Shown: positions 1 to 64,000 of the stretch, piece by piece | How the letters are laid out: the number at the start of each line of letters is the position of its first letter | Position numbering within the stretch: position 1 is the stretch's first letter | DNA from: a phage | Reading direction: 5' to 3' (one strand) | Assembly: GCA_024683775.1 (NCBI GenBank) | Contig: GCA_024683775.1_4106.1 | Length of the DNA stretch: 64,000 bases | Position numbers and translations under genes: made by a program | The notes under the pieces: model-generated | Told to the model about the DNA's origin: nothing | Database searches by the model: none | Seen by the model: the letters and a program-made list of their open reading frames with translations, nothing else

Positions 1-19917: not shown

Positions 19918-21045
19918 TCAAAAAGGTAAATCAATTTGCTTAGTAATAATAGTATCTAACGGTATTGAACACAATGAGAAATTCTTTCCACCCGTATTTT
20001 CAGGATTATATCCATTCATCCATACATTATTACCTTCGTAAAATGTATTCCAGTATAAAGACCCACTATATCGTGTATTCGAATTGAACGATGTAAAATT
20101 GAATTCTTGAAATGCTGTAAAATATGGAAGGGAACTTGAACTACTTCCCGTAAATGGGGTATGCCCAGTTGCTATTAGTTTGTTTGTATCTGCATTAATT
20201 AAAAATACAACACTAGTCGAATAGTCCAACGAATCAGGATGATATATATTACTCATATCACCTATAGTAAAACCAACATCAAAAACTTTACTATGTGCAC
20301 CACTACCAGCAAAAGTAGTTCCAGTTGCATATATTTTATTATCAGATGTTATCATTACAAAACCAACACCAGAAACAAAACTGCATTTTATATCATAAGA
20401 TATATCATCAAACAACGGAACAAATGTGGTTGCATCACCCGATGTTGCTTTAACTTGAAAGCTGTTATTTGAACCTGAACCATATACAGTTCCATCGTTT
20501 TTAATCTTAAACAATGTATCGCCAAGGTAACCGCCAAATATATTATCCACATTAGTGTCAAGTACAGTCCACGCTGAAACATAATTTTTATGTCCTAAAC
20601 CTAATGTACCACTTCGATTCCATCCTCTTCCATAAAGTGTTCCGTCTTTCATTAATATAAATGCTGTATAACCACATAACATTTTTTTAATTTGGGTAAC
20701 ATCTATACCAGTGAAATACACAGCCCAGTCAGTATATCCTTGTTGGAAAGTATTAGAATTCGTGAATGCATATGTTGAACCTGAACCATATATTTTATCA
20801 CCTTTAATAACAACGGAAAACGATCCTAACCATAAGTCATCAACTTCAGTTGTGATTTGTTGAACTGCTCCTAACGATACAAACTGTGTACTTAAACCCG
20901 CATTATAGTTTGAATCTTCACCGTGTGCATATACAGTGCCATCTTGCATTAGAAACATTTCAAGAGTGTAACTAACAACACTTTTCTTTATATTATTAAC
21001 TTCGATTATATTCCCATAATCAAACATTCTAACAAAAGGTAACAT
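19918..21045 (-). CDS. RCC1-like beta-propeller repeat protein, array member 16
   Basis: 375-aa ORF; N-term MLPFVRMFDYGN. Confidence 0.85.
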   Translation of the reverse strand: MLPFVRMFDYGNIIEVNNIKKSVVSYTLEMFLMQDGTVYAHGEDSNYNAGLSTQFVSLGAVQQITTEVDDLWLGSFSVVIKGDKIYGSGSTYAFTNSNTFQQGYTDWAVYFTGIDVTQIKKMLCGYTAFILMKDGTLYGRGWNRSGTLGLGHKNYVSAWTVLDTNVDNIFGGYLGDTLFKIKNDGTVYGSGSNNSFQVKATSGDATTFVPLFDDISYDIKCSFVSGVGFVMITSDNKIYATGTTFAGSGAHSKVFDVGFTIGDMSNIYHPDSLDYSTSVVFLINADTNKLIATGHTPFTGSSSSSLPYFTAFQEFNFTSFNSNTRYSGSLYWNTFYEGNNVWMNGYNPENTGGKNFSLCSIPLDTIITKQIDLPF

Positions 21046-21087
21046 AATTCCCTCCTTTATTCATTATACTATATTTAATCAAAAAAA

Positions 21088-21106
21088 GCCAGTATCAAGT
21101 ACTGGC
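21088..21106. terminator. hairpin terminator (array cassette)
   Basis: GCCAGTATCAAGTACTGGC. Confidence 0.55.
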
Positions 21107-21114
21107 ATATTAAT

Positions 21115-22263
21115 TTACTGCACAAATGACATATCGACTTCGGTATAATTAAGAACGTTCTGTCCAGCACTACCACCCATTACTACAAATGAAGCACCCG
21201 AATAATATAACTTCGAAGTGTCAGTAAGTATAAGTGAACCAGATGGAGTGCGTACCAAATTACACGAAGTATTAAACGAAGTATATGAAGGAGTATAGGA
21301 GTACTGATTATTATTATTACCAACACCTAATTGCCCAAACCTATTCGATCCAGAAGCATATAGAACTTCATCTGCTTTGACAATATGTGATGCCATGTTA
21401 CCAACACAAGTATATAGAGTATAAACTCCTGAACTCAATAATGTCGGAGTTTTATATTGTATATCAGTAGAAGAGGAAGTACCACCTGTACCAAATTCGT
21501 TCCCATATTGTGCACCGAACTGTTTACCACAAGCGTACAAATTATTATCCGATTTGATAAAAAATGTACTCTGATAACTTACATTAAAATCTATAACATC
21601 CGAAGAAATCATCGTCACCCCAGTAATAGAAGTTTGATTGCCCGTGCCCAACTGGTAGTAATAGTTAAAACCACAACCCCATAAAGTATTATCTTCTCGC
21701 AAATAAATGTTACCAACAGCCTTTTTAACCGAAGTTATAGTATCTACTCTTTTGAATGTGTTAAAAGAATTAATGTTTGTGCCATCACCAAATGATGATA
21801 TGTTCGATATATTGTTAGCTCCACAACAATACAATGTACCATCGTTTGTTATCAAATTCACCTTCATATCATAAAAACTACTCATGTATTTTATATCAGA
21901 AACATTAATACCACTTGATGTTATCCACGTAGTACAGTCCGTCCACAAAGTTTTTCTATCAGTTACACCAGTGAATGCCTTCGTGTTACCAGTGATAAAA
22001 ACTTTTCCAGTACCTTTCTCTTCATACAATTGACAATCACTACTGTTATCTTCCAATAGAACTCGTTTAACATTCTCCGCACAAAGAATAAATTTACTCG
22101 ATGCTACACCTGTACCAGTACCCCAATTCGTCGCAGAAGATGCATACAACTTGTCAGTATAAGTATCATGAAGATACATAGAATCACTGGAATATATTTT
22201 ATAACGACCAGAGTTGGTAGGAGCTTCATTTCCATAATCAAACATTCTTACAAAAGGTAACAT
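21115..22263 (-). CDS. RCC1-like beta-propeller repeat protein, array member 17
   Basis: Start at conserved MLPFVRMFDYGN (22263), SD GGGAGGGAAT; repeats YYQLGTGNQ. Confidence 0.85.
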   Translation of the reverse strand: MLPFVRMFDYGNEAPTNSGRYKIYSSDSMYLHDTYTDKLYASSATNWGTGTGVASSKFILCAENVKRVLLEDNSSDCQLYEEKGTGKVFITGNTKAFTGVTDRKTLWTDCTTWITSSGINVSDIKYMSSFYDMKVNLITNDGTLYCCGANNISNISSFGDGTNINSFNTFKRVDTITSVKKAVGNIYLREDNTLWGCGFNYYYQLGTGNQTSITGVTMISSDVIDFNVSYQSTFFIKSDNNLYACGKQFGAQYGNEFGTGGTSSSTDIQYKTPTLLSSGVYTLYTCVGNMASHIVKADEVLYASGSNRFGQLGVGNNNNQYSYTPSYTSFNTSCNLVRTPSGSLILTDTSKLYYSGASFVVMGGSAGQNVLNYTEVDMSFVQ

Positions 22264-22307
22264 ATTCCCTCCCTTATTCATTATACTATATTTAATCAAA
22301 AAGAAAA

Positions 22308-22326
22308 GCCAGTACTCAAGTACTGG
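22308..22326. terminator. hairpin terminator (array cassette)
   Basis: GCCAGTACTCAAGTACTGGC. Confidence 0.55.
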
Positions 22327-22333
22327 CCTGTAT

Positions 22334-23470
22334 TTAAATTATTGTTGGTAATGGTAATGGTATAAATTCATCACTCGATGGCAAACCATATAACGTAGTT
22401 GCATTTCCAGAATAATACCATCCAGTTGAATCTTGCACTATAGATAGATAGGCTAACGATACCACCTTTGTTATATCATTAAACCCGTGTGGTACTTCTT
22501 TGAATGCAGATGAATATTCAACACCAGGATCACCAGAAGATAGTGTATTGTTAGTACCAGCATAATATAAAGTATTGCCATCTGTGCTTATAGCAAAAGA
22601 AAGAACAGAGTTATTCATATCACTCCACAAATCCCTAAACCTGCCTCTATATCCGGTTAATTCTGTATACGAATATACGTTTGTGGTATTTGAAGAAGAA
22701 TTACCTAGTTGATAATTTCTATTTTGACCTGCTATAACATATCTAGTGATACCATTAGTATCATAATATAATATACCAGAGTTTAATGTTGACATACCAA
22801 CTGCACATTCGGATGCAAATTCGGGAGCAGAGTACAAATTATAAGAAGTTAAATTTGTGCTAGTACCCAATGCTCCAGTATTGCTTATACCACAGCGGTA
22901 GTAACCACCAGTAGTACTAGAATATATAGTACCAGATAGAGAAGTGTAGAATTTTGAAACATTTGACGCAACTAATACAGCATTAACTTTGCTTGTTGAA
23001 CCACCAAATGATTGGTTATTATCATATCCTTTAGCATATAATCTATTATCATTTGTAAGTAATCCTACACAATAATAAGTTATTTTCATTTCACGAACTG
23101 TGCTTAGATTCACTGCACTAAATTGTGTCGTAACATCTTTCCATGTAACAACTTTAGAACTTGTCGAACCACCAGATTCAAACCATTGATCACCACAGTA
23201 GAAAATTTTATTATCTACAGTTAATACAACGCATACTAAATTACTAGCACAAGCAAACTTAACATCATCTCTAACTTTAGTCCACTCGGTTACATTCACT
23301 ATAGTATCAGTTCCTATACCTAATTTGCCATACGCATTATTACCACGCACCCATAATTCATTATCCTCGGTTATTAGTAATAATGAATTAGCACCTGCAA
23401 CAATATCACGTATTTTTAGTTTATCTGGTGCTACGTTCCCGTACTTAACCATTCTTGCAAAAGGTAACAT
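22334..23470 (-). CDS. RCC1-like beta-propeller repeat protein, array member 18 (first transcribed)
   Basis: 378-aa ORF; N-term MLPFARMVKYGN; YGKLGIGTDT repeat. Confidence 0.85.
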   Translation of the reverse strand: MLPFARMVKYGNVAPDKLKIRDIVAGANSLLLITEDNELWVRGNNAYGKLGIGTDTIVNVTEWTKVRDDVKFACASNLVCVVLTVDNKIFYCGDQWFESGGSTSSKVVTWKDVTTQFSAVNLSTVREMKITYYCVGLLTNDNRLYAKGYDNNQSFGGSTSKVNAVLVASNVSKFYTSLSGTIYSSTTGGYYRCGISNTGALGTSTNLTSYNLYSAPEFASECAVGMSTLNSGILYYDTNGITRYVIAGQNRNYQLGNSSSNTTNVYSYTELTGYRGRFRDLWSDMNNSVLSFAISTDGNTLYYAGTNNTLSSGDPGVEYSSAFKEVPHGFNDITKVVSLAYLSIVQDSTGWYYSGNATTLYGLPSSDEFIPLPLPTII

Positions 23471-23520
23471 ATTTCTTCTCCTTTATTCATTATATCATAT
23501 TTACCTCAAAAAGAAAACCC

Positions 23521-23549
23521 TTGACACCCTTTCAGTACTGATGTACTAT
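23521..23549 (+). promoter_or_regulatory. sigma70-like promoter driving the small-gene array (divergent from RCC1 array)
   Basis: TTGACA (23521-26), 17-bp spacer, TACTAT (23544-49); AAGGAG SD at 23561; ATG 23575. Confidence 0.5.
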
Positions 23550-23574
23550 AGAAGGAATATAAGGAGAACTGCAC

Positions 23575-23802
23575 ATGACAAATACTTTTAAGTACTACCT
23601 CAATACTCTAAATGAACTAGAGTACGCGAAGTTTCTCGCGGATAGTTCGTGGCTAATTGAGCTAAAAACACATAACAGTACTGGATGTAACCTTATGCTG
23701 AACAATGCACTTGATACCCTTGTAGTGAGTATTTTACACAGCACCATCTGCGGGGATAGCAATAAACAATTATCAAAAATCTTAGTACTGGTAGCTCTAT
23801 GA
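23575..23802 (+). CDS. small hypothetical protein (75 aa), first gene of small-gene array
   Basis: ORF with AAGGAG SD; downstream genes overlap or abut. Confidence 0.6.
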   Translation: MTNTFKYYLNTLNELEYAKFLADSSWLIELKTHNSTGCNLMLNNALDTLVVSILHSTICGDSNKQLSKILVLVAL

Positions 23803-24011
23803 ACACTATGAACATTGAACAGTACTACATTGATGCACTACCAACAAAAGGTCTACGAGAAAGCCTACTGTATACACAAAATAATTATATAAACTTCAAA
23901 CATTGTCCTAAACTCTTGAACTCGTACAGGAATAATAAAATAAGAAATGCTGTACAAGGGGTAGAAAGTATGCAATACTATTACATCCTAACCCTTTTAA
24001 TCGAGCACTAA
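23799..24011 (+). CDS. small hypothetical protein (70 aa); paralog of 24210
   Basis: ATGA start/stop overlap; N-term MNTMNIEQYYIDALP similar to 24210 MKTMNIHQYYLDILP. Confidence 0.6.
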   Translation: MNTMNIEQYYIDALPTKGLRESLLYTQNNYINFKHCPKLLNSYRNNKIRNAVQGVESMQYYYILTLLIEH

Positions 24012-24012
24012 T

Positions 24013-24198
24013 ATGTATAAAGAATTCTACTGTAGTAAGCTGCACAAACAATACAGAGATTCATTTCCCAATGAACCTATGGATATGAATAGTCCCTTTT
24101 ATAAATTTGACTTCAGACTGGAGACACGTTATGCAATAGAACATCAATTTCCTGAAACTAAGTACTTATCTATCATGAACCTCATCTTTAAGTTCTAA
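24013..24198 (+). CDS. small hypothetical protein (61 aa)
   Basis: ORF 1 nt after previous stop; N-term MYKEFY. Confidence 0.55.
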   Translation: MYKEFYCSKLHKQYRDSFPNEPMDMNSPFYKFDFRLETRYAIEHQFPETKYLSIMNLIFKF

Positions 24199-24209
24199 AA
24201 GAGTACTAT

Positions 24210-24422
24210 ATGAAAACTATGAACATACACCAGTACTACTTAGATATTCTCCCTAAAGATGTACAGTTCATCCTTAAACAAGAATACAGTACTTTAAAAA
24301 ACCTTAAAAGAACCGCACCGAATGTATTAATCCTGCACCAAGAAAATGTAGTTGATAATATTCTACAAGGTGTACCAGGGACCGAGTACTTTAACATAAT
24401 AAGGCTAATTACATTACCATGA
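24210..24422 (+). CDS. small hypothetical protein (70 aa); paralog of 23799
   Basis: Sequence similarity to 23799 ORF. Confidence 0.6.
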   Translation: MKTMNIHQYYLDILPKDVQFILKQEYSTLKNLKRTAPNVLILHQENVVDNILQGVPGTEYFNIIRLITLP

Positions 24423-24604
24423 ATCATATATTATACTATTACCAAAATCTATCCGACAGGGACAAGTACACCCACAACTCCAATGTATGGTACTACAAAC
24501 GCGGTAGTATAAGAGACAAACAACATTACTTCTGTATTGCTATAAAAGAAGCACTAACAACTAAGTACACGTACAGAGCAGTACTGAAACTTATTGATAT
24601 GTAA
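24419..24604 (+). CDS. small hypothetical protein, C-terminus YRAVLKLIDM (subfamily A)
   Basis: ATGA overlap with previous gene; conserved C-terminal motif. Confidence 0.6.
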   Translation: MNHILYYYQNLSDRDKYTHNSNVWYYKRGSIRDKQHYFCIAIKEALTTKYTYRAVLKLIDM

Positions 24605-24614
24605 AGAGAATACT

Positions 24615-24797
24615 ATGAGCATTGAATTGTACTTAAGTAAATTACAGCCTGGCGATAGATTCATCTACAATAAGTTCGAATTCAACTACAAGAACGGGAG
24701 CAACAAATATCGTCGAGGATACCTATATACAAGCACAAGAGATGCACAAAACGAAAAGTACACATACAGAGAAGTACTTAAACTAATCTCTATTTGA
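24615..24797 (+). CDS. small hypothetical protein, C-terminus YTYREVLKLISI (subfamily A)
   Basis: Start moved to ATG 24615 (tracked ORF begins at TTG); conserved C-terminus. Confidence 0.6.
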   Translation: MSIELYLSKLQPGDRFIYNKFEFNYKNGSNKYRRGYLYTSTRDAQNEKYTYREVLKLISI

Positions 24798-24805
24798 GGT
24801 AATAT

Positions 24806-24991
24806 ATGAATACATTTGAGTACTATACAAATAAACTATCTATGCCTGAAAGATCTCATCTCTATGTGTGGAGAAATGCGTATAAAAGCGGCAATAAACT
24901 TATACAAAGAAATTCCCTTACAGTGTGTACAAATTTAATTAAAGCAGAGTACCGCACATATATTGAAGTACTCAAACTGATAGCAATATAA
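24806..24991 (+). CDS. small hypothetical protein, C-terminus YIEVLKLIAI (subfamily A)
   Basis: 61-aa ORF; conserved C-terminus. Confidence 0.6.
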   Translation: MNTFEYYTNKLSMPERSHLYVWRNAYKSGNKLIQRNSLTVCTNLIKAEYRTYIEVLKLIAI

Positions 24992-24999
24992 GGTACTCT

Positions 25000-25179
25000 A
25001 TGCAAGAATTCTATATCTATAACCTCCAGCACAAAGATAGATACAACTATAATAAATTCCAAAGGTACTACACAGTCGGGAACAAAAGAGATAAAAAACG
25101 TTATCTACTCTCGTGTACAGTAGAAGCACAAAACGAAAAGTACACGTACAGAGAAGTACTTAAACTAATCTTAATCTAA
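25000..25179 (+). CDS. small hypothetical protein (59 aa), C-terminus YTYREVLKLILI (subfamily A)
   Basis: ORF below the 60-aa track cutoff, found by reading the sequence (ATG 25000, TAA 25177-79). Confidence 0.55.
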   Translation: MQEFYIYNLQHKDRYNYNKFQRYYTVGNKRDKKRYLLSCTVEAQNEKYTYREVLKLILI

Positions 25180-25186
25180 GGTAGAC

Positions 25187-25375
25187 ATGAACACTTTTGA
25201 GTACTACTTCAATAAACTAAACCACATAGAACAAAGTATGCACAACTCATTTATTCAGCACCATCAATCATCTGCACATGGAATTAAAAATATATCGATT
25301 GAGATTATCACTACCCGTGTACTGTCATCTGAACGTTATATGTATATTGATGTACTGAAACTCATCTCTATGTAA
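25187..25375 (+). CDS. small hypothetical protein, C-terminus YIDVLKLISM (subfamily A)
   Basis: 62-aa ORF; conserved C-terminus. Confidence 0.6.
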   Translation: MNTFEYYFNKLNHIEQSMHNSFIQHHQSSAHGIKNISIEIITTRVLSSERYMYIDVLKLISM

Positions 25376-25383
25376 GGAATAAT

Positions 25384-25563
25384 ATGCAAGAATACTATAT
25401 AGAACACATAAGCATTAAAGACCGTTTCATGTACGACACCTTCGTGAAGTACTACAACCTGGCAACTAATAGTACTAAAAATATTAATCTCAATAGCTGC
25501 ATTCATCACGCACTAACAAAAGATAATCCCTTCAGGGAAATCCTCGCTCTCGCATCTGTATAA
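25384..25563 (+). CDS. small hypothetical protein (59 aa), MQEYYIEH..
   Basis: ORF below track cutoff found by reading (ATG 25384, TAA 25561-63); N-terminus resembles 25000 ORF. Confidence 0.5.
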   Translation: MQEYYIEHISIKDRFMYDTFVKYYNLATNSTKNINLNSCIHHALTKDNPFREILALASV

Positions 25564-25574
25564 AGGAAAACCAA

Positions 25575-26234
25575 ATGAAACTTAATGCACACAGCAAACA
25601 ATACCTTAAGCACTTTAAATACCTCAACAGTATTCAAGCAGAATCTTTTACACCAGCATATACGTATCACCCAAATGTACTAAAGAAACGAAATAAAAAG
25701 AAAAAATCCAGAAATGTTCTCGTATCTAAGAACCTCAAATCGTACTTGAAGAAAAATAGTATAGCTCTTGCTTTTATTAATATCTATAATACTGATTTAA
25801 AAGTATTGAGTACTAATACCAGCACAAAAGCACTAAAGAATGCATCTATCTATATACACATTGATAATATCCCGTGCACTATAATTCTATCTTTCGGGAA
25901 TGTATACTTCTTCGGGAATTGTAATAGCACCCATGATATCAGTACTGCACAATTCCAAATCGGCGATATGTACTGCATGGGTTCAGAAAAAATACACGAT
26001 AACATGCACTTCTTCCAAAAGCAACGTACTAACGAAACTGATACAGTACTGCAATTCCTCAAAGAACTAGAACACAAAGAATTATCCGAGGAAGAAGAAT
26101 TCATGTACAGTACTGTAATCGATAATCCAGGACTCTATAAAAACGCGTACAAACTAACAAAACATGTACAGGAACTTATCAGTACTGATAAGAAATTTCA
26201 TCACCTCATTACGTATATTTCAAACTATGTATAA
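25575..26234 (+). CDS. hypothetical protein (219 aa), lysine-rich N-terminal region, C-terminal EEEEFMYSTVIDNP motif (EE-FQ family outlier)
   Basis: ORF with SD AAAGGAAAA; motif shared with 2164 and the 55.6-64 kb family. Confidence 0.65.
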   Translation: MKLNAHSKQYLKHFKYLNSIQAESFTPAYTYHPNVLKKRNKKKKSRNVLVSKNLKSYLKKNSIALAFINIYNTDLKVLSTNTSTKALKNASIYIHIDNIPCTIILSFGNVYFFGNCNSTHDISTAQFQIGDMYCMGSEKIHDNMHFFQKQRTNETDTVLQFLKELEHKELSEEEEFMYSTVIDNPGLYKNAYKLTKHVQELISTDKKFHHLITYISNYV

Positions 26235-26409
26235 AGAATACTACAAAGATAAAATCCCAATGCATCTACAACACCATATACCAAACGTTGCATTGGGTAT
26301 CAAAGATCACGCAAAGATAATGTTCCAACAATGTACTAAGTACACGCTCATATACGATGATAATCCATATATGCTGTACTACGTAGTAATGCTAACATTC
26401 AGGTACTAA
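26227..26409 (+). CDS. small hypothetical protein, MYKEYY... C-term LTFRY (subfamily B)
   Basis: Start at ATG 26227 overlapping previous stop; family N- and C-terminal motifs. Confidence 0.55.
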   Translation: MYKEYYKDKIPMHLQHHIPNVALGIKDHAKIMFQQCTKYTLIYDDNPYMLYYVVMLTFRY

Positions 26410-26410
26410 T

Positions 26411-26590
26411 ATGAATACTTATAAAGAATTCTACCTCTCGTACCTTAATTCCGATATAGTAACATCCAATACATTCAGTACTAAAATTATCTATAATGAA
26501 GTAATGAAAGAATGTATTAAAGGTGCTATTAACCCTAAAGATACGTATGACTTGTACTATGCAGTACTAACCCTTGTTTTCACGAAATAA
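26411..26590 (+). CDS. small hypothetical protein (59 aa), MNTYKEFY.. (subfamily B)
   Basis: ORF below track cutoff found by reading (ATG 26411, TAA 26588-90). Confidence 0.5.
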   Translation: MNTYKEFYLSYLNSDIVTSNTFSTKIIYNEVMKECIKGAINPKDTYDLYYAVLTLVFTK

Positions 26591-26598
26591 CACATAAT

Positions 26599-26790
26599 AT
26601 GAATAACCACAAAGAATACTACATAGAGAAACTCCCAATGTATCTCCAACACCTTGTACCAACAAAACAATTGAGTATAGAAAAAGACTACGAAAAAGAC
26701 TATTTCATTAAGTGCACTAAATCCTCGATAGATATTGAGGACTATAATAGAGTACTGTATCACATCCTTTTACTAATATATAAGTACTAA
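26599..26790 (+). CDS. small hypothetical protein, MNNHKEYY... LLIYKY (subfamily B)
   Basis: 63-aa ORF with family motifs. Confidence 0.6.
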   Translation: MNNHKEYYIEKLPMYLQHLVPTKQLSIEKDYEKDYFIKCTKSSIDIEDYNRVLYHILLLIYKY

Positions 26791-26791
26791 T

Positions 26792-26980
26792 ATGAATAAC
26801 CACAAAGAATACTACACACAATTTCTCCCCAGTATATTTGAACACTACGCCAGATATAAAGTCCCCCTGGATAACGATTTGGCAGTACTGGGATTCAATA
26901 ACTGCATAGAACGAAGTATAGAAAATAGTAGTAGCTATGACCAGCTATATAACACTATCCTACTTATATTCAGGTACTAA
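26792..26980 (+). CDS. small hypothetical protein, MNNHKEYY... LLIFRY (subfamily B)
   Basis: 62-aa ORF with family motifs. Confidence 0.6.
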   Translation: MNNHKEYYTQFLPSIFEHYARYKVPLDNDLAVLGFNNCIERSIENSSSYDQLYNTILLIFRY

Positions 26981-26981
26981 T

Positions 26982-27170
26982 ATGCATAAAGAATACTACA
27001 CAAAATATTTCCCAATGTACCTCAGTACTAATCTATTAGATAAACCTCGCGGTATCAATGCTCAAAACGATAAAGTGTACTTTACTATGTGCACTAAAGC
27101 ATGTATACTAGATTTTGATAGCTATCATCGAGTACTGTATCATACACTGTACCTAGCTTTCGTGTACTAA
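26982..27170 (+). CDS. small hypothetical protein, MHKEYY... LAFVY (subfamily B)
   Basis: Start at ATG 26982 right after previous stop (tracked ORF extends upstream into previous gene). Confidence 0.6.
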   Translation: MHKEYYTKYFPMYLSTNLLDKPRGINAQNDKVYFTMCTKACILDFDSYHRVLYHTLYLAFVY

Positions 27171-27180
27171 AGAGGCCAAT

Positions 27181-27387
27181 ATGAACGAACAGAAAGAATT
27201 TTACACCAAACACCTCAGTGCATCAGAACAAATGTTTCTAAGGAGTGTATCACCTTTAAGTTTAGATACACCACACGCCAGAGATTGCTTTAATAATTGT
27301 ATACGTATTACTCTAGAAGCTTTAGAAAACAATAACAAAAATATTCAATACTCAGGCGTAATGGGACTAATATTCTTCTATGAATAA
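27181..27387 (+). CDS. small hypothetical protein, MNEQKEFY.. (subfamily B); paralog of 27761
   Basis: 68-aa ORF; HLSASEQMFLRS vs HLSPTEQMFLRT in 27761. Confidence 0.6.
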   Translation: MNEQKEFYTKHLSASEQMFLRSVSPLSLDTPHARDCFNNCIRITLEALENNNKNIQYSGVMGLIFFYE

Positions 27388-27568
27388 CAAAGAATTCTAC
27401 TTAAACCATCTGGAACTAAACTCCCAAATGCTTATACCACTAAACCCAATAGATATCAAGGATAAGAAAAATACCAAACAATTCCACTACCACACACTAT
27501 GTGCTATCAACCCAGATTATAATACATATAAACTGTACTACATTCTCGCCCTAATATATAGGTACTGA
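27380..27568 (+). CDS. small hypothetical protein, MNNKEFY... LIYRY (subfamily B)
   Basis: 62-aa ORF overlapping previous by 8 nt. Confidence 0.6.
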   Translation: MNNKEFYLNHLELNSQMLIPLNPIDIKDKKNTKQFHYHTLCAINPDYNTYKLYYILALIYRY

Positions 27569-27569
27569 T

Positions 27570-27755
27570 ATGCATAGAGAATACTATATACAATTTGTTA
27601 AAGGGAACTACAAACACGCCGTCCCCGTAAACCCCTTAAATTCTAATGACCCAAGTACTATATTCTTGTTCCATGACGCAATACGTACAGTACTCAATAC
27701 TAAAGATGAACAGGTGCAGTACGTATTCTTACTATTACTTATATACAGACACTAA
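27570..27755 (+). CDS. small hypothetical protein, MHREYY... LIYRH (subfamily B)
   Basis: 61-aa ORF. Confidence 0.6.
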   Translation: MHREYYIQFVKGNYKHAVPVNPLNSNDPSTIFLFHDAIRTVLNTKDEQVQYVFLLLLIYRH

Positions 27756-27760
27756 CTAAT

Positions 27761-27970
27761 ATGAATAAAGAACATAAAGAATTCTATTCCAAACACCTCA
27801 GCCCCACAGAACAAATGTTTCTAAGGACTACTGCACCTTTAAGTACTGATACTTATTTCGGCAGAGTATGCTACAATAATTGTATTCAAATGACTTTAAA
27901 CGCAAACGACAATAATAACAGTACTAATATGTACTCCGGCATCATAGGTATACTATTCCTATATGAATAA
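27761..27970 (+). CDS. small hypothetical protein, MNKEHKEFY.. (subfamily B)
   Basis: 69-aa ORF; paralog of 27181. Confidence 0.6.
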   Translation: MNKEHKEFYSKHLSPTEQMFLRTTAPLSTDTYFGRVCYNNCIQMTLNANDNNNSTNMYSGIIGILFLYE

Positions 27971-28154
27971 AGAACATAAAGATTTCTATATAAGTAAACT
28001 AAAAGAAAACGAACAAGCATGGGTTAACAATTTAATCCCCCTGGCAATGACTCAATACGAATTTAATATGTGTACAAAGATTGTTTTAACTACTAATGAT
28101 ATCTCTAATACGTACTACTTCCTATTAAGAGTACTATATGGTACTTTGAAATAA
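27963..28154 (+). CDS. small hypothetical protein, MNKEHKDFY.. (subfamily B)
   Basis: 63-aa ORF. Confidence 0.6.
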   Translation: MNKEHKDFYISKLKENEQAWVNNLIPLAMTQYEFNMCTKIVLTTNDISNTYYFLLRVLYGTLK

Positions 28155-28165
28155 TAAGGTATACT

Positions 28166-28372
28166 ATGCAGAACATAAAAAACTATAAAGAGTACTATAT
28201 AAGTAAACTACCACCGACTGACCAAGCATGGATTAGATCTATAATAGTACTGGCATTTAATAGATATGCATTTAACAGATGTACCGAGATTGCTATAGAC
28301 CCTTATAATATTAAAGAGAATGTACAGCATAATCAGTACTACTATATGTTAATGCTTATATATAGGAAGTAA
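28166..28372 (+). CDS. small hypothetical protein, ...KEYY... LIYRK (subfamily B), last of array
   Basis: 68-aa ORF. Confidence 0.6.
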   Translation: MQNIKNYKEYYISKLPPTDQAWIRSIIVLAFNRYAFNRCTEIAIDPYNIKENVQHNQYYYMLMLIYRK

Positions 28373-28497
28373 TTCAACATATAGACAGGGGAAGCTCCGC
28401 AGGGAAAGCATTGGACAGGCTTTAACAATTAGAAGAATTGTTAAAATTCAGCCTGGACAAATGCGATCACTAGGATTCTCCCCAGGCTAAACCCCGT

Positions 28498-28570
28498 AAT
28501 CATATGTAGTCATAAGTAATCATATATAAACATTTAAGTAATCATTTATAATCACTACTGTGATTAGTAT
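28498..28570. repeat. iteron-like short direct repeats (GTAATCAT units)
   Basis: AAGTAATCAT repeated at least 3 times within ~60 bp, in a region with no ORFs. Confidence 0.4.
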
Positions 28571-29399
28571 TGAGTACTAGAGTGTAATAGAGTACAGGAA
28601 TGTGCTCGTTTAATCAAGAACGTAGCAGTACTGCCCCAAAAGTATTCAGTACTGAAGGTGTCGATATGCCACTAAGTAGGCAGAGGAAGTCTGCCGTACT
28701 TTGTAGTTTCCAAGCTCCTTTTCCATTTTGCAAATTACATCAAATGTAATCAAAAGTAATCACGCAATGATTAGTACTGAATTATTACTTTCACCTTAAT
28801 TTCAATTACCCTTTTACCCTTCGGGGTAAAATTCAATTACCCCTTGAGGCTCCAGCAAAAAGTTGGTTAGTACTCCATCCTAAATCTCGATCCTAAAAAT
28901 TTTGGAGTACCTATGAAATAAAAGTTGGATCTTCGAAAGTTGAAATTTACGTTGGGACGTTTATGATTTGTGGGATATAATGATGTTTGTAGTCGGGTAG
29001 TTCTCAAGAATATCAGTACTGAATGGTGAAAGAAAGTTATTGACATTATGATTCAGTACTGTATAATGTTCTACATAGGGTGATGAGTTGCTGCGAACAA
29101 TTCATTTACTCTACCTCCTGTCGTGAGACAGTACAGAAAAGATAGTTCCTCCTGTGGTGGTACATCTTTTTGAACCTCATATGAAAATCGTAATAACAGT
29201 ACTGATATTAACAGAATGGTATCAGTACTGATTTTAATCTAAAGCATTATGCCACCAGCACAAGCTGGTGGATTCCCTCTAACAGTATTCAGTACTACAT
29301 GATAGTCTTCATCCTCCTAGGGTAACATAGTGAGGGCTATGATGGCAGTACTGAATACTCCCTTTCAAAAGATAGATCTATGGTATAGTACTGACGGAT

Positions 29400-29590
29400 T
29401 TTGGGTGTAGTTACCCTGGATGGATTTTGGGCGTAGATATGTCTAGCCCTCCAGAAGTCTGGAAGTAAAGATGGCTATCCATCTAGACGGCTAAACGGCT
29501 AGATTTCTGGATGGCTGGATGGCTAGACGTTTGGACGGCTAAACTGCTAGATGGTTACACGTCTGGAAGTATAGACGGCTAAATCAAAAT
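29400..29590. repeat. cluster of short direct repeats (GGATTTTGGG[TC]GTAG; ACGGCTAAA; GGCTAGA; TCTGGAAGTA)
   Basis: Multiple 7-15 bp units repeated 2-4 times each; non-coding context. Confidence 0.5.
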
Positions 29591-30201
29591 TTTATTTTGT
29601 TTTTTCCAATAGTTCCCCTACCGCGTGGGGATAGTTTCCCCGCAGTATCTGGCGTTAGATTTTTCTGAATCTGGAATCATTATCTTATAAACTGGGGGCA
29701 ATGTCAACGACCTGGACGGATATTTTTAAAAATTTTTTCAGTACTGAATTTTGGGCGTAACTATGCACCCGGTGGGCTTGAGTCTTTCTCGACTTGATGG
29801 AACTATTATACAGTACTGAAAAAATAAAGCAATACCCTGGAAGCAAAAAAGTTTTAATTAATTTGCTTGCTATCCTGGGCCGGACTATGGTACTATATTT
29901 CAGTACTGAGAAAGTGCGTTTACCTGCTAGGGTGCGGGAGTGTATCCTTTTTTTATATCTTGAATTTTGGGCGGATCTTCCCACCCCCTGGGGTATCCGC
30001 TTTCTCGCGTCTATGTAGTAATTATACGCTTTTTCAGGATCAAGTCAATACCTAAAAACAAAATAATTGAAAATAATTTAACGCGTTTAAACGGCCTGTA
30101 AAGCCCTGGAATGATTGGAATGGTGCAAATGTATAGCTTATGTGTATTAATGCGTTAGAATGCGTCTGAGGCCGTTTTACGGGGTATAGGGATGATTTAG
30201 T

Positions 30202-30355
30202 GGATTGATTCAGTACTGAATAATAGTACTCCTATATAGAAAGATAGTTCCCCTGGATTGATTCAGTACTGAATAATAGTACTCCTATATAGAAAGATAG
30301 TTCCCCTGGATTGATTCAGTACTGAATAATAGTTCCCCTATATAGAAAGAAAACT
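30202..30355. repeat. three tandem direct repeats of 53 bp
   Basis: Unit GGATTGATTCAGTACTGAATAATAGTACTCCTATATAGAAAGATAGTTCCCCT at 30202, 30255 and (degenerate) 30308. Confidence 0.8.
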
Positions 30356-30381
30356 ATTTTAAAAGTATTTGTAGAAAGTAC

Positions 30382-30409
30382 TTGCACCGTACTGATAAAA
30401 GCGTATAAT
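30382..30409 (+). promoter_or_regulatory. early promoter (conserved type)
   Basis: AGTACTTGCAC -35-like (TTGCAC 30382-87), 16-bp spacer, TATAAT 30404-09, then GTTTTACATC start region. Confidence 0.65.
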
Positions 30410-30423
30410 GTTTTACATCGAGA

Positions 30424-30440
30424 GCGGGAACACTTCCCGC
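30424..30440 (+). promoter_or_regulatory. conserved GC-rich 5'UTR stem-loop
   Basis: GCGGGA-ACACT-TCCCGC immediately downstream of promoter start region and upstream of SD/ATG 30465. Confidence 0.6.
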
Positions 30441-30464
30441 TACACATTACGAGAGATTAAAACG

Positions 30465-30827
30465 ATGGCGACTCAAATCAATAAAATTATTGCTAACCTG
30501 GTTAACTTCCGCGACGAGATGAAAGATCTTCCGGCGGCAACGGTTAAAACTCACATTGACGCATACCGCGAACTGATTAAAATGCTGCCGCTTAAGCGTG
30601 AACAATACGCCGCTACCGTGATGCTTGATGCGATGATCCATAAGATGATCTCAAATGATTTGACGATGGTTTATCAGTATATGGGTGAAAATTTCGCGGT
30701 GTGCAGTAAGCCAGTACCAGGGATGGCAACAACTGAGGAATTGCACGGCTTAAACTTAAAACAAGATGCATGGGATAATATGCCTCGTTTCCTGGTATGG
30801 GCTGACAGTGGCAAAATTTACAAATAA
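30465..30827 (+). CDS. hypothetical early protein (120 aa)
   Basis: Start at ATG 30465; the tracked N-terminal extension MFYIESG... is translation of the promoter -10/hairpin. Confidence 0.7.
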   Translation: MATQINKIIANLVNFRDEMKDLPAATVKTHIDAYRELIKMLPLKREQYAATVMLDAMIHKMISNDLTMVYQYMGENFAVCSKPVPGMATTEELHGLNLKQDAWDNMPRFLVWADSGKIYK

Positions 30828-30841
30828 GTTTAATAAAGTAC

Positions 30842-30869
30842 TTGCAAACTATGTTTAATGGCGTATAAT
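30842..30869 (+). promoter_or_regulatory. early promoter (conserved type)
   Basis: TTGCAA 30842-47, 16-bp spacer, TATAAT 30864-69, GTTTTACATC, then stem-loop GGGGAATAGTTCCCC. Confidence 0.65.
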
Positions 30870-30919
30870 GTTTTACATCAGGTGGGGAATAGTTCCCCAC
30901 TATATAAGAGGATTAAAAA

Positions 30920-31159
30920 ATGGCTAAATCAAAAAAGTTCTTAGGTCACAAAAACAAAACTCATTGGAATGTAAGCCTTTGGATTAATAACGATGAGGGA
31001 TTGTATCGGTTGGCCCTGGATTTTATTAACGACAACACTAATCGCAATGATGCGGCCCGTCATATGATGTTATTTTTAGAACAGACTGGACAAGATAAAA
31101 CACCGGACGGATTCAAATATAGCACTACTGCGATCCGTGCGGCAATGGTTGGAATGTAA
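30920..31159 (+). CDS. hypothetical early protein (79 aa); paralog of 32960
   Basis: SD AGAGGA; shares GHKNKTHWNVSLWINN and PDGFKYSTTAIRAAMVGM with 32960 ORF. Confidence 0.7.
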   Translation: MAKSKKFLGHKNKTHWNVSLWINNDEGLYRLALDFINDNTNRNDAARHMMLFLEQTGQDKTPDGFKYSTTAIRAAMVGM

Positions 31160-31244
31160 TAGAATTTATTTAAAGTACTATCATTTTTTGCGATAGTACT
31201 TTATAATAGTGTTTTATTCATACACCAACGATAAGGGCAACAGC

Positions 31245-31511
31245 ATGAATATTAAGTATTTTGCGACGCGTGAACAAGCTCGGATCGCCGCACGCCAGGA
31301 CGGGGCAACGTTTAAAGATATGGGCGTACAATCGGAACGTGGTAAACGTTGGGCCATTGTAAAGCGTAGTACCGCCAGATCATTACAGTACTGGTTAGCG
31401 GCCTTAAAAAGTCCCGATAGTGTATCGCGTCGAGTGGTAGAAATAAAGCTCGACCGAAAGGGCAACCGCGTGACCGTGTACCGTACTAAAAAGATTGCAG
31501 TACTTGAATAA
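31245..31511 (+). CDS. hypothetical early protein (88 aa); paralog of 43401
   Basis: Start at ATG 31245 with AAGGG SD; shares FATREQARI..GETFKDMG..RKGNRVTVY with 43401 ORF. Confidence 0.7.
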   Translation: MNIKYFATREQARIAARQDGATFKDMGVQSERGKRWAIVKRSTARSLQYWLAALKSPDSVSRRVVEIKLDRKGNRVTVYRTKKIAVLE

Positions 31512-31598
31512 AAAGTACTTGCTAACTATGTTTAAAGGCGTATAATGTTTTACATCGAGAGCGGGAACTCTTCCCGCCTATAACCTGGAGTAATAAAA

Positions 31599-31829
31599 AT
31601 GACTAATATGTATATGACTGAAGTTAAAACCGTAAAAGATACTACCACGAATAAAACTACTTACTTACAGCGGATCTGTGGTGTATGGCAACGTATCAGC
31701 AAATCAAAGTACTTTAAATTAACATCATATGCAAATCGTTCGGATTCATTCAGTACTGAAATAAAAGGTAATAAAGTACACCAATACGGCACTTATTATT
31801 ATTACAGCCTGGACGCGATTGCAGTATAA
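31599..31829 (+). CDS. hypothetical early protein (76 aa)
   Basis: Promoter + stem-loop GCGGGAACTCTTCCCGC upstream; SD GGAG. Confidence 0.65.
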   Translation: MTNMYMTEVKTVKDTTTNKTTYLQRICGVWQRISKSKYFKLTSYANRSDSFSTEIKGNKVHQYGTYYYYSLDAIAV

Positions 31830-32257
31830 GCAGTTTACAAATCTTTACAATTGCCGGTATTGACTTATTTTGTCAGTACTGGCATAATGTATTCATTGGC
31901 AGATAAGCCGTAGCCCATAGGGTGCGGGAGTGTATCTATAGAAAAATTAGTTTAGTATAGTTACAATTGTGCACCCGGTGGGTTAGCTGTTGTCATGGGG
32001 TATATTATGCCAGTACTTGATAATGCTGTCAATACTTTTTTTTTACTATTCAGTACTGAAAACTATTTTTAAAAAGTACTTGTAAACTATGTTTAAAGGC
32101 GTATAATGTTTTACATCAGGACGGGGAACGAAATAAGTAACTTCCCGTTAAGTAGCCCAGGAGTAAGGCACACGAAAAACTCCCCTGATAAAATAGTTTG
32201 ACAATAGAAAGTAAAAGCGTATAATACTTACATCAACTACTGAATGAGGGTTACAAA

Positions 32258-32869
32258 ATGAAAACTATCACTACTACTACTTTTGTTATGGCTTTTTCTG
32301 AACTGAACGCAGAACAAAAAACGGCGGCTATCGAACTGGTTCGGGATCGTGAGCGTTCATGTGAGGATAATTTCTTTGCTGAGGGCGTTATCGAGTACTA
32401 TAAAGAAACAGTACTACCAGAATACGGCATAGATGAAGCTGAATTGCAATACAGTGGTTTTTGGTCGCAAGGTGACGGTGCATCAATCAGTACTGACCAC
32501 GTTGACGCAGTGAAGTTTTTACGCAAGGTAAGAGCATTAACTAAGTATCGCTCAATCCGTCACTTGCTGAATGAAGATGATTTGGCGATGAGTGTAGAAC
32601 GTTCACACTCTCGCTACGCACACGAAAACACGGTAAGCGGGTACATTGAATCGGCTTACACTGATTTAACCGCAAAACAAGAAACGTTAGTTAATGAGCT
32701 TGAGGAACTACTCACTGAAACTATTCGTGAATTGTCCCGCAAGTTGTACCGTGATTTAGAGAATGCATATGAGGATCAATTCACTACTGAAAACATTACG
32801 GCACTGATTGAGGGTAACGAATATCAATTCAATGTTATTGATGGCGTAGTGGAATCAATCGAATATTAA
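32258..32869 (+). CDS. hypothetical acidic early protein (203 aa)
   Basis: ORF with two upstream promoter-like boxes (32075-32110 and 32195-32230); SD GAGGG. Confidence 0.7.
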   Translation: MKTITTTTFVMAFSELNAEQKTAAIELVRDRERSCEDNFFAEGVIEYYKETVLPEYGIDEAELQYSGFWSQGDGASISTDHVDAVKFLRKVRALTKYRSIRHLLNEDDLAMSVERSHSRYAHENTVSGYIESAYTDLTAKQETLVNELEELLTETIRELSRKLYRDLENAYEDQFTTENITALIEGNEYQFNVIDGVVESIEY

Positions 32870-32881
32870 TTTAAAAAGTAC

Positions 32882-32909
32882 TTGCAAACTAAGTTTAAAA
32901 GCGTATAAT
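32882..32909 (+). promoter_or_regulatory. early promoter (conserved type)
   Basis: TTGCAA 32882-87, spacer, TATAAT 32904-09; stem-loop GCGGGGAATGGTTCCCCGC 32923-41. Confidence 0.65.
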
Positions 32910-32959
32910 ACTTTATATCGAGGCGGGGAATGGTTCCCCGCTCAAACGAGGATTTAAAA

Positions 32960-33199
32960 ATGGCTAGTACTAAAACTTACAACGGACACAAAAACAAAAC
33001 TCATTGGAATGTAAGCCTTTGGATTAATAACGGTGAGTCATTGTATCGGCTTGCACAAAGTTGCATCGCACAAAGTAGAACTAAAGATATTGCTGCGGAA
33101 TGTATGTACCGCAGATTAAAAGCCAACGGTACTACTACAACGCCGGACGGCTTTAAGTATAGCACTACTGCGATCCGTGCTGCAATGGTTGGAATGTAA
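32960..33199 (+). CDS. hypothetical early protein (79 aa); paralog of 30920
   Basis: Start at ATG 32960; conserved C-terminus identical to 30920 ORF. Confidence 0.7.
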   Translation: MASTKTYNGHKNKTHWNVSLWINNGESLYRLAQSCIAQSRTKDIAAECMYRRLKANGTTTTPDGFKYSTTAIRAAMVGM

Positions 33200-33256
33200 T
33201 ATTCAGTACTGAGATAATGGCGGGTAATAGTTCCCGCCTTTACTGAGGGTTATCTA

Positions 33257-33517
33257 ATGAGTAAAGTAATTAGCTATACAGCACTAAGCAAGACATTATC
33301 TATTAGCCAGTGCACCGATGGTTATTGGCTATTTGATGAAACGCGTGGCATGAATTTAGCCATGCGTGCAAAAACTGCTGAGGCGGCGTATCTTGAAGCA
33401 TTGGAATACTACCAGGAACGTTTAAAGGAAGTAGAAGAAGATTATAAAAGCCTCAAAGCGAAAGTAGATCATTTCGTCGGTCAATTCATCGAGGAAGACG
33501 ACGACAAACAATATTGA
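33257..33517 (+). CDS. hypothetical early protein (86 aa)
   Basis: ORF preceded by stem-loop GGCGGGTAATAGTTCCCGCC 33219-38 and SD GAGGG. Confidence 0.65.
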   Translation: MSKVISYTALSKTLSISQCTDGYWLFDETRGMNLAMRAKTAEAAYLEALEYYQERLKEVEEDYKSLKAKVDHFVGQFIEEDDDKQY

Positions 33518-33603
33518 AAAAGTACTTGCAATTAGTTTTCAGTACTGTATAATGGTTTACATCAAAGGGAGAAATGGTTCTCCCTGGTAATGAGGAAAAT
33601 AAA

Positions 33604-33825
33604 ATGGCTAATATCACTACTCTTTCCCAACTGGAAGCACTGGTTAAATCTATGCGGGAACATGCCGACAAAATCGGCGTACAAGATCCAGCCGTTTGCT
33701 TCTGCGACGAATTGAATGATGATACCCTGGTAATAGCAGAAGTCCAGGACGTTTCTAACTATTCCTCGCGTTACACTGGCGGCGTAGCAAATAAAGGCGA
33801 CTTCTGTTTATACCTTACAAAATAA
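33604..33825 (+). CDS. hypothetical early protein (73 aa)
   Basis: Start at ATG 33604 after promoter and stem-loop GGGAGAAATGGTTCTCCC; SD GAGGAAAA. Confidence 0.65.
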   Translation: MANITTLSQLEALVKSMREHADKIGVQDPAVCFCDELNDDTLVIAEVQDVSNYSSRYTGGVANKGDFCLYLTK

Positions 33826-33828
33826 CAA

Positions 33829-33860
33829 CGCGGGGAGATAATAACTCCCCGTTACTTTTT
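33829..33860 (+). terminator. rho-independent terminator
   Basis: CGGGGAG-ATAATAA-CTCCCCG stem-loop followed by TTACTTTTT. Confidence 0.6.
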
Positions 33861-34068
33861 CAGTACTGAATCATTTAATAGACGGATCTCGGCACCCGGT
33901 GGGTTAGTGACTGTTTCGTCTTGATGTAGTAATTATGCCAGTACTGGATGCACTTGTCAACAACTATTTTTCAAATACTTTTTATTAAAATACTTGCAAT
34001 TAGTTTTTAAACGCGTATAATGTTTTGCATAGGGGGAGCGGTTCCCCTGGTAACTAAGGAATAATAAA

Positions 34069-34305
34069 ATGCTTGAACAAATCAAATCAACGTCTGCGAA
34101 TGTAACGGGAACGGTAGTACACTTTACTAGTGATGAATCGCGGGGTGTACCCTATTGTGCTGTACATGTAAACACTGAGGGTAACTACTGGTTTACGGTT
34201 TACGGATCATATTCATTTGGACGACCAGGGCATCAAAAAATTCTGGATAAAGTACAGCCAACGGGTAAAAATATCACTGCTGAAATGTTTTATAAAAAAT
34301 CATAA
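34069..34305 (+). CDS. hypothetical early protein (78 aa)
   Basis: Promoter + stem-loop GGGGGAGCGGTTCCCC upstream; SD AAGGAA. Confidence 0.65.
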   Translation: MLEQIKSTSANVTGTVVHFTSDESRGVPYCAVHVNTEGNYWFTVYGSYSFGRPGHQKILDKVQPTGKNITAEMFYKKS

Positions 34306-34389
34306 AGTACTTGATAATAGTTTTTAGTACTGTATAATATTTTACATCGCAAGGGGGAGCGGTTCCCCCTGGTAACTAAGGATAATCAA

Positions 34390-34689
34390 ATGAAAATTAC
34401 AATCATCGCCCTGGCTTTATCTGTTTCCTCTTTCGCTGTTAATGCGTCATTAGATGTAAGTAGTGAAAAATTCATTCAGTGCACTGTTGCAATGACCGAT
34501 GAAAGTACTGGCGAGATTGTATTAAAGGATCTGGAGATTCAGCCGGAAGCATTTAAAAACGGCCCGTTCCATGAAGAAGACGAAAACGGTAGCACGACAA
34601 TTTATTATGATGCCAGTACTAAACGCGGTTCGGTCACTGTAATGGATACCGAGAAAGTAACTCATACCGGCGTTATTAATTGCCGTTGA
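34390..34689 (+). CDS. small secreted/periplasmic protein (99 aa) with N-terminal signal peptide
   Basis: N-term MKITIIALALSVSSFAVNASL: basic residue, hydrophobic core, A-x-A-like cleavage site (VNA-S); promoter + stem-loop upstream. Confidence 0.65.
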   Translation: MKITIIALALSVSSFAVNASLDVSSEKFIQCTVAMTDESTGEIVLKDLEIQPEAFKNGPFHEEDENGSTTIYYDASTKRGSVTVMDTEKVTHTGVINCR

Positions 34690-34710
34690 TAGATACTACG
34701 GGGTAACATC

Positions 34711-34941
34711 ATGACTAAGCGAATTGTTTTACTTAACGAAAGCAGTACTACACAACTACTTAACGCCGTGCATTATGATATTGAAACGAGCGTTAATCTT
34801 ATCAGTACTGTCGTACTGTTGGACACTGGAAAGGTCGCCAATGATAAAGCGATTGCAGGTATACTAACGGATCTTGAGCCTGGTAGCAGTGCACCAATAA
34901 CGTTAAATGGTAAAGTGTTTAATATTTTACTCACTGATTAA
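34711..34941 (+). CDS. hypothetical early protein (76 aa)
   Basis: ORF with SD; followed by terminator. Confidence 0.6.
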   Translation: MTKRIVLLNESSTTQLLNAVHYDIETSVNLISTVVLLDTGKVANDKAIAGILTDLEPGSSAPITLNGKVFNILLTD

Positions 34942-34947
34942 GTACAT

Positions 34948-34976
34948 AGCCCACCTGGTGGGCTTTTTTGTTTTTG
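34948..34976 (+). terminator. rho-independent terminator
   Basis: AGCCCACC-TGGTGGGCT palindrome followed by TTTTTTGTTTTTG. Confidence 0.75.
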
Positions 34977-35174
34977 TAGTATCGTAGTACTGAGATACTT
35001 TGAAAATAGTTTTAAGAAAGTAGTTGACATTACCGCAGAAAAGCGTAGAATGTATTACATCAAGACGGGGAGCACTAAGTAGACCGCCAGTAAGTCGAAC
35101 GAAAAACTGGACACGTCGAGAAAACTTTGATACACTAATAAACGTAAACTAAACTTTAATTGAGGATTTATAAA

Positions 35175-35657
35175 ATGGCTAATGTAAAATCATTCATCAA
35201 AGCACTGGTAGCAAATGAAACTAACGTCGCGGCTGAGATCCTGGCTGAACTGGATAACGATACCATGAAAGCGGTACGCAATAATTTTAACATCGCGTAC
35301 AGTACTGCGAAAGAACTACAAGCAAATAAAGCGGCAGAAATTGAAGCGGCAAAGGCGGCCCGTGAAGCAGAACTACAAGCAACAATCGAAAGTATTCAGG
35401 CGGCAGTAGTTGGATTGGATCTGGAAGTAGTTACAGAGATGGCACAAAAAGCCCTGGCGGTTAAGTATGGGGAAGACAAGCCAGAAGTAAAAGCCAAAAA
35501 ATGGATTCAGGAACGCGTAGCGGTAGTACTGGACAACGGGGAAGAATATCTGATTCCGGTGCGTGGTAACTGCATTGCGGTAGTACTGGATGCGATTAAC
35601 TCCAGTGGTATGACTCGCGAGGAATGGATCAAAGCTCATCGCAAAGTTGAAGCATAA
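35175..35657 (+). CDS. hypothetical early protein (160 aa), alanine/glutamate-rich, predicted helical
   Basis: Start at ATG 35175 with SD GAGGA; followed by terminator. Confidence 0.7.
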   Translation: MANVKSFIKALVANETNVAAEILAELDNDTMKAVRNNFNIAYSTAKELQANKAAEIEAAKAAREAELQATIESIQAAVVGLDLEVVTEMAQKALAVKYGEDKPEVKAKKWIQERVAVVLDNGEEYLIPVRGNCIAVVLDAINSSGMTREEWIKAHRKVEA

Positions 35658-35678
35658 CAATTAAAGTACTGAATCACT

Positions 35679-35710
35679 AGCCCACTGTATAAGTGGGCTT
35701 TTTTGTGTTT
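35679..35710 (+). terminator. rho-independent terminator
   Basis: AGCCCAC-TGTATAA-GTGGGCT stem-loop followed by TTTTTTGTGTTT. Confidence 0.75.
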
Positions 35711-35941
35711 ATCGTTTACCATGCCACCAGCACCGCCTAGAAACGATTCTAACGCATTAAACTGATTATCTGATGCATTGCCCTAGCTGGTGGCGTTAAG
35801 GCTGTAAGAACGCGATTGAGAGCGTTTAAAGTATTTTGCAAAAAGTAATAAAAAGTACTTGCACGATTAAGAGATTAGCGTATAATGTTTTACATCGAGA
35901 GGGGGAAACGGTTCTCCTTCCAAATCAAAGGAATTAAAACA

Positions 35942-36169
35942 ATGGCTATCGTAATCACTCGCGTAACTGGTACTACTGGCAATTCTTCTACTGTTGCTGT
36001 AATTACTAATAAGAAAGGTGCGGAATTGCATTTTGCAATGGATAAATGGGCCGTTAATGAGTTCGGTCAGTGGGCAAGTGTAGCATACATTGAAACCTAT
36101 CAAGTGCCGTCGATTAGTTTAACTGATTTGGGCGTTGAGCGTATCCTTTGCCTGGATGAATTAAATTAA
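35942..36169 (+). CDS. hypothetical early protein (75 aa)
   Basis: Start at ATG 35942 after promoter + stem-loop; tracked extension MFYIERGK is promoter-derived. Confidence 0.65.
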   Translation: MAIVITRVTGTTGNSSTVAVITNKKGAELHFAMDKWAVNEFGQWASVAYIETYQVPSISLTDLGVERILCLDELN

Positions 36170-36255
36170 AAAAGTACTTGCAAAGTAAATCAGATAAAGT
36201 ATAATACATTACATCAAGGGGAGAAATGGTTCTCCCTGATAATGAGGAAACTAAT

Positions 36256-36399
36256 ATGAAAACTTGTCAATGTGGTAAAAAATCTATTACTGGTTTAAAG
36301 CGGGGCGTTGCACTTTGCCAGTACCATTATAATTTACAAGTATGGGGTAAAGAATGGGCCGACCAGGTGGAAGCAGCAAAGAAAGCAAAAAGTAAGTAA
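36256..36399 (+). CDS. small cysteine-containing protein (47 aa)
   Basis: ORF below track cutoff found by reading; preceded by promoter, stem-loop GGGAGAAATGGTTCTCCC and SD GAGGAAA. Confidence 0.5.
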   Translation: MKTCQCGKKSITGLKRGVALCQYHYNLQVWGKEWADQVEAAKKAKSK

Positions 36400-36417
36400 A
36401 ATATTATCACAGTACTA

Positions 36418-36446
36418 TTGACATAGTTTGATAGTACTGGCATAAT
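36418..36446 (+). promoter_or_regulatory. sigma70 consensus-like promoter
   Basis: TTGACA 36418-23, 17-bp spacer, CATAAT 36441-46. Confidence 0.65.
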
Positions 36447-36489
36447 AGATTTTATCAAGACGACACATATTAATTTAAGGAATACTAAA

Positions 36490-36813
36490 ATGGCTAAAAC
36501 TATCATTAACACCGTTTCCCTGGCTGCAATCCGTGCAATCAATGTTGACGGTAAACGTTGGACTGATTCATATGGCAATACTTATCATTCTTGTCATGTA
36601 AGCGTTGAACTGGATAACGGTTTGAATGATCTGGCGGTTGAATCATTTACTTATGGCTATGAAGATGCATATCAACAAACGGCGTTAGATCTCTTAAAGG
36701 AATCAGTAGACGGGCTTAATACTGATGACACCTCCCTTACTCGTTTGTGCAATGATCTTAATATCCCGTTGCATTGTACTGTACAGAATGTTAAACGCAA
36801 AAAAGATCTTTAA
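36490..36813 (+). CDS. hypothetical early protein (107 aa); paralog of 42978
   Basis: Shares RWTDS.GNTYHSC.VS...FTYGY and C-terminal VKRKKD with 42978 ORF; SD AAGGAA. Confidence 0.7.
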   Translation: MAKTIINTVSLAAIRAINVDGKRWTDSYGNTYHSCHVSVELDNGLNDLAVESFTYGYEDAYQQTALDLLKESVDGLNTDDTSLTRLCNDLNIPLHCTVQNVKRKKDL

Positions 36814-36893
36814 TTAGCTTTACTTTATGCAGATACTTTGATATAGTGTCTGCATAGGGGAAAGAAATTAAATTAACTTAAGAGGAACGTATA

Positions 36894-37163
36894 ATGAAAA
36901 ATATCAGTACTTTAATCGACGCAGGTACACATGTTCGGCGGTCTATGGTTGCAACCAGTACTACAAAACAAGTACCAAGCGGTTATCTTGTATTTGTGCA
37001 CGATGGTAAACTCCTGGAACGTTCAATCAATTTTGATGTTAAAAACAATTGCCGTTTTATTATCTTTAAGCGTGAGCAATATAAAATTGATTTACCAGCA
37101 AAGCCCATAAGCGGGGCGTACAACGTGCAATCATTGTTTGAACGTCAACCATACACCTATTAA
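36894..37163 (+). CDS. hypothetical early protein (89 aa)
   Basis: ORF with SD AGAGGAA. Confidence 0.6.
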   Translation: MKNISTLIDAGTHVRRSMVATSTTKQVPSGYLVFVHDGKLLERSINFDVKNNCRFIIFKREQYKIDLPAKPISGAYNVQSLFERQPYTY

Positions 37164-37214
37164 TCAAAACATCGTTAGCGGTCGATTTAGGCCGCTTATA
37201 TTGGGGATTATACC

Positions 37215-37487
37215 ATGAACGTTAATCAAGTACTGAATGAGATCGAAAGCATCATTAAACCGATGAAGCGTACTGATGCTATGTTAACACCGGAAGAATG
37301 CCGCCTTTATGAGCGTTACAGCGTCGAACAAGTCCAGGCGATGGCTATGGCTACCCCAGCCGTTAAACCGCCTGAGAATGCGTTACAGGACGTTACAGGG
37401 GATTATATCATCAATCCAGTACTAGGGAAGATGGCTGCAATCACCGAAGATCAACAAGACTACTTAAGCCAGTACTTAAAAGGTTAA
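37215..37487 (+). CDS. hypothetical early protein (90 aa)
   Basis: ORF with SD GGGGA. Confidence 0.6.
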   Translation: MNVNQVLNEIESIIKPMKRTDAMLTPEECRLYERYSVEQVQAMAMATPAVKPPENALQDVTGDYIINPVLGKMAAITEDQQDYLSQYLKG

Positions 37488-37492
37488 TTAAT

Positions 37493-37702
37493 ATGCTTAC
37501 TGTACAGGATAAGATCGACATCTTAAAGGTTAATATGTATGTGATTGATGCAGTACCTGGTAAAGTATTTGCATACGATGACAGTACTGTAAGCGATTTC
37601 TACTATAGCCAGGCCGTGGGGGATCTTTCTGTACAGTCGGTTATTGAAAACGTAGTTAATGCAGCGTATGAGCATTTACTTTCAAATAGTACTTGCAATT
37701 AG
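37493..37702 (+). CDS. hypothetical early protein (69 aa)
   Basis: ORF 5 nt after previous stop; 3' end overlaps next promoter. Confidence 0.55.
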   Translation: MLTVQDKIDILKVNMYVIDAVPGKVFAYDDSTVSDFYYSQAVGDLSVQSVIENVVNAAYEHLLSNSTCN

Positions 37703-37720
37703 TTTTTAAACGCGTATAAT
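37693..37720 (+). promoter_or_regulatory. early promoter (conserved type)
   Basis: TTGCAA 37693-98, spacer, TATAAT 37715-20, GTTTTACATG; stem-loop GGGGAGAAATGATTCTCCCC 37733-52. Confidence 0.65.
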
Positions 37721-37771
37721 GTTTTACATGAAGGGGAGAAATGATTCTCCCCACTAATTAAGGAATATGAA

Positions 37772-37918
37772 ATGAAAGCATCAAAAAAGAGTACTAACAA
37801 GAAAGCACGTTCAACCTTAGATGGGGTATTCCCTTTACGTTTCGTTGATGAAGTAGTTTCCTACCCGCCGGGCCTTACTCCTGAGATGGTAGAAAGTTTG
37901 CGTAAATCTAAAAAATAG
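37772..37918 (+). CDS. small basic protein (48 aa)
   Basis: ORF below track cutoff; promoter + stem-loop + SD AAGGAA upstream. Confidence 0.5.
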   Translation: MKASKKSTNKKARSTLDGVFPLRFVDEVVSYPPGLTPEMVESLRKSKK

Positions 37919-37999
37919 TACTTGCAATTAGTTTTTAGTACTGTATAATGTTTTACATGAAGGGGAGAAATGATTCTCCCCAATAACAGGAGAAACAAA

Positions 38000-38152
38000 A
38001 TGAAACAATACAACGCTCGGTTTGATGTTACTATCGGTAACGGCAAAGGTCAATTCTCTTTCAGTACTCGCAAAAGTTATACAGAAAACTTCCTGCGTAA
38101 TTGTGCACTGACCGCCGCTCAAATTAAACATTATTTTCAGGCTAAAAAATGA
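38000..38152 (+). CDS. small hypothetical protein (50 aa)
   Basis: Start at ATG 38000 after promoter + stem-loop + SD AGGAGAAA. Confidence 0.55.
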   Translation: MKQYNARFDVTIGNGKGQFSFSTRKSYTENFLRNCALTAAQIKHYFQAKK

Positions 38153-38238
38153 GATCATTAGCTTATTACAGTTCGGCCCTGGTCGGTGCATTGATCGCGG
38201 CGTTGTTAGTAACCTATCTATTCTTTATGGTGATTTAA
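38149..38238 (+). CDS. putative 29-aa hydrophobic micro-protein
   Basis: ATGA overlap with upstream stop; sequence MRSLAYYSSALVGALIAALLVTYLFFMVI is a single TM-like helix. Confidence 0.35.
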   Translation: MRSLAYYSSALVGALIAALLVTYLFFMVI

Positions 38239-38382
38239 ATGAATCCAACAGGTTTAAACTATAAAAGTTGTTCGGCGTTTACGAAAGCAAATAAAGCGAA
38301 TGCACGTAAAGCGAAAGTACAGGAATACATCAAGCAAGGCATGACGCGAAAGGCGGCGATTCTAAAAGCTAAAAATAAATGA
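38239..38382 (+). CDS. putative 47-aa basic micro-protein
   Basis: TAAATG overlap with upstream stop; lysine-rich. Confidence 0.3.
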   Translation: MNPTGLNYKSCSAFTKANKANARKAKVQEYIKQGMTRKAAILKAKNK

Positions 38383-38384
38383 AA

Positions 38385-38420
38385 AAAGTGGTTGACTCCG
38401 GTCAGCCATTTTGCTATTAT
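38385..38420 (+). terminator. conserved hairpin of the recurrent intergenic module (copy 1)
   Basis: Near-palindrome GTGGTTGACTCCGGTCAGCCAT followed by TTTGCTATTATAT. Confidence 0.5.
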
Positions 38421-38593
38421 ATATTCATTGAGAGATAGCTCACTAGCCCACAGGGTGCATAAGTGTATCTATTATATGAGTATTGAGTACTGAAAACTAT
38501 TTGATAAAAAGTACTTGCAAACTATCTCAATAAGCGTATAATGTTTTACATCGAAAGGGGAAACGGTTTCCCCTGGTAATAAGGAAACGAATC

Positions 38594-38935
38594 ATGACTA
38601 TCTCAATTGCTCAATCTAACTTTGAAAATGAAATCATCGCCCAGGCACTGCGTTTAAATGATGGTCGGGCCGAAATTAATTACGGTTTCAATTCAGGCGG
38701 TTGCGAAAACTATCAGTACTTTGTAACGGCTGATGGCGGTGTCCTGGGTATCAATACAGTTATTGTAAACATCCAAAAAATTAATTTCAATGATCCAGAC
38801 GATAGCCAGTTTTACATCACTGGCGTAGACGTGAACTATGAGGATGACTCACTAACTGATGATTACACTGGCGAGCGGTTAGAAAGTGCATACGGTGAAG
38901 ATGATTATCAGTCCGGTCCAGAAGATTTCGAATAA
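38594..38935 (+). CDS. hypothetical acidic early protein (113 aa)
   Basis: Promoter + stem-loop GGGGAAACGGTTTCCCC + SD AAGGAAA. Confidence 0.7.
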   Translation: MTISIAQSNFENEIIAQALRLNDGRAEINYGFNSGGCENYQYFVTADGGVLGINTVIVNIQKINFNDPDDSQFYITGVDVNYEDDSLTDDYTGERLESAYGEDDYQSGPEDFE

Positions 38936-38948
38936 TATAAAAAAATAG

Positions 38949-38977
38949 TTTGACAATAGATTATAGTACTGTATAAT
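38949..38977 (+). promoter_or_regulatory. sigma70 consensus promoter
   Basis: TTGACA 38949-54, 17-bp spacer, TATAAT 38972-77; followed by GGGGAGAATAGTTCTCCCC stem-loop. Confidence 0.7.
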
Positions 38978-39028
38978 GTTTTACATGAAGGGGAGAATAG
39001 TTCTCCCCACTAACAGAGAGAAAACAAA

Positions 39029-39241
39029 ATGGCTAATATCTGCACTGTACTGAAAAATGCAAAACAAGTTTTATTTTCTGATCACGATCATTTAAACAAG
39101 GATATTACTGGCGTTCGGAATATCAAAGATGTAAAAAGTGTTATGGGTATCTATTGCAATATGAAACGTGTCGGCACGTTCGGCGATAAAGTACTATACC
39201 AGGCAGGGGATTACAATTTTACACTGACTATCATTAACTAA
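39029..39241 (+). CDS. hypothetical early protein (70 aa)
   Basis: ORF with promoter, stem-loop and SD upstream. Confidence 0.65.
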   Translation: MANICTVLKNAKQVLFSDHDHLNKDITGVRNIKDVKSVMGIYCNMKRVGTFGDKVLYQAGDYNFTLTIIN

Positions 39242-39324
39242 AAATATTATCACAGTACTATTGACATAGTTTTATAGTACTGACATAATAACTTTTATCA
39301 ACTACACTACTAAGGAATTAAAAA

Positions 39325-39504
39325 ATGGCTATCATCGCAAAAACTGAAATCGTTGGTCTGGATTCTATCATCATGACGTTTGAAGATCAAAAAGGTATGT
39401 ATGTAGTTTCATATGGTGATTATGTTCGGGAGTATGAAACGGTAGACGAAGCCTTTGAAAGTTATATTCGCCAGGTGAATAAAGCATACGACGACTACCG
39501 CTAA
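39325..39504 (+). CDS. hypothetical early protein (59 aa)
   Basis: ORF below track cutoff; TTGACA-N17-CATAAT promoter at 39261-89; SD AAGGAA. Confidence 0.5.
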   Translation: MAIIAKTEIVGLDSIIMTFEDQKGMYVVSYGDYVREYETVDEAFESYIRQVNKAYDDYR

Positions 39505-39594
39505 AATATATTACCAGTACTATTGACATTGTTTGATAGTACTGTATAATAAGTTTTATAAACAGTAGTTAACTTAACCTAAGAGAGAAATAAA

Positions 39595-39738
39595 ATGATC
39601 GCACTGGATTCATTCATCGACGCAGTACTGGCAAAAACTGGCGAGGATCTGACCGCAGAACAATACGCGATGATCGAGCAATGTCAGCAAAACGGTAAAT
39701 CGGTGAAAGATACTGTTAAGATTATCCGCAAGATGTAA
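39595..39738 (+). CDS. hypothetical early protein (47 aa)
   Basis: ORF below track cutoff; TTGACA..TATAAT promoter at 39523-50; SD AGAGAGAAA. Confidence 0.45.
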   Translation: MIALDSFIDAVLAKTGEDLTAEQYAMIEQCQQNGKSVKDTVKIIRKM

Positions 39739-39837
39739 TATTATAGCCCACTGGTTAACGCTGGTGGGCTATAATCATTTACCCTATACAATGCCAGTAC
39801 TCAACCGTTTATCTCGTTAGAATGCGTTACAGGACGT

Positions 39838-40041
39838 TTGACAATGATTAGCATGAAATCAGTACAAAAACAAATAGAAACATTATCAAAAATTAAACGT
39901 AAACAGTACTCGTTAGAATATACAATCAATGGTAACTATCATCTAATGAAAGAGAATAATTTCATTGTCATTGATGAATCATTGCAAGTTATTAGTATAG
40001 TACTGAAAGCATTAATCAATGACAGAAAAAAATTAAAATAA
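39838..40041 (+). CDS. hypothetical early protein (67 aa)
   Basis: ORF; weak SD. Confidence 0.45.
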   Translation: MTMISMKSVQKQIETLSKIKRKQYSLEYTINGNYHLMKENNFIVIDESLQVISIVLKALINDRKKLK

Positions 40042-40369
40042 TCTATTGACAATATCCTCCAGTACTGGCATAATACTTACATCAAGACGAGAACGTCACT
40101 AACCCATAGGGTGCACAAATGTAACTATATAATATCGATCAATAAATGATCAAAAAGTACTGGATCAATTTAGCATAAGGCGTATAATTCTGATCAATTC
40201 TTGATCAAAGGCAATATACGCAGTTGAATTTATATAGACAGTACAAAGGCGTTACTATCCGTGGTAATGCTGGTGGATATGTAGTATCATATGGTTTGAA
40301 TAAGATAAACACTAGTAGTATTATTGTAGCATTACAGTACTATAGTATTTTTATAATGAGGTTAAAATA

Positions 40370-40627
40370 ATGGCAGTAGGATACGCGAAAGACGGGGCCG
40401 AACAAGACGAGATTCACGCAGTGATTCAGGCAGCCGTTAACCACGCTAGAAAGCAAATTAACGCACAAAGAGAATCACTGGTACATTGCCTCGACTGCGG
40501 CGATAAAATCCCTGAGAATCGACGCCAGGCCGTTATAGGGTGCATGTATTGTATTACTTGCCAGGAGGATCATGATAGTACTTTTAAAAGAGATCCGCGT
40601 AATTGTTGGCATAGATCTATGAGATAA
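40370..40627 (+). CDS. TraR/DksA-like C4 zinc-finger protein
   Basis: C-x2-C-x17-C-x2-C (CLDCGDKIPENRRQAVIGCMYCITC) with the conserved IP.[AE]RR.A motif typical of TraR/DksA zinc fingers; SD GAGG. Confidence 0.6.
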   Translation: MAVGYAKDGAEQDEIHAVIQAAVNHARKQINAQRESLVHCLDCGDKIPENRRQAVIGCMYCITCQEDHDSTFKRDPRNCWHRSMR

Positions 40628-40690
40628 AAAGTATTGACAGTACTGAAAGATAGTGTATAATGTTTTATATCTTAACTGAGGATAGTAATC

Positions 40691-41047
40691 ATGGGAATAC
40701 AACATATCACGCGTACTACTGACAATGGCGAGATCACTGGTTATCAGGTACAGGGCAAAGTAGCACAATTGCAGTACTGGTTTGTTAAACGTGGAATCAT
40801 TGCACCGGATCTTGATTATGACCGTGTAGCGTTTATTGATTCTCTTTATGTTGATCCTGATAGTCGGGGCAATGGTGAAGGTAACGAATTAATGAATGCC
40901 TTTATTGATGCCGCCGATGATTCAGATTGTATCATCTTAGAATGCGATACGGGAGAAGATAACGCCTTTAATCTTAAAGAATGGTACGAAGGTTTCGGAT
41001 TCGAGGTACTGATCGATAGTGAATATCCTATCATGATTTTATCATAG
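40691..41047 (+). CDS. hypothetical protein with weak GNAT-acetyltransferase-like motif
   Basis: VDPDSRGNGEGNELM resembles the GNAT motif A ([QR]-x-x-G-x-[GA]); TTGACA..TATAAT promoter at 40633-60. Confidence 0.4.
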   Translation: MGIQHITRTTDNGEITGYQVQGKVAQLQYWFVKRGIIAPDLDYDRVAFIDSLYVDPDSRGNGEGNELMNAFIDAADDSDCIILECDTGEDNAFNLKEWYEGFGFEVLIDSEYPIMILS

Positions 41048-41125
41048 TACTTGCATTTAGTTTTCAGTACTGTTATAGTACTTGCATCAAGGGGAAACAT
41101 CTTCCCCTACTAAGAGGAAATAAAA

Positions 41126-41314
41126 ATGGAAAACTTATCAAGTATTTTAGTACAAGATGATTTCGGTAATCCTGGAAGTGCTATCATTGTTCGGGGCAAT
41201 AAAGCAACGTTTGTTATTGCTGGTGGACCCGTACAGCGTAGCATTAAAAATAATGCTGTTACCATTAATAATGTACGCTATCGCTTAGATAAAGAATTAA
41301 TTCATAAACTGTAA
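41126..41314 (+). CDS. hypothetical early protein (62 aa)
   Basis: Promoter-like box + stem-loop GGGGAAACATCTTCCCC + SD GAGGAAA. Confidence 0.6.
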   Translation: MENLSSILVQDDFGNPGSAIIVRGNKATFVIAGGPVQRSIKNNAVTINNVRYRLDKELIHKL

Positions 41315-41399
41315 AAAAGTACTGGACAATAGATTATAGTACTGTATAATAGTTTACATGAAGGGGAGAAATGATTCTCCCCACTAAGAGGAAAGAAAA

Positions 41400-41612
41400 A
41401 TGCAAGGTCAACTAATCGTTCGTAAATGGTCTGATACTAACGAAAAACCGTGGGATGTACAATACATCGCCCCAAATGGTGAATCCAGATATCAACCAGG
41501 TGTAACGCATAGTACTGAGCAATTCGCCGCCGCTCATCGCGAACGTCTGTTACAATCAATGCAGCACGGTTCCGGTGAAAAATTCATTCAGGATCATTGG
41601 CTGAAAGATTAA
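41400..41612 (+). CDS. hypothetical early protein (70 aa)
   Basis: Promoter + stem-loop GGGGAGAAATGATTCTCCCC + SD. Confidence 0.65.
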   Translation: MQGQLIVRKWSDTNEKPWDVQYIAPNGESRYQPGVTHSTEQFAAAHRERLLQSMQHGSGEKFIQDHWLKD

Positions 41613-41698
41613 AAAGTACTTGCACAGTACTGAATAAAGTGTATAATGTTTTATATCGGAAGGGGAATAGTTCCCCTCCTAACAAAGAGGAAAGTATA

Positions 41699-41872
41699 AT
41701 GGTCCAGGTAGAATTAACAGTACTGAAAGATCTGTTTTATCGGATTGGTACTACTGGCGAATATCCGAAGGGTGATAATGCAAAACTTTACGTATCACTC
41801 GACTTATGGCAACGCGAACAATTAGCAACGGCCTGGCGTAAAGGCAAAGCAGATAGCGAGGTGAAAGCATGA
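41699..41872 (+). CDS. hypothetical early protein (57 aa)
   Basis: Start at ATG 41699 after promoter + stem-loop GGGGAATAGTTCCCC + SD AGAGGAAA. Confidence 0.55.
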   Translation: MVQVELTVLKDLFYRIGTTGEYPKGDNAKLYVSLDLWQREQLATAWRKGKADSEVKA

Positions 41873-42018
41873 AAGAATTCTTATTTGAAGTAGTGTTTCA
41901 AGGTGTCGGTAATAACCAACTGATTCGATCAAGTGGTTATAATGTTAACCAGGCATGGAATAACATTAAACAAATGTACCCGAACGCTATCACATATCGC
42001 AACCCGAAAGAAGTTTAA
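41869..42018 (+). CDS. hypothetical early protein (49 aa)
   Basis: ATGA overlap with previous stop; ORF below track cutoff. Confidence 0.4.
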   Translation: MKEFLFEVVFQGVGNNQLIRSSGYNVNQAWNNIKQMYPNAITYRNPKEV

Positions 42019-42030
42019 AAATAATTGAAA

Positions 42031-42056
42031 AAGGGATTGACTCCGGTCAGTCCCTT
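42031..42056 (+). terminator. conserved hairpin of the recurrent intergenic module (copy 2)
   Basis: AAGGGATTGACTCCGGTCAGTCCCTT near-palindrome followed by TGCTATTATATA. Confidence 0.5.
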
Positions 42057-42343
42057 TGCTATTATATACGCATAGAAACAAATTAGCCCACCGGGTGCAT
42101 AAATGTATCTATTGTTTGCTGGTGGCTAGTACTATCAAGTACTGAAAACTATTTTTAAAAAAGTACTTGCAAAGTATCACGATAAGCGTATAATGTTTTA
42201 CATCAGGACGGGGAACGAAATAAGTAACCCCGTTAAGTAGTCCAGGAGTAAGACATACGAAAAACTCCCCTGATAAAATAGTTTGACAATAGAAAGTAAA
42301 CGAGTATAATACTTACATCAACCACTGATAAGGAAACATTAAA

Positions 42344-42619
42344 ATGCGGACTTTACTTACAGCTAACGAAATCGAGCAAGTACTGACTACTAATCTGGAA
42401 CAATGGAAACGTGAAGCAGATATCCAGGCGGTTCAATGCCTTAACGATAAGTTAACGCCAGATGACTTAAGCACGATTGTTGATCCACAATTTTATGAAG
42501 ATATTCACGACACGTCTTTAAGCGTCGAGGATGTACTTGATAAGCACTACATTGATACTGATTTACATGTTTACGGTCGTAAAAACTTTATCACTATTCA
42601 CGACATTTACAATACTTAA
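42344..42619 (+). CDS. hypothetical early protein (91 aa)
   Basis: Two promoter-like boxes upstream (42165-42200, 42280-42315); SD AAGGAAA. Confidence 0.65.
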   Translation: MRTLLTANEIEQVLTTNLEQWKREADIQAVQCLNDKLTPDDLSTIVDPQFYEDIHDTSLSVEDVLDKHYIDTDLHVYGRKNFITIHDIYNT

Positions 42620-42707
42620 GTATTGACAAAGTATCTTAGTACTGTATAATAGTTTACATCAAGTGAGGGGAAACGGTTCCCCTCCTAACAAAGAGAGAGA
42701 AATTAAA

Positions 42708-42890
42708 ATGGCTAAGTGCACTATCTGTAAGAAAGAAATCGTATTAGTTCCAAGTGCCCGTGAACGTGCCGCTCGGTTCGGTGGCAAAGCGTCAGACTAT
42801 ACAAAAATGTTTACTGCCCATGCAGCTTGTCAAGTAGCAAAACGTTCACAAGAAAGCGTAGAATTAATGCGTAAACTTTCCAAAAAATAA
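42708..42890 (+). CDS. hypothetical early protein (60 aa), cysteine pair CTIC + CQ
   Basis: Start at ATG 42708; promoter + stem-loop GAGGGGAAACGGTTCCCCTC upstream. Confidence 0.6.
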   Translation: MAKCTICKKEIVLVPSARERAARFGGKASDYTKMFTAHAACQVAKRSQESVELMRKLSKK

Positions 42891-42977
42891 GTATTGACAA
42901 AGTATCTTAGTACTGTATAATAGTTTACATCAAGCGAGGGGAATGGTTCCCCTCCTAACAAAGAGAGAGAAATAAAA

Positions 42978-43301
42978 ATGGCTATGATCCTTACCCAGAA
43001 AGTAGAACTGAAAATTGTAACCTCCTTTGACATTAAAGTTAATCGGTGGACTGATAGCCACGGCAATACTTACCACTCCTGCTACGTGTCCGCATTGATT
43101 GGTGATCGCTGGGAAGACCTGGGACACGAAACCTTTACATACGGTTACGGCACACAAGGTGAGTACACGGGTTTAGAAATCATTAAGGAAACTGTAATAG
43201 GTTTCAACCCGAAAGAGAAAGTACTACACAGAATTGAGAAAGAGATCAACAAAGAAATTACAGTTCGCTACTACGATGTAAAACGTAAGAAAGACATGTA
43301 A
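42978..43301 (+). CDS. hypothetical early protein (107 aa); paralog of 36490
   Basis: Promoter + stem-loop + SD; similarity to 36490 ORF. Confidence 0.7.
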   Translation: MAMILTQKVELKIVTSFDIKVNRWTDSHGNTYHSCYVSALIGDRWEDLGHETFTYGYGTQGEYTGLEIIKETVIGFNPKEKVLHRIEKEINKEITVRYYDVKRKKDM

Positions 43302-43400
43302 TAGAATCCATTTAAAGTACTATTTGACATTGCCCAGATAGTACTTTATAATAGACTCTAACTTGTAGTACTAATTAACTTAACTAATAGGATGTACACC

Positions 43401-43796
43401 ATGATTACTAAATTCTTCGCTACCCGTGAACAAGCTCGCATCGTTGCCCGTGAGGAAGGTGAAACATTTAAAGACATGGGTAAAGATTCTCCTACTGGTA
43501 AACGCTGGGCGGTACAGTTCAAAGAGATCTCTGATATTGTGAATTCACCTGAGCCTGTACTTACAGCAGCAGAACTAAAGCAAGCTCAAGAACTGGCTGA
43601 AGTACTGAACGCTCAAGATGACTTCTTGAAAGGTTCTGATATTGAAGTTACAGTTAACGCAAATGCATGGACTCACGCGGATCACCTGGCAAACCTTAAG
43701 CGTCCAAGTGAACTGATTCGCAACCAGAAAGAGATCCGACACGACCGTAAGGGTAATCGTGTAACAGTATACAGTAAACGCCGCCAGGTTATCTAA
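43401..43796 (+). CDS. hypothetical early protein (131 aa); paralog of 31245
   Basis: Start chosen at ATG 43401 (AGGA SD 9 nt upstream); similarity to 31245 ORF. Confidence 0.65.
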   Translation: MITKFFATREQARIVAREEGETFKDMGKDSPTGKRWAVQFKEISDIVNSPEPVLTAAELKQAQELAEVLNAQDDFLKGSDIEVTVNANAWTHADHLANLKRPSELIRNQKEIRHDRKGNRVTVYSKRRQVI

Positions 43797-43818
43797 TAAC
43801 TTGCAGTACTAACAACAC

Positions 43819-43843
43819 GGCGGGATCAGTTCCCGCCTTTTTT
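43819..43843 (+). terminator. rho-independent terminator
   Basis: GGCGGGA-TCAGT-TCCCGCC followed by TTTTTTA. Confidence 0.7.
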
Positions 43844-43857
43844 ATAGGACAAACAAA

Positions 43858-44112
43858 ATGATTAAGGTTCAACTATATAAAGATAACATCTTACGGGTAC
43901 ACTATAAAGCACCTCAGAGAATCATCACAAAGGCCGTACAGCTTGCTAATGAGTTTATTAATGGTAACCTATTACCTAGGAAGTTAAGCAACGGGAAACT
44001 GCGTGTAATCGACGTGGACACTAACAACAGGATAGTAATCGAGAACACAGGAAAGATAAACCTTTATGAGCATCAACAATACAATAAGAAAATAAAACTA
44101 ATATCACGTTGA
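43858..44112 (+). CDS. hypothetical protein (84 aa)
   Basis: ORF with SD AGGA. Confidence 0.55.
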   Translation: MIKVQLYKDNILRVHYKAPQRIITKAVQLANEFINGNLLPRKLSNGKLRVIDVDTNNRIVIENTGKINLYEHQQYNKKIKLISR

Positions 44113-44165
44113 CAGTACTCAATTGTTTTAGTACTATGTACACATACCAACACGGGAGAAACAAA

Positions 44166-44384
44166 ATGAAATTATCTAAAATCGAAAAGAAAACTATTGA
44201 TGAAGCAGTTAAGCACGGTTATACCTTTCGTAATGATTCACATTTTACCAATTTTCAACAAGGGTATCGTACTATTAAAAAACTAATTGACAAAGGTTTA
44301 TTAGTTGAAGTCAATAACGGTAACGGTATCGAGTATCAACCAACACAAGACGCATTTTATTTTAAGAAATATAATATTATCTAA
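44166..44384 (+). CDS. hypothetical protein (72 aa)
   Basis: Start at ATG 44166 with SD GGGAGAAA. Confidence 0.55.
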   Translation: MKLSKIEKKTIDEAVKHGYTFRNDSHFTNFQQGYRTIKKLIDKGLLVEVNNGNGIEYQPTQDAFYFKKYNII

Positions 44385-44442
44385 TTGACAGTACTCAATT
44401 GTTTTAGTATTATGTACACATACCAACACGGGGGGAAACAAA

Positions 44443-44685
44443 ATGATTACTTTAGAAAAACGTATCAAAGAAACTACATCGCTGGTGGAACTGTTAACAG
44501 TACTCAAATGTAAAACAACACCATTCAGCACGCCGGACTTTATTAATATGGTTGATGTTAATGGTCGCTATCGTATCACGGTCGAACAAGGAGCGGCGAA
44601 AGTATTCAGTACTAAAAACACTAAGGAAGTGATCCACGCCGTTAATGTTAAAAAAGTAGTTGCCATTGATAGTAAAGTACTGTAA
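44443..44685 (+). CDS. hypothetical protein (80 aa)
   Basis: SD GGGGGGAAA; upstream region duplicates that of 44166 (TTGACAGTACTCAATTGTTTTAGTA.TATGTACACATACCAACACGGG). Confidence 0.55.
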   Translation: MITLEKRIKETTSLVELLTVLKCKTTPFSTPDFINMVDVNGRYRITVEQGAAKVFSTKNTKEVIHAVNVKKVVAIDSKVL

Positions 44686-44716
44686 TATAGTTTCATTAAC
44701 TCAAGGAGAACATGCA

Positions 44717-45301
44717 ATGCGTAAATATACTAAATTCATCCGTACACTGTCAGAAATGGAAACCAACAAAGAGATCCTTTCAGCTTGTCGGTTAGCTGGC
44801 CTGGAGATCATCGGTGCTGGTTCTTCCCGTATAGTATTCGCTTTAAATGATCGGTTAGTGATTAAGGTCGCGAATTGTGATGCGGGTGTCGAACAAAATG
44901 AAACTGAATGTAAGGTATGGAATTTTTTAGACTATGACCGCCCTCAGTTGAAACAGTACTTTGCAAAGGTGCATATGCATTTATGCGATCCTGATAATAT
45001 GTTTATCGTTATGGATCGGTTGAGTACTGCAAGCAAAGGCAGTGTGAAGCACGTAAACGCGTGCAATGAATTAAAGTACAATATTAAACGTAATGCAATC
45101 GAACGCCAGCACCGCTTTGCTGATGCACTACAACACGTTGATGATACATTATCAACACTAACGATAAGAGATATCAGAAAACAGAATATCGGCCAGGATC
45201 GTAATGGACTTATTAAAGTACTTGATTACGGTTTAACCAGCAATATCTGGAATCAGTACTATAAAAAGCGTGATGTGGCAGCAAGTAAGGTAACACGATA
45301 A
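44717..45301 (+). CDS. putative protein kinase-like protein (194 aa)
   Basis: Motif order matches a kinase fold: GAGSSRIV (Gly-rich loop), VIKVA (VAIK-like Lys), IRDIRKQN (catalytic loop D..N), LDYG (DFG-like); SD AAGGAGAA. Confidence 0.5.
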   Translation: MRKYTKFIRTLSEMETNKEILSACRLAGLEIIGAGSSRIVFALNDRLVIKVANCDAGVEQNETECKVWNFLDYDRPQLKQYFAKVHMHLCDPDNMFIVMDRLSTASKGSVKHVNACNELKYNIKRNAIERQHRFADALQHVDDTLSTLTIRDIRKQNIGQDRNGLIKVLDYGLTSNIWNQYYKKRDVAASKVTR

Positions 45302-45312
45302 AAAAGATTAAA

Positions 45313-45340
45313 AAAGGGATTGACTCCGGTCAGTCCCTTT
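45313..45340 (+). terminator. conserved hairpin of the recurrent intergenic module (copy 3)
   Basis: AAGGGATTGACTCCGGTCAGTCCCTTT then GCTATTATATAT. Confidence 0.5.
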
Positions 45341-45525
45341 GCTATTATATATCCATTGAGAGATAACTCACTGACCCATAGGGTGCGGAAGTGTATCTAT
45401 TATATAAGTATTCAGTACTGAAAACTATTTGATAAAAAGTACTTGCAAACTATCTCAATGAGCGTATAATGTTTTATATCGAGAGGGGGAAATGGTTCTC
45501 CCTGGTACTAAAAGGAATCAAGACG

Positions 45526-45747
45526 ATGACTACTATGACCTGCGTTCACGCTTCAAATCTTCTGAATGATGCAGCATTTAAAGCAGGTGAAGAATATCAA
45601 TGCTATCGGGATGAAAATAAAAAAGTTTTCGTCGTTGATGCTAACGGTTTCCATATTGAATTGCAATCCGGCTTCACTGGTTTAAATGGTAAATCAGTAT
45701 GGGGCGTTAATGATGATAATGGTCTTTATCACTTTATCCGTAATTAA
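45526..45747 (+). CDS. hypothetical early protein (73 aa)
   Basis: Start at ATG 45526 after promoter + stem-loop GGGGGAAATGGTTCTCCC + SD AAAGGAA. Confidence 0.6.
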   Translation: MTTMTCVHASNLLNDAAFKAGEEYQCYRDENKKVFVVDANGFHIELQSGFTGLNGKSVWGVNDDNGLYHFIRN

Positions 45748-45751
45748 GTAT

Positions 45752-45779
45752 TTGACAAAGTATATCAGTACTGTATAAT
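45752..45779 (+). promoter_or_regulatory. sigma70 consensus promoter
   Basis: TTGACA 45752-57, 16-bp spacer, TATAAT 45774-79; stem-loop GGGGAGAATAGTTCTCCCC 45792-45810. Confidence 0.7.
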
Positions 45780-45831
45780 AGTTTACATCAAGGGGAGAAT
45801 AGTTCTCCCCGATACTAAAAGGAATAAAATC

Positions 45832-46239
45832 ATGACTACTACCAATCAAGCTCGGAACATCACCAACGATAAAAATCATGCTGCAATGGTCGCTGGATAC
45901 ATTGAAGCTATGCAATTCAGTACTGTATACAATGAGAACGGCGATTACCTGGAAGATTATGAATTATCAGAGCAAGCCCATCAAGCGGCAGTGATTGCAT
46001 GTTCACGTTTCCTTGCTGTACATGGTGAAGATATGGAAACAGTACAAAAACACCATAATCCTGATTATACTTATAGTCATGCAGGTCATGATCTCTTTCT
46101 TACTCGCGAAGGTCACGGCACTGGTTTTTGGGATCGTGGTTTAGGTCACTATGGCGATGTATTCACGAAGTACTGCGAAGAAATCAACGTTTGCGATCCC
46201 TATGTAGGCGATGATAACTTAATCTATATGGGCGAATAA
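45832..46239 (+). CDS. hypothetical early protein (135 aa), His/Gly-rich C-terminal half
   Basis: ORF with promoter, stem-loop, SD AAAGGAA. Confidence 0.7.
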   Translation: MTTTNQARNITNDKNHAAMVAGYIEAMQFSTVYNENGDYLEDYELSEQAHQAAVIACSRFLAVHGEDMETVQKHHNPDYTYSHAGHDLFLTREGHGTGFWDRGLGHYGDVFTKYCEEINVCDPYVGDDNLIYMGE

Positions 46240-46328
46240 AAGTATTTGACAAAGTATATCAGTACTGTATAATAGTTTACATCAAGGGGAGAATAGTTCT
46301 CCCCACACCAATAAAAGGAAACAAAATT

Positions 46329-46601
46329 ATGTCCAGCTACTCCGCTACTATGATCATTAAAGATATGAACGGTAATCCTACTTCTGCTGGTGGATCATTT
46401 GGAAATATTAACTTAGATGGGCGGTTATCCATGCAATCAGCCATCGATGCAGCGAAAGAAGTTTTTAAGAATGAATGTACTGTTAGTAAGCTGGATTATA
46501 TGGGTTTCGCTATCGAGAAAACTACTCGTTTTGTGAACTACAAAAATCCACTGATGATTGATACTAACCTGAAAGCTAACGAAGTGGGGTACTTATTATG
46601 A
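46329..46601 (+). CDS. hypothetical early protein (90 aa)
   Basis: Upstream region (46243-46300) is a near-copy of the 45752 promoter/stem-loop; SD AAAGGAA. Confidence 0.7.
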   Translation: MSSYSATMIIKDMNGNPTSAGGSFGNINLDGRLSMQSAIDAAKEVFKNECTVSKLDYMGFAIEKTTRFVNYKNPLMIDTNLKANEVGYLL

Positions 46602-46789
46602 CAGTAGAAGAAGTAAAAAAAGTACTGGCAGTACTACGATATCATAATCATTGCAAGGTGAAGAATGATCCTGATTATCTTGATTCATCCCTGGAGGAAG
46701 ACACCTTGAACGCTATAAGCCATATGCAGACATTAGCAAAGCGTATGACTGAAAAGAACATGCCGGACTATATCGGAAATAAAATTTAA
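46598..46789 (+). CDS. hypothetical early protein (63 aa)
   Basis: ATGA overlap with previous gene. Confidence 0.55.
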   Translation: MTVEEVKKVLAVLRYHNHCKVKNDPDYLDSSLEEDTLNAISHMQTLAKRMTEKNMPDYIGNKI

Positions 46790-46876
46790 AAAGTACTTGC
46801 ATTGTAGTTAGATTAACGTATAATGTTTTATATCGAGAGGGGGAAATGGTTTCCCCTCAAGTCCAGGAGATACACC

Positions 46877-47140
46877 ATGAACACTATCGAAATCACTATC
46901 AATGCACACGTATACGACAACGTAGTACTGCAAACTACTATGACCGCCAATGATACCAGTACTTTGCGGAATACTGTTATTAGTGCCGTATGTGCCGCTA
47001 TCGGTGATGTCGCCCTGGAAAATGCAAAACACGTAAACGATGGTTTCACTATGTGCAAACGTGATAACGCAAAACATATCATCGTGGAAGGTTACGGCGG
47101 TGTAGAATTTAATGTTTATATGAAAAAAGTACTTGCATAA
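46877..47140 (+). CDS. hypothetical early protein (87 aa)
   Basis: Start at ATG 46877 after promoter + stem-loop GGGGGAAATGGTTTCCCC + SD AGGAGA. Confidence 0.65.
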   Translation: MNTIEITINAHVYDNVVLQTTMTANDTSTLRNTVISAVCAAIGDVALENAKHVNDGFTMCKRDNAKHIIVEGYGGVEFNVYMKKVLA

Positions 47141-47207
47141 TAACTAAAACAAAGTATAATGTTTTGCATAGGGGGAGATATCCTCCCCCACTAAAAGGAG
47201 TAATAAA

Positions 47208-47432
47208 ATGGCTAACTTTGATGAACTGATGCGGGAAGTAGCTAACCTGGCAGAAGAGAAGAAATCATTCGATTCTATCTATAACACCGCTCACCGTGAT
47301 TCAGTACTGGCATGTAACCAGGATCAAAAAGATGAACTAATCGCCACCTATCATGAAGCATGGAAGTACTACCGACAATGGGAGAAAGAAGAAAGTGAGT
47401 CTACCATTGACGGCCTCAATAATCTAATCTAA
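47208..47432 (+). CDS. hypothetical early protein (74 aa)
   Basis: Promoter + stem-loop GGGGGAGATATCCTCCCCC + SD AAGGAG. Confidence 0.65.
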   Translation: MANFDELMREVANLAEEKKSFDSIYNTAHRDSVLACNQDQKDELIATYHEAWKYYRQWEKEESESTIDGLNNLI

Positions 47433-47508
47433 AAGTTTTATTTCAGTACTATTGACATAGCTTGATAGTACTGATGTAATAACTTTACTAACTACAAGGG
47501 GAAACATA

Positions 47509-47766
47509 ATGGATCAGTTCACACAATATCGGGTAAATCCTCAAGCTATGGCCTACGTAGAAGACCATAAAACGTTACCAGTACTGCAACCAGTTAAAGG
47601 CCATATCTATCGTGCAATGTCGTGGTGTACGGCCCAGGATGGCTATAAAACCGTAGCCGTGGGTATGTATTGCGGTGATGGTGAATGGTTTGATCCAAAT
47701 AATCCGGTATCCATTGACAGTACTGAAAAAATGAAATGGGCCGACTACATCGAAGATATTTCATAA
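47509..47766 (+). CDS. hypothetical early protein (85 aa)
   Basis: TTGACA 47452-57 / TGTAAT promoter; SD AAGGGGAAA. Confidence 0.65.
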   Translation: MDQFTQYRVNPQAMAYVEDHKTLPVLQPVKGHIYRAMSWCTAQDGYKTVAVGMYCGDGEWFDPNNPVSIDSTEKMKWADYIEDIS

Positions 47767-47856
47767 AAACTATTTGACAGTACTAACCAGTAATGTATAA
47801 TGTTTTACATAGAGCGGGGGAATAGTTCTCCCGCCAATAGTTTGGAGTAAAACATT

Positions 47857-48057
47857 ATGTCTATCGCTATCGCCCTGGTTGAAGTACTGAAAGAAGCTAA
47901 AGCCAACCAGATCGACGTAAAGATCCAGGAACTACAAAACGGCTTAATCGGCTGTACTTGTACCGCTGGTGGAGCGGCAGACTATCGAGAACACGAATCA
48001 CTCGAATCACTGGTTCGGTATCTTACCATGATCGTTGATGATTGGAGAATCATCTAA
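47857..48057 (+). CDS. hypothetical early protein (66 aa)
   Basis: Promoter + stem-loop GCGGGGGAATAGTTCTCCCGCC + SD GGAG. Confidence 0.65.
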   Translation: MSIAIALVEVLKEAKANQIDVKIQELQNGLIGCTCTAGGAADYREHESLESLVRYLTMIVDDWRII

Positions 48058-48071
48058 CAAAAAAGAATAAA

Positions 48072-48098
48072 AAAAGGGATTGACTCCGGTCAGTCCTT
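48072..48098 (+). terminator. conserved hairpin of the recurrent intergenic module (copy 4)
   Basis: AAGGGATTGACTCCGGTCAGTCCTTTT then GCTATTATATA. Confidence 0.5.
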
Positions 48099-48302
48099 TT
48101 GCTATTATATACGCATAGACAAAAACTAGCCCACAGGGTGCATAGGTGTATCCAAAATATATAGTTAATAACGGTGAGTAACTATCTGCTGGTGGAACTA
48201 AAACTATTAATAAAAAAGTATTGACAAAGTATATCAGTACTGCAATAATGTATCTCGTAGGGCGGCAATGGTGCGACGGCCCACAAAGTTAGGAGATTCA
48301 AA

Positions 48303-48638
48303 ATGACTACTTCAATCGCTATCGTTAAAGCTTTCATCCGTACTAATGTTTCCTCTGTATTCATCGACGGCCTCGACCGTAACGTAGAATACTCAATCAT
48401 TATCGCACAAACGGCAAACGGTTCTCGGTACATCCTGAATGATAGTGAAGCAAATCACTACTACTTCACTAAAGCCACTGGCTTTAAACGCATCGATGCT
48501 GATGTAGTATACGCTAAGATGAATAAGCTGGTAGACAAGATTAACGCGAAAGGTACTATCGATTTACAGTACTGGACCGAAACCGATCCAGAGTATGGAT
48601 CTCACCGCTACCTGAATCCAGGTATTAAAATGAAATAG
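48303..48638 (+). CDS. hypothetical early protein (111 aa)
   Basis: TTGACA..(spacer)..GCAATAAT promoter-like box at 48223-48250; SD AGGAGA. Confidence 0.65.
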   Translation: MTTSIAIVKAFIRTNVSSVFIDGLDRNVEYSIIIAQTANGSRYILNDSEANHYYFTKATGFKRIDADVVYAKMNKLVDKINAKGTIDLQYWTETDPEYGSHRYLNPGIKMK

Positions 48639-48723
48639 TACTTGCATAGTACTTAGATTCATGTATAATGTTTTACATAGAGAGGGGGAAATGGTTCTCC
48701 CTCCTAAATTAAGGAGTTTTATC

Positions 48724-49125
48724 ATGACCTTCTCAATCACTTCCTTCGCTGACGTTTTAGTACTGGCCCGGACTTTTGGTAAAGCTGGCCTTGAACACGC
48801 TGTAAGTAATGGTCATATGCACCCTGAATATTGCCGCATCATTGGAAGCTGCAAACGTTGGGCAGTGTCCCGTAATATTGAGATTGAAAACTTCAATGAC
48901 GGCAACAACGAATATACAGTTGATGCAGTATTCGAAGCCGTTGATCTCGGCGGTATCTATAACACTAACCTGAATGATGTGCGTATCGTTCGCACGGGGT
49001 TCGGTGCTTATGATGTATCTATCCGTGAAGCTATGGACAAGGGATACATTAGCAAGGACCAGTTAGCTTACATCATGCAGCAAACTAAGGAGCGTAATGA
49101 AGCACGTACTATCTTAGGGCTGTAA
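48724..49125 (+). CDS. hypothetical early protein (133 aa)
   Basis: Start at ATG 48724 after promoter + stem-loop GGGGGAAATGGTTCTCCC + SD AAGGAG. Confidence 0.7.
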   Translation: MTFSITSFADVLVLARTFGKAGLEHAVSNGHMHPEYCRIIGSCKRWAVSRNIEIENFNDGNNEYTVDAVFEAVDLGGIYNTNLNDVRIVRTGFGAYDVSIREAMDKGYISKDQLAYIMQQTKERNEARTILGL

Positions 49126-49148
49126 GCAATACACATCACCAAACATCA

Positions 49149-49168
49149 TAGGCCGCTCTCTAGCGGCC
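49149..49168 (+). other. GC-rich hairpin (possible terminator or processing site)
   Basis: AGGCCGCT-CTCT-AGCGGCCT perfect 8-bp stem; no T-run after it. Confidence 0.4.
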
Positions 49169-49193
49169 TTAACTATATCAGGAGTACATACAC

Positions 49194-49403
49194 ATGATCT
49201 ATACAGTATATAGCGTTCTAGGCACTATTGCAGGCGTACATGATAACGTCGATGGTGCTATGCGTACAGTACTGCAACAGGTTCCACTAAAGCCTAAGAC
49301 CATTAAGCAGATGACAGCACGACTAACCAGGGCGACGGCTGGCGTGGAAGTATGGCAGGACTATGGGGATACACAGATAATCGTAAGCGTAACGAAGGAT
49401 TAA
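49194..49403 (+). CDS. hypothetical protein (69 aa)
   Basis: ORF with SD AGGAG. Confidence 0.6.
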   Translation: MIYTVYSVLGTIAGVHDNVDGAMRTVLQQVPLKPKTIKQMTARLTRATAGVEVWQDYGDTQIIVSVTKD

Positions 49404-49432
49404 TGCGTAAAAGGATTTAGTACTGAATCATA

Positions 49433-49512
49433 AAAAAGTCAAGGCATTTTTAAACTTCAGCGTTAAAAAAATGCATAGGTAATCCCTTGACTTTTATGAA
49501 TAAAAAGGGATT
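49433..49512. other. nested inverted-repeat element at the boundary of the early region and the LGTNYQ array
   Basis: AAAAGTCAAGG (49433-44) pairs with CCTTGACTTTT (49485-95); inner GCATTTTTA/TAAAAATGC; adjacent AATCCCTT..AAGGGATT (49481-49512). Confidence 0.5.
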
Positions 49513-49652
49513 GGACTATGGCAAAATGCGTAGGGGGCTAAAGGGCGGGTAACCTTAGCGACTTCGATAAAGGGGTATTACTTATAAAATGTTATTGACT
49601 TTTTATATGAATCGTATATTATTGGATTGATATTATTTTTAATGGAGTCCCT

Positions 49653-49850
49653 ATGCGTATTTTAACTCAAGAAGAGCACAACCACACACTCATATCCAAC
49701 ATGGCATATATCCTACATATGTCACATATCCGTGGTATTGCATATAAGCGTGAATTGGTTATGAAACTTTTCATAGGAACTAACTATCAAGAAAAGTATA
49801 TCGAACTATACTTACAAGAATTACGAAGGGACATAAAAGGTAGACTATGA
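49653..49850 (+). CDS. LGTNYQ-family small protein, member 1
   Basis: 65-aa ORF; SD GGAG; core FIGTNYQEKY. Confidence 0.65.
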   Translation: MRILTQEEHNHTLISNMAYILHMSHIRGIAYKRELVMKLFIGTNYQEKYIELYLQELRRDIKGRL

Positions 49851-50047
49851 AAATGCGTATTTTAAATAAAGAAGATTATCAAGAACTGTTACGTAAAAAC
49901 ATGGTAAAGATTTATAACACAGACACAAACTTAGAACGAATTGAGTTATACCTTTTGATTACATTGGGAACAAGCTATCAGGGAAGATGGGTGATTCAAT
50001 ATATGGATGCATTGAAAAATGAAATATTATCCACGAGGAAACAATGA
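49847..50047 (+). CDS. LGTNYQ-family small protein, member 2
   Basis: ATGA overlap with previous stop; core LGTSYQGRW. Confidence 0.65.
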   Translation: MKMRILNKEDYQELLRKNMVKIYNTDTNLERIELYLLITLGTSYQGRWVIQYMDALKNEILSTRKQ

Positions 50048-50253
50048 AAACTATAACACGAACCCAATCATACGGTCTTATCTTGAGATACATGGACTTA
50101 ATGTTGGATATCAGAAAAGACCTTCCTAAAACTGCAATTGAAGTTGCAAGAGCAGAGATCCGCATGTTGGCTGTACTGAACACAAACCATCAGGAAGAGT
50201 ATGTTGACGATTGGATTCGATTTTTAATAGAAGATATTAAGAGGAAACTATGA
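50044..50253 (+). CDS. LGTNYQ-family small protein, member 3
   Basis: ATGA overlap; core VLNTNHQEEY. Confidence 0.65.
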   Translation: MKTITRTQSYGLILRYMDLMLDIRKDLPKTAIEVARAEIRMLAVLNTNHQEEYVDDWIRFLIEDIKRKL

Positions 50254-50462
50254 TTTTTTTAACACCAGAAGAATATAAGATACGTTTTGTTTCTGTCCAG
50301 AATAAAATCTTAATTATATACAATTCAAATGCAGACCTTAACTTATCAAGGGTATTAGAAAAAGATTTACTTATGGGTGCATTTTTGGATACAGACTTTC
50401 AGGTGTATTATGTAGGGGAATACTTAATTGCACTCCAGAATTACATTAAGAGTAAACTATGA
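50250..50462 (+). CDS. LGTNYQ-family small protein, member 4
   Basis: ATGA overlap; core FLDTDFQVYY; C-term ALQNYIKSKL. Confidence 0.65.
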   Translation: MIFLTPEEYKIRFVSVQNKILIIYNSNADLNLSRVLEKDLLMGAFLDTDFQVYYVGEYLIALQNYIKSKL

Positions 50463-50671
50463 ATAGCATTAACTCAAATCTATATACCGAACGCGTCGCT
50501 GCAAGACAACTTGAAATTCTCATAGTATATGAAGAGACTGATGATTTGAACTTAGCATTAGTATTGGAAAATGATATACTATTGGGTGCATTCCTCGGCA
50601 CAGATTATCAGGAGCACTTCTTGAATGAGTATATAATTGCACTCCAGAAATACATTAAGAGCAAACTATGA
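50459..50671 (+). CDS. LGTNYQ-family small protein, member 5
   Basis: ATGA overlap; core FLGTDYQEHF; close paralog of member 4. Confidence 0.65.
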   Translation: MNSINSNLYTERVAARQLEILIVYEETDDLNLALVLENDILLGAFLGTDYQEHFLNEYIIALQKYIKSKL

Positions 50672-50886
50672 AACATTTAAGTAATTCCGAGAAGAATAAA
50701 ATTATCATTGCTGCAATAAACAAATATTTTACACTTCCTCACACAGAAGGTTTATGTGTAAGGGAACACAGGATAAACACCACCGATATACGCATGATGG
50801 CTGTACTGGGGACGAACTTTCAGGAAGAGTATGTTGTTGCACACATAGTTGCCCTCACTGATCTAATAAGGGACAAATGTAAATGA
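50668..50886 (+). CDS. LGTNYQ-family small protein, member 6
   Basis: ATGA overlap; core VLGTNFQEEY. Confidence 0.65.
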   Translation: MKHLSNSEKNKIIIAAINKYFTLPHTEGLCVREHRINTTDIRMMAVLGTNFQEEYVVAHIVALTDLIRDKCK

Positions 50887-51140
50887 AACACTTAACACTA
50901 GATGAATATGAAACTATAGTCCGTAAACTAACCCCTATAGCAAGGATAGTCTACGATGACCCCAGCCTTACATGGAACCAAATGCGAGCTAAAGTTAATG
51001 AGCTATGGTTGCTGTACTTTATGGGGACTCAATATCAAGATAAGTTTTGCACAGAATATGTCGAACAATTAATGAATGTTATACAGGATAAACTAGATGA
51101 TTATTGGCTCACAAAACATGAAGACTTTATCAGGAGTTGA
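50883..51140 (+). CDS. LGTNYQ-family small protein, member 7
   Basis: ATGA overlap; core FMGTQYQDKF. Confidence 0.6.
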   Translation: MKHLTLDEYETIVRKLTPIARIVYDDPSLTWNQMRAKVNELWLLYFMGTQYQDKFCTEYVEQLMNVIQDKLDDYWLTKHEDFIRS

Positions 51141-51369
51141 GTATCAAACTGCCCTATTCTCTTTAATCCATACCCTTAGAAAAAACAATGCCTTACATGG
51201 TGCACCTGAAGTGGATGTTATCAACGGTGAACTTTATCTTATGAAATTCATTGGAACAAACTATCAAGATCTGTTCATTCAACGATACTTATCAGCATTA
51301 AGAAACCAAATCCAATATAAAACCATCAAGGCCAAAAAAGAATGGAATAAACAATGCGACACAGACTAA
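51118..51369 (+). CDS. LGTNYQ-family small protein, member 8
   Basis: Start chosen at ATG 51118 (tracked ORF starts 51097); core FIGTNYQDLF. Confidence 0.6.
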   Translation: MKTLSGVEYQTALFSLIHTLRKNNALHGAPEVDVINGELYLMKFIGTNYQDLFIQRYLSALRNQIQYKTIKAKKEWNKQCDTD

Positions 51370-51605
51370 ATCACAAAATGTATTGTAAACTATTACAGAC
51401 ACTGGCACAGAAACACTATGACACGGTATCTGGAATATTACCCTATGATATCATGCGTTTACTTCACTGTGAGGCCGAGATGCTTGTACTGATGACAGGC
51501 ACTGATAAAAAAGCAATTGTCAAATCAATAGATATGTTCATCGAAGCACAATGTCAACACATTAGAACCGAGATATGGAGGCGAGAGAATGATAACCCTA
51601 AATGA
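51354..51605 (+). CDS. LGTNYQ-family small protein, member 9 (divergent core LMTGTDKK)
   Basis: ORF in array; start uncertain. Confidence 0.5.
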   Translation: MRHRLNHKMYCKLLQTLAQKHYDTVSGILPYDIMRLLHCEAEMLVLMTGTDKKAIVKSIDMFIEAQCQHIRTEIWRRENDNPK

Positions 51606-51804
51606 GTTTCAGTATCATTGGAGATTACAAGCTATAAGAAGGAAAGTTGTTAGTATTTCTTTAGACAAGTCTATTGCACAAGAGGACAAATGTGTTATAA
51701 TAGCTGAAATGAAGTTGGGTGCTTTCGTAGGGACAAACTATCAAAACATCTACACTGACGTATTGTTAAGTGCCTTACGTAACAAGGTGATATCAAAAGA
51801 ATGA
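51589..51804 (+). CDS. LGTNYQ-family small protein, member 10
   Basis: core FVGTNYQNIY. Confidence 0.65.
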   Translation: MITLNEFQYHWRLQAIRRKVVSISLDKSIAQEDKCVIIAEMKLGAFVGTNYQNIYTDVLLSALRNKVISKE

Positions 51805-52019
51805 GAAAATTACAAGGCTTTGAATACATCAGACTCCTGAAAACATGCACCAGCAGAAGGAAAATCTTATCAAGCAACAAGAGCATCCCTGCCAACCTAA
51901 AACATGCAATGATAGCTGAACTCTATGTAGAAGCACTCATAGGGACAAACTATCAACAAATGTATATAGACATGTGGGTTGATGCATTAGTCAAGGAGAT
52001 CAAAAGTAAATGCAAATGA
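51801..52019 (+). CDS. LGTNYQ-family small protein, member 11
   Basis: ATGA overlap; core LIGTNYQQMY. Confidence 0.65.
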   Translation: MRKLQGFEYIRLLKTCTSRRKILSSNKSIPANLKHAMIAELYVEALIGTNYQQMYIDMWVDALVKEIKSKCK

Positions 52020-52228
52020 TTAATTTAAGTAAAGATGAATATTATGATCGTCTTGCAAAAACTTATCCAGCACGTAACGCCGTTTATAATAGTAACATTA
52101 TTGAACGCTCAAAGAAGTTGATTGTAGTAAATGAGATTAAGATGCTTTCAGTCTTAGGAACAAACTATCAAGAGAATGCTGTACTGTTGTTAATTGATGC
52201 CCTCAAGAGAGAGATACAAAGTAAATGA
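52010..52228 (+). CDS. LGTNYQ-family small protein, member 12
   Basis: core VLGTNYQENA. Confidence 0.65.
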   Translation: MQMINLSKDEYYDRLAKTYPARNAVYNSNIIERSKKLIVVNEIKMLSVLGTNYQENAVLLLIDALKREIQSK

Positions 52229-52461
52229 TTCATTTATCTTACCATGATTATCAAAAACGTTTAAATGCATCAAGGGATATAAGGATTCAAATCTTCAATA
52301 ACAAAAAATTGAAACCTGATAACAGAAGAATCAAAATGATAGAAGCAGAGTTATGCAACTTCCTGGGGACGAACTATCAGGCAGGTAAGGTAAAAAACTA
52401 TCTTAGAGAACTAATGAATTGTATCGAAAATAAATGCGATGCTTTGGAGAATAAAAAATGA
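52225..52461 (+). CDS. LGTNYQ-family small protein, member 13
   Basis: ATGA overlap; core FLGTNYQAGK. Confidence 0.65.
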   Translation: MIHLSYHDYQKRLNASRDIRIQIFNNKKLKPDNRRIKMIEAELCNFLGTNYQAGKVKNYLRELMNCIENKCDALENKK

Positions 52462-52715
52462 TCAATTTAAGTAAAGATGAATATACCGAGCGTATGACAA
52501 AAATTACACACAAACGTAATACAATCTATCACAACCAAAAAATTCAACACAGTAAGAAAATGATTATGATGCGTGAGTTAAAGATGGGTGTATTCTTGGG
52601 AACAAACTATCAAGAGCCAGAAGTAAATCGATTAATTGATGAGTTACTATTGGAAATCAAAGGTAAGCTGTACTTTTATCAAATGACCCGTCCACTAAGG
52701 TGTACTGATCGATGA
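52458..52715 (+). CDS. LGTNYQ-family small protein, member 14
   Basis: ATGA overlap; core FLGTNYQEPE; N-term MINLSKDEY like member 12. Confidence 0.65.
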   Translation: MINLSKDEYTERMTKITHKRNTIYHNQKIQHSKKMIMMRELKMGVFLGTNYQEPEVNRLIDELLLEIKGKLYFYQMTRPLRCTDR

Positions 52716-52954
52716 ATATTGTGAATAACATCAGATTAGCAGAAAGATTTGATAGAATTGGGGAAGCTATGAGAAGATACGATAAAGAATATGGTCATTT
52801 AAGCTTTACGATAGAAAAGAGATATGAACTTGAAGCAGAGTTTAAAATGCAGTTCCTTTTAGGTACACAGTATCAAAACCAATATGTAGAAAAATGGATT
52901 TCACTTTTAATCCAGACAATTTACGTAAGGAACATTAAATGCAAAATGAAATGA
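52712..52954 (+). CDS. LGTNYQ-family small protein, member 15
   Basis: ATGA overlap; core LLGTQYQNQY. Confidence 0.65.
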   Translation: MNIVNNIRLAERFDRIGEAMRRYDKEYGHLSFTIEKRYELEAEFKMQFLLGTQYQNQYVEKWISLLIQTIYVRNIKCKMK

Positions 52955-53175
52955 TATACTTAACACATGATGAGTTAACAGAAAGACTAGATAAATCCAA
53001 AAAACTTACAAAATATCTTCCACACAACCCAAACCAAACCCCAGCAGAAAGGAGTGCAGAAGTTTTATTCCAAACATTACCATACCTTCTTGGAACTGAT
53101 AGGCAAGAGTATCATATTGAACGTATAATTAAATATCTCAAAATTACTATTATGGAAAAAGTAAATGCAAAGTGA
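52939..53175 (+). CDS. LGTNYQ-family small protein, member 16
   Basis: core LLGTDRQEYH; N-term MQNEMIYLTHDEL. Confidence 0.6.
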   Translation: MQNEMIYLTHDELTERLDKSKKLTKYLPHNPNQTPAERSAEVLFQTLPYLLGTDRQEYHIERIIKYLKITIMEKVNAK

Positions 53176-53395
53176 AATGATATACTTAACGAATGAAGAA
53201 TTTCAAGAGAAGATGTTAAAAGCCAATAACATTACTCTTAAGTTCGTTCCAAATCAATCAATATATGAAATGTCTGCGAATGTATTGTTTCAGAAGCTAC
53301 CATACGTTCTTGGAACTGATAAACAAGAATTTATGGTTCAAAATATGATTGAACATCTTGTAATGAGTATTAAGGAAAAAGTAAATGCAAAATGA
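53165..53395 (+). CDS. LGTNYQ-family small protein, member 17
   Basis: core VLGTDKQEFM; N-term MQSEMIYLTNEEF; start could be the second ATG (53177). Confidence 0.6.
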   Translation: MQSEMIYLTNEEFQEKMLKANNITLKFVPNQSIYEMSANVLFQKLPYVLGTDKQEFMVQNMIEHLVMSIKEKVNAK

Positions 53396-53642
53396 AATGA
53401 AATACTTAACAGACGATGAGTTAAAAGAACGATTAATTAAATCCAGAAAACTTACAAATCAACTTCCAAACGACACAAACAAGTCACCTGCCGAAAGGAG
53501 TGCAGAAGTTTTATACATTCAACTCATGTACTTTCTTGGAACTGACAGACAAGAGTATTACATTGAAAGTATGCTTCGATATCTTAAATTCTCTATAAAG
53601 GAAAAGATACATGCTCAAGAATTTAAAAATCCTAACAGTTAA
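53385..53642 (+). CDS. LGTNYQ-family small protein, member 18
   Basis: core FLGTDRQEYY; paralog of member 16. Confidence 0.6.
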   Translation: MQNEMKYLTDDELKERLIKSRKLTNQLPNDTNKSPAERSAEVLYIQLMYFLGTDRQEYYIESMLRYLKFSIKEKIHAQEFKNPNS

Positions 53643-53868
53643 TGAATATCATAAGATTGTAATGAAAACTAATAGTGCAATTTCTAAAAAATCAAACCCA
53701 AAGTACATACTGGAACACACATTTGAAGAACGTCAATTAGCTTTAGTTGAAGCAAAACTTCTTGCACTCCTAGGAACAAACTATCAGGAAGAATACATCA
53801 GAAAACTAATATACCTTTTAACTAAACACATCAGGAAAAGAAAAAAGCATGAAGCACTTGACAGATGA
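53611..53868 (+). CDS. LGTNYQ-family small protein, member 19
   Basis: core LLGTNYQEEY. Confidence 0.6.
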   Translation: MLKNLKILTVNEYHKIVMKTNSAISKKSNPKYILEHTFEERQLALVEAKLLALLGTNYQEEYIRKLIYLLTKHIRKRKKHEALDR

Positions 53869-54079
53869 TGAACATGGGCTTATAGTAATGGATGTAATCA
53901 ACATCGAATACAAAAAGTTGATACGCTACCGTTGTTATGAAGATAAGCAACTCGTTCTAGCAGAACAGAAGTTGTTTCGACTCTTAAACACAAACTTCCA
54001 AGCACAATACGAAGAATCGTATATGTACCTTTTGGCGAGGAAAGCAAAAAGAGATTATGAAAATTTTAAGCCACAGTGA
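53849..54079 (+). CDS. LGTNYQ-family small protein, member 20
   Basis: core LLNTNFQAQY. Confidence 0.6.
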   Translation: MKHLTDDEHGLIVMDVINIEYKKLIRYRCYEDKQLVLAEQKLFRLLNTNFQAQYEESYMYLLARKAKRDYENFKPQ

Positions 54080-54272
54080 ACAAACAGAATTGTTAATCTT
54101 TAATACAAGTAAATTCTTAAACATAACATTGTCTGATATAGATGAGGATGAAAAAGAGTTACTTAGAGCAGATTTAAGAGTTCTTTTATATATTGGAACT
54201 AACTTCCAAGAGCAATTCGTTGAGGACTACATCGATGAACTTAAAGAATCTGTACTGAGAACATGCAAATGA
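54057..54272 (+). CDS. LGTNYQ-family small protein, member 21
   Basis: core YIGTNFQEQF. Confidence 0.6.
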   Translation: MKILSHSEQTELLIFNTSKFLNITLSDIDEDEKELLRADLRVLLYIGTNFQEQFVEDYIDELKESVLRTCK

Positions 54273-54505
54273 AAATCCTTTCACCAAGTGAATACCACGA
54301 ACTATTAAGTAGTTTAATTCTAAAATTGTATATAGCAAAGACCACAGATTTACCTGATGAAGAAAAAAATATTCTAATGAGTGAAATCTATGTTAATTCT
54401 ACCCTAGGGACTAACTATCAAGAATGTAATATTAATGATTACATCAAAGAACTAAAAAGGTTTATCCAATGCAAATGCGAATCATTACTGAAACAGAATA
54501 CCTAA
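54263..54505 (+). CDS. LGTNYQ-family small protein, member 22
   Basis: core TLGTNYQECN; N-term MQMKILSPSEY. Confidence 0.6.
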   Translation: MQMKILSPSEYHELLSSLILKLYIAKTTDLPDEEKNILMSEIYVNSTLGTNYQECNINDYIKELKRFIQCKCESLLKQNT

Positions 54506-54711
54506 CAATCTTAAATGGACTGTTTTTGAAGTTATTTGCCATTAACACATCAAAACTACCAGATACTGATAAAATTATTAAGTTAAATGAAATCTATGTT
54601 CAAGCTACACTGGGAACTAACTATCAAGAAGCCAATGTGTATAATTACATTAATACACTCAAAAGGGTAATAAAATTAAAATGCACAAACAGCCAATACA
54701 CAAACCCCTAG
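54469..54711 (+). CDS. LGTNYQ-family small protein, member 23
   Basis: core TLGTNYQEAN; close paralog of member 22. Confidence 0.6.
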   Translation: MQMRIITETEYLTILNGLFLKLFAINTSKLPDTDKIIKLNEIYVQATLGTNYQEANVYNYINTLKRVIKLKCTNSQYTNP

Positions 54712-54911
54712 GAACAGCAGAATACATTGAACTAATGGCTGCAAACTTCTCATCCTTTAAGAAACTGATGCAAGAATCAAATAATGATTTAGAATATCAC
54801 ATCAAAAGTTCAGATTTAAGATTGCTACTCACTCTAGGAACAGATTCCCAAGAGCGATTTGTCAATGAGCATATTAGAGCACTTTTAAATGGCATCAGGA
54901 ATAAACTATGA
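54681..54911 (+). CDS. LGTNYQ-family small protein, member 24
   Basis: core TLGTDSQERF. Confidence 0.6.
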   Translation: MHKQPIHKPLGTAEYIELMAANFSSFKKLMQESNNDLEYHIKSSDLRLLLTLGTDSQERFVNEHIRALLNGIRNKL

Positions 54912-55123
54912 AGGAAATATCAAATCAAGAGTACTTGGCACTATTCAGGAAGAATAATCACAAATATATGGCACTTGATTCAAGAACTGATATAAGTGAA
55001 CTTCAGAAAAATCTTTTGCGTTCAGAGATGATAGTACTGACACTCTTAGGAACACAGCATCAAGAGAGAACTGTTAATTCACACATAGAGATTCTTATGC
55101 AGATAGTACAGGAAAAGATATGA
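54908..55123 (+). CDS. LGTNYQ-family small protein, member 25
   Basis: ATGA overlap; core LLGTQHQERT. Confidence 0.65.
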   Translation: MKEISNQEYLALFRKNNHKYMALDSRTDISELQKNLLRSEMIVLTLLGTQHQERTVNSHIEILMQIVQEKI

Positions 55124-55341
55124 GAATCATAACACAACAAGATATTCTTAAGTTCACAAGGGTTCATGCATCTGAATTTGATGCTATATTATCAAAAAGT
55201 TACAACAACCCTTATACAGAAGATGTACATTACAGTGAATTATGGATGTATATACTTTTAGGTACAAATAAGCAAGAGCAAGCAGTACAGAAGTATTTGA
55301 CAGCTTTACGTGATGCTACAGCTAATGGAGTACGTGTTTAA
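55120..55341 (+). CDS. LGTNYQ-family small protein, member 26
   Basis: ATGA overlap; core LLGTNKQEQA. Confidence 0.65.
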   Translation: MRIITQQDILKFTRVHASEFDAILSKSYNNPYTEDVHYSELWMYILLGTNKQEQAVQKYLTALRDATANGVRV

Positions 55342-55342
55342 T

Positions 55343-55594
55343 ATGAAAGTACTGACAGAACTAGAAATGTATCATAGATTTAATAAGTACTATCATTTAC
55401 TTAAGCCTATACAGAGGATTAAATGTCCATTTGAAGAGAAACAGGTTTTAATCTATGAGCACAAGTTCTTTGTATCATTAGGTACAGATCAACAAGAGTA
55501 CTATTTGACGTTGTACTTGATTACATTAATAGATTTCATTCACTATAAAACCACACAATCTAAACAAGCTAATAAAGAGAAATATGAAAACTAA
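55343..55594 (+). CDS. LGTNYQ-family small protein, member 27
   Basis: Start chosen at ATG 55343 right after previous stop (tracked ORF starts 55310); core SLGTDQQEYY. Confidence 0.6.
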   Translation: MKVLTELEMYHRFNKYYHLLKPIQRIKCPFEEKQVLIYEHKFFVSLGTDQQEYYLTLYLITLIDFIHYKTTQSKQANKEKYEN

Positions 55595-55922
55595 TATAAA
55601 ACTCAAGGTATATAAATCATTTGCAAGTACATACATCAAATGCCATACATGTAACTCTGTAATGGACTACAAAGGTAAGCCATTTGCACTTACTTATGAT
55701 AATACAAGAGGTTTTTATATATCTTTTGCTGATTACAAATATAACATGTACGAACACATTGACATTGAAGATTTAAGTACTTTATCTGAAGAGGAATACT
55801 TTCAAGAATCATTAGTATGGGATTTGGAGTTTCCTATGCCATTAGTACATAAAATGATAGTACTAATAAAAGAAACTAAACCTGTACCTAATGGTTATGA
55901 AGAACACATTATTGAGTATTAA
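55584..55922 (+). CDS. EE-FQ family protein (112 aa); near-duplicate of 55937
   Basis: C-terminal half DLSTLSEEEYFQESLVWDLEFPMPLVHKMIVLIKETKP almost identical to the next gene; cysteines C-x2-C near N-terminus. Confidence 0.65.
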   Translation: MKTNIKLKVYKSFASTYIKCHTCNSVMDYKGKPFALTYDNTRGFYISFADYKYNMYEHIDIEDLSTLSEEEYFQESLVWDLEFPMPLVHKMIVLIKETKPVPNGYEEHIIEY

Positions 55923-55936
55923 TATATAAGGTAACT

Positions 55937-56278
55937 ATGAAAACTAATATACAACTCAATGTATACAGTTCAGAAGAACATACATATATCAAATGCAGTC
56001 TATGTAAAGATGTAATGGACTACAAAGGTAAGCCATTCACAATTACTTATGATTCTGATGTTAATGATTTATATATATCATTTCTTAATTACGAAAAGAA
56101 AATATACAAGCACGTTGATATTAAAGATTTAAGTACTTTATCAGCAGAGGAATACTTTCAAGAATCATTAGTATGGGATTTAGAATTTCCTATGCCATTA
56201 GTACATAAAATGGTAGTCCTAATGAAAGAAGCTAAACCGGAGTTTAATGGTTATGAAGAACACATCGTTGAGTACTGA
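55937..56278 (+). CDS. EE-FQ family protein (113 aa); near-duplicate of 55584
   Basis: SD AAGG; C-terminal half near-identical to the previous gene. Confidence 0.65.
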   Translation: MKTNIQLNVYSSEEHTYIKCSLCKDVMDYKGKPFTITYDSDVNDLYISFLNYEKKIYKHVDIKDLSTLSAEEYFQESLVWDLEFPMPLVHKMVVLMKEAKPEFNGYEEHIVEY

Positions 56279-56281
56279 ACA

Positions 56282-56497
56282 ATGAAAATATTATCATACG
56301 AAGATTACCGCAAGCTTCGCGGTATTTTGCGACCAGAAATTCAAAGAATTAATTCTCTTCCTATATCTAATGCAGAATGTTCAGTACTGAAAGATGAGTT
56401 AATATTAAAACACACAGTAGGAACTAACTATCAAGCTGATAGTGTTCGATATCTAATTTGGGGATTAATATGCATAGTAAAGGAAAAACAAGCTTGA
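56282..56497 (+). CDS. LGTNYQ-family small protein, member 28
   Basis: 71-aa ORF; core TVGTNYQADS. Confidence 0.6.
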   Translation: MKILSYEDYRKLRGILRPEIQRINSLPISNAECSVLKDELILKHTVGTNYQADSVRYLIWGLICIVKEKQA

Positions 56498-56553
56498 CAG
56501 TACTTTTCATTACTGATATAGTACCTGTACGTTAATCATTAGGGTAGAAAATT

Positions 56554-56799
56554 ATGTTGAATTTTTTAAATTTCCTTATCGTCTTGTGTATTGTTCTTGG
56601 GATTGCACCATTTGTATTGTATTTCATGGATTCCGATGAAATGCAAAAGATGAATTGCACAAGGACAGGACAGAGTAGAGAAGAGACGATTCTTATGCCT
56701 GTTACCGTTATTGTTAATAATATGCCCATTACAAACATGGTCCCTACCCTAACGACAACGTACCAGTACTCTTGTACAGACGGAGAGAGGTGGAGATAA
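56554..56799 (+). CDS. small membrane protein (81 aa), N-terminal TM helix
   Basis: N-term MLNFLNFLIVLCIVLGIAPFVLYF; promoter-like CTTGACA at 56505; SD AGGGTAGAAAA. Confidence 0.55.
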   Translation: MLNFLNFLIVLCIVLGIAPFVLYFMDSDEMQKMNCTRTGQSREETILMPVTVIVNNMPITNMVPTLTTTYQYSCTDGERWR

Positions 56800-57122
56800 T
56801 GCGTAAGTTCAATTGTATTGTACGTAAGAATTCATGTTACATTGTAGTAGCTGATTTTAATACAGGTTCTGGGTTGAAGATATTTGAGTACAGAAAATGC
56901 AATAATTCTTTTCATTGGAAATTGGGTGCAAGAAAAGCAAAAACAATTTCAGTACCGAATTTATGTTCTATCTCTGAAGAAGAAGAGTTTCAGTACTTGT
57001 TAGTACATGATGATTCTTTAGGATTTACATTCGAAGATATGAAGGAAGTACAAAAGCAGATGATTGCACATTGTCATCTTCCACCGAATTTTGTTCAACG
57101 CGTATGTGAATTCTACATATAA
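56799..57122 (+). CDS. EE-FQ family protein (107 aa)
   Basis: Start chosen at ATG 56799 overlapping the upstream TAA, SD GGAGAGAGGTGGAG; motif EEEEFQYLLVHDDSLGF. Confidence 0.6.
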   Translation: MRKFNCIVRKNSCYIVVADFNTGSGLKIFEYRKCNNSFHWKLGARKAKTISVPNLCSISEEEEFQYLLVHDDSLGFTFEDMKEVQKQMIAHCHLPPNFVQRVCEFYI

Positions 57123-57131
57123 GAGAAGAAT

Positions 57132-57443
57132 ATGAAATTTAATATAGCAAAAACATCGAGTATATGTATTTTTGGTTATGCAGAAGAGTTAGGTGATATT
57201 GACATTCTTTTGTACAAAAAGGATGGTGTTATGCATTTCAAGTACCAGGATGAAGAGGCAGACAATTATCTTTTACCTAATTTAGTACAAATGCAGGAAG
57301 AGGAATTATTCCAGTACAGCTTAATATACGACATTGATATTTGCACGATGCCAGTATTAATTAGTATTCAAAAAGTGATGCTCGATATGTATGATAATTT
57401 AATACAAGGTACAGCAGGGATAACCAAACATGTCAATATATAA
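57132..57443 (+). CDS. EE-FQ family protein (103 aa)
   Basis: SD AGAGAAGAA; motif EEELFQYSLIYDIDICTMP. Confidence 0.6.
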   Translation: MKFNIAKTSSICIFGYAEELGDIDILLYKKDGVMHFKYQDEEADNYLLPNLVQMQEEELFQYSLIYDIDICTMPVLISIQKVMLDMYDNLIQGTAGITKHVNI

Positions 57444-57636
57444 GGATTTACCTAATGCATATATGTTGAAGTATAAAGAGTTTATTAAAGATGTATATGT
57501 AGATCCGTTCAATATAAAATTATCAGAGTTCGATGTATCATTTTATCTAGGGACAATAGTACAGGAACAATACGTTGATAAGCTCATAAGGTGCATGAAA
57601 AATGAGATTCGATGGAGATTAGATGCAAATGTATAA
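57430..57636 (+). CDS. LGTNYQ-family-like small protein, member 29 (core YLGTIVQEQY)
   Basis: 68-aa ORF with a divergent family core. Confidence 0.55.
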   Translation: MSIYKDLPNAYMLKYKEFIKDVYVDPFNIKLSEFDVSFYLGTIVQEQYVDKLIRCMKNEIRWRLDANV

Positions 57637-57880
57637 AAAGATAGATGCTTATTTGTATGCTTCAAAGTACAGGGATTTTTGTTTACGAGGGGGAGAGGAA
57701 GATTTCGCTCTGAGATTATCTGAATTTAATATGTTATTTTATCTTGGTACAAAAGAACAAGAAGATACAGTACAGAAATTTCTCAATCATCTTGTACAAA
57801 AAATTAATATGCAAATTTTGATGCTTAAGTTACAGAATGAGATAAATGAATATGAATCCAGAAATAGTTCAGGATCTTAA
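57623..57880 (+). CDS. LGTNYQ-family-like small protein, member 30 (core YLGTKEQEDT)
   Basis: 85-aa ORF, paralog of 57430. Confidence 0.55.
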   Translation: MQMYKKIDAYLYASKYRDFCLRGGEEDFALRLSEFNMLFYLGTKEQEDTVQKFLNHLVQKINMQILMLKLQNEINEYESRNSSGS

Positions 57881-58256
57881 AAAAGTAATATTTCTTTTGA
57901 ATACAAGAAGCTCTTTATATAAGGAGTTCAAGGATATTAAAACATCGTGTAATATAGATTTTTTTGAAACCATACATGCGGAGTTTCGTGATTTAATTGC
58001 AGATGCATTGTTTGAATTTTCCGAGAAATATCAAGGTACAGTCTTCGGTGTTAAGAATGTTCTTCGTCCAAGTACAGGTACAAGGAAGATTGAGTTATCA
58101 CATTTTACAATTGGTAACAACGATTTATTCAGTTATAACCCCAGTACATCTTTATATTTTATTCCTGTTTCAGACAAAAATCATCCTATTCATTACGGAT
58201 GGATTATATCTTATACAATAAATGGAACGGAGTATCCTATCAAATGGCACGATTAG
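57846..58256 (+). CDS. hypothetical protein (136 aa)
   Basis: ORF overlapping the previous gene's 3' end. Confidence 0.5.
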   Translation: MNMNPEIVQDLKKVIFLLNTRSSLYKEFKDIKTSCNIDFFETIHAEFRDLIADALFEFSEKYQGTVFGVKNVLRPSTGTRKIELSHFTIGNNDLFSYNPSTSLYFIPVSDKNHPIHYGWIISYTINGTEYPIKWHD

Positions 58257-58396
58257 GGTGTGAAGATTATAATATGAATATATTATTAAGAAATATTAAT
58301 GCAGATTATTGTGTATGGGTTAAGAATAGAGATATGATGTATTATGATTTTTATTTAGATTGTGCCATTAAGCGTTATTTGAGGGAAGAATTTTAA
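58244..58396 (+). CDS. small hypothetical protein (50 aa)
   Basis: Start chosen at ATG 58244 overlapping the upstream stop (tracked ORF starts 58199 inside the previous gene); uncertain. Confidence 0.35.
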   Translation: MARLGCEDYNMNILLRNINADYCVWVKNRDMMYYDFYLDCAIKRYLREEF

Positions 58397-58578
58397 TGAA
58401 ATCATATGAAGCAAGAACATTTGATGATTTAAATAATTCATTGATTACAAGCATTAAGATGTATTACAATATACATTTAAAGGGTGGAATTAATGATTTT
58501 AGTTATTATCTTAGTGCAATATTACAAGAGCATTTAAATTATCAAGATCGTTTATTACATCCAAATCCACCAAATTAA
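58396..58578 (+). CDS. small hypothetical protein (60 aa)
   Basis: ORF overlapping the previous stop (TAATG). Confidence 0.45.
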   Translation: MKSYEARTFDDLNNSLITSIKMYYNIHLKGGINDFSYYLSAILQEHLNYQDRLLHPNPPN

Positions 58579-58589
58579 GGAATACCAAT

Positions 58590-59150
58590 ATGAATGATAT
58601 TGAGTTATTGGTACATAAGATTTGCACAATATCGTTAGTGCTGAACAATGCGAATACAGTACAGAGTTCCCTTTTAAGAATTAATAAAGTTGGGAGTAGT
58701 TTATATTTGGAAGTAAAAGCTGGTTTTGCAGGACAGTACAATGATAAAATCAAAGAAGAAGTTAAGGGAAATGAAGATGCTTTCATTGAGGTTTGTGCAA
58801 CAGTTGGTTCAAATCCAATTTCAGTATCACCTTTAATGCGAAATGAAAATTCAGAATTTGATTCCAGTTTTGAAGGTTATTTGTGGTACAATTATGGTGA
58901 TGATTATTTTATATATCAAAATTCCAAAACGGATTATAGTGAAGAAGGTATAAAATTCATTGATCCTTACAATGAAGCAGAAGTATTTCAGACATCCCTA
59001 ATATACAATACAAATCAAATGAAGTATCTTATGTTGTTTAGTACAATGCATTTGAATCCATTGAAAGATAATTTAAAATTTTTCATTCGTTTAGAATTAG
59101 TTGATATTGCTTATGATCTTTTAATGCAAGGATATAGTTATGAAGTATAA
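58590..59150 (+). CDS. EE-FQ family protein (186 aa)
   Basis: SD AAGGAATA; motif EAEVFQTSLIYNTNQM. Confidence 0.6.
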   Translation: MNDIELLVHKICTISLVLNNANTVQSSLLRINKVGSSLYLEVKAGFAGQYNDKIKEEVKGNEDAFIEVCATVGSNPISVSPLMRNENSEFDSSFEGYLWYNYGDDYFIYQNSKTDYSEEGIKFIDPYNEAEVFQTSLIYNTNQMKYLMLFSTMHLNPLKDNLKFFIRLELVDIAYDLLMQGYSYEV

Positions 59151-59451
59151 AATGCTGTATACATTAACATTAATATATGTAGAATTAGAATCCGATTCAG
59201 ATGCATGGAATTTGGTTAAAGAGGTCGATACCAATCAATGGTACATGGCAAATTTAGACGAACATGTTGTTACGGATTATTTTATAGATTTTAATACATT
59301 ATCTGAAGAAGAATTTTTCCAAATGCAATTGGTGGTTGACATGTACGGACATGACATGGTAACATTAAGAAATATACAGAAAGTCGTTAATGAATTCCAA
59401 AGCAAGAAAGATTATGAGGTAGGAGCGTATTATGACATCGACGTACAGTGA
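59140..59451 (+). CDS. EE-FQ family protein (103 aa); paralog of 59457
   Basis: Motif LSEEEFFQMQLVVDMYGHD; N-term MKYKMLYTLTLIYVELESD. Confidence 0.6.
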   Translation: MKYKMLYTLTLIYVELESDSDAWNLVKEVDTNQWYMANLDEHVVTDYFIDFNTLSEEEFFQMQLVVDMYGHDMVTLRNIQKVVNEFQSKKDYEVGAYYDIDVQ

Positions 59452-59456
59452 AAGCA

Positions 59457-59798
59457 ATGAGTACAATAGTTATGATATATAAAATGCTTTATACAGTATC
59501 GGGGATATATGTAGAATTAGAACCCGATTATCCAGATGGATGGAATTTTATTAAACGCTCCGAAAGAAATACATGGCACATGGCACATTTGGATAATGAC
59601 GTAATATTAGACAATTTTGTGGATTTTAATACATTATCAGAAGAAGAATTCTTCCAAATGCAATGTGTGCTTGACACAAAAGGATTTGATGTGCTATTAT
59701 TAAAGAATATACAGAAAGCTGTTAACGAATTAATATCCAATGACGAGTTAGGCAAAGTGAGGCTGTTCCATGATCTCGAAGTACCGTACCAGCAATGA
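59457..59798 (+). CDS. EE-FQ family protein (~113 aa); paralog of 59140
   Basis: Tracked ORF begins at GTG 59448; first ATG is 59457, and ATG 59472 (MIYKMLYTV) is also possible; motif LSEEEFFQMQCVLDTKGFD. Confidence 0.55.
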   Translation: MSTIVMIYKMLYTVSGIYVELEPDYPDGWNFIKRSERNTWHMAHLDNDVILDNFVDFNTLSEEEFFQMQCVLDTKGFDVLLLKNIQKAVNELISNDELGKVRLFHDLEVPYQQ

Positions 59799-60339
59799 AA
59801 TTCAGTACACCTACGCTAATGCAATCCTAATGGGACAAAAGTTAGCTTGTATTGTTGCAGCCTTATATAATGTACAAAAAGCAGCACATAATAAAAAACC
59901 ATATACAAGAATCATTAACGCATTCATGGGGTTTAAACCATCTGATTTTGATTCACATATTGCGTGCACAAGTTATTTTGACAAACGATTCAATACACCT
60001 GATACCCCAAATGCCCGTAGTGTTATTAGTCTTTTACAGTTTAATCCAACACCAGTTATATCAAAGAATGATTTGGATTACACATGGTACAATTCAAATC
60101 AAGATTCATTTTATTCTAATGATCAATCGATTGAATATAATAAAATTAAATCAGAGGAAGCATTTTTTCAGGAATCATTATTTACACATGAACGTTCTTT
60201 GTTTTATAGTGTTATGTTGAGTACAGTATACAATAGTCCATTACACAAGAATAACAAAATTAATTTCAGTTTTTGTGCTTATGCGATTGATGGTGTTTAT
60301 GAGTGCTTAATGGAGGTATTGAGTTATGAAGCTGAATAA
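59770..60339 (+). CDS. EE-FQ family protein (189 aa)
   Basis: Motif EEAFFQESLFTHERSLF; overlaps previous gene by 29 nt. Confidence 0.55.
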   Translation: MISKYRTSNEIQYTYANAILMGQKLACIVAALYNVQKAAHNKKPYTRIINAFMGFKPSDFDSHIACTSYFDKRFNTPDTPNARSVISLLQFNPTPVISKNDLDYTWYNSNQDSFYSNDQSIEYNKIKSEEAFFQESLFTHERSLFYSVMLSTVYNSPLHKNNKINFSFCAYAIDGVYECLMEVLSYEAE

Positions 60340-60667
60340 TACATTTGATATTAAGAAGTTAAGAGAATGGTTTTATAGTATTGAAATTGAAGCCATTCCT
60401 TATCATAGATATGAACAAAGTGATTTACAAAGTATTGATATCAGAGAGTTGTACAAATATTATCAGAGTGCATTAGAGATGCATAAGTTATTTTTGAGTA
60501 CAAATTTCATTCTAAATTACAATTTTGAGGAATTTAATAATTATAATTTAGTACAGAAATATGTAGTAGCAAAGTACATGTACAATCAAGGTATCAAAGG
60601 TTGCCTCGAATTCAATACCGTTCTTATTTTAGTTGAGGTAATTTTATGCACCGCATGTCTGATTTAG
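60326..60667 (+). CDS. hypothetical protein (113 aa)
   Basis: ORF overlapping neighbours on both sides. Confidence 0.5.
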   Translation: MKLNNTFDIKKLREWFYSIEIEAIPYHRYEQSDLQSIDIRELYKYYQSALEMHKLFLSTNFILNYNFEEFNNYNLVQKYVVAKYMYNQGIKGCLEFNTVLILVEVILCTACLI

Positions 60668-61143
60668 AGTTCAGTTTAGATGCAGCCTTTAAATTTGTTC
60701 ACAAAATTGAAACAATATATCGTACATTATGTGCAATAACATCAGTATCAAAAGAGTTTGATGTTGGTGAAAGGTATCAGGTGTGGAATAATTCATTTTA
60801 TAATAAAGAACATTCTGCGACGGCATTTTATATTTTAGCATTTAATCCCAGCAATTGTTACCCAGAGAAGCATGAACGTTATCCAAATGACGACATGTGG
60901 TTTGAGTACAAAGAAGATGCTGATATGTCGTCAATTGTAGTTCCTGATGATTTTAATGCACAAGATTTAACAGAAGAGTGGTGGTTCCAGCAGAATTTAG
61001 TACATGATGATATTGATTTATTTTTCTATATTGCATTTAAAATGCTTTATCACAACAATATAGTTAAAGAAAGTTTATCGTTTTCATGTCTATATATTGA
61101 TGATTTGTACAATGAAATTCAAATAAACATGCCTGTATCGTAA
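60646..61143 (+). CDS. EE-FQ family protein (165 aa)
   Basis: Motif EEWWFQQNLVHDDIDLFFY. Confidence 0.6.
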   Translation: MHRMSDLEFSLDAAFKFVHKIETIYRTLCAITSVSKEFDVGERYQVWNNSFYNKEHSATAFYILAFNPSNCYPEKHERYPNDDMWFEYKEDADMSSIVVPDDFNAQDLTEEWWFQQNLVHDDIDLFFYIAFKMLYHNNIVKESLSFSCLYIDDLYNEIQINMPVS

Positions 61144-61215
61144 GATATGGGCTTTTTTTGTTTGACACGAGTACAAATGCATGGTACAATGTGTAATCAT
61201 TTTAAGGAGATACCT

Positions 61216-61791
61216 ATGGAAAATTTTAAAATACCAGATGATTTCAATTCAGTACAAGAGATTGTACACAAGGTTCATTATATTTTTAATGAATTAATTA
61301 TTGCCAATTCATCCGGTATGCAAATTGAGTTAAAGGATATTGATAGAGAAGAAGTTTTTTTGGGTTCCCCAAATTCAATCATTCCTTTTTATGGACAAGA
61401 TCGTTTATGGTTCATGAGAGATACCCCAATTGACAAATACAAAATACAAACAAAATCAGAGTTTTATTCTATTTTTGAATATCTTAATATTACATTACAA
61501 ACACAAGATATAAATGCAATAAGTGCCATGAGTGCTGAGGAATATTTTCAGTACAGTACATTGCATAGTCCAGAAGAAATCTTTGTTGTTATGCTCGTTG
61601 CAAAATTAAGTACAGTTGATTTTGGGACGTACCCAAATAAATCATTCAAGATTATTATTCCTGCATTCGTTGATCTTTATGATTTCATTGTGCACAAGAA
61701 AGAAAGTACAGTGTACGATATGTATCGTTCAAATATCAGTTTATTTGCATCAAGTGCAGTAAATGCAGTGATTACAGGGGAATTAAAATGA
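61216..61791 (+). CDS. EE-FQ family protein (191 aa)
   Basis: Start chosen at ATG 61216 after TTTGACA-N17-TACAAT promoter-like box (61163-61191) and AAGGAG SD; motif AEEYFQYSTLHSPEEIF. Confidence 0.65.
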   Translation: MENFKIPDDFNSVQEIVHKVHYIFNELIIANSSGMQIELKDIDREEVFLGSPNSIIPFYGQDRLWFMRDTPIDKYKIQTKSEFYSIFEYLNITLQTQDINAISAMSAEEYFQYSTLHSPEEIFVVMLVAKLSTVDFGTYPNKSFKIIIPAFVDLYDFIVHKKESTVYDMYRSNISLFASSAVNAVITGELK

Positions 61792-62396
61792 ACATAGACC
61801 AATTAATGAAGTACAGTACAAGTGCAATCACAGTGCTAAGTAAAGCATTAGATTCATTCAATGCTAAGTACCCTGAAGGTTCAGAGTTAAATATTCCTTT
61901 TACCACAGAGGGGATTGTTGATACGTACATTGTAAACATCAGTAGTACAGGTATTGTTTTGAAGCAAAAGTACGGCGAAAGTGAATATTATGGATTGAAG
62001 CTGGATAATATTTCAGGAGAGAAGACACCTTATGAGTTTTGGGTTCCGAATAACATTGAGTCATGGAAAACAAATATTAATAAGAGAGACGAAAGAAATT
62101 TACCTCTTGTACAAAATAATGAAAAAAGAATTGATGTATTTTATTATTACAGTACAGCCCAGTTTCCAGAAGAGATTTATTTAAATTCAGAGGTGCATGA
62201 AGATATTGAATCATTTTTCTTTCAGTTATCATTGGTACAGGATATCATGCCTGTGCAAATGTTCAGGGATGAAATAAATTTAGCGAAAGAGATTTCGGAT
62301 ATGTTACCTGAATTTAGTGTTCTTTATGGTAGTAGAGCTTTACCTGAAAATGTTTACAAAGAATTTATTTCCATTGTTAAAGGGTTGAATATATAA
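61788..62396 (+). CDS. EE-FQ family protein (202 aa)
   Basis: ATGA overlap; motif ESFFFQLSLVQDIMPV. Confidence 0.6.
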   Translation: MNIDQLMKYSTSAITVLSKALDSFNAKYPEGSELNIPFTTEGIVDTYIVNISSTGIVLKQKYGESEYYGLKLDNISGEKTPYEFWVPNNIESWKTNINKRDERNLPLVQNNEKRIDVFYYYSTAQFPEEIYLNSEVHEDIESFFFQLSLVQDIMPVQMFRDEINLAKEISDMLPEFSVLYGSRALPENVYKEFISIVKGLNI

Positions 62397-62397
62397 T

Positions 62398-62592
62398 ATG
62401 ACCGCCTATGATATCAAACAAAGGCATACGAAGTTTGATTTGTTCACATACCAATTCCACAATGATATAGTGAATTTTAACATCAATGCGTCATTGCATC
62501 CTACATCACAAGATGATTTTGACAACAGAGTGCTTAACATCGTGGTGCTTTTGTGTTATAATCATTTCAGTGAATATTTTAACACAAGATAA
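62398..62592 (+). CDS. small hypothetical protein (64 aa)
   Basis: ORF 1 nt after previous stop. Confidence 0.45.
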   Translation: MTAYDIKQRHTKFDLFTYQFHNDIVNFNINASLHPTSQDDFDNRVLNIVVLLCYNHFSEYFNTR

Positions 62593-62605
62593 GGTTGAGG
62601 CACAC

Positions 62606-63124
62606 ATGTATCAGGCCAAGTACAATACATCATATGCATTTGCACACAACATTTTGAAGATCATCAAAGCGTTAGAGGGTGGATTGCTTAGTCATAAGTA
62701 CACCAAAGTAGGTGACAATTGGTTCAGAAATGATGATGAGTTCAGAAGTCATAAGATTGTTTACAGCAATAATTACAGTGCTAATTACCTTCAGGATGTT
62801 GCTATGTGCTTCGAATACGTGTTACAGTTCAGGGGTTCCATCAGTCCTGAGCTAAGAGAACACATGTACATTCGATACCTACCAATGCTTAAGGATGAGA
62901 AAACAATATTCAATTCAGTACACCACAGAGTACGAGAGAGAACATTCAGGGATATTTTAGAAGATGAAGCTGCATATTTCCAGCAATCATTGATTGATGC
63001 TCCTGATGTGTTACAGATGCAGAATTTGTATAATGTATTAGATGCGAACATCGATACGGATATCTTTTTTTCCTTAAGTGATTATGAAACATTTTTGGAA
63101 GATTTAAAGGAAATAGGATTATGA
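62606..63124 (+). CDS. EE-FQ family protein (172 aa)
   Basis: Start chosen at ATG 62606 with SD AAGGTTGAGG; motif EAAYFQQSLIDAPDVL. Confidence 0.6.
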   Translation: MYQAKYNTSYAFAHNILKIIKALEGGLLSHKYTKVGDNWFRNDDEFRSHKIVYSNNYSANYLQDVAMCFEYVLQFRGSISPELREHMYIRYLPMLKDEKTIFNSVHHRVRERTFRDILEDEAAYFQQSLIDAPDVLQMQNLYNVLDANIDTDIFFSLSDYETFLEDLKEIGL

Positions 63125-63465
63125 GTAGATTTTCAGTTTATATAGTAAACGTCAGTAAAGATGGTAGTTTAATTGAATTTGATGTAGTTGATGACAATGA
63201 TAATTCATATGGTATTAAGGTACAGGACAATGATGTACAGTTCAGTACAAGGACAAATTTTGAGAATCCAGTCCAAGTTCCGAATTTCATAGAAGATGAA
63301 GCTGCACGATTCCAATACGAAACGGCCTTTGATAATTTAGCGATGCATATTATTATGCAACAAAGTTTAGTTCAATTGCTTCAGGTATTCAGACAAAATA
63401 TATATGTACATGAAGTGTCGATTAATGGCATTCAAAGTTCCGTTTTGTTCGGTACAAATATGTAA
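63121..63465 (+). CDS. EE-FQ family protein (114 aa)
   Basis: ATGA overlap; motif EAARFQYETAFDNLAM. Confidence 0.55.
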   Translation: MSRFSVYIVNVSKDGSLIEFDVVDDNDNSYGIKVQDNDVQFSTRTNFENPVQVPNFIEDEAARFQYETAFDNLAMHIIMQQSLVQLLQVFRQNIYVHEVSINGIQSSVLFGTNM

Positions 63466-63475
63466 GGAAAGTACA

Positions 63476-64000: not shown

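Follow-up and report, generated by a model that had tools for sequence, protein, structure and literature searches.

Organization of the small-gene array

The window, that is, the whole stretch of 64,000 nucleotides analysed here, belongs to an Asteriusvirus jumbo coliphage of the PBECO4/121Q group. Between positions 23575 and 28372 its plus strand carries 21 small genes (59-75 aa) and one gene of 219 aa, arranged head to tail with a coding coverage of 97.9%. All 21 gene junctions lie within -8 to +11 nt, with ATGA-type overlaps and TAATATG, in agreement with the tiny or overlapping spacers described in an earlier note on this DNA. The same note counted 22 tandem small genes; the 22nd gene of the array is in fact the 219-aa gene at 25575-26234. 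The mean SD duplex energy is -3.6 kcal/mol at the array starts versus -0.8 at other ATGs, and the true starts of ORFs 24615, 26227 and 26982 are further in than the mechanical ORF calls. A family HMM search found no further members elsewhere in the 64-kb window. The features of the region are:

23521-23549 (+): sigma70-type promoter, TTGACA-N17-TACTAT with AGTACT in the spacer, upstream of the first small gene
23575-23802 (+): small gene 1, 75 aa, divergent family member (hhalign of its group versus the 23799/24210 group, 97%)
23799-24011 (+): small gene 2, 70 aa
24013-24198 (+): small gene 3, 61 aa, B-type, upstream of subfamily A (B-family HMM E 3.6e-10)
24210-24422 (+): small gene 4, 70 aa
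24419-25563 (+): subfamily A overall, small genes 5-10, 59-62 aa, basic
24419-24604, 24615-24797, 24806-24991 (+): small genes 5, 6 and 7 (subfamily A)
25000-25179, 25187-25375, 25384-25563 (+): small genes 8, 9 and 10 (subfamily A)
25575-26234 (+): 219-aa gene, phrog_29152 (function unassigned there), between subfamilies A and B
26227-28372 (+): subfamily B overall, small genes 11-21, phrog_11711, 59-69 aa
26227-26409, 26411-26590, 26599-26790, 26792-26980 (+): small genes 11-14 (subfamily B)
26982-27170, 27181-27387, 27380-27568, 27570-27755 (+): small genes 15-18 (subfamily B)
27115-27143 (+): candidate internal promoter, TTGATA-N17-TATCAT with AGTACTG abutting the -10, by consensus match only
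27761-27970, 27963-28154, 28166-28372 (+): small genes 19-21 (subfamily B)
28675-28695 (no strand): start of the direct terminal repeat (DTR), with the GC-rich hairpin GGCAGAGGAAGTCTGCC; the physical genome end in vB_Ec-M-J according to the depositors' annotation

All genomes examined have the 219-aa gene at the A/B boundary. It is truncated in Salmonella phage SD-2_S15, and another truncated form is recorded from SD-6_S16; its AlphaFold model was unusable (pLDDT 39.5).

One family with a predicted four-helix fold

The best paralogue score of each small protein is 25-89 bits, above all 630 composition-preserving shuffles (maximum 23.9 bits). The relatedness is therefore not an effect of low-complexity composition, the possibility that the earlier note had named as fatal to its family. 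Profile comparison, which the note had also proposed, joins subfamilies A and B at 93% (hhalign, E 3e-7), B and the 23799/24210 group at 93%, and the 23575 group and the 23799/24210 group at 97%. Because 24013 falls in subfamily B and the hhalign chain links the groups, genes 1-4 do not stand apart, and all subfamilies belong to one superfamily. The PHROG database covers only part of it: phrog_11711, a profile without assigned function, is matched by 12 of the 21 small proteins (subfamily B and 24013; best E 1.9e-27, 2e-15 for 24013), and the other nine (subfamily A with genes 1, 2 and 4) match no PHROG and are linked by hhalign at 93-97%.

The C-terminal motif of subfamily A (Y-T-Y-R-E-V-L-K-L-I) was found as previously quoted, as were the start (M-N-x-H-K-E-[YF]-Y) and end (L-I-[YF]-R-Y) of subfamily B. 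The conserved positions are H4, K5, E6, Y/F7, Y8, L12, F36, C39, I/L44, Y54, L57, L59, I60 and Y63, and positions 14-35, 41-43 and 45-52 are variable (entropy 2.5-3.7 bits). Two pairs had been described as close duplicates. Both 23799/24210 (37% aa identity) and 27181/27761 (59% aa, 72% nt) are mutual best matches, but the duplications are old. Since identity between paralogues across the array is 20-59%, there was no recent burst of duplication, nor is there any sign of an ongoing 'accordion' expansion.

Structure prediction, a further check proposed in the earlier note, gave a confident four-helix model for 26599-26790 (AlphaFold, pLDDT 91.6) from the 21 paralogues alone. The model has no relatives in the PDB or among viral models outside the family. 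No matches were found in Pfam (nine operon proteins scanned: the 219-aa gene and seven small ones), NCBIfam (21 small proteins) or PDB sequences, and together with the fold searches these gave no similarity to known anti-defence or host-takeover proteins, which bears out the earlier view that function cannot be read from the sequence.

Several known types of small phage protein were considered and rejected. Small membrane proteins (holins, superinfection-exclusion or spanin-like) do not fit, as none of the 21 proteins has a transmembrane segment or signal peptide; the highest 19-residue Kyte-Doolittle mean is 1.23, and it is below 1.0 in 20 of 21. Regulators of the helix-turn-helix (HTH) type (Cro/Aca-like) were ruled out by the lack of an HTH fold or domain match (the 219-aa gene and seven small proteins against Pfam, the 21 small proteins against NCBIfam). 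A zinc-ribbon expansion of the phage G type was discarded because each protein has 0-2 Cys, of which C39 alone is semi-conserved (65% in subfamily B). Regarding charge, subfamily A is basic (pI 9.4-9.6, net charge +5 to +6) and most subfamily B members are neutral or acidic (pI 5.5-8.8).

Distribution, turnover and selection

The small family is confined to one phage genus: it occurs in 36 phage records, and a set of 1.84 billion proteins contains 31 representatives of it. Its GenBank entries are all unnamed 'hypothetical proteins' (for instance 121Q gp249-265, phAPEC6 gp540c-548c and PBECO4), and none of the papers found gives a description of the array.

The 12 Asteriusvirus genomes compared have 15-22 copies each, in differing order. 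At 65% identity the copies form 52 clusters, and a given cassette may be there, missing or moved; cassette '16', for instance, occupies two different positions. Few parts of these genomes are as plastic as this locus. Recombination breakpoints fall on cassette junctions. WPEC5 lacks exactly one unit, with the crossover at 10 bp common to two neighbouring N-termini, TATAAAGAAT, and the deletion leaves an in-frame hybrid start. Further breakpoints recur by start codons, at 24019, 26227-26243, 27204, 27389 and 27976-28002. The reading frames are unbroken in all 12 genomes, with conserved start and RBS geometry, and the pooled pN/pS of orthologues is 0.36 (range 0.05-1.1), so the retained copies are under purifying selection. 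The arms-race reading of the earlier note is thus supported in part: plasticity, copy variation and breakpoints at junctions agree with it, but orthologues under purifying rather than positive selection, and the age of the duplications, do not.

Promoters, terminal repeat and the AGTACT palindrome

Four features of the context go beyond the earlier note: the boundary of the terminal repeat, the organisation as one operon, the adjacent RCC1-like genes and the AGTACT signal. The promoter at 23521-23549 is followed by a strong SD at the first small gene (AAGGAG, duplex -9.3 kcal/mol). Its hexamers are conserved in the 10 closer of the 12 aligned genomes; the other two, the divergent JNE01 and Turkey5, did not align in register. 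It matches the consensus at 10 of 12 positions, weaker than the 12/12 promoters inside the terminal repeat, which holds 12 perfect TTGACA-16/17-TATAAT promoters. In the related Rak2-like phage CBB, RpoD-like promoters likewise cluster ahead of short ORFs, which have been read as genes for early host takeover (PMC5259590). The DTR of vB_Ec-M-J (1..21525, ~21 kb) corresponds to 28675-49555 of the window, so that the array, ending at 28372, lies outside the repeat, 303 bp before its annotated start. The candidate promoter at 27115-27143 (repeat family D18) sits in the C-terminal codons of gene 26982-27170, and its AGTACTG abutting the -10 is the same arrangement as in the terminal-repeat early promoters.

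AGTACT is enriched roughly 20-fold in the array, an enrichment common to the array and the terminal repeat. It is used in 35 of 54 compatible peptide contexts versus 9.9 expected from codon usage, and the sites are conserved above background (119 of 131 versus 92 expected). Synonymous codon choice keeps the palindrome inside genes, under selection that acts on the DNA. Of 46 promoter-like sites between 23 and 51 kb, 20 contain it, and its positions in early promoters are fixed, either abutting the -10 or overlapping the -35. The commonest extended form is CAGTACTG (56 sites). The 12-mer bound by SlmA is GTGAGTACTCAC, with G…C directly flanking AGTACT (PMC3020112); SlmA sites were rejected as the cause of the enrichment, as the G/C flanks occur in 0 of 254 AGTACT sites. 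Such strong selection of the palindrome, spread across the terminal ~26 kb, suggests that these phages have a hitherto unrecognised control system acting on DNA.

These data bear on two alternatives. The region could be kept for a DNA-level role by the genome end, as an AGTACT-rich terminal domain or a recombination or packaging buffer, with the ORFs mattering little as proteins and the cassettes being tolerated duplicates. Both the codon choice and the site conservation at AGTACT would follow, as would the dispensability of single cassettes across genomes. We regard this as highly improbable: pN/pS is 0.36, frames and start/RBS geometry are preserved in 12 of 12 genomes, paralogue covariation yields a confident fold, and the strongest subfamily B motif, AAAGAATACTAC (K-E-Y-Y), is without AGTACT.

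Alternatively, the proteins may act on the phage's own DNA or transcription, as small factors of the nucleoid or promoter-binding type. These would recognise the AGTACT-marked terminal domain, made up of the array and the terminal repeat, and switch early promoters off or on or organise the genome end. The basic subfamily A, the position of the array within the AGTACT-rich domain and the fixed placement of the motif in early promoters are compatible with such factors, and transcription-factor or structural DNA-binding roles were proposed by Iyer et al. for the ~35-copy small-domain expansion of phage G (PMC7824862). The proposal nevertheless seems unlikely, given that most B members are neutral or acidic, that domain and fold searches brought up nothing of a DNA-binding kind, be it HTH, zinc ribbon or another, and that one palindromic site does not require 21 diversified binders.

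The neighbouring RCC1-like array

Eighteen RCC1-like beta-propeller paralogues adjoin the small genes in divergent orientation. In every genome examined the two multigene families stand back to back with a 104-bp control region in common, and the RCC1-like family also varies in content between phages. A partnership between the families, with the small proteins as chaperones, adaptors or regulators of the RCC1-like paralogues and both diversifying together, would agree with this arrangement and with the presence of at least two RCC1-like proteins in the phAPEC6 virion (gp549 and gp551, neighbours of the small genes, among 62 virion proteins). Their control signals are unlike, since the RCC1-like genes have the upstream motif ATTAAATATAGTATAAT preceded by a hairpin terminator, versus the sigma70-like -35/-10 of the array. 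Jumbo phages of Salmonella, Klebsiella, Yersinia and Erwinia have RCC1-like paralogues too, and these phages did not appear, at BLAST sensitivity, among the 36 small-family records. The copy numbers are not one to one either, with eleven RCC1-like proteins reported in phAPEC6 versus 18 small genes, and its virion proteome lists none of the small proteins. We consider such a partnership quite improbable.

Jumbo phages often package many small proteins, and the array adjoins the physical terminus, so its products might be virion-internal and delivered with the DNA end. This appears very doubtful, as the 62 proteins of the phAPEC6 virion, with one of only 4.66 kDa detected, include none of its small-gene products (gp540c-gp548c), and the array promoter is host-type rather than late-type. 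For proteins of 7 kDa, absence from a virion proteome is nevertheless weak evidence.

Proposed function of the array

Cassette turnover, small proteins, a promoter of host type and a place beside the early terminal repeat all fit accessory host-interaction genes. Our preferred explanation, to which we give about even chances, is that the array forms an operon expressed early and coupled in translation, whose diversified products serve host interaction or counter-defence and whose genes are reshuffled by recombination at cassette junctions. The data show directly that the genes are real, share an ancestor, are restricted to one genus and lie where stated by the terminal repeat, and they also give the fold prediction, the cassette turnover, one exact in-frame breakpoint and purifying selection; early timing, translation by coupling and a host-directed function are each what we infer.

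The operon would comprise a genus-specific multigene family of 21 soluble ~7-kDa four-helix proteins and one 25-kDa protein, transcribed early by the host sigma70 RNA polymerase from the conserved promoter at 23521-23549, towards the adjoining right-hand terminal repeat with its block of consensus host-type early promoters. The members keep a common hydrophobic core and the N-terminal H-K-E-[YF]-Y and differ in loop and helix positions between them, and this combination suggests a repertoire of binders, each suited to a different host protein or defence variant, for host takeover or counter-defence. Homologous recombination in the conserved junctions (C-terminal codons, RBS and N-terminal codons) may remodel the repertoire between phages by adding, deleting, moving or fusing entire cassettes in frame. 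Several points count against this explanation: a pN/pS below 1, in which diversifying selection leaves no direct trace, the age of all paralogues (at most 59% identity), the lack of similarity to known anti-defence or host-takeover proteins in the searches above, the 10/12 promoter and the place of the array outside the terminal repeat.

A broader version is possible but less likely. In it the array would be a phage equivalent of the multigene families at the genome ends of poxviruses and African swine fever virus, a recombination-shuffled library of counter-defence or host-range binders on a new ~60-residue four-helix scaffold. The AGTACT-marked ~26-kb terminal domain would regulate it together with the early genes of the terminal repeat, and its conserved junctions would serve as a device for in-frame whole-gene exchange between co-infecting phages.

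Most jumbo-phage genes are without known function, and how such genomes grow is debated. The locus is a clean sequence-level example of a small-protein family grown to about 20 copies, of exact in-frame recombination swapping cassettes, and of a fixed place at the boundary of a terminal repeat bearing early promoters. If the proteins are host-takeover or anti-defence factors, the 52+ clusters would be a ready library of small binders on a new scaffold, and array content could help explain host-range differences among Asteriusvirus phages under therapy development.

Comparison with known systems

The terminal-redundancy module of Bacillus phage SPO1 and the pre-early region of T5 are host-takeover or pre-early blocks tied to long terminal repeats. 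Like these and the CBB block, the array has many short ORFs without assigned function, predicted host sigma70-type promoters and a place at a genome end, by or in a long direct terminal repeat. Those blocks are mixed, with genes that are unrelated and mostly have strong promoters of their own, whereas the array is one paralogous family in one putatively coupled operon with a single moderate promoter; it lies 303 bp outside the DTR rather than inside the long repeat, and has no sequence or fold similarity to them.

With anti-CRISPR and anti-defence clusters and T4-type hyperplastic regions the array shares small, fast-turnover accessory genes with no homologues detected beyond a narrow phage group. 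It differs from anti-CRISPR clusters in that no Aca-like HTH regulator was detected among the operon proteins scanned and all its members are paralogues.

The MGFs of African swine fever virus and the terminal host-range families or 'genomic accordions' of poxviruses are near-terminal multigene families. As in these, tandem paralogues lie near the ends of a linear dsDNA genome and vary in copy number and content among isolates by unequal or homologous recombination: the array has 15-22 copies, an exact cassette deletion and a distance of 303 bp to the DTR. Unlike them, it belongs to a bacterial virus, encodes much smaller proteins in an operon and shows no sign of recent amplification.

Bacillus phage G likewise has a lineage-specific expansion of a small domain, the zinc ribbon, with about 35 copies (Iyer et al. 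2021, PMC7824862). The predicted fold of the array is all-helical, unlike those zinc ribbons, with no PDB relatives and one semi-conserved Cys, but in both cases one small domain has multiplied to tens of copies within one lineage of jumbo phages. Tandem duplication has been noted as a route to jumbo genomes for phAPEC6 (PMC7247149).

Organization of the array

The window, 99% identical to Escherichia phage EC.P1, comes from an Asteriusvirus, one of the ~350-kb jumbo myophages of the PBECO4/121Q/phAPEC6 group. The array is a solid observation, and its genomic context is richer than the earlier note had recognized. That note had counted 22 tandem small genes; the head-to-tail arrangement on the + strand stands, and the count becomes 21 small genes (59-75 aa) and one gene of 219 aa.

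Features of the array and its surroundings (window coordinates)
962-23470, - strand: 18 tandem RCC1-like beta-propeller paralogues (264-449 aa, 22-51% mutual identity)
~95 nt upstream of the genes starting at 5112, 7722, 11371, 19846, 21045 and 22299, - strand: RCC1 intergenic module
23575-28372, + strand: array of 22 head-to-tail genes tiling the region
25575-26234, + strand: 219-aa gene, between small genes 10 and 11
27115-27143, within the array: internal promoter-like site, laid out as in the early promoters further right

Small-gene starts were moved to internal ATGs at three loci (24615, 26227 and 26982), and coding coverage of the array is 97.9%. The tiny or overlapping spacers claimed from the sequence alone are present throughout, all 21 junctions measuring -8 to +11 nt. 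Predicted anti-Shine-Dalgarno pairing has a mean of -3.6 kcal/mol at the 22 array starts; for 80 further ATGs of the region the mean is -0.8. The ribosome site of small gene 1 is strong (predicted -9.3 kcal/mol). At several junctions of subfamily B, the terminal R-Y-stop codons (AGG TAC TAA) provide the AGG that the following gene uses in its ribosome-binding site. No RNA family of Rfam was found across the entire window. Along the + strand array (24001-28000) GC skew is -0.15 to -0.22 and AT skew +0.18 to +0.20, and GC skew turns positive only at ~28 kb, at the start of the terminal repeat; the skew of the array probably reflects a composition rich in Y/N/H/T/L and poor in G/A/V/D/E.

The central 219-aa gene was found in 12 of the 12 genomes examined and is full-length in 11. 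In Salmonella phage SD-2_S15 it is cut to 137 aa (6581-6994 of the sequence compared), and database entries for SD-6_S16 include a truncated version of 120 aa. Homologues among database entries have 65-98% identity and all lie within the genus, with none detectable outside it. Its AlphaFold model is unusable (pLDDT 39.5).

A single protein superfamily restricted to one genus

For each small protein the best paralogue scores 25-89 bits, above all 630 composition-preserving shuffles (maximum 23.9); the relatedness that had been proposed is therefore not a composition artefact. Subfamilies A (24419-25563) and B (26227-28372), as first recognized, are real, and small gene 24013 is a further B member (HMM E 3.6e-10). 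Profile-profile comparison, using all unique members from the 12 genomes, links A with B (93%, E 3e-7), B with the 23799/24210 group (93%) and that group with the 23575 type (97%), so that, judged by their profiles, the small proteins form one superfamily. No further members were found in the window beyond the array.

The proteins are tyrosine-rich (Y 10.3%), with pI values of 5.5-9.6 and a basic subfamily A; they have no transmembrane segments and are soluble by this measure. Over 103 unique B sequences, conservation is concentrated in the N-terminal H-K-E-[YF]-Y, L12, F36, C39, I/L44 and the C-terminal Y-x-x-L-x-L-I-[FY]-[RK]-Y, and positions 14-35, 41-43 and 45-52 are highly variable, an alignment pattern indicative of a fixed scaffold with the rest diversified. 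Searches of Pfam, NCBIfam and PDB sequences returned nothing usable, either for the small proteins or for the 219-aa protein. Readings of the small proteins as membrane proteins, zinc ribbons or HTH proteins were all rejected, and the modelled fold is without known relatives.

The family occurs in 36 phage records, all of Escherichia or Salmonella Asteriusvirus types. A word-indexed search of 5.8 billion proteins gave 46 clusters, in which each named source is one of those phages, and exhaustive profile searching across 1.84 billion representatives recovered only 31 proteins of 41-75 aa, all of the same kind, with no distant relatives. The family is thus limited to one phage genus. Metagenome contigs with a divergent member share the synteny of the array and do not represent a new lineage. 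Our literature searches found no paper describing the array and no Asteriusvirus transcriptome.

Turnover of cassettes and selection

Gene order around the array is the same in 12 genomes: RCC1-like genes (-), the small-gene array (+) with a gene of ~220 aa in its middle, and a gene-free stretch of ~2 kb. Within this frame the number of small genes varies from 15 to 22 per genome, grouping the members at 65% identity gives 52 clusters, and the presence and absence of cassettes (single small-gene units) is a patchwork. For instance, the orthologue of 27181 lies between genes 2 and 3 in six genomes and far downstream in the window, WPEC5, BF17 and TH47. Compared with the window, WPEC5 lacks exactly one unit. 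The crossover lies in TATAAAGAAT, which two adjacent genes share in their opening codons (M-Y-K-E-[YF]-Y), and has left an intact in-frame hybrid gene (5725-5898 of the WPEC5 sequence compared, against 26227-26590 in the window), which shows directly that unequal recombination inside the array gives intact chimeric genes. Other breaks in the alignments also fall repeatedly on or close to start codons (24019, 26227-26243, 27204, 27389 and 27976-28002). At the breakpoint sites, C-terminal codons, ribosome site and N-terminal codons together make up repeats of 45-61 nt with 60-87% identity.

Pooled pN/pS of orthologues is 0.36 (0.05-1.1 per cluster, from pairs that are not independent), indicating that retained genes are constrained as proteins while the gene set turns over. 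Another possibility is that the ORFs are merely tolerated and the region is kept for a DNA-level role; this is contradicted both by pN/pS and by the AlphaFold four-helix model of B member 26599-26790 (pLDDT 91.6), and we regard it as very improbable.

Promoters and the terminal repeat

A promoter-like TTGACA-N17-TACTAT and the strong ribosome site lie upstream of small gene 1; the hexamers are kept in the 10 closer genomes, with a variable spacer, and no convincing terminator was found inside the array. The direct terminal repeat annotated in vB_Ec-M-J (1..21525) has its two ends at 28675 and 49555 of the window. The array therefore stops 303 bp short of the right-hand copy of the repeat, and hence of the physical end of the genome in the vB_Ec-M-J depositors' annotation. 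As 28675-49555 corresponds to this 21.5-kb repeat, the window assembly has it collapsed or internal. Long terminal repeats of the T5 type were reported in a second study for UE-S1, another member of the group.

On its + strand the repeat has sigma70 promoter sites, 12 of them perfect (TTGACA-16/17-TATAAT) and many others near-perfect, which recur in two layouts, TTGACA-N9-AGTACTG-TATAAT and AAAAGTACTTGCAA-N16-TATAAT. In the related phage CBB the same promoter pattern was interpreted as an early, host-takeover region. The ~2 kb at 28373-30407, spanning the repeat start, has no ORF above 100 aa and is unannotated in most relatives. Both of its strands carry strong promoters, and it also contains a hairpin placed precisely at the terminus (28676-28695), a GGATGGCTAGACGG-type repeat with 8/16-bp periodicity (29453-29580) and three 53-bp units in tandem (30201-30359). 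It is probably a genome-end or packaging-related region.

The AGTACT palindrome

AGTACT, often as CAGTACTG or TCAGTACTGA, occurs at 254 sites in the 64-kb window, against ~20 expected from base composition. From 23.5 to ~50 kb, in the array and the terminal repeat (dense stretch 23471-49555), there are 7-10 sites per kb; the RCC1-like array has ~2.4 per kb, and much of 50-64 kb has almost none. Array genes carry it in all three frames, using it in 35 of 54 compatible peptide contexts (9.9 expected from codon usage); in repeat genes the figure is 56 of 86 (10.5 expected). Codon statistics thus indicate that synonymous choice selects for AGTACT in all three frames. Each of the 11 other genomes, those of the divergent JNE01 clade among them, shows an equal density, and sites are conserved above background (119 of 131, with 92 expected). 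This shared signal shows that the array and the terminal repeat belong to one DNA domain, whether regulatory or physical. In many predicted early promoters the palindrome directly adjoins the -10 or overlaps with the -35; that the small proteins act on phage DNA or early promoters is an alternative we consider unlikely. AGTACT as the core of a SlmA-binding site was ruled out by the flanking bases.

The adjoining RCC1-like genes

Many RCC1-like genes are preceded by a recurrent intergenic module (-) different from the upstream element of the array: a hairpin terminator with AGTACT stems (GCCAGTACT-nn-AGTACTGGC and a T-run), then ATTAAATATAGTATAAT and GGAG, possibly a middle or late promoter. 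RCC1-like content differs among phages; near-identical copies of paralogue 19918-21045 are confined to vB_Ec-M-J (100%) and CMSTMSU (97.6%), and EJP2 has a 63% match. Only eleven RCC1-like proteins were reported for phAPEC6, and the paralogues are too divergent for per-genome copy counts by tblastn to bear on whether they co-vary with the small genes.

The small proteins could be partners of the RCC1-like paralogues. This is weakened by the different promoter types of the two arrays and by the other jumbo-phage genera that carry RCC1-like proteins, absent from the 36 records of the small-protein family, and it seems slightly less likely still than action on phage DNA. The virion components of phAPEC6 include two RCC1-like homologues and none of the small proteins; packaging of the latter in the virion has very little probability.

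Proposed role and comparison with known systems

For the array we infer early timing, translational coupling and a host-directed function, and we hold the following chain as a whole with moderate confidence. The 4.9-kb operon would be transcribed early by host RNA polymerase, and its coupled translation would yield the 21 small proteins. These may be a diversified set of binders for host proteins, serving in host takeover or counter-defence, and the repertoire would be reshuffled between phages through recombination at cassette junctions.

Among known systems, PHROG 11711, a group with no functional annotation, covers part of the family, being matched by 12 of the 21 small proteins; the other nine match no PHROG. 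By analogy, the array may be functionally similar to the host-takeover or pre-early gene blocks associated with terminal repeats. In contrast to those blocks, it is a single family of paralogues that forms one operon and lies just beyond the repeat. Its genome architecture is like that of the multigene families found near the termini of ASFV and poxvirus genomes. The array is a lineage-specific expansion of accessory genes in a phage, with an unusually clean cassette architecture.

Follow-up and report, generated by a model that had tools for sequence, protein, structure and literature searches.

Positions of the chromosome end and of a gene-free, structured leader at the probable terminal-repeat boundary of an Asteriusvirus jumbo phage

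What is the role of a two-kilobase, repeat-dense and apparently gene-free region that separates gene arrays from the early module of a phage genome? The question was raised by positions 28373-30400 of a 64,000-nucleotide stretch of phage DNA (GenBank assembly GCA_024683775.1, contig GCA_024683775.1_4106.1), hereafter the window, for which a first-pass annotation made without database searches had suggested an origin of replication, a packaging or terminal-repeat boundary, or a cluster of small non-coding RNAs. In a sequence search the region was matched by 42 phage records at 87-99% identity, and the source phage is an Asteriusvirus, an E. coli jumbo phage of the PBECO4/121Q/G17 type. The delivery, first expression and packaging of the >350 kb chromosomes of this RaK2-like group are largely unexplained. 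The region is, very probably, where the unique genome of this phage meets its ~21-kb direct terminal repeat (DTR). By comparison with relatives, the physical left end of the chromosome is placed within the gene-free stretch and is followed by a conserved leader of promoters, predicted small structured RNAs and repeat arrays. The DTR itself was already published; the anatomy of the leader was not.

The left end was located from record boundaries. The records of fEgEco12, BF17, vB_Ec-M-J, ELP-22, E9.1 and CRJP21 start at AGTAGGCAGAGG, which is window position 28675, and the G17 record ends there in reverse complement; on the right, five records stop at GGGTAACCT (window 49555). The ends are fixed and non-permuted, at an identical nucleotide across isolates (seven records at 28675, five at 49555), and the seven records amount to fewer than seven independent measurements, because some GenBank records may copy the orientation of earlier ones. 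Independent end determinations at nucleotide level are those of G17, fEgEco12, Muenster and Kae01, with Sharanji contributing a DTR length only. The linear G17 genome begins and ends with the same sequence: bases 1-20668 recur at 350150-370817, with gene sets and sequence identical at both borders. In the G17 paper, consulted for its terminal-repeat terms only, the DTR is supported by twofold read coverage. A DTR of 20,668 bp was obtained with PhageTerm for Sharanji, and the end of the 20,993-bp DTR of fEgEco12 was confirmed by PhageTerm and restriction digests; for UE-S1 one paper gives an 8.3-kb DTR, an assignment that the fEgEco12 authors consider wrong. The repeat measures 20,668 bp in G17, 20,993 bp in fEgEco12 and 21,525 bp in vB_Ec-M-J.

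With the terminus transferred to the present isolate from relatives at 95-99% identity, the virion chromosome is predicted to start at window 28675 and its DTR to end at 49555 (20,881 bp, plus strand), with the early small-gene module inside the repeat. The DTR stands in single copy in the window because the assembly collapsed it. The published RaK2-like DTRs (G17, Sharanji, fEgEco12, vB_Ec-M-J, Muenster, fENko-Kae01 and CBB) are the same element; the fEgEco12 and G17 ends coincide to the base with that of the present phage, and the cut-site motif is common to Muenster. The Sharanji, UE-S1, fEgEco12 and CBB papers give no more of the repeat than its existence and length, and a term search of these four showed that none refers to a non-coding or intergenic region. 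The suggested packaging or terminal-repeat boundary was correct, with the physical terminus and the DTR boundary at 28674|28675. The description of the region as separating gene arrays from the early module was also accurate; that the virion chromosome ends at this separation had gone unnoticed. For about 40 permuted records, the correct starting point for annotation is now given.

Conserved sequence lies exactly at the cut, as expected of a terminase site. The left motif, GATATGCCACTA^AGT (28663-28677, plus strand, cut between 28674 and 28675), is identical at the phiKp_21 junction and at the PhageTerm-defined terminus of Muenster, a Klebsiella phage of a different genus; the left cut sits in a motif conserved between two genera. 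The right cut site, GGGCGGGTAACCT^TAGCGACTTCG (49543-49566, plus strand, boundary between 49555 and 49556), reads GTCGCTA^AGGT in reverse complement and has CTA^AG in common with the left site. RCTA^ was present at six out of six left and right cut sites compared, the right-hand ones being inverted, and what the left and right sites have in common amounts to just 4-5 bases. Three lineages have CT^TAGC at the right site, with GGCT^TAGC in Muenster and GCCT^TAGC in Kae01, where the prediction was made before the sequence was read.

Repeats flank the cut on both sides. Cluster I (28496-28567, plus strand), which had been reported as iterons at 28498-28570, consists of four direct copies of (G)TAATCA followed by TAATCAC-N5-GTGATTA; TAATCA is counted four times directly and once inverted at 28497-28566. 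The cluster stands 178 to 114 bp to the left of the cut, outside the DTR, and is conserved in 121Q and phage A4 and partly in G17. Cluster II (28728-28774, plus strand), with two GTAATCA and then TAATCAC-N4-TGATTAG, lies inside the DTR, 55 to 100 bp past the cut, and is invariant in the seven DTR-bearing records; the two clusters, the second of them also delimited as 28747-28773, had not been told apart before. Upstream of the same cut site, Alcyoneusvirus carries other repeats. A terminal hairpin, GGCAGA-GGAAG-TCTGCC (28679-28695, plus strand), starts 4 nt from the end, and in other genera an inverted repeat is likewise found within about 30 nt of the left end. One nuclease, presumably the terminase, would cleave concatemers at both RCTA^AG sites, which are inverted relative to each other and lie ~20.9 kb apart, and the DTR would then be duplicated as in packaging of the T7/T5 type. 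The genus-specific TAATCA repeats may be recognition sites, probably for the small terminase subunit. A chromosome end defined to the base, together with a cut-site motif found across genera and at both repeat boundaries, provides a handle on packaging specificity.

To the right of the cut, the first 1.7 kb of the chromosome are free of genes, and blocks of this leader are conserved across RaK2-like genera; in other genera, too, the leader is terminal. The earlier finding of no convincing ORF was borne out: 262 stop codons were counted over the six frames, and a PHROGs search with six ORFs gave no match. A tRNA/tmRNA scan found none, Rfam 15 gave no match over the whole window at the gathering score, and in E-value mode over the region it returned chance-level eukaryotic matches only.

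The most conserved blocks of the leader are, as predicted from their sequence, sigma-70-type promoters, three of them aimed at the chromosome end, each followed by ~50 nt of hairpins with compensatory changes. Promoter-like sites as a whole were not above chance (13 vs 9.0 +/- 3.5 in shuffles); individual promoters are credible because they are conserved across genera. The TTGACA-16-TATAAT promoter at 29040-29067 (plus strand), which had been noticed at ~29040-29070, matches the consensus at 12/12 positions, carries CAGTACTG in its spacer, is invariant in the genus and is followed by no ORF. Three strong minus-strand promoters had been overlooked. The first belongs to the leftward unit L1 (29612-29707), in which the promoter TTGACA-17-GATAAT (29707 to 29679) is followed by a structured leader with a bipartite hairpin (29619-29649) and then an AT-rich stretch (29575-29606). 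The L1 hairpin folds in nine lineages with differing inner stems and an outer helix that is 100% paired, as judged from single-sequence folds, which were used because the MAFFT alignment misplaces the variable inner stems and makes pair counts uninformative. The second, L-m (29753-29845), has the promoter TTGCTT-16-TATAAT with CAGTACTG in the spacer, and its leader contains two hairpins, one with a GAGAAA loop and one reading CCC-N3-GGG. The third, L-o (29969-30048), has the promoter TTGACT-16-TATAAT (30048 to 30021) and a two-hairpin leader, and is the block most conserved across genera. The rightward unit R3 (29866-29955, plus strand; promoter TTGCTA-18-TACTAT, predicted RNA of about 50 nt) converges on L-o and ends in a terminator-like hairpin (29929-29948) followed by a run of seven T; such a convergent pair of plus- and minus-strand units was present in every genus examined. 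For the L-o type of leader, 97% of cells were paired vs 17-41% in slid controls and 4/7 pairs had changed on both sides, counts that come from the same small, partly redundant set of sequences in which the hairpins were first spotted by eye; RNAalifold returned the same structure. Further right, the first early-gene promoter, AAGTACTTGCA(C)-16-TATAAT (30382-30409, plus strand), is followed by a 5' hairpin and by the ATG of the first early ORF at 30466. Host RNA polymerase would transcribe the leader right after entry and yield short, stable non-coding RNAs in both directions. The leftward copies could instead be relics of early promoters, and not dedicated RNA genes, since the same module precedes ordinary plus-strand early genes.

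It is quite possible, though we lean against it, that the leader mainly encodes a family of small non-coding RNAs, with the promoter-plus-two-hairpin units as genes of trans-acting sRNAs directed at the host, the phage or defence systems, and a place in the DTR that merely gives early expression at double dosage. A covariance model of the unit found three leftward and at least six rightward copies with E below 0.01, all inside the DTR; hairpin 1 covaries fully; the convergent pair stands in the leader of every genus examined; and, besides R3, the unit at 33880-33937 (minus strand) reaches a bidirectional terminator and would give an RNA of about 90 nt. A clear terminator is missing from most units, however, and none matches an Rfam family. 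Most rightward copies are followed, after ~110 nt, by a regular early promoter with its gene, and may simply be upstream promoters with stabiliser hairpins in the 5'-UTR. The initial idea of a cluster of small non-coding RNAs, as a prediction, draws indirect support from conserved promoters, covarying hairpins behind them and one unit ending at a terminator.

A replication origin within the leader is a possible but rather doubtful addition, compatible with a terminal-repeat junction. Here transcription from L1, through its structured leader into the 30-bp AT-rich stretch and the 8-bp iterons, would prime or activate DNA synthesis; promoter-plus-unwinding-element origins of T4 and iteron origins such as lambda ori serve as the comparison. 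The elements stand in the order promoter (29707 to 29679), hairpin (29619-29649), AT-rich stretch (29575-29606) and iterons, an arrangement, with a promoter reading into an AT-rich stretch beside an iteron array, that is compatible with an origin and not specific to one. The iterons form an array of about 13 units of CTAGAYGG (29440-29580; periods of 8, 16 and 24), which accounts for the clusters of short repeats seen earlier at 29400-29590 and is found in Eneladusvirus and Mimasvirus too. At the same position, Alcyoneusvirus and the Kae01 group carry arrays of Fur-box-like palindromes instead, as expected of iterons matched to lineage-specific initiators. GC skew, calculated over the 64-kb window, changes sign at 28-29 kb, with the cumulative minimum there, although the genes on both sides lie on the plus strand. 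Only 64 kb of skew are visible, the small-gene arrays to the left have an unusual composition (AT skew +0.2), and composition alone could explain the switch, because it falls at the DTR boundary, where GC content also changes. No DnaA box (TTATCCACA with at most one mismatch) was found in 28000-31000.

More speculatively, the leader may serve RaK2-like jumbo phages as a conserved control module linking the entry of DNA with early transcription and perhaps with the start of replication, in a DTR that also encodes an undescribed family of ten or more small RNAs. The leftward promoters, the convergent RNA pair and the lineage-specific arrays of binding sites, Fur-box-like in the Klebsiella phages, would then stage the uptake of the 350-kb chromosome or its first replication. 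If so, a two-step strategy like that of T5 would have been built from different parts.

The likeness to T5 was considered in its own right. The T5 injection stop signal has been placed within 1,662 bp of non-coding DNA that extend across the inner edge of the 10.1-kb terminal repeat; this stretch reaches 270 bp into unique DNA, abounds in repeats and palindromes, and is more strongly conserved than the genes beside it. This untranslated Repeat Region 3 of T5 is the closest analogue, of which the present arrangement would be the jumbo-phage counterpart. Both are more than 1.5 kb of non-coding DNA lying mostly inside a terminal repeat, with a few hundred bp outside, and in both phages the repeat carries the first-expressed genes. 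The present region shows no sequence similarity to that of T5 and has no DnaA boxes, its repeat is twice as long and its genome three times as large, and its conserved blocks can be assigned to sigma-70 promoters followed by structured leaders. That the region acts as such a signal is improbable. On this reading, one DTR would enter first, transfer would pause at the repeat-rich untranslated DNA of the inner DTR edge, and the remaining ~350 kb would be taken up once the early genes of the DTR had been expressed, with leftward promoters that might help to pull in DNA beyond the right-hand DTR copy. In favour of it, the untranslated, repeat- and palindrome-rich region spans 2.0 kb across the DTR edge, 302 bp of it outside, is conserved in relatives, and has leader blocks shared by genera whose flanking DNA no longer aligns; the DTR is full of small promoter-driven genes and resembles a pre-early module, and the leftward promoters would face DNA that has not yet entered if the right end enters first. 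The resemblance is purely architectural, however, no report of two-step transfer exists for these phages, and the paired DnaA boxes proposed to define the T5 signal are absent, which weakens membership in that family.

Two other systems share part of this architecture. At the left end of T7, arrays of short repeats are followed by the strong host-polymerase promoters A1-A3 in a gene-free leader before the first gene; its fixed ends are produced when concatemers are cut site-specifically and the 160-bp repeat is duplicated, and its leader promoters all point inwards. The present leader is similar in combining a chromosome end, short-repeat arrays and a promoter cluster in gene-free DNA, and differs in the length of the repeat (21 kb vs 160 bp), in the three promoters that face the end and in the lack of sequence similarity. 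The terminal redundancy of SPO1 is a host-takeover module of many very small early genes with strong host-type promoters overlapped by a repeated protein-binding motif. It is comparable in being a long terminal repeat of very small, promoter-driven early genes, and differs in host and DNA chemistry; we know of no comparable untranslated leader in SPO1.

That the region hides small protein-coding genes is highly improbable, despite ORFs of 44-99 aa and the 5-8 'hypothetical proteins' placed here by automated annotation in several GenBank records (WPEC3, ELP-22, E9.1 and the SD-series Salmonella phages), which are probably spurious: six ORFs gave no PHROG match, the ORFs overlap each other as well as promoters and hairpins, the 99-aa ORF is interrupted by stop codons in the homologous Kae01 block, the 49-aa ORF at 28600-28749 spans the chromosome end, cross-genus conservation tracks promoter and hairpin boundaries and not reading frames, and the annotators of G17, 121Q, A4 and Muenster left the region largely empty.

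For the junction of unique genome and DTR, the conserved leader supplies defined sites that bear on T5-like staged entry, replication start and regulatory first transcripts. The densest of its repeats, also missed at first, is the palindrome CAGTACTG, with 13 copies in 2 kb. Its 56 copies in the whole window compare with 0.68 expected by chance, and its density is 6.4 per kb in the region, 1.9 across the DTR and 0.07-0.5 outside the DTR. Many copies sit in promoter spacers, and the palindromes may serve a dimeric early-transcription regulator as operators; in the literature, a search for CAGTACTG brought up unrelated primer sequences only. LexA was considered because CAGTA and TACTG are SOS half-sites, and was rejected by eye on the spacing of the palindromes (13 and 18 nt), which does not fit CTG-N10-CAG. 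The likeness of TAATCAT to part of the Fur consensus prompted a search for Fur boxes. No 19-mer of the window matches GATAATGATAATCATTATC at 14 or more of the 19 positions, a threshold reached by 7-8 matches in Muenster and phiKp_21, 4 in Kae01 and Munch, and about 0.2 in shuffles. The sequence GTTCCCC-N8-GGGGATA (29612-29636), which we took to resemble the E. coli type I-E CRISPR repeat, was also discarded, as its stem is only 4 bp long and it is absent in EJP2 and other genera.

Every feature listed in the first-pass annotation is present in the sequence, with small corrections, and the remaining repeats of the leader were located as follows. Two copies of CAATTACCC (at 28803 and 28834), the ATTACCC pair of the first-pass annotation, flank the hairpin ACCC-TTCG-GGGT (28816-28827). 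The hairpin CCACCAGC-ACAA-GCTGGTGG was found at 29252-29271, one base from its earlier coordinates, and occurs in Kae01 and Munch too; its putative designation as a terminator in the G17 annotation was not accepted, because a T-run is absent on either strand. The tandem repeat of 53 bp, first described as three copies at 30202-30355, was confirmed and corrected to 2.8 copies at 30201-30350 (plus strand, 97% matches), each with TTCAGTACTGAA; only 1 to 1.5 copies are present in relatives. A further block conserved across genera, GTACTCCATCCTAAATCTCGATCCTAAAAATTTTGGAGTAC (28866-28912, plus strand), consists of an 8-bp inverted repeat enclosing a 13-bp direct repeat.

The region under study (window 28373-30400) matched 42 phage records at 87-99% identity in a database DNA search, all of them Asteriusvirus-type jumbo phages infecting E. 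coli and Salmonella (e.g. PBECO4, 121Q, G17, Sharanji, fEgEco12). The earlier claim that it holds no convincing ORF was borne out: 262 stop codons were counted over the six frames, none of its six ORFs matched PHROGs, and the region is empty of genes in the careful annotations of G17, 121Q and A4. In the WPEC3, ELP-22, E9.1 and SD-series Salmonella phage records, 5-8 hypothetical proteins are annotated inside this untranslated leader; these calls are probably annotation errors. In the whole 64-kb window, no tRNAs were found by tRNA scan and nothing reached an Rfam gathering score. Every feature listed in the first-pass annotation was located: TAATCA iterons (28497-28566), CAATTACCC copies on both sides of a hairpin (28816-28827), a perfect-consensus promoter box TTGACA-16-TATAAT (29040-29067), the hairpin CCACCAGC/GCTGGTGG (29252-29271), short direct repeats forming an 8-bp-period array across 29440-29580, and a 53-bp tandem repeat (30201-30350, 2.8 copies). 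The list lacked the palindrome CAGTACTG, the most striking repeat of the region, and the strong minus-strand promoters detected by promoter scan.

Among the functions proposed for the region, the terminal-repeat boundary was correct, and aligned record ends place the edge of the direct terminal repeat (DTR) at 28675. Every record of 366-386 kb has the region at a distance of 19-21 kb from one of its ends. G17 carries identical genes from 153 onward and from 350302 onward, and therefore bases 1-20668 are repeated at the right end, as confirmed by reading the sequence at both borders; in the available text of the respective papers, the G17 repeat was inferred from doubled read coverage and DTRs of 20,668 bp are given for Sharanji. 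For the left end, the first 200 bases of fEgEco12, BF17, vB_Ec-M-J, ELP-22, E9.1 and CRJP21 and the last 200 bases of G17 (reverse complement) were aligned to the window. All seven left ends coincided at AGTAGGCAGAGGAAGTCTGCC (window 28675) and the opposite ends of five records stopped at GGGCGGGTAACCT (window 49555); the DTR therefore spans 28675-49555 (20,881 bp), and the assembly behind the window has the repeat collapsed to a single copy. For fEgEco12, the alignment predicted exactly the 20,993 bp stated in the accessible part of its paper, where the termini were set by PhageTerm and confirmed with restriction digests. The DTR and its ends are already published for close relatives. The 8.3-kb repeat claimed in the portion available of the UE-S1 paper (8,298-bp DTR; ON568341.1) is at odds with the conserved cut sites, is judged wrong in the text available by the authors of the fEgEco12 paper, and is probably an annotation error. 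The 2,028 bp of the region divide into 302 bp outside the repeat and 1,726 bp inside, the latter being the initial, gene-free part of the virion chromosome (the leader).

The left cut (28674|28675) reads GATATGCCACTA^AGTAGG, where ^ marks the cut position. In the Klebsiella phage phiKp_21 (Alcyoneusvirus), a fragment that includes the junction reads GATATGCCACTA^AGTCCG, and the AGT of that junction forms the first bases of the Muenster record (ends set by PhageTerm); thus a 15-mer spanning the cut is identical in two genera with unalignable flanks. The right boundaries, given for the plus strand, are AACCT^TAGCGAC (window), AGGCT^TAGCAC (Muenster) and TGCCT^TAGCCAC (fENko-Kae01), the last predicted before the sequence was read. 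In reverse complement they become GCTA^AG and the fENko-Kae01 left site is CCGCTA^TATC, therefore RCTA^ is common to all left and right sites; in Asteriusvirus and Alcyoneusvirus, CTA^AG is shared by both sites in opposite orientations. Such inversion would be expected if one nuclease cut both DTR boundaries, on opposite strands, and the repeat were then duplicated, a step that we infer; the left/right resemblance is only suggestive and not proven, because the common core is short. TAATCA repeats lie on either side of the left cut (178 to 114 bp before, 72 to 93 bp after), each of the two clusters being closed by an inverted copy, and Alcyoneusvirus carries other repeats upstream of the identical cut site. 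This pattern would fit lineage-specific recognition with conserved cleavage.

Near the right boundary, a 9-bp inverted repeat TAATCCCTT...AAGGGATTG (49479-49514, 40-75 bp inside the DTR) contains the sole GTAATC near that end, and a sigma-70-like promoter (TTGACT-14-TATATT) just outside reads into the first unique-region gene (ATG 49656).

The leader may contain a replication origin, another of the proposed functions: iterons and an AT-rich stretch are present and the skew switches here, but these signals are confounded by the DTR boundary itself. Upstream, about 20 tandem plus-strand ORFs of 59-81 aa (24000-28372) have a GC skew of -0.1 to -0.23 and an AT skew of +0.15 to +0.2; in the plus-strand genes to the right of 30400 the skews are reversed. 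GC content is higher in the DTR (0.38-0.41) than in its flanks (0.33 and 0.31). Functional analogies are offered by the T7 left end, the SPO1 terminal redundancy and T4 promoter-type origins. The same architecture, in mirror image, occurs in T5: according to the available literature text, a non-coding region of 1,662 bp spans the inner edge of the 10.1-kb repeat and runs 270 bp beyond it, is rich in repeats and palindromes, is more conserved than neighbouring genes and is thought to hold the injection stop signal. No DnaA boxes, suggested as the hallmark of the T5 signal, were found in the present region, which is therefore not placed in the T5 injection-stop family.

By sensitive DNA search, leader pieces were found to be kept in other genera, at the very start of their records: Muenster (1156-1383, within a PhageTerm-defined 20,030-bp repeat), fENko-Kae01 and Munch (86-1125), Erwinia pEa_SNUABM phages (734-844), Xanthomonas XbC2 (54-819) and Yersinia fHe-Yen9-04 (38-144). 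The initial 1.1-1.8 kb of these records is without convincing genes. In an eight-sequence alignment, window 29593-29650 and 29975-30030 were invariant; according to the promoter scan, these blocks are minus-strand promoters together with the first ~50-60 nt that would be transcribed from them. A 150-bp block (30040-30190), invariant in 6/6 aligned Asteriusviruses including the divergent EJP2, contains an 8-bp inverted repeat AAACGGCC...GGCCGTTT around ~75 nt. Searching the available text of the papers on Sharanji, UE-S1, fEgEco12 and CBB by term turned up no reference to a non-coding or intergenic region, and neither the conserved arrangement of promoters and hairpins in the leader nor the cross-genus cut-site motif with its inverted left/right sites was found described in the accessible parts of publications on relatives.

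Three leftward promoter-leader units were defined: L1 (29612-29707; promoter TTGACA-17-GATAAT, 29707 to 29679, 11/12 consensus), L-o (29969-30048; TTGACT-16-TATAAT, 30048 to 30021, 11/12) and L-m (29753-29845; promoter 29845 to 29812), all on the minus strand. The rightward unit R3 (29866-29955, plus) ends with a hairpin that has a run of seven T behind it, and converges on L-o; a convergent unit pair was present in the leader of every other genus examined. The L-o type leader has two small hairpins (GAGAAA loop and ACCC-N4-GGGT). When ten copies were compared, 97% of cells were paired versus 17-41% with partners slid, and 4/7 pairs had changes on both sides; RNAalifold recovered the same structure independently. 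In nine lineages, the L1 leader folds into a bipartite hairpin whose inner stems differ completely (GGGG/CCCC, CGGAATAT/ATATTCCG, CTAGT/ACTAG, CTGGT/ACCAG, AGGG/CCCT) and whose outer helix is 100% paired, with two pairs changed on both sides. Both sets of structures were initially spotted by eye, in a small and partly redundant sample. Because this covariation lies directly 3' of conserved promoters, it argues for units that would yield transcribed, structured RNA, and lends indirect support to the small-RNA cluster suggested in the first-pass annotation.

A covariance model built on the unit retrieved three leftward copies (29969-30026, 29753-29810, 33880-33937) and at least six rightward copies (E < 0.01), all within the DTR. 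A repeated family in the DTR (31883-31937, 38415-38470, 40069-40126, 42060-42110, 45343-45398 and 48103-48153 on the plus strand, 33880-33937 on the minus strand) shares TTGACTccggtcag..TATTAT, a hairpin of variable sequence and CCC-N3/4-GGGTGC..GTGTATCT. Rightward copies form promoter units of their own, located ~110 nt 5' of regular early promoters, and the leftward copy at 33880-33937 ends at a bidirectional terminator, predicting a ~90-nt RNA. This promoter-driven family is a candidate for small RNAs or structured upstream leaders. The G17 annotation of the first early ORF (G17_00053; window 30408-30827; 7895-8314 in the G17 locus L001) puts the ATG inside a promoter -10 (TATAATG); the start ATGGCGACT at window 30466, used in 121Q and A4, is more plausible.

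The palindrome CAGTACTG occurs 13 times in the 2-kb region and 56 times in the whole window (0.68 expected), where AGTACT occurs 254 times (20.5 expected). Its density is 1.9 per kb in the DTR versus 0.07-0.5 per kb outside, being highest at 28626-30324 and 31386-49274, and leaders of other genera are likewise rich in it. A common location is the spacer of sigma-70-type promoters or ~50 nt 5' of early promoters, where the palindrome is most simply read as a candidate operator bound by a dimeric regulator. Relatives carry no more than 1-1.5 copies of the 53-bp repeat, so its multiple copies are a recent, dispensable expansion.

The 8-bp-period array, CTAGAYGG, is common to this phage, Eneladusvirus and Mimasvirus; at the same position, Alcyoneusvirus and the Kae01 group have arrays of Fur-box-like palindromes instead. 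Sites scoring at least 14/19 numbered 7-8 in Alcyoneusvirus leaders and 4 in Kae01-group leaders, versus ~0.2 in shuffles, and none were found in this window. This suggests that jumbo phages of Klebsiella, Salmonella and Erwinia may bind or titrate an iron regulator at the end of their chromosome. The palindromes, such as GAGAATGATTCTCATT, agree with the Fur consensus at up to 16/19 positions and map to 787-905, 1073-1097 and 1306-1324 in the Muenster locus (L014), 711-799 and 1040-1058 in that of fENko-Kae01 (L016), and 1042-1060 in that of pEa_SNUABM_12 (L018). In several genera, one such site lies between convergent small units.

Follow-up and report, generated by a model that had tools for sequence, protein, structure and literature searches.

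Location and Copy Number of the Repeat

The window analyzed here is the whole 64,000-nt stretch of contig GCA_024683775.1_4106.1, from a Rak2-like jumbo coliphage. It includes the phage genome's direct terminal repeat (DTR), an early-gene region of ~21-21.5 kb at 28675-49555 (right boundary approximate); window position 28675 aligns to position 1 of OQ718158, a record annotated with 'Direct Terminal Repeats' at 1-21525, and the two are colinear beyond record position 21525. The DTR is made up of small ORFan genes with many promoters. ARAGORN found no tRNA or tmRNA genes in the window.

An earlier note on this DNA had described a motif recurring in both orientations in about 10 copies, and the repeat is real. 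A search of both strands for GCACCCGGTGGG with up to two mismatches gave 11 matches, compared with 0.60 ± 0.79 in dinucleotide shuffles of the window (n = 100), none of which reached 11. CCCNNNGGGTGC occurs exactly at nine sites: 29765(-), 31914(+), 31971(-), 33892(-), 38447(+), 40103(+), 42087(+), 45375(+), and 48130(+). The positions reported in the note were right to within 3 nt, its partial copy at 29927 exists as the degenerate CTAGGGTGCGGGAGTGTATCC (covariance model, CM, E = 0.19), and the sequence [TG]AAGTGTATCTAT, said usually to follow the reverse-complement copies, is present in most window copies. The CM identified 10 copies and one degenerate copy, including a diverged copy at 29963-30013(-) (CCCCAGGGGGTGG, E = 0.0014) that had not been listed before. 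The overlapping two-mismatch matches at 34950/34951 belong to an unrelated palindromic terminator hairpin (AGCCCACCTGGTGGGCT plus a T-run) and were excluded from the family because the CM gives no match there. When mapped on the annotated CDSs of vB_Ec-M-J, a 95% identical phage, all window copies are intergenic, as the note had claimed. Every one lies within the DTR, and a filter-free CM scan found zero copies in the 28.7 kb to the left and the 15.8 kb to the right of 29.7-48.2 kb.

Architecture of the Element

Searching related phages with the CM yielded 116 copies in 31 loci (121Q, RaK2, GAP32, CBB, and others). At a minimum, Asteriusvirus, RaK2, GAP32, and CBB share the conserved element, which has ~10 copies per genome; in RaK2, GAP32, and 121Q these copies are gathered into a single cluster per genome, spanning roughly 15-25 kb. 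In the following, the boxA and ops searches, the pause sequence, and the absence of H1 refer to 112 distinct units, the promoter test to 83 units, and the count of tail-to-tail pairs to all 116.

The 12-mer that recurs in the window forms the core hairpin (H2) of a two-hairpin element of ~50 nt (51 nt), which comprises, from 5' to 3', a short 5' end, a first hairpin (H1), a linker of 4-5 nt, H2, UGC, a 5-nt purine-rich spacer, and a tail with the consensus U-N-Y-R-Y-C-Y-R-U, typically UGUAUCUAU. H1 is a variable hairpin of 3-5 bp with a purine-rich loop (AGAUAA, AGAACAA, GCGAAA, or GAGAAA) and is missing from 20 of the 112 distinct units (~18%). Its stem covaries, with double-sided changes at all four pairs; 94% of H1 cells are paired, a share that falls to 31-53% on sliding the partners, while the covariation score of 0.466 (shuffles, 0.143 ± 0.010) was attained by none of 500 shuffles. 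An independent MI/APC scan placed exactly the four H1 pairs in its top ranks (z 7.5-16) and revealed no further covarying pairs, while RNAalifold returned the same H1 and H2.

H2 has the form R-CCC, a loop, and GGG-U, with 3-4 bp. Its CCC/GGG stem shows no covariation in the aligned units, and the assignment of H2 therefore rests on the variability of the loop (3 or 4 nt, 15 different sequences), on the R-U closing pair (A-U 54, G·U 47), and on a few CCU/AGG variants of the inner pair. Across the proposed pairs, in a model-fitted alignment that favors the structure, G·U combinations number 68 vs 2 A·C, indicating that the fold forms on the sense strand and that constraint acts on one strand. 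The stability of a single folded unit does not differ significantly from shuffles (z -1.4). G55/G56 are invariant, U65 is nearly so, and a downstream stretch is conserved, and the conserved region reaches asymmetrically 20 nt to the 3' side; the flanking leader, H1 stem, loop, and 5-nt spacer diverge freely. A U-run directly behind H2 was found in no unit, and the layout of an intrinsic terminator (GC-rich hairpin plus U-run) occurs among window units only in the degenerate copy, at 29929-29948. Of the functions that the earlier note had proposed, the broader notion of an RNA element is supported by the covariation of the adjacent H1 and by the one-strand constraint, and processing would be a possible role.

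Coupling to Early Promoters

Read as CCC-N3/4-GGGTGC, each copy shares its strand with a strong sigma70 promoter whose -10 box it follows by 21-28 nt, which places it at about +15 to +45 of the predicted transcript. A sigma70 match of at least 10/12 was found at a fixed offset in 84% of the 83 units vs 1.2% of random positions; the promoter is TG-extended in 52 units, and in most units 5-7 nt separate the end of the -10 box from model position 1. Promoters of this class (P1) consist of TTGACT or TTGACA, 17 nt, often a TG extension, and then TATTAT, CATAAT, or TATACT, the predicted start site being the A of a conserved CAT and the element beginning 2-5 nt later. Strong promoters that carry no motif are also present in the region, among them 12 with a perfect 12/12 match.

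At 38385, 42030, 45313, and 48073, 12-bp hairpins hold the -35 box TTGACT in their stem, with TATTAT 17 nt on, and thus constitute composite terminator/promoters that transcribe the motif. According to the earlier note, the copies typically follow a terminator-like hairpin and precede the next promoter; such a hairpin does lie ahead of the four copies at 38447, 42087, 45375, and 48130, but it carries the promoter -35 itself. This arrangement accounts for four of the 11 window units, the remaining promoters being hairpin-less. Behind gene-proximal copies lies a separate promoter (P2), TTGCAA-16-TATAAT, whose leader contains a 5' hairpin and a Shine-Dalgarno sequence as read from the DNA. Unit 38426-38476(+) (62.2 bits; H1 TGAG/CTCA) follows the composite hairpin/promoter 38385-38420 and is succeeded by TTGCAA-16-TATAAT at 38515-38542 and a gene at 38594. 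The highest-scoring window copy, 45354-45404(+) (66.2 bits, E 1e-17), lies between the composite 45313-45348 and a second promoter at 45443-45470. Two units without H1 are similarly placed, 42071-42116(+) (39.7 bits) between 42030-42065 and a second promoter at 42167-42194, and 48114-48159(+) (41 bits) between 48073-48108 and the next promoter at 48221-48249. Unit 40082-40132(+) (39.3 bits) is served by TTGACA-17-TG-CATAAT at 40046-40074, and the gene after it, starting at 40370, encodes a DksA/TraR zinc-finger protein.

The left part of the cluster contains copies on both strands. Unit 29747-29797(-) (48.7 bits, E 3e-12; H1 AGTC/GACT, H2 CCCACCGGG, tail ACGCCCAAAATT) has the promoter TTGCTT-16-TATAAT at 29832-29805(-). 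The degenerate unit 29904-29953(+) (14 bits, E 0.19) lacks the 5' half of H2 and includes a terminator-like hairpin, AGGGTGCGGGAGTGTATCCT plus T7, detected by the terminator scan at 29929-29948. It lies tail to tail with the diverged unit 29963-30013(-) (20.9 bits), 9 nt separating the two CM matches, and the latter is transcribed from TTGACT-16-TATAAT at 30048-30021(-). A second convergent tail-to-tail pair, also with a 9-nt gap, is formed by 31894-31943(+) (47 bits; H1 TGGC/GCCG; promoter TTGACT-17-TG-CATAAT at 31860-31888) and 31953-31992(-), which has no H1 (29 bits, E 4e-6; promoter TTGACA-17-TG-CATAAT at 32032-32004(-)). Unit 33874-33924(-) (36.9 bits) is antisense to its flanking genes and is bounded by its own promoter at 33960-33932(-) and a bidirectional terminator at 33851-33831(-); the predicted product is a stand-alone RNA of ~100 nt, from 33925 to ~33822.

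Arrangement and Conservation of Units

The region 33960-33820(-) thus has the layout of a stand-alone sRNA gene, that is, a promoter and an intrinsic terminator enclosing 50-300 nt of noncoding DNA. The same layout occurs at L005:9783(-), L005:2715(-), and L045:2606(+) in related contigs, where GC-rich terminators stand 40-41 nt past the unit; such units are a minority overall. In RaK2 and other contigs, GC-rich terminators lie 40-45 nt past the unit. Units such as 33874-33924(-) cannot be mRNA leaders. Tail-to-tail pairs number 22 and hold 44 of the 116 units (38%), with a gap of exactly 9 nt in 17 of them. About 60% of units have neither a recognizable terminator nor a partner nearby, so that in their case a discrete small RNA is hypothetical. 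Six of the 10 window copies are directed into gene clusters, at module boundaries, and terminators lie within those clusters at 33830, 34948, 35679, and 43819. A synteny breakpoint at window position ~42329, beside unit 42071, is common to five related genomes.

Between genera, DTR proteins are 30-50% identical or show no detectable relationship. That the core has remained invariant while its flanks diverged and these proteins differ points to purifying selection acting on the core, and not to recent copying. No partner protein was found among the conserved DTR proteins, in which the only domains recognized were ParE-like and DksA/TraR. Rfam 15 gave no matches in the whole window at the gathering score and, at E ≤ 10 on 29600-34100 (seven copies), only chance-level matches to unrelated families, none overlapping a unit; no description of the element was found in Rfam or the searchable literature.

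Interpretation

The best reading of these observations is that the element represents a new family of promoter-coupled small or leader RNAs, the function of which we infer. With start sites, 3' ends, and abundance all predicted, we would give a little less than an even chance to the overall explanation that the P1-coupled two-hairpin units are mini-genes for a short RNA with one conserved partner. Each P1 unit would be self-contained, its product being the short RNA itself. H1 may shield the 5' end, while the invariant H2, UGC, and tail could form the recognition surface for the single partner, most probably a protein encoded by the phage or by its enterobacterial host. With so many strong copies, the RNA would be expected to swamp the cell within minutes of the onset of infection. 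Its 3' end may be supplied by an intrinsic terminator, giving an RNA of ~100 nt, or by the opposing unit of a tail-to-tail pair; lacking either, the RNA would head an operon transcript, the gene behind retaining its own consensus promoter P2.

The principal competing explanation, rather unlikely in our estimation, is a promoter-proximal signal of the nut, put, or ops kind, in which the nascent H1-H2-tail RNA, or a pause, alters processivity, termination, or pausing of transcription from P1, the RNA emerging at about +45 binding RNA polymerase (RNAP) or recruiting a factor. The candidate pause sequence has GG at -11/-10, U at -1, and G at +1 (51 of the 112 distinct units). A multipartite pause signal would be consistent with G55/G56, U65, and the conserved stretch downstream, yet G occupies +1 in only 46% of units. 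The boxB element is a dispensable hairpin in rrn leaders, and H1, absent from about 18% of units, resembles it in this respect. The element begins close to +3 behind a strong early promoter and has two hairpins, features that recall putL (PMC9378689). However, at 51 nt and with an H2 of 3-4 bp the element is far smaller than the 70-nt put RNA, and neither boxA (GCTCTT; CGCTCTTA-like) nor the non-template-strand RfaH ops core GGCGGTAG occurs in any of the 112 distinct units. The six window copies that point into gene clusters with internal terminators would suit such a signal, but 38% of units converge on another unit without any intervening gene, some run directly into a terminator antisense to genes, and read-through is not needed, since each gene cluster is equipped with consensus promoters of its own. 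A mobile terminator/promoter cassette spread by recombination, like the PeSLs of T4-like phages, is unlikely; H1 would then be an ordinary 5' stabilizing hairpin, and H2 and the tail would owe their conservation to common descent, gene conversion, or constraints on promoter escape rather than to a specific partner. The four window copies behind a 12-bp hairpin containing the -35 do have the PeSL layout (PMC4122927, PMC2839356), the region is one of small ORFans with many promoters, five related genomes share the breakpoint next to unit 42071, and P2 leaders have 5' hairpins too. Against this, genera with DTR proteins so far diverged still share an invariant core, and other strong promoters of the region, 12 of them perfect, lack the motif.

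Two further explanations concern the core itself. In an attenuator or switch, which we regard as very unlikely, GGGUG(C) would have two alternative partners, the CCC upstream (forming H2) and the Y-R-Y-C-Y tail downstream (forming H3), and the pairing adopted would set termination or accessibility. H3 can pair in 90% of units vs 35-58% with partners slid, the tail varies only by transitions that preserve pairing, RNAfold favors H3 where the tail of a copy ends in CC, and the H3 of 29904(+), with T7 behind it, is scored as a terminator. Nevertheless, the H3 helix is weak, three of its pairs being G·U in most cases, a U-run stands behind H3 in few units only, and the 90% is matched by 89% in shuffles, which cannot separate H3 from composition because its 5' strand is invariant. 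Least probable is the double-stranded operator that the earlier note had named first, a quasi-palindrome downstream of P1 bound by a dimeric repressor, activator, or nucleoid protein. Conservation of sequence and not of structure alone, the CACCNGGTG symmetry of copies with an ACC loop, and a position at +15 to +45 that could serve as a roadblock are compatible with such a site, but the symmetry is lost with the commonest loops (ACA, ATA), the half-sites are spaced by either 3 or 4 nt, the copies keep one strict orientation with respect to the promoter, the conserved region runs asymmetrically 20 nt to the 3' side, and the preponderance of G·U over A·C (68 vs 2) points to constraint on one strand.

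Beyond the preferred mini-gene explanation for these units, we entertain as a tentative generalization that all Rak2-like jumbo phages carry 10-20 copies of a hitherto unrecognized promoter-coupled RNA, confined to the terminal repeat and made in bulk early, acting in cis or by titration. In its cis version, the element would reprogram host RNAP as a miniature put/nut analog, protein-independent or factor-loading; in its titration version, the RNA would soak up a conserved enterobacterial RNA-binding or defense protein. If this were true, the stereotyped tail-to-tail promoter pairs would represent a new, terminator-free route to short RNAs.

Comparison With Known Systems

HK022 put is a cis-acting antiterminator RNA. 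Folding of putL starts at +3 of the transcript from a strong early sigma70 promoter, and the RNA, consisting of two stem-loops, acts without need for a downstream gene context (PMC9378689). The element shares with put (putL/putR) its position directly behind an early sigma70 promoter and its two hairpins. The resemblance is one of layout; put itself binds the zinc-binding domain of RNAP beta' and suppresses termination in cis. The element differs in that put is ~70 nt long, folds into two long stem-loops of which stem I contains a triplex, and has two copies per genome, both sense to operons, whereas the element has ~10 or more copies, many of them antisense or convergent, and an optional H1. 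The nut sites of lambda and rrn operons (boxA plus boxB) are likewise promoter-proximal and combine a variable, covarying purine-loop hairpin with invariant sequence. The hallmarks of a boxB are a stem that covaries and a purine loop resembling GNRA; the H1 stem covaries and its loops are purine-rich, but 20 of the 112 units have no H1. The element differs from nut in having no boxA, a different order and conserved sequence, and no identified N-like protein.

PeSLs are small composite sequences in which a terminator is joined to a promoter, as defined in PMC4122927. Like them (PMC4122927, PMC2839356), four of the units fuse a stem-loop to an early sigma70 promoter and are repeated among small ORFans in a plastic region; unlike them, the element is a transcribed downstream RNA, no transcribed motif being mentioned in the published definition of PeSL (abstract of PMC4122927). 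The element also lies behind promoters without a hairpin (TTGACA-17-TG-CATAAT), a further difference. RNA I and RNA II of the par locus of plasmid pAD1 are a convergent sense/antisense RNA pair. For the element, neither an mRNA target nor a toxin gene can be discerned, and its pair partners are homologous units, not an RNA facing its target. It is akin to this pair, and to multi-copy sRNAs of phages and plasmids, in its predicted short RNAs with dedicated strong promoters, some of them arranged tail to tail.

A promoter-coupled RNA family in the terminal repeat

The recurrent motif of this stretch belongs to structured RNA elements (units of about 50 nt) that are coupled to promoters, are strand-specific, and form one family conserved across several genera. 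Allowing up to two mismatches, the string GCACCCGGTGGG matches the window 11 times, whereas shuffles that preserve dinucleotides gave 0.60 ± 0.79 matches and never attained 11. The repeat is thus genuine and far above chance, which bears out the earlier note. A stricter string, CCCNNNGGGTGC, occurs exactly at nine places in the window. The copy coordinates reported previously are correct to within 3 nt, the copy at 29927 described as partial is real, and all those listed stand, the one omission being a minus-strand copy at 29963-30013 that was found with a covariance model (CM) of the unit. The overlapping matches at 34950/34951 were rejected as copies and belong to an unrelated terminator palindrome.

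Rak2-like jumbo phages (PBECO4/121Q, RaK2, GAP32, CBB) depend on host RNA polymerase, and to our knowledge the running of their early programme is almost wholly undescribed. Between 29 and 49 kb the window shares 95% identity with Escherichia phage vB_Ec-M-J (Asteriusvirus, 378.6 kb), with weaker matches to approximately 225 phage records, such as SP27, G17, and CMSTMSU. Window position 28675 aligns to position 1 of the vB_Ec-M-J record, with colinearity from there to the end of the window. Positions 1-21525 of the record are annotated as 'Direct Terminal Repeats', so the stretch from 28675 to ~49555 represents the direct terminal repeat (DTR); on one side of it (1-28.7 kb) lies the right end of the unique region, and on the other (49.6-64 kb) the left end of that region. 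Small hypothetical genes on the + strand fill the DTR densely, and it contains 105 sigma70-like promoters, versus an expectation of 65.6 ± 7.2; 12 of the promoters match perfectly (12/12).

A Pfam scan of the ten most conserved DTR ORFs recognized only a ParE-like toxin domain (43858-44112; PF24732, E 6e-11), in one of the few DTR genes kept across genera, and a DksA/TraR C4 zinc finger (40370-40627; PF01258, E 4e-9), likewise conserved across genera and encoded directly 3' of the unit at 40082; no recognizable RNA-binding domain was detected in these ten. Either side of the DTR lie seven consecutive + strand ORFs of 61-85 aa (26937-28372 and 49653-51140), mostly abutting or overlapping by a few nucleotides and, in the right-hand array, with 4-nt stop/start overlaps throughout. 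These arrays, which may be tandem paralogue families, have few promoters, unlike the DTR. In fEgEco12, CRJP21, JP4, E9.1, and BF17, colinearity with the window ends at one point, ~42329, just 3' of the unit at 42071 and a promoter at 42283-42310, and in other relatives matching begins at ~41315-41339; these patterns suggest modular exchange at promoter cassettes.

Promoters and predicted transcription start

When oriented as CCC-NNN-GGGTGC, every copy in the window has a strong promoter upstream on the same strand, its -10 box ending 21-28 nt before the CCC. Two kinds can be distinguished: TTGACT-17-TATTAT, with the -35 inside a 12-bp terminator-like hairpin (38385, 42030, 45313, and 48073), and TTGACA/TTGACT-17-TG-CATAAT, with CAGTACTG in the spacer. 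Of 83 distinct units, drawn from this phage and from its relatives, 84% show a match to sigma70 of at least 10/12 at a fixed offset, whereas random positions taken within these loci do so at a rate of 1.2%; the promoter is TG-extended in 52 of the 83, and in most a conserved CAT lies 5-7 nt 3' of the -10 end. The A of this CAT is the start site predicted from sequence, which would place the motif at about +15 to +45 of the transcript. No strong promoter outside the DTR has a unit. The three copies in the GCACCC orientation are therefore not flipped versions of one site: each lies behind a promoter on its own strand, and they are units driven by promoters of the minus strand and antisense to the genes around them.

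The modules at 38385-38420, 42030-42065, 45313-45348, and 48073-48108 are composites of terminator and promoter, in which the stem of the 12-bp hairpin (AAAGGGATTGACTCCGGTCAGTCCCTTT) contains the -35 TTGACT and TATTAT follows 17 nt on. In relatives this stem covaries and TTGAC is retained. The modules resemble the PeSL cassettes of T4-like phages, composites of a stem-loop and an early promoter.

Structure of the RNA unit

In aligned copies the start site is followed by a hairpin (H1) ahead of the motif; the H1 stem varies in sequence with complementarity kept (TGAG/CTCA, TGGC/GCCG, AGCA/TGCT, AGACA/TGTCT, GGAG/CTCC, ACCG/CGGT, GCCA/TGGC, and others). The CM, built on 11 in-register copies, comprises 51 positions and includes H1 and the CCC/GGG hairpin (H2). 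In the alignment of 112 distinct sequences, which was fitted by the CM and is hence biased toward the structure, double-sided changes occur in all four H1 pairs and 94% of H1 cells are paired, against 31-53% with slid partners; the H1 covariation score is 0.466 versus 0.143 ± 0.010 when shuffled, none of 500 shuffles being as high. An MI/APC scan of all column pairs in the first model-fitted alignment ranked the four H1 pairs at the top (z 7.5-16) and found no other long-range covariation, and RNAalifold returned the same structure from this alignment. The thermodynamic stability of one whole unit was not significant (z -1.4).

The two central pairs of H2 never covary. H2 is nevertheless taken as a hairpin because the pair that closes it is A-U in 54 cases and G·U in 47, CCU/AGG variants of the inner pair occur among copies, and the loop of 3 or 4 nt takes 15 distinct sequences. 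When all eight pairs are pooled there are 68 G·U and 2 A·C, as predicted by folding of the sense strand and not by a double-stranded protein site. On the 3' side of the GGG follow U-G-C, a 5-nt purine-rich spacer (A in 78% at the third position, purine in all at the fourth), U (94%), and N-Y-R-Y-C-Y-R-U; core and tail may be represented by CCCAYAGGGUGC-N5-UGUAUCUAU, and the tail varies almost exclusively by transitions. The tail could alternatively pair with GGGUG (helix H3), being 90% pairable as against 35-58% when slid, but H3 is not proven since its 5' strand is invariant and its pairs are mostly G·U, and H2 and H3 are indistinguishable by this evidence. Long-range contact of the tail, whether with the 5' leader or with the loop of H1, as an outer helix or pseudoknot, was rejected: duplex energy was -4.96 kcal/mol for self and -4.70 kcal/mol for cross pairings, 672 of 5000 permutations were equally low, and no tail/5' leader covariation was found.

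Distribution among relatives

CM searches covered the window together with 50 kb from one relative and fragments from others. Run with filters off, the CM detected 10 significant copies in the window and a single marginal one, the whole set falling within 29747-48159. In positions 1-50000 of vB_Ec-M-J it found copies at 1082-20128 only, inside the DTR. Over 31 loci it identified 116 copies, 112 of them distinct. Relatives were also sought in IMG/VR by exact-pattern scans of whole contigs, in which multi-copy matches were restricted to contigs of 345-378 kb: RaK2 (345,809 bp), GAP32 (358,663 bp), 121Q (348,532 bp), CBB (378,379 bp), contigs of 354,378 and 357,154 bp, and several other jumbo contigs. 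The remaining IMG/VR contigs had single matches and were CM-negative for the most part. A second exact-pattern scan served only to harvest extra copies, among the matches listed. Of 39 unrelated loci sharing the search pattern, most were negative by CM; the copies that these loci did add came from a single contig and from three fragments of metagenomes, apart from two marginal matches elsewhere. In complete relatives the pattern matches fall within one stretch of ~15-25 kb per genome, and those of CBB lie inside its published terminal repeat of 22,456 bp (PMC5259590). The family is confined to the terminal repeat in the two genomes for which a repeat is defined.

Arrangement of the units

Three arrangements are found. 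Stand-alone units consist of promoter, unit, and an intrinsic terminator 40-45 nt on, and are often antisense to neighboring genes; the minus-strand example, from 33960 to 33820, has a predicted RNA of ~100 nt, and the same layout is present in RaK2 and other contigs. Tail-to-tail convergent units account for 44 of the 116 (22 pairs), and in 17 of the 22 the gap between model ends is exactly 9 nt, which places the facing start sites ~110 bp apart without an intervening gene. In the window such a pair is formed by 31894(+)/31953(-), and the filter-free scan revealed the same geometry in a degenerate copy at 29904(+) facing 29963(-). Co-directional units precede gene clusters at 38426, 40082, 42071, 45354, and 48114. 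Along the + strand of the DTR a unit is met once per 2-3 kb, in the wider gaps between genes.

A second promoter, P2 (TTGCAA-16-TATAAT), lies 3' of the units at 38426, 42071, and 45354, and where it follows 38426 and 45354 it comes with a separate 5' hairpin leader and a Shine-Dalgarno sequence. Predicted transcripts from P2 (38543-38593, 30400-30465, and 45471-45540) start with CATCGA followed by a GC-rich 5' hairpin just before the Shine-Dalgarno, with stems that vary by copy (GGGGAAAC/GTTTCCCC, GCGGGAA/TTCCCGC); this is a second, simpler leader type.

Other repeats in and near the terminal repeat

The palindrome CAGTACTG has 56 sites, versus 0.68 expected, between 23533 and 49274, with a concentration inside the DTR and immediately to its left (e.g., 29197-29230, 30211, 30264, and 30317). 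It is located in promoter spacers (CAGTACTGGCATAAT), beside -35 boxes (AGTACTTGCAA), and 20-30 nt 3' of most RNA units, and inverted pairs of it form hairpins; it is probably either the site of a phage regulator or itself a structural RNA or DNA element. For Chi (GCTGGTGG), 0.72 sites were expected in the window and 13 are present (29252-48195); 12 of the 13 are inside the DTR and 10 on the + strand, which suggests that the linear genome ends are protected against RecBCD. The left DTR edge is an ORF-poor 2 kb (28380-30400) with AT-rich GTAATCAT repeats (28496-28554), three copies of a 24-bp repeat (TCTGGACGGCTAAACGGCTAGATG; 29482-29553), a 53-bp tandem repeat of 2.8 copies (30201-30350), and, on the minus strand at ~29398-29436, tail-like repeats CTAC(G/A)CCCAAAATCC that have no H2 core. 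This stretch could hold genome-end, packaging, or origin signals.

Function and comparison with known elements

Rfam yielded no match to any family at the gathering score or at E up to 10, and ARAGORN returned nothing. The motif strings occur in no relevant paper among 8 million searchable full texts, and no description of the element was found in the literature on Asteriusvirus, RaK2, CBB, and transcriptomes, nor in the RaK2, CBB, and PA5oct genome papers. Four other readings were considered and rejected. A mini-ORF in the tail (AUG/GUG UAU CUA UAG behind GGAG) has a start codon in only about half of the units and a Shine-Dalgarno spacing of 0-2 nt; a CsrA site (ACA-GGA-UG) would need GGA where the core has GGG-U, and GGA occurs elsewhere in just 64 of 112 units; the EcoKI site (AAC-N6-GTGC) is a near-miss with N7 spacing; and, as to a Chi-like function, GGTGG is present in ACC-loop copies only, true Chi being enriched separately.

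Our tentative preference is to regard the short RNA as the actual product, a possibility to which we give somewhat less than even weight; H1 would then be a protective hairpin at the RNA 5' end, and a single conserved partner would dock on the invariant H2-UGC-tail. This reading is favored because many units are unable to be mRNA leaders and because an independent promoter lies behind the leader-type copies. The main rival, that the unit is a cis-acting transcription signal of the put/nut/ops type, is unlikely in our estimate: a position at +3, as among the features of put (PMC9378689), two hairpins of which the first is dispensable, and a GG...U-G arrangement matching the elemental pause consensus all fit such a signal, but size, copy number, the occurrence of copies that are convergent or antisense, and the lack of boxA and ops motifs in the units argue against membership of these families. 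A generic PeSL-like promoter cassette and nothing further (PMC4122927, PMC2839356) is a weaker explanation, as it accounts for the hairpin-promoter part but leaves an invariant core unexplained across genera whose DTR proteins are 30-50% identical or undetectable. An attenuator built on H2 and H3 has limited support, the high pairability of the tail with GGGUG being set against its invariant strand. Weakest of all is the earlier note's dsDNA operator, to which the excess of G·U over A·C is foreign.

A conserved, multi-copy, promoter-coupled RNA offers a concrete and testable handle on the Rak2-like early programme, together with a family not found in Rfam, for which there is a working CM with 112 distinct members, and precise start-site predictions for a distinct promoter class. 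Should the RNA modify RNA polymerase or decoy a host factor, it would constitute a new mechanism of host takeover; should it be a stabilizing leader only, a conspicuous repeat family would still be explained and the annotation of ~200 deposited genomes improved. The units look like an undescribed RNA family of a familiar broad kind, the promoter-proximal structured RNAs or small RNAs of phages, within which the number of copies, their confinement to the terminal repeat, and the stereotyped convergent pairs are unusual.

Follow-up and report, generated by a model that had tools for sequence, protein, structure and literature searches.

A variable 53-bp tandem array related to early-promoter cassettes in the terminal repeat of an Asteriusvirus jumbo coliphage, and the AGTACT word it carries

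The 53-bp array and its surroundings

The DNA analysed here, a single stretch of 64,000 nucleotides referred to as the window, belongs to an Asteriusvirus jumbo coliphage and is 95-98% identical to phages of that genus such as PBECO4, slurp01 and fEgEco12. By alignment, window position 28675 corresponds to position 1 of four records (fEgEco12, CRJP21, E9.1 and BF17). The ends of fEgEco12 have been confirmed by PhageTerm and restriction digests, with a direct terminal repeat (DTR) of 20,993 bp (PMC13070987), and the record of vB_Ec-M-J annotates a DTR of 21,525 bp. The DTR in the window contains ~35 early promoter cassettes, 40 copies of CAGTACTG and 143 copies of AGTACT. The array lies 1.5 kb inside it, where a non-coding leader of 1.7 kb ends, and directly precedes P1, the first promoter with an ORF behind it. 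The mapped features are as follows.

22000-49555, no strand: AGTACT-rich domain, from word density per 2-kb bin
28675-49555, plus strand: DTR, ~21 kb; left end equals position 1 of the relatives, right boundary mapped
29799-29825, minus strand: inverted copy of the extended motif (CAGTACTG-TATAAT-AGTTCC)
29889-29909: second inverted copy of the extended motif
30201-30253, plus strand: 53-bp unit 1, the reference copy (Tandem Repeats Finder, gap-free repeat search)
30254-30306, plus strand: 53-bp unit 2, 100% identical to unit 1 (gap-free repeat search)
30307-30359, plus strand: 53-bp unit 3, partial, 83% identical to unit 1 (sequence, gap-free repeat search)
30208-30221, 30261-30274 and 30314-30327, no strand: perfect 14-bp palindrome ATTCAGTACTGAAT, one per unit
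30211-30218: CAGTACTG core of the first 14-bp palindrome
30225-30230 and 30278-30283: the other AGTACT word in units 1 and 2, offset by 13 bp from the first (nested 13-bp sub-repeat)
30232-30239, and again from 30285 and 30338, no strand: 8-bp palindrome CTATATAG
30377-30409, plus strand: P1 cassette, with AGTACT at 30377-30382, -35 TTGCAC at 30382-30387 and -10 TATAAT at 30404-30409
30424-30440, plus strand: P1 leader stem-loop GCGGGAA-CAC-TTCCCGC
30465-30827, plus strand: first ORF after P1

Three tandem 53-bp direct repeats had been reported here in a preliminary description of the DNA, and they are real: Tandem Repeats Finder returned a period of 53 with 2.8 copies, 97% matches and a score of 286 at 30201-30350, and the gap-free repeat search recovered head-to-tail copies at the two identities to unit 1 given above. 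The unit starts given at the time (30202, 30255 and 30308) were right apart from their register, which is shifted by one base to 30201, 30254 and 30307. Unit 3 is identical to the other units over its first 26 nt and then carries AGTTCCCC where the others have AGTACTCC; the UP element of the following promoter takes the place of its 3' third. The palindrome previously described in each unit is present, since TTCAGTACTGAA occurs in all three, and it is longer than noted, extending to the 14 bp of ATTCAGTACTGAAT. These palindromes lie 53 bp apart from centre to centre, or ~5 helical turns (5.05 at 10.5 bp per turn), a spacing that would place the sites on one face of the helix. The TATATAG also described is found in every unit, at 30233, 30286 and 30339, as part of the 8-bp palindrome CTATATAG. 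Within the 64-kb window, TATATAGAAAG does not occur outside the array units. Rfam at gathering thresholds gave no RNA family match anywhere in the 64-kb window, and when the array was folded, as RNA or as DNA, the z-scores were only modest (-2.25 and -2.9) and came from palindromes of different units pairing with one another.

In P1, AGTACT overlaps the -35 hexamer TTGCAC, and the spacer holds a degenerate word, CCGTACTG. A consensus scan located a perfect TTGACA-N16-TATAAT sigma-70 promoter at 29040-29067, 1.3 kb upstream of P1, together with two leftward consensus promoters in the leader, at 30048 and 29707. The earlier designation of the P1 cassette (30382/30404-30409) as the first early promoter is therefore correct in the sense that it is the first to have an ORF behind it, but not in the sense that no consensus promoter precedes it. 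In the related phage PA5oct, the DTR genes are early genes transcribed by the host RNA polymerase (RNAP) from sigma-70-type promoters (PMC7318152); by analogy, early host-RNAP transcription of the DTR genes is assumed here.

Relation to promoter cassettes and variation among relatives

The ~35 DTR cassettes are near-identical, and each stands before a small ORF. Their layout is AAAGTA(C/T)TTG(A/C)(C/A)A, N16, TATAAT, GTTTTACATC, a stem-loop (GGGGAGAAnnGTTCTCCCC), a Shine-Dalgarno sequence (SD) and ATG, with the stem-loop downstream of the -10 element. Those near the array fit the sigma-70 pattern, with -35 and -10 hexamers 16-18 bp apart, and ~14-15 cassettes have (C/T)AGTACTG abutting the -10 hexamer. 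A multiple alignment was made of the three array units and seven DTR cassettes; neither the units nor five of the seven cassettes required a gap, and the invariant columns take in AGTACTG, ATAAT and the hairpin 3' arm. The collinearity of units 1 and 2 with the cassettes runs from the palindrome across the -10 position, where AATAAT replaces TATAAT, as far as the 3' hairpin arm ATAGTTCCCC. Both units lack the UP/-35 portion and the 5' hairpin arm, and on this alignment the array units are therefore shown to be truncated early-promoter cassettes, or stubs. Unit 3 shares the palindrome and the -10 position and diverges after TATATAGAAAG into the P1 UP element. Its order is CAGTACTG-AATAAT-AGTTCCCC-TATATAGAAAG, for comparison with ...GGGGAATAGTTCCCCACTATATAAGAGGA in the cassette at 30842, so that by sequence it looks like a cassette minus the segment between two AATAGTT direct repeats. 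Elsewhere in the DTR, Tandem Repeats Finder detected five more short tandem duplications, of AGTACT or of promoter pieces.

The array was compared across 19 Asteriusvirus genomes, namely the window and 18 relatives. Copy number is polymorphic, with one, two or three units and nested 13-bp expansions: ph0011 and A4 have a single unit, most genomes have two, and the window, slurp01 and JNE01 have three, while in 121Q, TH47 and EJP2 the array is rearranged or shortened. The nested sub-repeat, AGTACTGAA[T/A][G/A]AT, is present in one to four copies and is expanded in TH47, JNE01, BF17 and vB_Ec-M-J. The left flank of the palindrome reads GATTC, GGTTGC or GATTGC, and AATGAT serves as the -10-like hexamer of the units in many relatives. 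Amid variable flanks, every unit of the 19 genomes keeps CAGTACTGAAT and TATATAGAAAGA without change, and the 8-bp palindrome CTATATAG is likewise the same in every unit. All 19 genomes keep at least one unit and two to seven AGTACT words in the array interval. Indels at the array and its neighbouring genes also differ between relatives.

A more distant comparison is offered by the Klebsiella phage fENko-Kae01, which belongs to another genus with ~29% ANI to fEgEco12 (PMC13070987). Its leader is collinear with that of the window in several blocks of 65-93% identity, and it holds no comparable tandem array, ~25 bp standing in place of the roughly 280-bp array stretch. As far as these genomes indicate, the repetition is recent, unstable and genus-specific, and it is clearly dispensable in itself, because ph0011 and A4 have one unit and fENko-Kae01 none. 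The preliminary description had named absence of the repeat from close relatives as an observation that would speak against it. This applies in part: one to three units are found in close relatives and none in the related genus, a pattern that speaks against the repetition itself being essential.

Distribution of the AGTACT word and signs of selection on it

The sequence at the centre of the units is strongly over-represented in the window. CAGTACTG occurs 56 times against 0.68 expected (roughly 80-fold), and 100 shuffles never gave more than two copies; TCAGTACTGA occurs 19 times against 0.6 expected. AGTACT itself is found 254 times, almost all from 22 to 49.5 kb, with 12-19 per 2 kb over 24-48 kb and fewer in the bins on either side (8 at 22-24 kb, 7 at 48-50 kb). 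Its density falls sharply at the right DTR boundary, and the window has none in 50-54 kb or 58-64 kb. The leader alone contains 13 palindrome sites. The 56 CAGTACTG sites have symmetric flanks, with T-rich sequence to the left and A-rich sequence to the right.

Within the cassettes, AGTACT occupies fixed registers. Counted from the first base of the -10 hexamer, it starts at -27 in 18 of 35 cassettes, where its last T is the first T of the -35 element, at -7/-8, abutting the -10 hexamer, in 15 of 35, and at -16/-17 in four of 35; ~30 of the 35 carry it in one of these three registers. Conversely, a -10-like hexamer adjoins CAGTACTG in only 16 of 112 site-orientations (4.9 expected), leaving 85% without one. 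The CAGTACTG palindrome is thus mostly an autonomous element, and its candidacy as an obligatory promoter element was rejected on the same count. In fENko-Kae01, the top enriched 8-mers of the DTR are AAGTACTT (23 sites) and CAGTACTG (13 sites), and AGTACT, set in the same promoter registers, occurs 122 times in the 19.7-kb DTR against 48 times in the following 20 kb. These counts show a word, AGTACT/CAGTACTG, that by sequence is confined to the terminal domain, linked to promoter registers and common to two genera. Full-text literature searches on the motif, on Asteriusvirus transcription and on RaK2/CBB promoters turned up no description of the array or the word, and the CBB promoters that have been listed lack AGTACT; as a domain word it appears to be new to the literature.

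Conservation of the word was assessed against related genomes, with the proviso that many intergenic words in promoters are conserved anyway. In the intergenic DTR, AGTACT has a mismatch rate of 0.053 against 121Q (other intergenic positions, 0.104; p = 7e-5) and of 0.036 against A4 (0.105; p = 6e-8), and at the leader sites five of 64 columns are variable versus 357 of 1462 elsewhere (p = 0.0014). The outer C/G of CAGTACTG and the in-ORF sites are no better conserved than background in 121Q and A4, so the long palindrome as such would seem to be under no per-site constraint. Coding regions were examined by synonymous-codon resampling with the codon usage of each block. The DTR ORFs contain 55 AGTACT against 10.4 ± 3.1 expected and the post-DTR control ORFs 11 against 5.7 ± 2.3; the 23.5-28.4 kb block before the DTR contains 35 against 9.7 ± 2.7, an excess of which part is supplied by recurring peptide motifs in paralogs, these motifs being written with rarer codons that create AGTACT. 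By these conservation and codon measures, AGTACT appears to be selected at the DNA level.

The word is probably a protein recognition site. Of the two ideas raised in the preliminary description, an array of protein-binding sites or an array of weak promoters, the former is the better supported, the word being over-represented, set in fixed registers, conserved in its intergenic core, favoured by codon choice and present in a second genus; the sites combine the dyad symmetry, over-representation and fixed position relative to promoter elements of an operator array. Pfam and PHROGs searches of the 101 window ORFs returned no HTH, RHH or other sequence-specific DNA-binding family, a relaxed-threshold Pfam search of the 19 ORFs shared with the fENko-Kae01 DTR and of ORF 30465-30827 returned no DNA-binding family, and a PDB sequence search with three conserved unknown proteins found no relatives. 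The screen covers 64 kb of a roughly 350-kb genome and may let small ORFans escape, and the reader of the word may be encoded elsewhere or by the host.

We consider it about evenly balanced that the array, an amplified cassette stub, provides a variable site cluster for a putative factor acting on the early promoters. In the mechanism we propose, replication or recombination slippage would have amplified a truncated early-promoter cassette in tandem, leaving two to seven AGTACT words upstream of P1, three of them here as perfect 14-bp palindromes. AGTACT would be the probable recognition site of a small DNA-binding factor, putatively dimeric because of the dyad symmetry of the word and most likely phage-encoded. 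Such a factor would act on the sigma-70 early promoters, and its most likely action is occlusion of the host RNAP, leading to early shut-off, because many of the sites lie in the spacer or over the -35 element. The array would then serve as a dosage-variable cluster of strong sites that loads or titrates the putative factor beside P1, and the units themselves would not be expected to fire as promoters.

A broader proposal, which we advance only tentatively, is that AGTACT (in its strong form TTCAGTACTGAA) is a domain word of the terminal early ~27 kb in Rak2-like jumbo phages of at least two genera, and that the putative factor treats this domain as a unit. Possible roles would include timed shut-off, recruitment of RNA polymerase to the entering DNA, and compaction or marking of the domain, with the 53-bp array as a copy-number-variable signal amplifier at the first gene.

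The main rival is that the array is a neutral minisatellite, a functionless by-product of slippage between near-identical cassettes in a leader that tolerates insertions, with palindromes simply inherited from the parent cassette. Genomes that are 90-99% identical differ in unit number (one to three), in nested 13-bp expansions and, independently, in flank variants, which fits this account, as do the roughly 280-bp array stretch missing from fENko-Kae01, the five other small tandem duplications of promoter pieces in the DTR and the degraded, slipped PeSL (promoter-early stem-loop) copies known from T4-type phages (PMC4122927). Against neutrality, 19 of 19 genomes keep at least one unit and at least two AGTACT, CAGTACTGAAT and TATATAGAAAGA stay invariant while their flanks vary, and all three window units have a perfect 14-bp palindrome at the cost of the -10 consensus (A for T); the apparent DNA-level selection on AGTACT in general also speaks against it. 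We regard it as unlikely, though a serious contender. The idea of weak promoters fares less well. The units would on this account be tandem, -35-independent promoters in which CAGTACTG with AATAAT, or TATATA, adds transcription into gene 1, fired by the host RNAP with a phage factor or by a phage-encoded sigma factor. They do descend from cassettes and keep a -10-like hexamer (5/6) at the cassette position, such hexamers adjoin the palindrome above chance (16 versus 4.9 expected), CAGTACTG followed by AAATAT stands without a -35 element 45-58 nt upstream of the minus-strand genes 17463 and 18709, and the genus encodes its own RpoD-like sigma factor. Yet no unit passes the sigma-70 consensus scan, the best -35 element matches at three of six positions, and there is no TG at -15/-14, the TG of ACTG abutting the hexamer at -14/-13 instead. 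AATAAT keeps A-11 and T-7 but lacks T-12, TATATA lacks T-7, and many relatives have AATGAT. The A that replaces the first T of the -10 element is, in all three window units, the base required by the 14-bp palindrome, which fits selection for the site over the promoter. Moreover, 85% of palindrome orientations have no -10-like neighbour, and the near absence of AGTACT from 50-54 and 58-64 kb argues against a general middle or late promoter element. We judge promoter activity of the units improbable. Literature searches found no transcriptome for any Asteriusvirus, nor binding data for the genus.

Explanations tied to the nearby genome end, with the repeats as replication-origin iterons or as a terminase recognition (pac/cosB-like) array, are very improbable. 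They would account for direct repeats of protein-site-like sequence followed by an AT-rich stretch, with a physical end 1.5 kb away, a cumulative GC skew minimum near 28.0-28.4 kb and two CAGTACTG sites 20-50 bp left of the cut position. But the AT-rich stretch is the P1 UP element, the window ORFs include no initiator family, and neither version explains the same word over 27 kb and in about 30 promoters, or the variable copy number. An iteron origin was rejected because no DnaA boxes (TTATNCACA) were found between 21 and 52 kb and the skew switch lies ~2 kb left of the array; a packaging signal was rejected because the left boundary is 1.5 kb away and the DTR boundaries at 28675 and 49555 share no motif, the right one having no nearby site. 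Scarcely credible is the proposal that the palindromes are sites for the host nucleoid-occlusion factor SlmA, which phage DNA would activate against FtsZ. TTCAGTACTGAA matches the SlmA site, GTGAGTACTCAC (PMC3020112), at positions 2, 4-9 and 11, including the AGTACT core. The SlmA half-site is G1 T2 R3 A4 G5 Y6, where the bases at positions 1, 2, 4 and 5 are strongly preferred, and mutagenesis revealed a strong dependence on G in position 1 and on a purine in position 3 (PMC3020112); the phage half-site, T1 T2 C3 A4 G5 T6, fails this published specificity at positions 1 and 3, and host SlmA was rejected as the reader on these grounds.

The array itself is a minor, variable feature of modest interest, and the AGTACT word that it exposes matters more. 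The word would be a simple cis-code that sets apart the early terminal-repeat domain of widespread 350-kb coliphages and of Klebsiella phages, a group that includes some therapy candidates. A 60-bp unit of the array, existing in three natural dosage variants, could be a ready probe for the factor that reads AGTACT, and the array may bear on how a jumbo phage dependent on the host RNAP turns off its early genes. If no such factor exists, the locus would document PeSL-like cassette slippage beyond the T4-type phages.

Comparison with known systems

The closest parallel is with the PeSL cassettes of T4-type phages, for which degraded copies and slippage have been described (PMC2839356, PMC4122927). 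Both are many near-identical modules of a sigma-70 early promoter and a stem-loop, placed between small ORFan genes in a plastic region and linked to indels between close relatives, and recombinational slippage is invoked in both cases to explain copies that are partial or multiplied. By its sequence, the array is a slipped promoter-cassette minisatellite that behaves like the degraded PeSL cassettes. The stem-loop lies upstream of the promoter, as a terminator, in PeSL (PMC4122927), whereas it lies downstream of the -10 element, in the 5' leader, in the DTR cassettes. The DTR cassettes differ further in filling a 21-kb direct terminal repeat and in carrying, at fixed registers, the palindromic AGTACT word, a feature that descriptions of PeSL do not include, and the array units differ in having no -35 element and only the 3' arm of the stem-loop, ATAGTTCCCC.

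Clusters of operators for small dimeric repressors include the lambda OR/OL triplets, the tandem met-boxes of MetJ (AGACGTCT) and the dispersed C1 operators of phage P1. Like these, the AGTACT sites are short palindromes, several per regulatory region, located over or beside the -35 and -10 elements, with extra sites away from promoters and an in-phase spacing compatible with cooperative binding. The 53-bp spacing of the array is much larger than that of operator triplets, and AGTACT is unlike ordinary operators in being enriched inside ORFs over 27 kb.

The nucleoid-occlusion palindromes, the SlmA SBS GTGAGTACTCAC and the Noc NBS ATTTCCCGGGAAAT (PMC3020112), resemble the phage word as 12-14-bp palindromes present in many copies within one replicon domain, the SBS having an AGTACT core; in the present case, that replicon is a phage genome, of which the early terminal region forms the domain. 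Iteron arrays are similar in being tandem direct repeats of protein-site-like sequence beside AT-rich DNA, but here there are no DnaA boxes and no recognised adjacent initiator gene, the word extends across the whole DTR, and copy number varies.

At the level of genome organization, SPO1 and T5 carry host-takeover modules in their terminal redundancies, with many strong early promoters. The arrangement in the window resembles that of SPO1, T5 and PA5oct (PMC7318152) in its long terminal repeats and small early genes, each with a strong host-RNAP promoter, and what sets it apart from the descriptions of those phages is the tandem array of cassette stubs and the AGTACT word.

Left boundary and leader of the direct terminal repeat

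Several sequence elements were located around the left physical end (window 28675) of the direct terminal repeat (DTR, right boundary 49555) and in its leader, the 1.7-kb non-coding stretch that precedes the first ORF:

28496-28551: 22-bp AT-rich tandem repeat, 2.7 copies, immediately left of the DTR boundary
28676-28695: GC-rich hairpin GGCAGAGGAAGTCTGCC, within the DTR, 4 nt from its left physical end
29395, 29421, 29745 and 29961: TGGATTTTGGGCG-like words
29482-29553: array with an 8-bp period, (CTnGAyGG)n, ~9 units, in the leader
30021-30048, minus strand: TTGACT-N16-TATAAT, a consensus promoter directed leftward, within the non-coding leader

Outside the left physical end, at a distance of 20-50 bp, are two sites of CAGTACTG. 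At 300-600 bp to the left of the DTR boundary, within 28000-28400, the GC skew changes abruptly from ~-0.2 to ~+0.1; the genes on either side of this switch are on the plus strand.

The leftward leader promoter, together with an inverted repeat of the GGGTGCGG...CCGCACCC type, is 77% conserved in comparison with the Klebsiella phage fENko-Kae01 (window 29928-30030; fENko-Kae01 1073-1177). The word TAGGGTGCGGGAGTGTATC is found at both 29928 and 31918, downstream of CATAAT-type promoters. These promoter, inverted-repeat and TAGGGTGCGGGAGTGTATC elements may represent small non-coding RNAs; a search of the whole window against Rfam gave no matches.

Duplications within and beside the DTR

Tandem duplication was observed at several scales. 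Among the cassettes, the early promoter modules that precede the small DTR ORFs, five short duplications (13-24 bp, ~2 copies each) involve pieces of the palindromic word AGTACT and the -35 and -10 elements, and in cassettes carrying both AGTACT words the distance from the -35 word to the -10 word is 20 bp. The duplicated segments are as follows:

32052-32097: short tandem duplication in a cassette
33973-34002: short tandem duplication in a cassette
34306-34343: short tandem duplication in a cassette
37677-37703: short tandem duplication in a cassette
41318-41356: short tandem duplication in a cassette

On both sides, the DTR is flanked by long, tightly packed runs of paralogous 60-85-aa ORFs without promoter cassettes, of which the left block (23575-28372) is rich in AGTACT and the right block (49653-58000) is free of it. 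One further duplication corresponds to two neighbouring paralogous ORFs of 112-113 aa:

55583-56274: 356-bp tandem duplication, two copies, 81% identical

Further left, the minus strand of 962-23470 encodes ~20 tandem paralogous ORFs (~360-450 aa) matching RCC1-like repeat families; genes of this type ('chromosome condensation regulator') differ strongly between two related phages.

Chi sites and early-region ORFs shared with fENko-Kae01

The DTR carries a strong excess of the Chi sequence of E. coli, GCTGGTGG, with 10 occurrences on the plus strand and 2 on the minus strand (~0.2 expected per strand):

29252-29271: inverted Chi pair (distance to the left physical end: 577 bp)
35786, 39760, 40269, 41219, 42118, 44481, 46386, 47965 and 48188, plus strand: Chi sites

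Given this orientation, RecBCD coming in from the right end would be attenuated, and at the left end a single Chi site would be correctly oriented against it. The pattern is repeated in the fENko-Kae01 DTR (484-503 plus 11 other plus-strand sites).

Early-region ORFs are also held in common with this phage:

40370-40627: ORF with a DksA/TraR C4 zinc finger (E=4e-9)
43858-44112: ORF with a ParE-like toxin domain (E=6e-11)

Ahead of the ParE-like ORF, a 134-aa ORF occupies the antitoxin position; the two lie within 43392-44112, and each is kept in the fENko-Kae01 DTR. The zinc-finger ORF, 70% identical to its fENko-Kae01 counterpart, could encode a binder of the RNA-polymerase secondary channel. 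In the Asteriusvirus relative 121Q, an annotated acetyltransferase gene comes after the zinc-finger gene; a GNAT acetyltransferase ORF is also present in the window, and it is probably the counterpart of that 121Q gene at 40691-41047.

Follow-up and report, generated by a model that had tools for sequence, protein, structure and literature searches.

The window analysed here, a 64-kb stretch of DNA (64,000 nucleotides), belongs to an Asteriusvirus-type (121Q/PBECO4-like), RaK2-like jumbo coliphage, and it carries some 25 copies of an element that, judging from its sequence, is very probably a cassette of a sigma-70 promoter and a transcribed hairpin (Table 1). Its parts follow in a set order: an A-rich upstream tract, a near-consensus sigma-70 promoter, a conserved AT-rich discriminator/start region (GTTTTAC-AUC...), a 7-12 bp G-run/C-run hairpin, an A-rich spacer, an AAGGA or GAGGA ribosome site, and the ATG. 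An earlier note on this DNA had described just such a repeat, an early promoter followed by a 5'UTR hairpin, SD and ATG, and both the arrangement and the copies hold: 25 hairpins were found, matching all the positions it listed to within a few bases. The genes behind the cassettes are small and hypothetical. We are evenly divided on whether the account below holds as a whole, that is, as a self-contained early-expression cassette of the promoter-early stem-loop (PeSL) type, present about 25 times in a terminal repeat, including its mechanism, its role and its use as recombination homology.

Table 1. Promoter-hairpin cassettes, variant promoter copies and their genomic context (window coordinates).
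Feature	Span	Strand	Hairpin	ATG	Remarks
Cassette 1	30375..30441	+	30423-30441	30465	AAAGTACTTGCAC, N16, GTATAAT
Cassette 2	30835..30901	+	30881-30901	30920	
Cassette 3	31512..31579	+	31558-31579	31599	
Cassette 4	32875..32942	+	32922-32942	32960	
Cassette 5	33519..33585	+	33566-33585	33604	
Cassette 6	33987..34049	+	34030-34049	34069	Short leader
Cassette 7	34304..34370	+	34352-34370	34390	
Cassette 8	35852..35920	+	35899-35920	35942	Two internal G·U; chimeric relative to fEgEco12
Cassette 9	36171..36236	+	36219-36236	36256	
Cassette 10	37686..37752	+	37733-37752	37772	
Cassette 11	37915..37981	+	37962-37981	38000	
Cassette 12	38508..38574	+	38556-38574	38594	
Cassette 13	38943..39008	+	38990-39008	39029	
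Cassette 14	41044..41108	+	41090-41108	41126	Variant promoter TTGCAT-N17-TATAGT
Cassette 15	41316..41382	+	41363-41382	41400	
Cassette 16	41613..41679	+	41658-41679	41699	
Cassette 17	42616..42686	+	42662-42686	42708	
Cassette 18	42887..42956	+	42933-42956	42978	
Cassette 19	45436..45503	+	45484-45503	45526	
Cassette 20	45745..45810	+	45792-45810	45832	
Cassette 21	46239..46304	+	46286-46304	46329	
Cassette 22	46790..46858	+	46837-46858	46877	
Cassette 23	47126..47189	+	47171-47189	47208	
Cassette 24	47767..47834	+	47814-47834	47857	
Cassette 25	48635..48706	+	Core 48682-48703, extended 48678-48706	48724	
Copy 32,101	32073..32149	+	ACGGGAA..TTCCCGT, long loop, 32120-32149		Family promoter; hairpin opens a ~75-nt structured leader, then second promoter at 32198
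Copy 42,188	42160..42234	+	Second long-loop hairpin, 42207-42234		Second promoter then at 42283
Copy 35,045	35017..35061	+	Weak downstream stem only		Family promoter with TAGAAT -10
Copy 40,655	40627..40671	+	None	40691	Family promoter; 22-nt leader
Copy 29,061	29033..29077	+	No family hairpin; different, longer one downstream		First promoter of the family, in non-coding left end; no ORF close by
DTR equivalent	28,675-49,555	+			Context of all cassettes; mapping to fEgEco12 and vB_Ec-M-J

Within the 64-kb window the family is restricted to the stretch that, by sequence correspondence, is the equivalent of the ~21-kb direct terminal repeat (DTR) of related phages. Position 1 of both fEgEco12 and vB_Ec-M-J falls at window 28,675, the ends of their DTRs (20,993 and 21,525, respectively) both fall at 49,555, and the window is collinear with fEgEco12 across the latter's right unique/DTR junction. 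What had been called an early module coincides exactly with this repeat, which had gone unnoticed, and the cassettes are confined to it in the window, fEgEco12, G17 and 121Q alike. The terminal redundancy of SPO1 and the first-step-transfer region of T5 are host-takeover or pre-early modules housed in terminal repeats, and they resemble the region described here in their many small genes without assigned function, strong host-type promoters and long direct terminal repeat. Both phages are unrelated to this one, and neither module is, to our knowledge, described as having a stereotyped 5'UTR hairpin. By analogy with T5, the terminal repeat may enter the cell ahead of all other phage DNA.

The promoter AAAGTACTTGCAA-N16-(G)TATAATGTTTTACATC occurs in 29 copies, all on the + strand and all inside the DTR equivalent, with a -35 hexamer of TTGCAA or TTGACA at 16 bp spacing to TATAAT; many copies fit 10-12 of the 12 consensus positions. 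Searching for GTATAATGTTTTACATC with at most 3 mismatches returned 31 matches against 0.9 expected (29 of them on the + strand, between 29,061 and 48,663), and AAAGTACTTGCAA with at most 2 mismatches returned 39 against 3.7. Between orthologues the -10 is nearly invariant, at 0.002 differences per site. At least two other promoter classes, missed by the earlier note, share the DTR region and have no family hairpin. Leaders are short and unstructured at the class II promoters of the same repeat, at copy 40,655 and at most homologous Eneladusvirus promoters; since all of these do without the hairpin, it would be modulatory rather than essential.

Folding places a 7-12 bp GC hairpin (-10.6 to -16 kcal/mol) at 24 of the 29 promoter copies, and one more behind the variant promoter brings the total to 25, while copies 32,101 and 42,188 keep the family stem with a loop of 12-14 nt. 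The loop starts 27-29 nt past the G of GTATAAT in 21 of 24 copies. With transcription starts predicted from spacing rules only, the hairpin would begin at +2 to +7 and extend to about +21/+30, behind a single-stranded 5' leader of 1-6 nt (median 5); it had been described as lying at the very 5' end of the mRNA, and it is near the predicted end rather than at it. The 5'UTR would measure 40-50 nt, with 17-24 nt (about 19) between hairpin and ATG and the hairpin 7-12 nt upstream of the ribosome site. Open reading frames running through the element are artefacts, as had been supposed: the ATG within TATAATG opens MFYIE... frames (e.g., 30,408..30,827), and public records carry frames extended in the same way as a CDS (fEgEco12 g01, G17_00053).

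The hairpin is in all likelihood under selection as an RNA structure. Covariation was analysed in 47 cassettes from five genomes (the window, Klebsiella phages Muenster and fENko-Kae01, coliphage A7_1 and Serratia phage BF). In an alignment fitted to the model structure, and to that extent biased toward pairing, 96.4% of cells pair and all eight stem pairs (8/8) carry compensatory changes on both sides. Double-change cells number 72 against 14.5 in shuffles, with 0 of 500 shuffles reaching 72, and the pairing signal is lost on sliding the partner columns. On the sense strand G·U outnumbers A·C by 21 to 10. Across 73 orthologous pairs, which are phylogenetically non-independent, differences per site are 0.015 in stems, 0.069 in loops and 0.065 in coding sequence, so that stems change 4-5 times less than loops. 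In other genera the hairpin keeps its offset despite quite different stems (e.g., GGGAATGA/TCATTCCC and GGGGATAC/GTATCCCC). Single-sequence folding z-scores are only modest (-0.5 to -4.7), and the real support for the hairpin therefore comes from covariation and fixed position. The hairpin had no match in Rfam.

For its role, where the earlier note had named stabilization, RNase processing or binding of a regulator, we tentatively favor an RNA stability and insulation element that acts independently of sequence, a reading we hold somewhat short of probable. Once the repeat DNA is accessible, host RNA polymerase would start at an A 8 nt (or 6 nt) past TATAAT, and the nascent RNA would fold into the hairpin at about +2/+7 to +21/+30. 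Working by structure alone, whatever its sequence, the hairpin could give all early messages one compact, nuclease-resistant 5'-proximal module and hold the ribosome site in an unstructured stretch regardless of the gene that follows; in read-through RNA from upstream cassettes it might serve as a barrier or processing boundary rather than as a terminator. Through this common 5' module and the insulation provided by the hairpin, each small early gene would behave as an autonomous, shuffleable unit, and the ~70-bp cassette, because it is repeated, would supply homology for gene-sized insertions, deletions and swaps among coliphages, whether related or not.

Two mRNA stabilizers whose stem sequence is immaterial to the effect are the hairpin in the E. 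coli ompA 5'UTR and the leader of T7 gene 10 (GGGAGACCACAACGGUUUCCC). Both resemble the cassettes in that a message expressed at a high level has a GC-rich hairpin close to its 5' end, then an A/U-rich spacer and then a strong SD; the T7 gene 10 stem is also very similar to the hairpins here in its purine-arm/pyrimidine-arm composition. However, those hairpins start no more than about 2-4 nt from the 5' end, and the predicted median of 5 (1-6) unpaired nt ahead of the stem in the cassettes argues against a simple 5'-end block; in the ompA work of Emory, Bouvet and Belasco (1992), about 5 unpaired nt reportedly lay at or beyond the limit of full protection. RNase E scanning has been reported to bypass a simple stem-loop (PMC9943677), which also counts against such a block.

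The closest known kind of element, which the earlier note had not recognized, is by its sequence organization the PeSL of T4-type phages RB49/phi1, T4/PST and KVP40/nt-1 (Arbiol et al. 2010, PMC2839356; Comeau et al. 2014, PMC4122927), where these cassettes act as very strong promoters and recombination linkers (PMC2839356, PMC4122927). Both are intergenic cassettes of ~70-100 bp with an AT-rich upstream tract, near-consensus sigma-70 promoter, stable G-run/loop/C-run stem-loop, SD and ATG, repeated many times among small orphan early genes of a plastic region, with indel and replacement breakpoints at the cassettes. The phi1 leader ATCGAAACGA...GGAGAATCAAAATG is also similar to the short leaders of the Eneladusvirus relatives. 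Inspected directly, however, the phi1 sequence places the stem-loop between -35 and -10 or over the -10, and PST and nt-1 have it immediately ahead of the promoter. A PeSL stem-loop is therefore absent from its own transcript and is read as a terminator, whereas the hairpins here always fall at their predicted position in the 5'UTR and have T-poor tails; moreover, these cassettes sit in a RaK2-like jumbo phage, where the array fills the terminal repeat. The covariance model had no match in phi1.

As an intrinsic terminator, the hairpin was rejected because of those tails, which average 1.6 T in 9 nt (maximum 4) compared with 5-8 T in the 9-nt tails of real terminators in the same window. The related proposal, made for PeSLs, is that it terminates or attenuates transcription arriving from upstream cassettes and so limits read-through along co-directional promoters. 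An RB49 PeSL stem-loop between promoter and lacZ did cut expression as much as rrnB T1 (PMC2839356), the phi1 stem-loops likewise lack long U-tracts, ARNOLD labelled a few such hairpins as terminators in the G17 record, and canonical terminators are rare within the repeat. We nevertheless consider this unlikely here: each hairpin comes after the start predicted for its own promoter, where efficient termination would abort its own message at about +30, its tails are T-depleted, a consensus scan calls none of the 25 family hairpins (0/25), and canonical hairpin-plus-U-run terminators are present elsewhere in the genome, one of them directly upstream of a cassette (35,679).

A binding site for a phage or host protein jointly controlling the immediate-early messages would account for one element common to about 25 early genes, for its place 7-12 nt upstream of the ribosome site, and for the GGG...CCC stem ends and AUC(R)A(R) leader conserved across genera. 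The protein might repress translation, act as a structure-specific RNase that brings about timed shut-off, or serve as an antiterminator; T4 RegA and RegB and lambda N with boxB are precedents. Yet loop length ranges from 3 to 6 nt, with a maximum of 14, the loops evolve as fast as unconstrained sequence, stem sequences covary freely and conservation is limited to the G/C helix, making such a site improbable. Lambda nut/boxB and HK022 put are likewise RNA stem-loops shortly downstream of an early promoter that act on transcript or polymerase, but boxB has a conserved purine-rich pentaloop with an adjacent boxA and put has two larger stem-loops, in contrast to the unconstrained loops, lack of a boxA-like element and separate promoter for every gene found here. 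We give the same small chance to an action during transcription, in which a purine-rich initial transcribed sequence and an early-forming hairpin would together bring about faster escape from near-consensus promoters, avoidance of backtracking or R-loops, or a promoter-proximal pause for the first ribosome to load. Very strong promoters are often escape-limited, and a purine-rich start of the transcribed sequence is also known from the strong T5 N25 promoter. The promoter distance is indeed more constant than the ATG distance and is kept across genera with differing stems, and a G-rich segment begins at about +5, but equally good consensus promoters have no hairpin in the same repeat and in Eneladusvirus phages, and the leader contains no -10-like pause element. 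That the palindrome acts as DNA (dimeric-repressor operator, cruciform or site-specific recombination site) is very unlikely. Perfect palindromes are common among the copies, breakpoints of homology concentrate at cassettes, and one RB49 mini-circle crossover mapped inside the PeSL loop (PMC2839356); against this, compensatory changes occur with no conserved half-site sequence, contrary to a protein operator, imperfections favor G·U on the sense strand (21 versus 10), and breakpoints spread all along the cassette rather than falling at one point. The copies in any one genome clearly share a common origin, but that the hairpin is functionless and merely carried along with a duplicated promoter repeat is hardly credible when loops, spacers and coding sequence all diverge 4-5 times more than stems and other genera retain the pairing with different sequences.

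Promoters of this kind have precedent in the same phage group. The RaK2-like jumbo phage CBB has RpoD-like early promoters with a UP-like element, also noted for GAP32, of which only 18 were listed (PMC5259590). As here, these consensus sigma-70 promoters, some of them in the terminal repeat, are concentrated among short hypothetical genes, and the interpretation given is one of early or host-takeover genes; the words stem-loop and hairpin do not occur in that paper (PMC5259590).

The arrangement of small orphan genes flanked by cassettes, with indel breakpoints at the cassettes, is true of this genome as it is of PeSLs. Homology-block breakpoints against four relatives fell within cassettes in 16 of 41 cases compared with 14% expected (p about 1e-4), an excess that is partly expected given that the intergenic space consists mostly of cassettes. 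One gene that is under a hairpin cassette in this window has a promoter without the hairpin in fEgEco12, and genes together with their cassettes are common to the window and a Vequintavirinae phage at 72-92% identity.

Over a 6-kb sample, the flagged region shares 94-97% identity with the Asteriusvirus jumbo coliphages Ecwhy_1, WPEC3, phAPEC6 and G17, which count 121Q and PBECO4 among their relatives. The related phage fEgEco12 has a 20,993-bp direct terminal repeat (DTR) whose termini are backed by PhageTerm and restriction digests (PMC13070987), and the repeat is annotated at 1..21,525 in the record of vB_Ec-M-J. Position 1 of both genomes falls at window position 28,675, and the end of the repeat corresponds to 49,555 in each case. 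Together with the collinearity of the window across the fEgEco12 junction of right-hand unique sequence with the repeat, these mapped ends indicate that two repeat copies have been collapsed into a single one in the window assembly. They also identify the "early module" that the earlier note placed at 30.4-48.7 kb as the equivalent of the DTR.

Within the repeat, an AT-rich tract, a near-consensus promoter, a Shine-Dalgarno (SD) sequence and an ATG are combined in one intergenic unit of ~100 bp (alignments A1 and A2; UTR table), here called the class I cassette. Allowing up to three mismatches, GTATAATGTTTTACATC matches 31 times against 0.9 expected, with 29 matches on the + strand at 29,061-48,663; allowing up to two, AAAGTACTTGCAA has 39 matches where 3.7 would be expected. 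The -35 hexamer (TTGCAA or TTGACA) stands 16 bp from TATAAT in 29 copies. Agreement with the sigma-70 consensus at 10-12 of 12 positions, and hexamer spacing within the required 16-18 bp, mark these as RpoD-type promoters. From spacing rules, transcription is predicted to start at the A of a C-A step 8 nt past TATAAT. Downstream, 24 copies fold into a hairpin of 7-12 bp (-10.6 to -16 kcal/mol) of the form GGGGAGAA-loop-TTCTCCCC and variants, that is, a G-run, a loop and a C-run. With a 25th hairpin behind a variant promoter (41,044-41,108), they reproduce the stem-loops listed in the earlier note. Two further copies (32,101 and 42,188) have the family stem with a 12-14 nt loop, one (35,045) has a weak stem only, and two (29,061 and 40,655) lack the family hairpin. 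Counted from the predicted start, 1-6 nt (median 5) stay unpaired ahead of the stem, the 5'UTR measures 40-50 nt, and the hairpin occupies +2/+7 to +21/+30 in every copy. The loop starts 27-29 nt past the G of GTATAAT in 21 of 24 copies, and the stem ends 17-24 nt (about 19 nt) before the ATG. A generic hairpin scan of the window found the family only within the repeat.

Folding of single sequences gave modest z-scores (-0.5 to -4.7), since the shuffles retain the G-runs and C-runs; it is comparison between copies and genomes that decides the matter. A covariance model (R1) built on ten window copies found cassettes in the DTRs of Klebsiella phages Muenster and fENko-Kae01, in coliphage A7_1 and in Serratia phage BF, and the covariance check suggested earlier was run on 47 cassettes from the window and these four phages. 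In this alignment, which was fitted to the model and is hence biased toward pairing, 96.4% of cells pair, both sides change at all 8 pairs, and 72 cells carry double changes, a number attained by 0 of 500 shuffles, which give 14.5; sliding the 3' partners by 1-3 columns lowers pairing to 54-78%. Direct inspection of Muenster leads to the same result: its stems (GGGAATGA..TCATTCCC, GGGGATAC..GTATCCCC and GGAGATTCCA..TGGAATCTCC) differ, yet pair at the same offset behind the same promoter. Between the window and fEgEco12, vB_Ec-M-J, G17 and 121Q, 73 orthologous cassette pairs, which are not phylogenetically independent, show 0.002 differences per site in the -10, 0.015 in the stem, 0.027 in the upstream A-tract, 0.036 in the discriminator and leader, 0.046 in the -35, 0.065 in coding sequence, 0.069 in both the loop and the hairpin-to-ATG spacer, and 0.076 in the promoter spacer. 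Stem and loop differ at p = 3e-6 when kinship among the genomes is ignored. Overall, these sequence comparisons show that purifying selection acts on pairing and not on the loop. Compensatory changes and unconstrained loops also match the rule of the ompA and T7 gene 10 stabilizers, in which pairing counts and sequence does not.

Several known identities do not fit the hairpin. An intrinsic terminator was rejected on the T-poor tails: the 9 nt past the family stems hold a mean of 1.6 T and a maximum of 4, whereas terminators in the window carry 5-8 T, and a terminator scan called 0 of the 25 family hairpins. Canonical terminators with U-run tails occur in the same window, one of them directly upstream of a cassette, which argues that the phage uses them where needed and keeps the family hairpins free of U-runs. 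Rfam 15 gave no match to the whole window at the gathering score, and at E<=1 the repeat yielded only sub-threshold chance matches. With the 5' arm removed, the pyrimidine-rich 3' arm pairs weakly and inconsistently with the ribosome site (-0.6 to -7 kcal/mol), which gives no support to an SD-sequestering switch. The loops vary in length and sequence with no conserved flanking box and no Rfam match, unlike a lambda-type nut site, where a conserved boxB loop lies next to a boxA, and stems of 7-12 bp are too short for RNase III, whose sites need about 20 bp. An N4-type DNA-hairpin promoter is discounted by unconserved loops and by the position of the hairpin downstream of an excellent sigma-70 promoter. 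Finally, CAGTACTGTATAAT resembles one half-site of a LexA box, the second half-site of which is absent.

The closest described entity is the promoter-early stem-loop (PeSL) of T4-type phages, in which an AT-rich tract and a consensus sigma-70 promoter are combined with a G-run/loop/C-run stem-loop, an SD and an ATG; PeSLs are repeated among orphan genes of hyperplastic regions, are very strong promoters, have been read as terminator/promoter composites and serve as recombination linkers (PMC2839356, PMC4122927). Composition, context and modularity are common to PeSLs and the window cassettes. In contrast, the stem-loop of a PeSL precedes, overlaps or sits within the promoter, where it would end upstream transcripts and stay outside its own message (PMC2839356, PMC4122927), whereas that of the window cassettes is, from the predicted start, consistently transcribed into its own message. 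In the phi1 sequence, stem-loops were seen between the -35 and -10 or over the -10. Model R1 had no match at E<=0.01 in 50 kb of phi1 including the PeSL-rich region, blastn with one element returned no T4-type phage, and the likeness to phi1 is limited to short motifs (AAAAAGT..TTGACA and ATCGAAACGA). The cassettes are a new positional variant of, and a new host group for, PeSL-like early cassettes, and they extend the idea of mobile cassettes shuffling orphan early genes from T4-type to RaK2-like jumbo phages.

With one element as query, blastn found matches in all Asteriusvirus genomes, in Alcyoneusvirus (RaK2, K64-1, Muenster), in the Munch/7t3/fENko-Kae01 group, in Eneladusvirus and in ~140-kb Vequintavirinae-like coliphages. 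Matching places per genome number 24-28 when both repeat copies are deposited and 10-14 when they are collapsed, a difference of about twofold. The covariance model gave 26-28 matches each in fEgEco12, G17 and 121Q, all inside the repeat equivalent when 2-16 kb of flank was included. In an exact 17-mer scan of IMG/VR, genuine cassettes, recognized by AAGTACTTGCA upstream and a hairpin downstream, occurred only in jumbo-sized contigs and one 109-kb contig; other matches, with neither feature, are chance. In Eneladusvirus (Serratia BF, Yersinia fHe-Yen9-04), the homologous promoters mostly come with a short leader, AUCGAAACGGGAGAAUUGAAAUG, and lack a hairpin. Hairpin-less promoters occur in the window repeat as well, which makes the hairpin an optional module and not a prerequisite of early expression. 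RpoD-like promoters with an UP-like element have been reported in the RaK2-like early region and terminal repeat in the paper on the RaK2-like jumbo phage CBB, where "hairpin" and "stem-loop" do not occur (PMC5259590). The word "promoter" does not occur in the RaK2 paper, nor do the Sharanji and fEgEco12 papers deal with promoters or hairpins. We found no description of the hairpin in RaK2-like, Asteriusvirus or other jumbo phages in the open-access literature, which is not proof of absence.

Compared to four relatives, 16 of 41 homology-block ends fall inside class I cassettes (14% expected, p about 1e-4), a figure to be read knowing that cassettes occupy most intergenic space, so that gene-sized indels must end nearby; several of the remaining ends fall at promoters of a second class (II). 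An extra gene, g013, lies between two cassettes in fEgEco12, and g033 is a single-gene indel ending in the A-rich tract of cassette 41,344. Window cassette 35,880 is chimeric, joining an upstream promoter to a downstream gene that has a hairpin-less class II promoter in fEgEco12. The unrelated ~145-kb Vequintavirinae coliphage A7_1 has at least eight early genes with their promoter/hairpin cassettes in common with the window (A7_1 11200-20900, window 30900-49100), whole genes and cassettes being 72-92% identical in nucleotide sequence, and the window promoter at 48,221-48,300 (GTAGGGCGGCAATGG leader) resembles A7_1-type cassettes. This indicates that early-gene cassettes have been exchanged between phage families, here with a coliphage subfamily unrelated to the jumbo phages.

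What can be read from the DNA comprises a consensus host-type promoter, a covarying sense-strand RNA hairpin, fixed geometry and no terminator tail, along with location in the DTR and cassette-bounded gene turnover. We infer that host RNA polymerase would transcribe the cassette genes first, and that the hairpin, close to the 5' end, would work as a structural module regardless of its sequence, stabilizing and insulating each message. In read-through RNAs it would form a barrier or processing boundary, and each orphan gene would thereby become an autonomous, exchangeable unit. The observation of the earlier note is confirmed, and its interpretation, a shared post-transcriptional mechanism such as mRNA stabilization, holds up in part: a selected, transcribed RNA hairpin is upheld, and a stabilizing or insulating role is how we would interpret it. 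In stabilizers of the ompA and T7 gene 10 type, about 0-4 unpaired nt separate the hairpin from the 5' end, compared to a predicted 1-6 nt (median 5) in the cassettes. Work on ompA reportedly sets a limit on the unpaired nucleotides at which a hairpin still protects the 5' end, and the predicted leader, at the edge of such protection, weakens a role in stability. A hairpin acting as an obstacle to RNase E scanning is weakened as well, since RNase E is reported to bypass simple stem-loops readily (PMC9943677). Sibling promoters without a hairpin are a further weakness for stabilization or insulation.

Attenuation of read-through transcription is possible, if rather unlikely: transcripts arriving from upstream would carry the hairpin, and its tails are those of no terminator. 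We consider it improbable that the hairpin is the binding site of a global regulator, with one stem form recurring across the repeat and loops as divergent as the spacer before the ATG, and just as improbable that it acts co-transcriptionally, in promoter escape or pausing, where its constant offset from the promoter meets homologous promoters that do without it. A palindrome working at the DNA level would account for paired arms, but among non-Watson-Crick cells on the sense strand G·U outnumbers A·C by 21 to 10 (binomial p = 0.035), which points to + strand RNA and makes this very unlikely. That the hairpin has no function of its own is the least credible reading of all beside the conservation of its stem. 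More speculatively, and with quite a low probability, the hairpin would tag all immediate-early messages of RaK2-like and cassette-sharing Vequintavirinae-like phages for one dedicated factor, which could be a phage structure-specific RNase, an RNA-binding protein or a host enzyme. The early class would be switched off through this factor, or protected during destruction of host mRNA; if true, this would be a global post-transcriptional early-to-middle switch not described before.

The main value of the cassettes lies in annotation, in the evolution of early-gene repertoires and in a natural test bed for promoter-proximal hairpins. For the ~21-kb repeat, true starts lie about 19 nt past the hairpin, an explicit rule that serves jumbo coliphages considered as therapeutic candidates, a group both large and growing. 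The ORF extension through the element, which the earlier note calls an artifact, is one: the ATG inside TATAATG opens MFYIE... frames (e.g., 30,408..30,827) and yields these artifactual N-termini. GenBank holds the same error in fEgEco12 g01 (1689-2108) and G17_00053 (16091-16510), both annotated from the ATG inside the -10 box, and several 5'UTR hairpins of G17, lying 19-20 nt ahead of a start codon, carry the ARNOLD label "putative transcriptional terminators", which is likewise an artifact. A stem-loop predicted to be part of the message in every copy cannot be a plain terminator, and 25 paralogues with built-in compensatory variants form a clean natural test system. As compact, very strong promoter/5'UTR modules, the cassettes could also be useful for expression in E. 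coli.

Coordinates of promoters, motifs, leaders and terminators (window positions unless a phage is named)
Feature	Positions	Strand	Remark
Class III promoters	31860-31945, 38392-38480, 40046-40135, 42037-42120, 45320-45410, 48080-48165	+	
Class III motif, further copies	29765, 31971, 33892	-	
Structured leaders	32115-32190, 42202-42278		
Structured leader, weaker	35059-35150		
Structured leader, A7_1	11237-11326		
Canonical terminators	34,948, 35,679, 43,819	+	U-run tail
GCCAGTAC-loop-GTACTGGC terminators	upstream of repeat	-	U-run tail
The same terminators, at ends of RCC1-like genes	2819-2844, 5158-5176, 9007-9029, 12663-12688, 19892-19910, 22306-22329	-	
G17 hairpins annotated as terminators (several)	G17 18966-18985, 23133-23150, 29400-29418		

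The repeat also holds at least two further promoter classes. Class II promoters have an extended -10 (TTGACA-17-TGnCATAAT) and short unstructured leaders (0 to -1.2 kcal/mol). Class III promoters (TTGACT-N17-TATTAT or CATAAT, extended -10) usually lie directly upstream of a hairpin cassette and lead, at about +25, into the conserved motif (T)AGCCCAYAGGGTGC(A/G)nAAGTGTATC, with no ORF; a 12-bp hairpin encloses the -35 in four of the six. All 9 occurrences of CCCAYAGGGTGC (0.19 expected) are in the repeat, and the motif recurs behind TTGACT promoters of Muenster, Serratia BF and Yersinia fHe-Yen9-04. The motif has no Rfam match and is a candidate small RNA or protein-binding site. In three cassettes, a structured leader of ~75 nt replaces the short hairpin: an AUCAGG...CCUGAU closing helix surrounds two hairpins, the leader has three UAAGUA-like repeats, and it is followed by a second, hairpin-less promoter and then the gene. 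This leader, found at 89-92% identity in a Vequintavirinae phage, could be a small RNA or regulatory leader, the sequences being too few for covariation.

The first 1.7 kb of the repeat (28675-30360) is non-coding and repeat-rich, with a 53-bp unit repeated 2.8 times at 30,201-30,350, a 24-bp unit repeated three times at 29,482-29,553, many CAGTACTG sites and one family promoter (29,061) without a nearby ORF; it recalls the repeat-rich ends of other terminal-repeat phages. Promoters cease right past the other boundary (49555-51500 onward), where small genes of ~65-70 codons follow one another in tandem, the stop codon of one overlapping the start codon of the next, an organization unlike the cassette array. 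Upstream of the repeat, minus-strand genes are paralogues annotated in 121Q as "putative DNA condensation (RCC1-like)", and each closes with a terminator of one stereotyped form, (AAT)GCCAGTAC-loop-GTACTGGC(ATT) and a run of T. A search of the window for tRNA and tmRNA genes found none.

The palindrome AGTACT occurs 254 times in the 64 kb, compared to about 20 by a rough base-composition estimate, at 6.9 per kb in the repeat, 3.4 upstream and 0.9 downstream, and is densest at 24000-49555. Cassettes carry it at two fixed places 20 bp apart: overlapping the -35 (AAGTACTTG) in 19 of 29, and abutting the -10 (CAGTACTG-TATAAT) in 10 of 29 and in nearly all promoters of the Klebsiella, Serratia and Yersinia relatives. 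More than 100 other copies lie elsewhere, often as TTCAGTACTGAA and in the terminator stems GCCAGTAC..GTACTGGC, and AGTACT may be the putative site of a DNA-binding protein.
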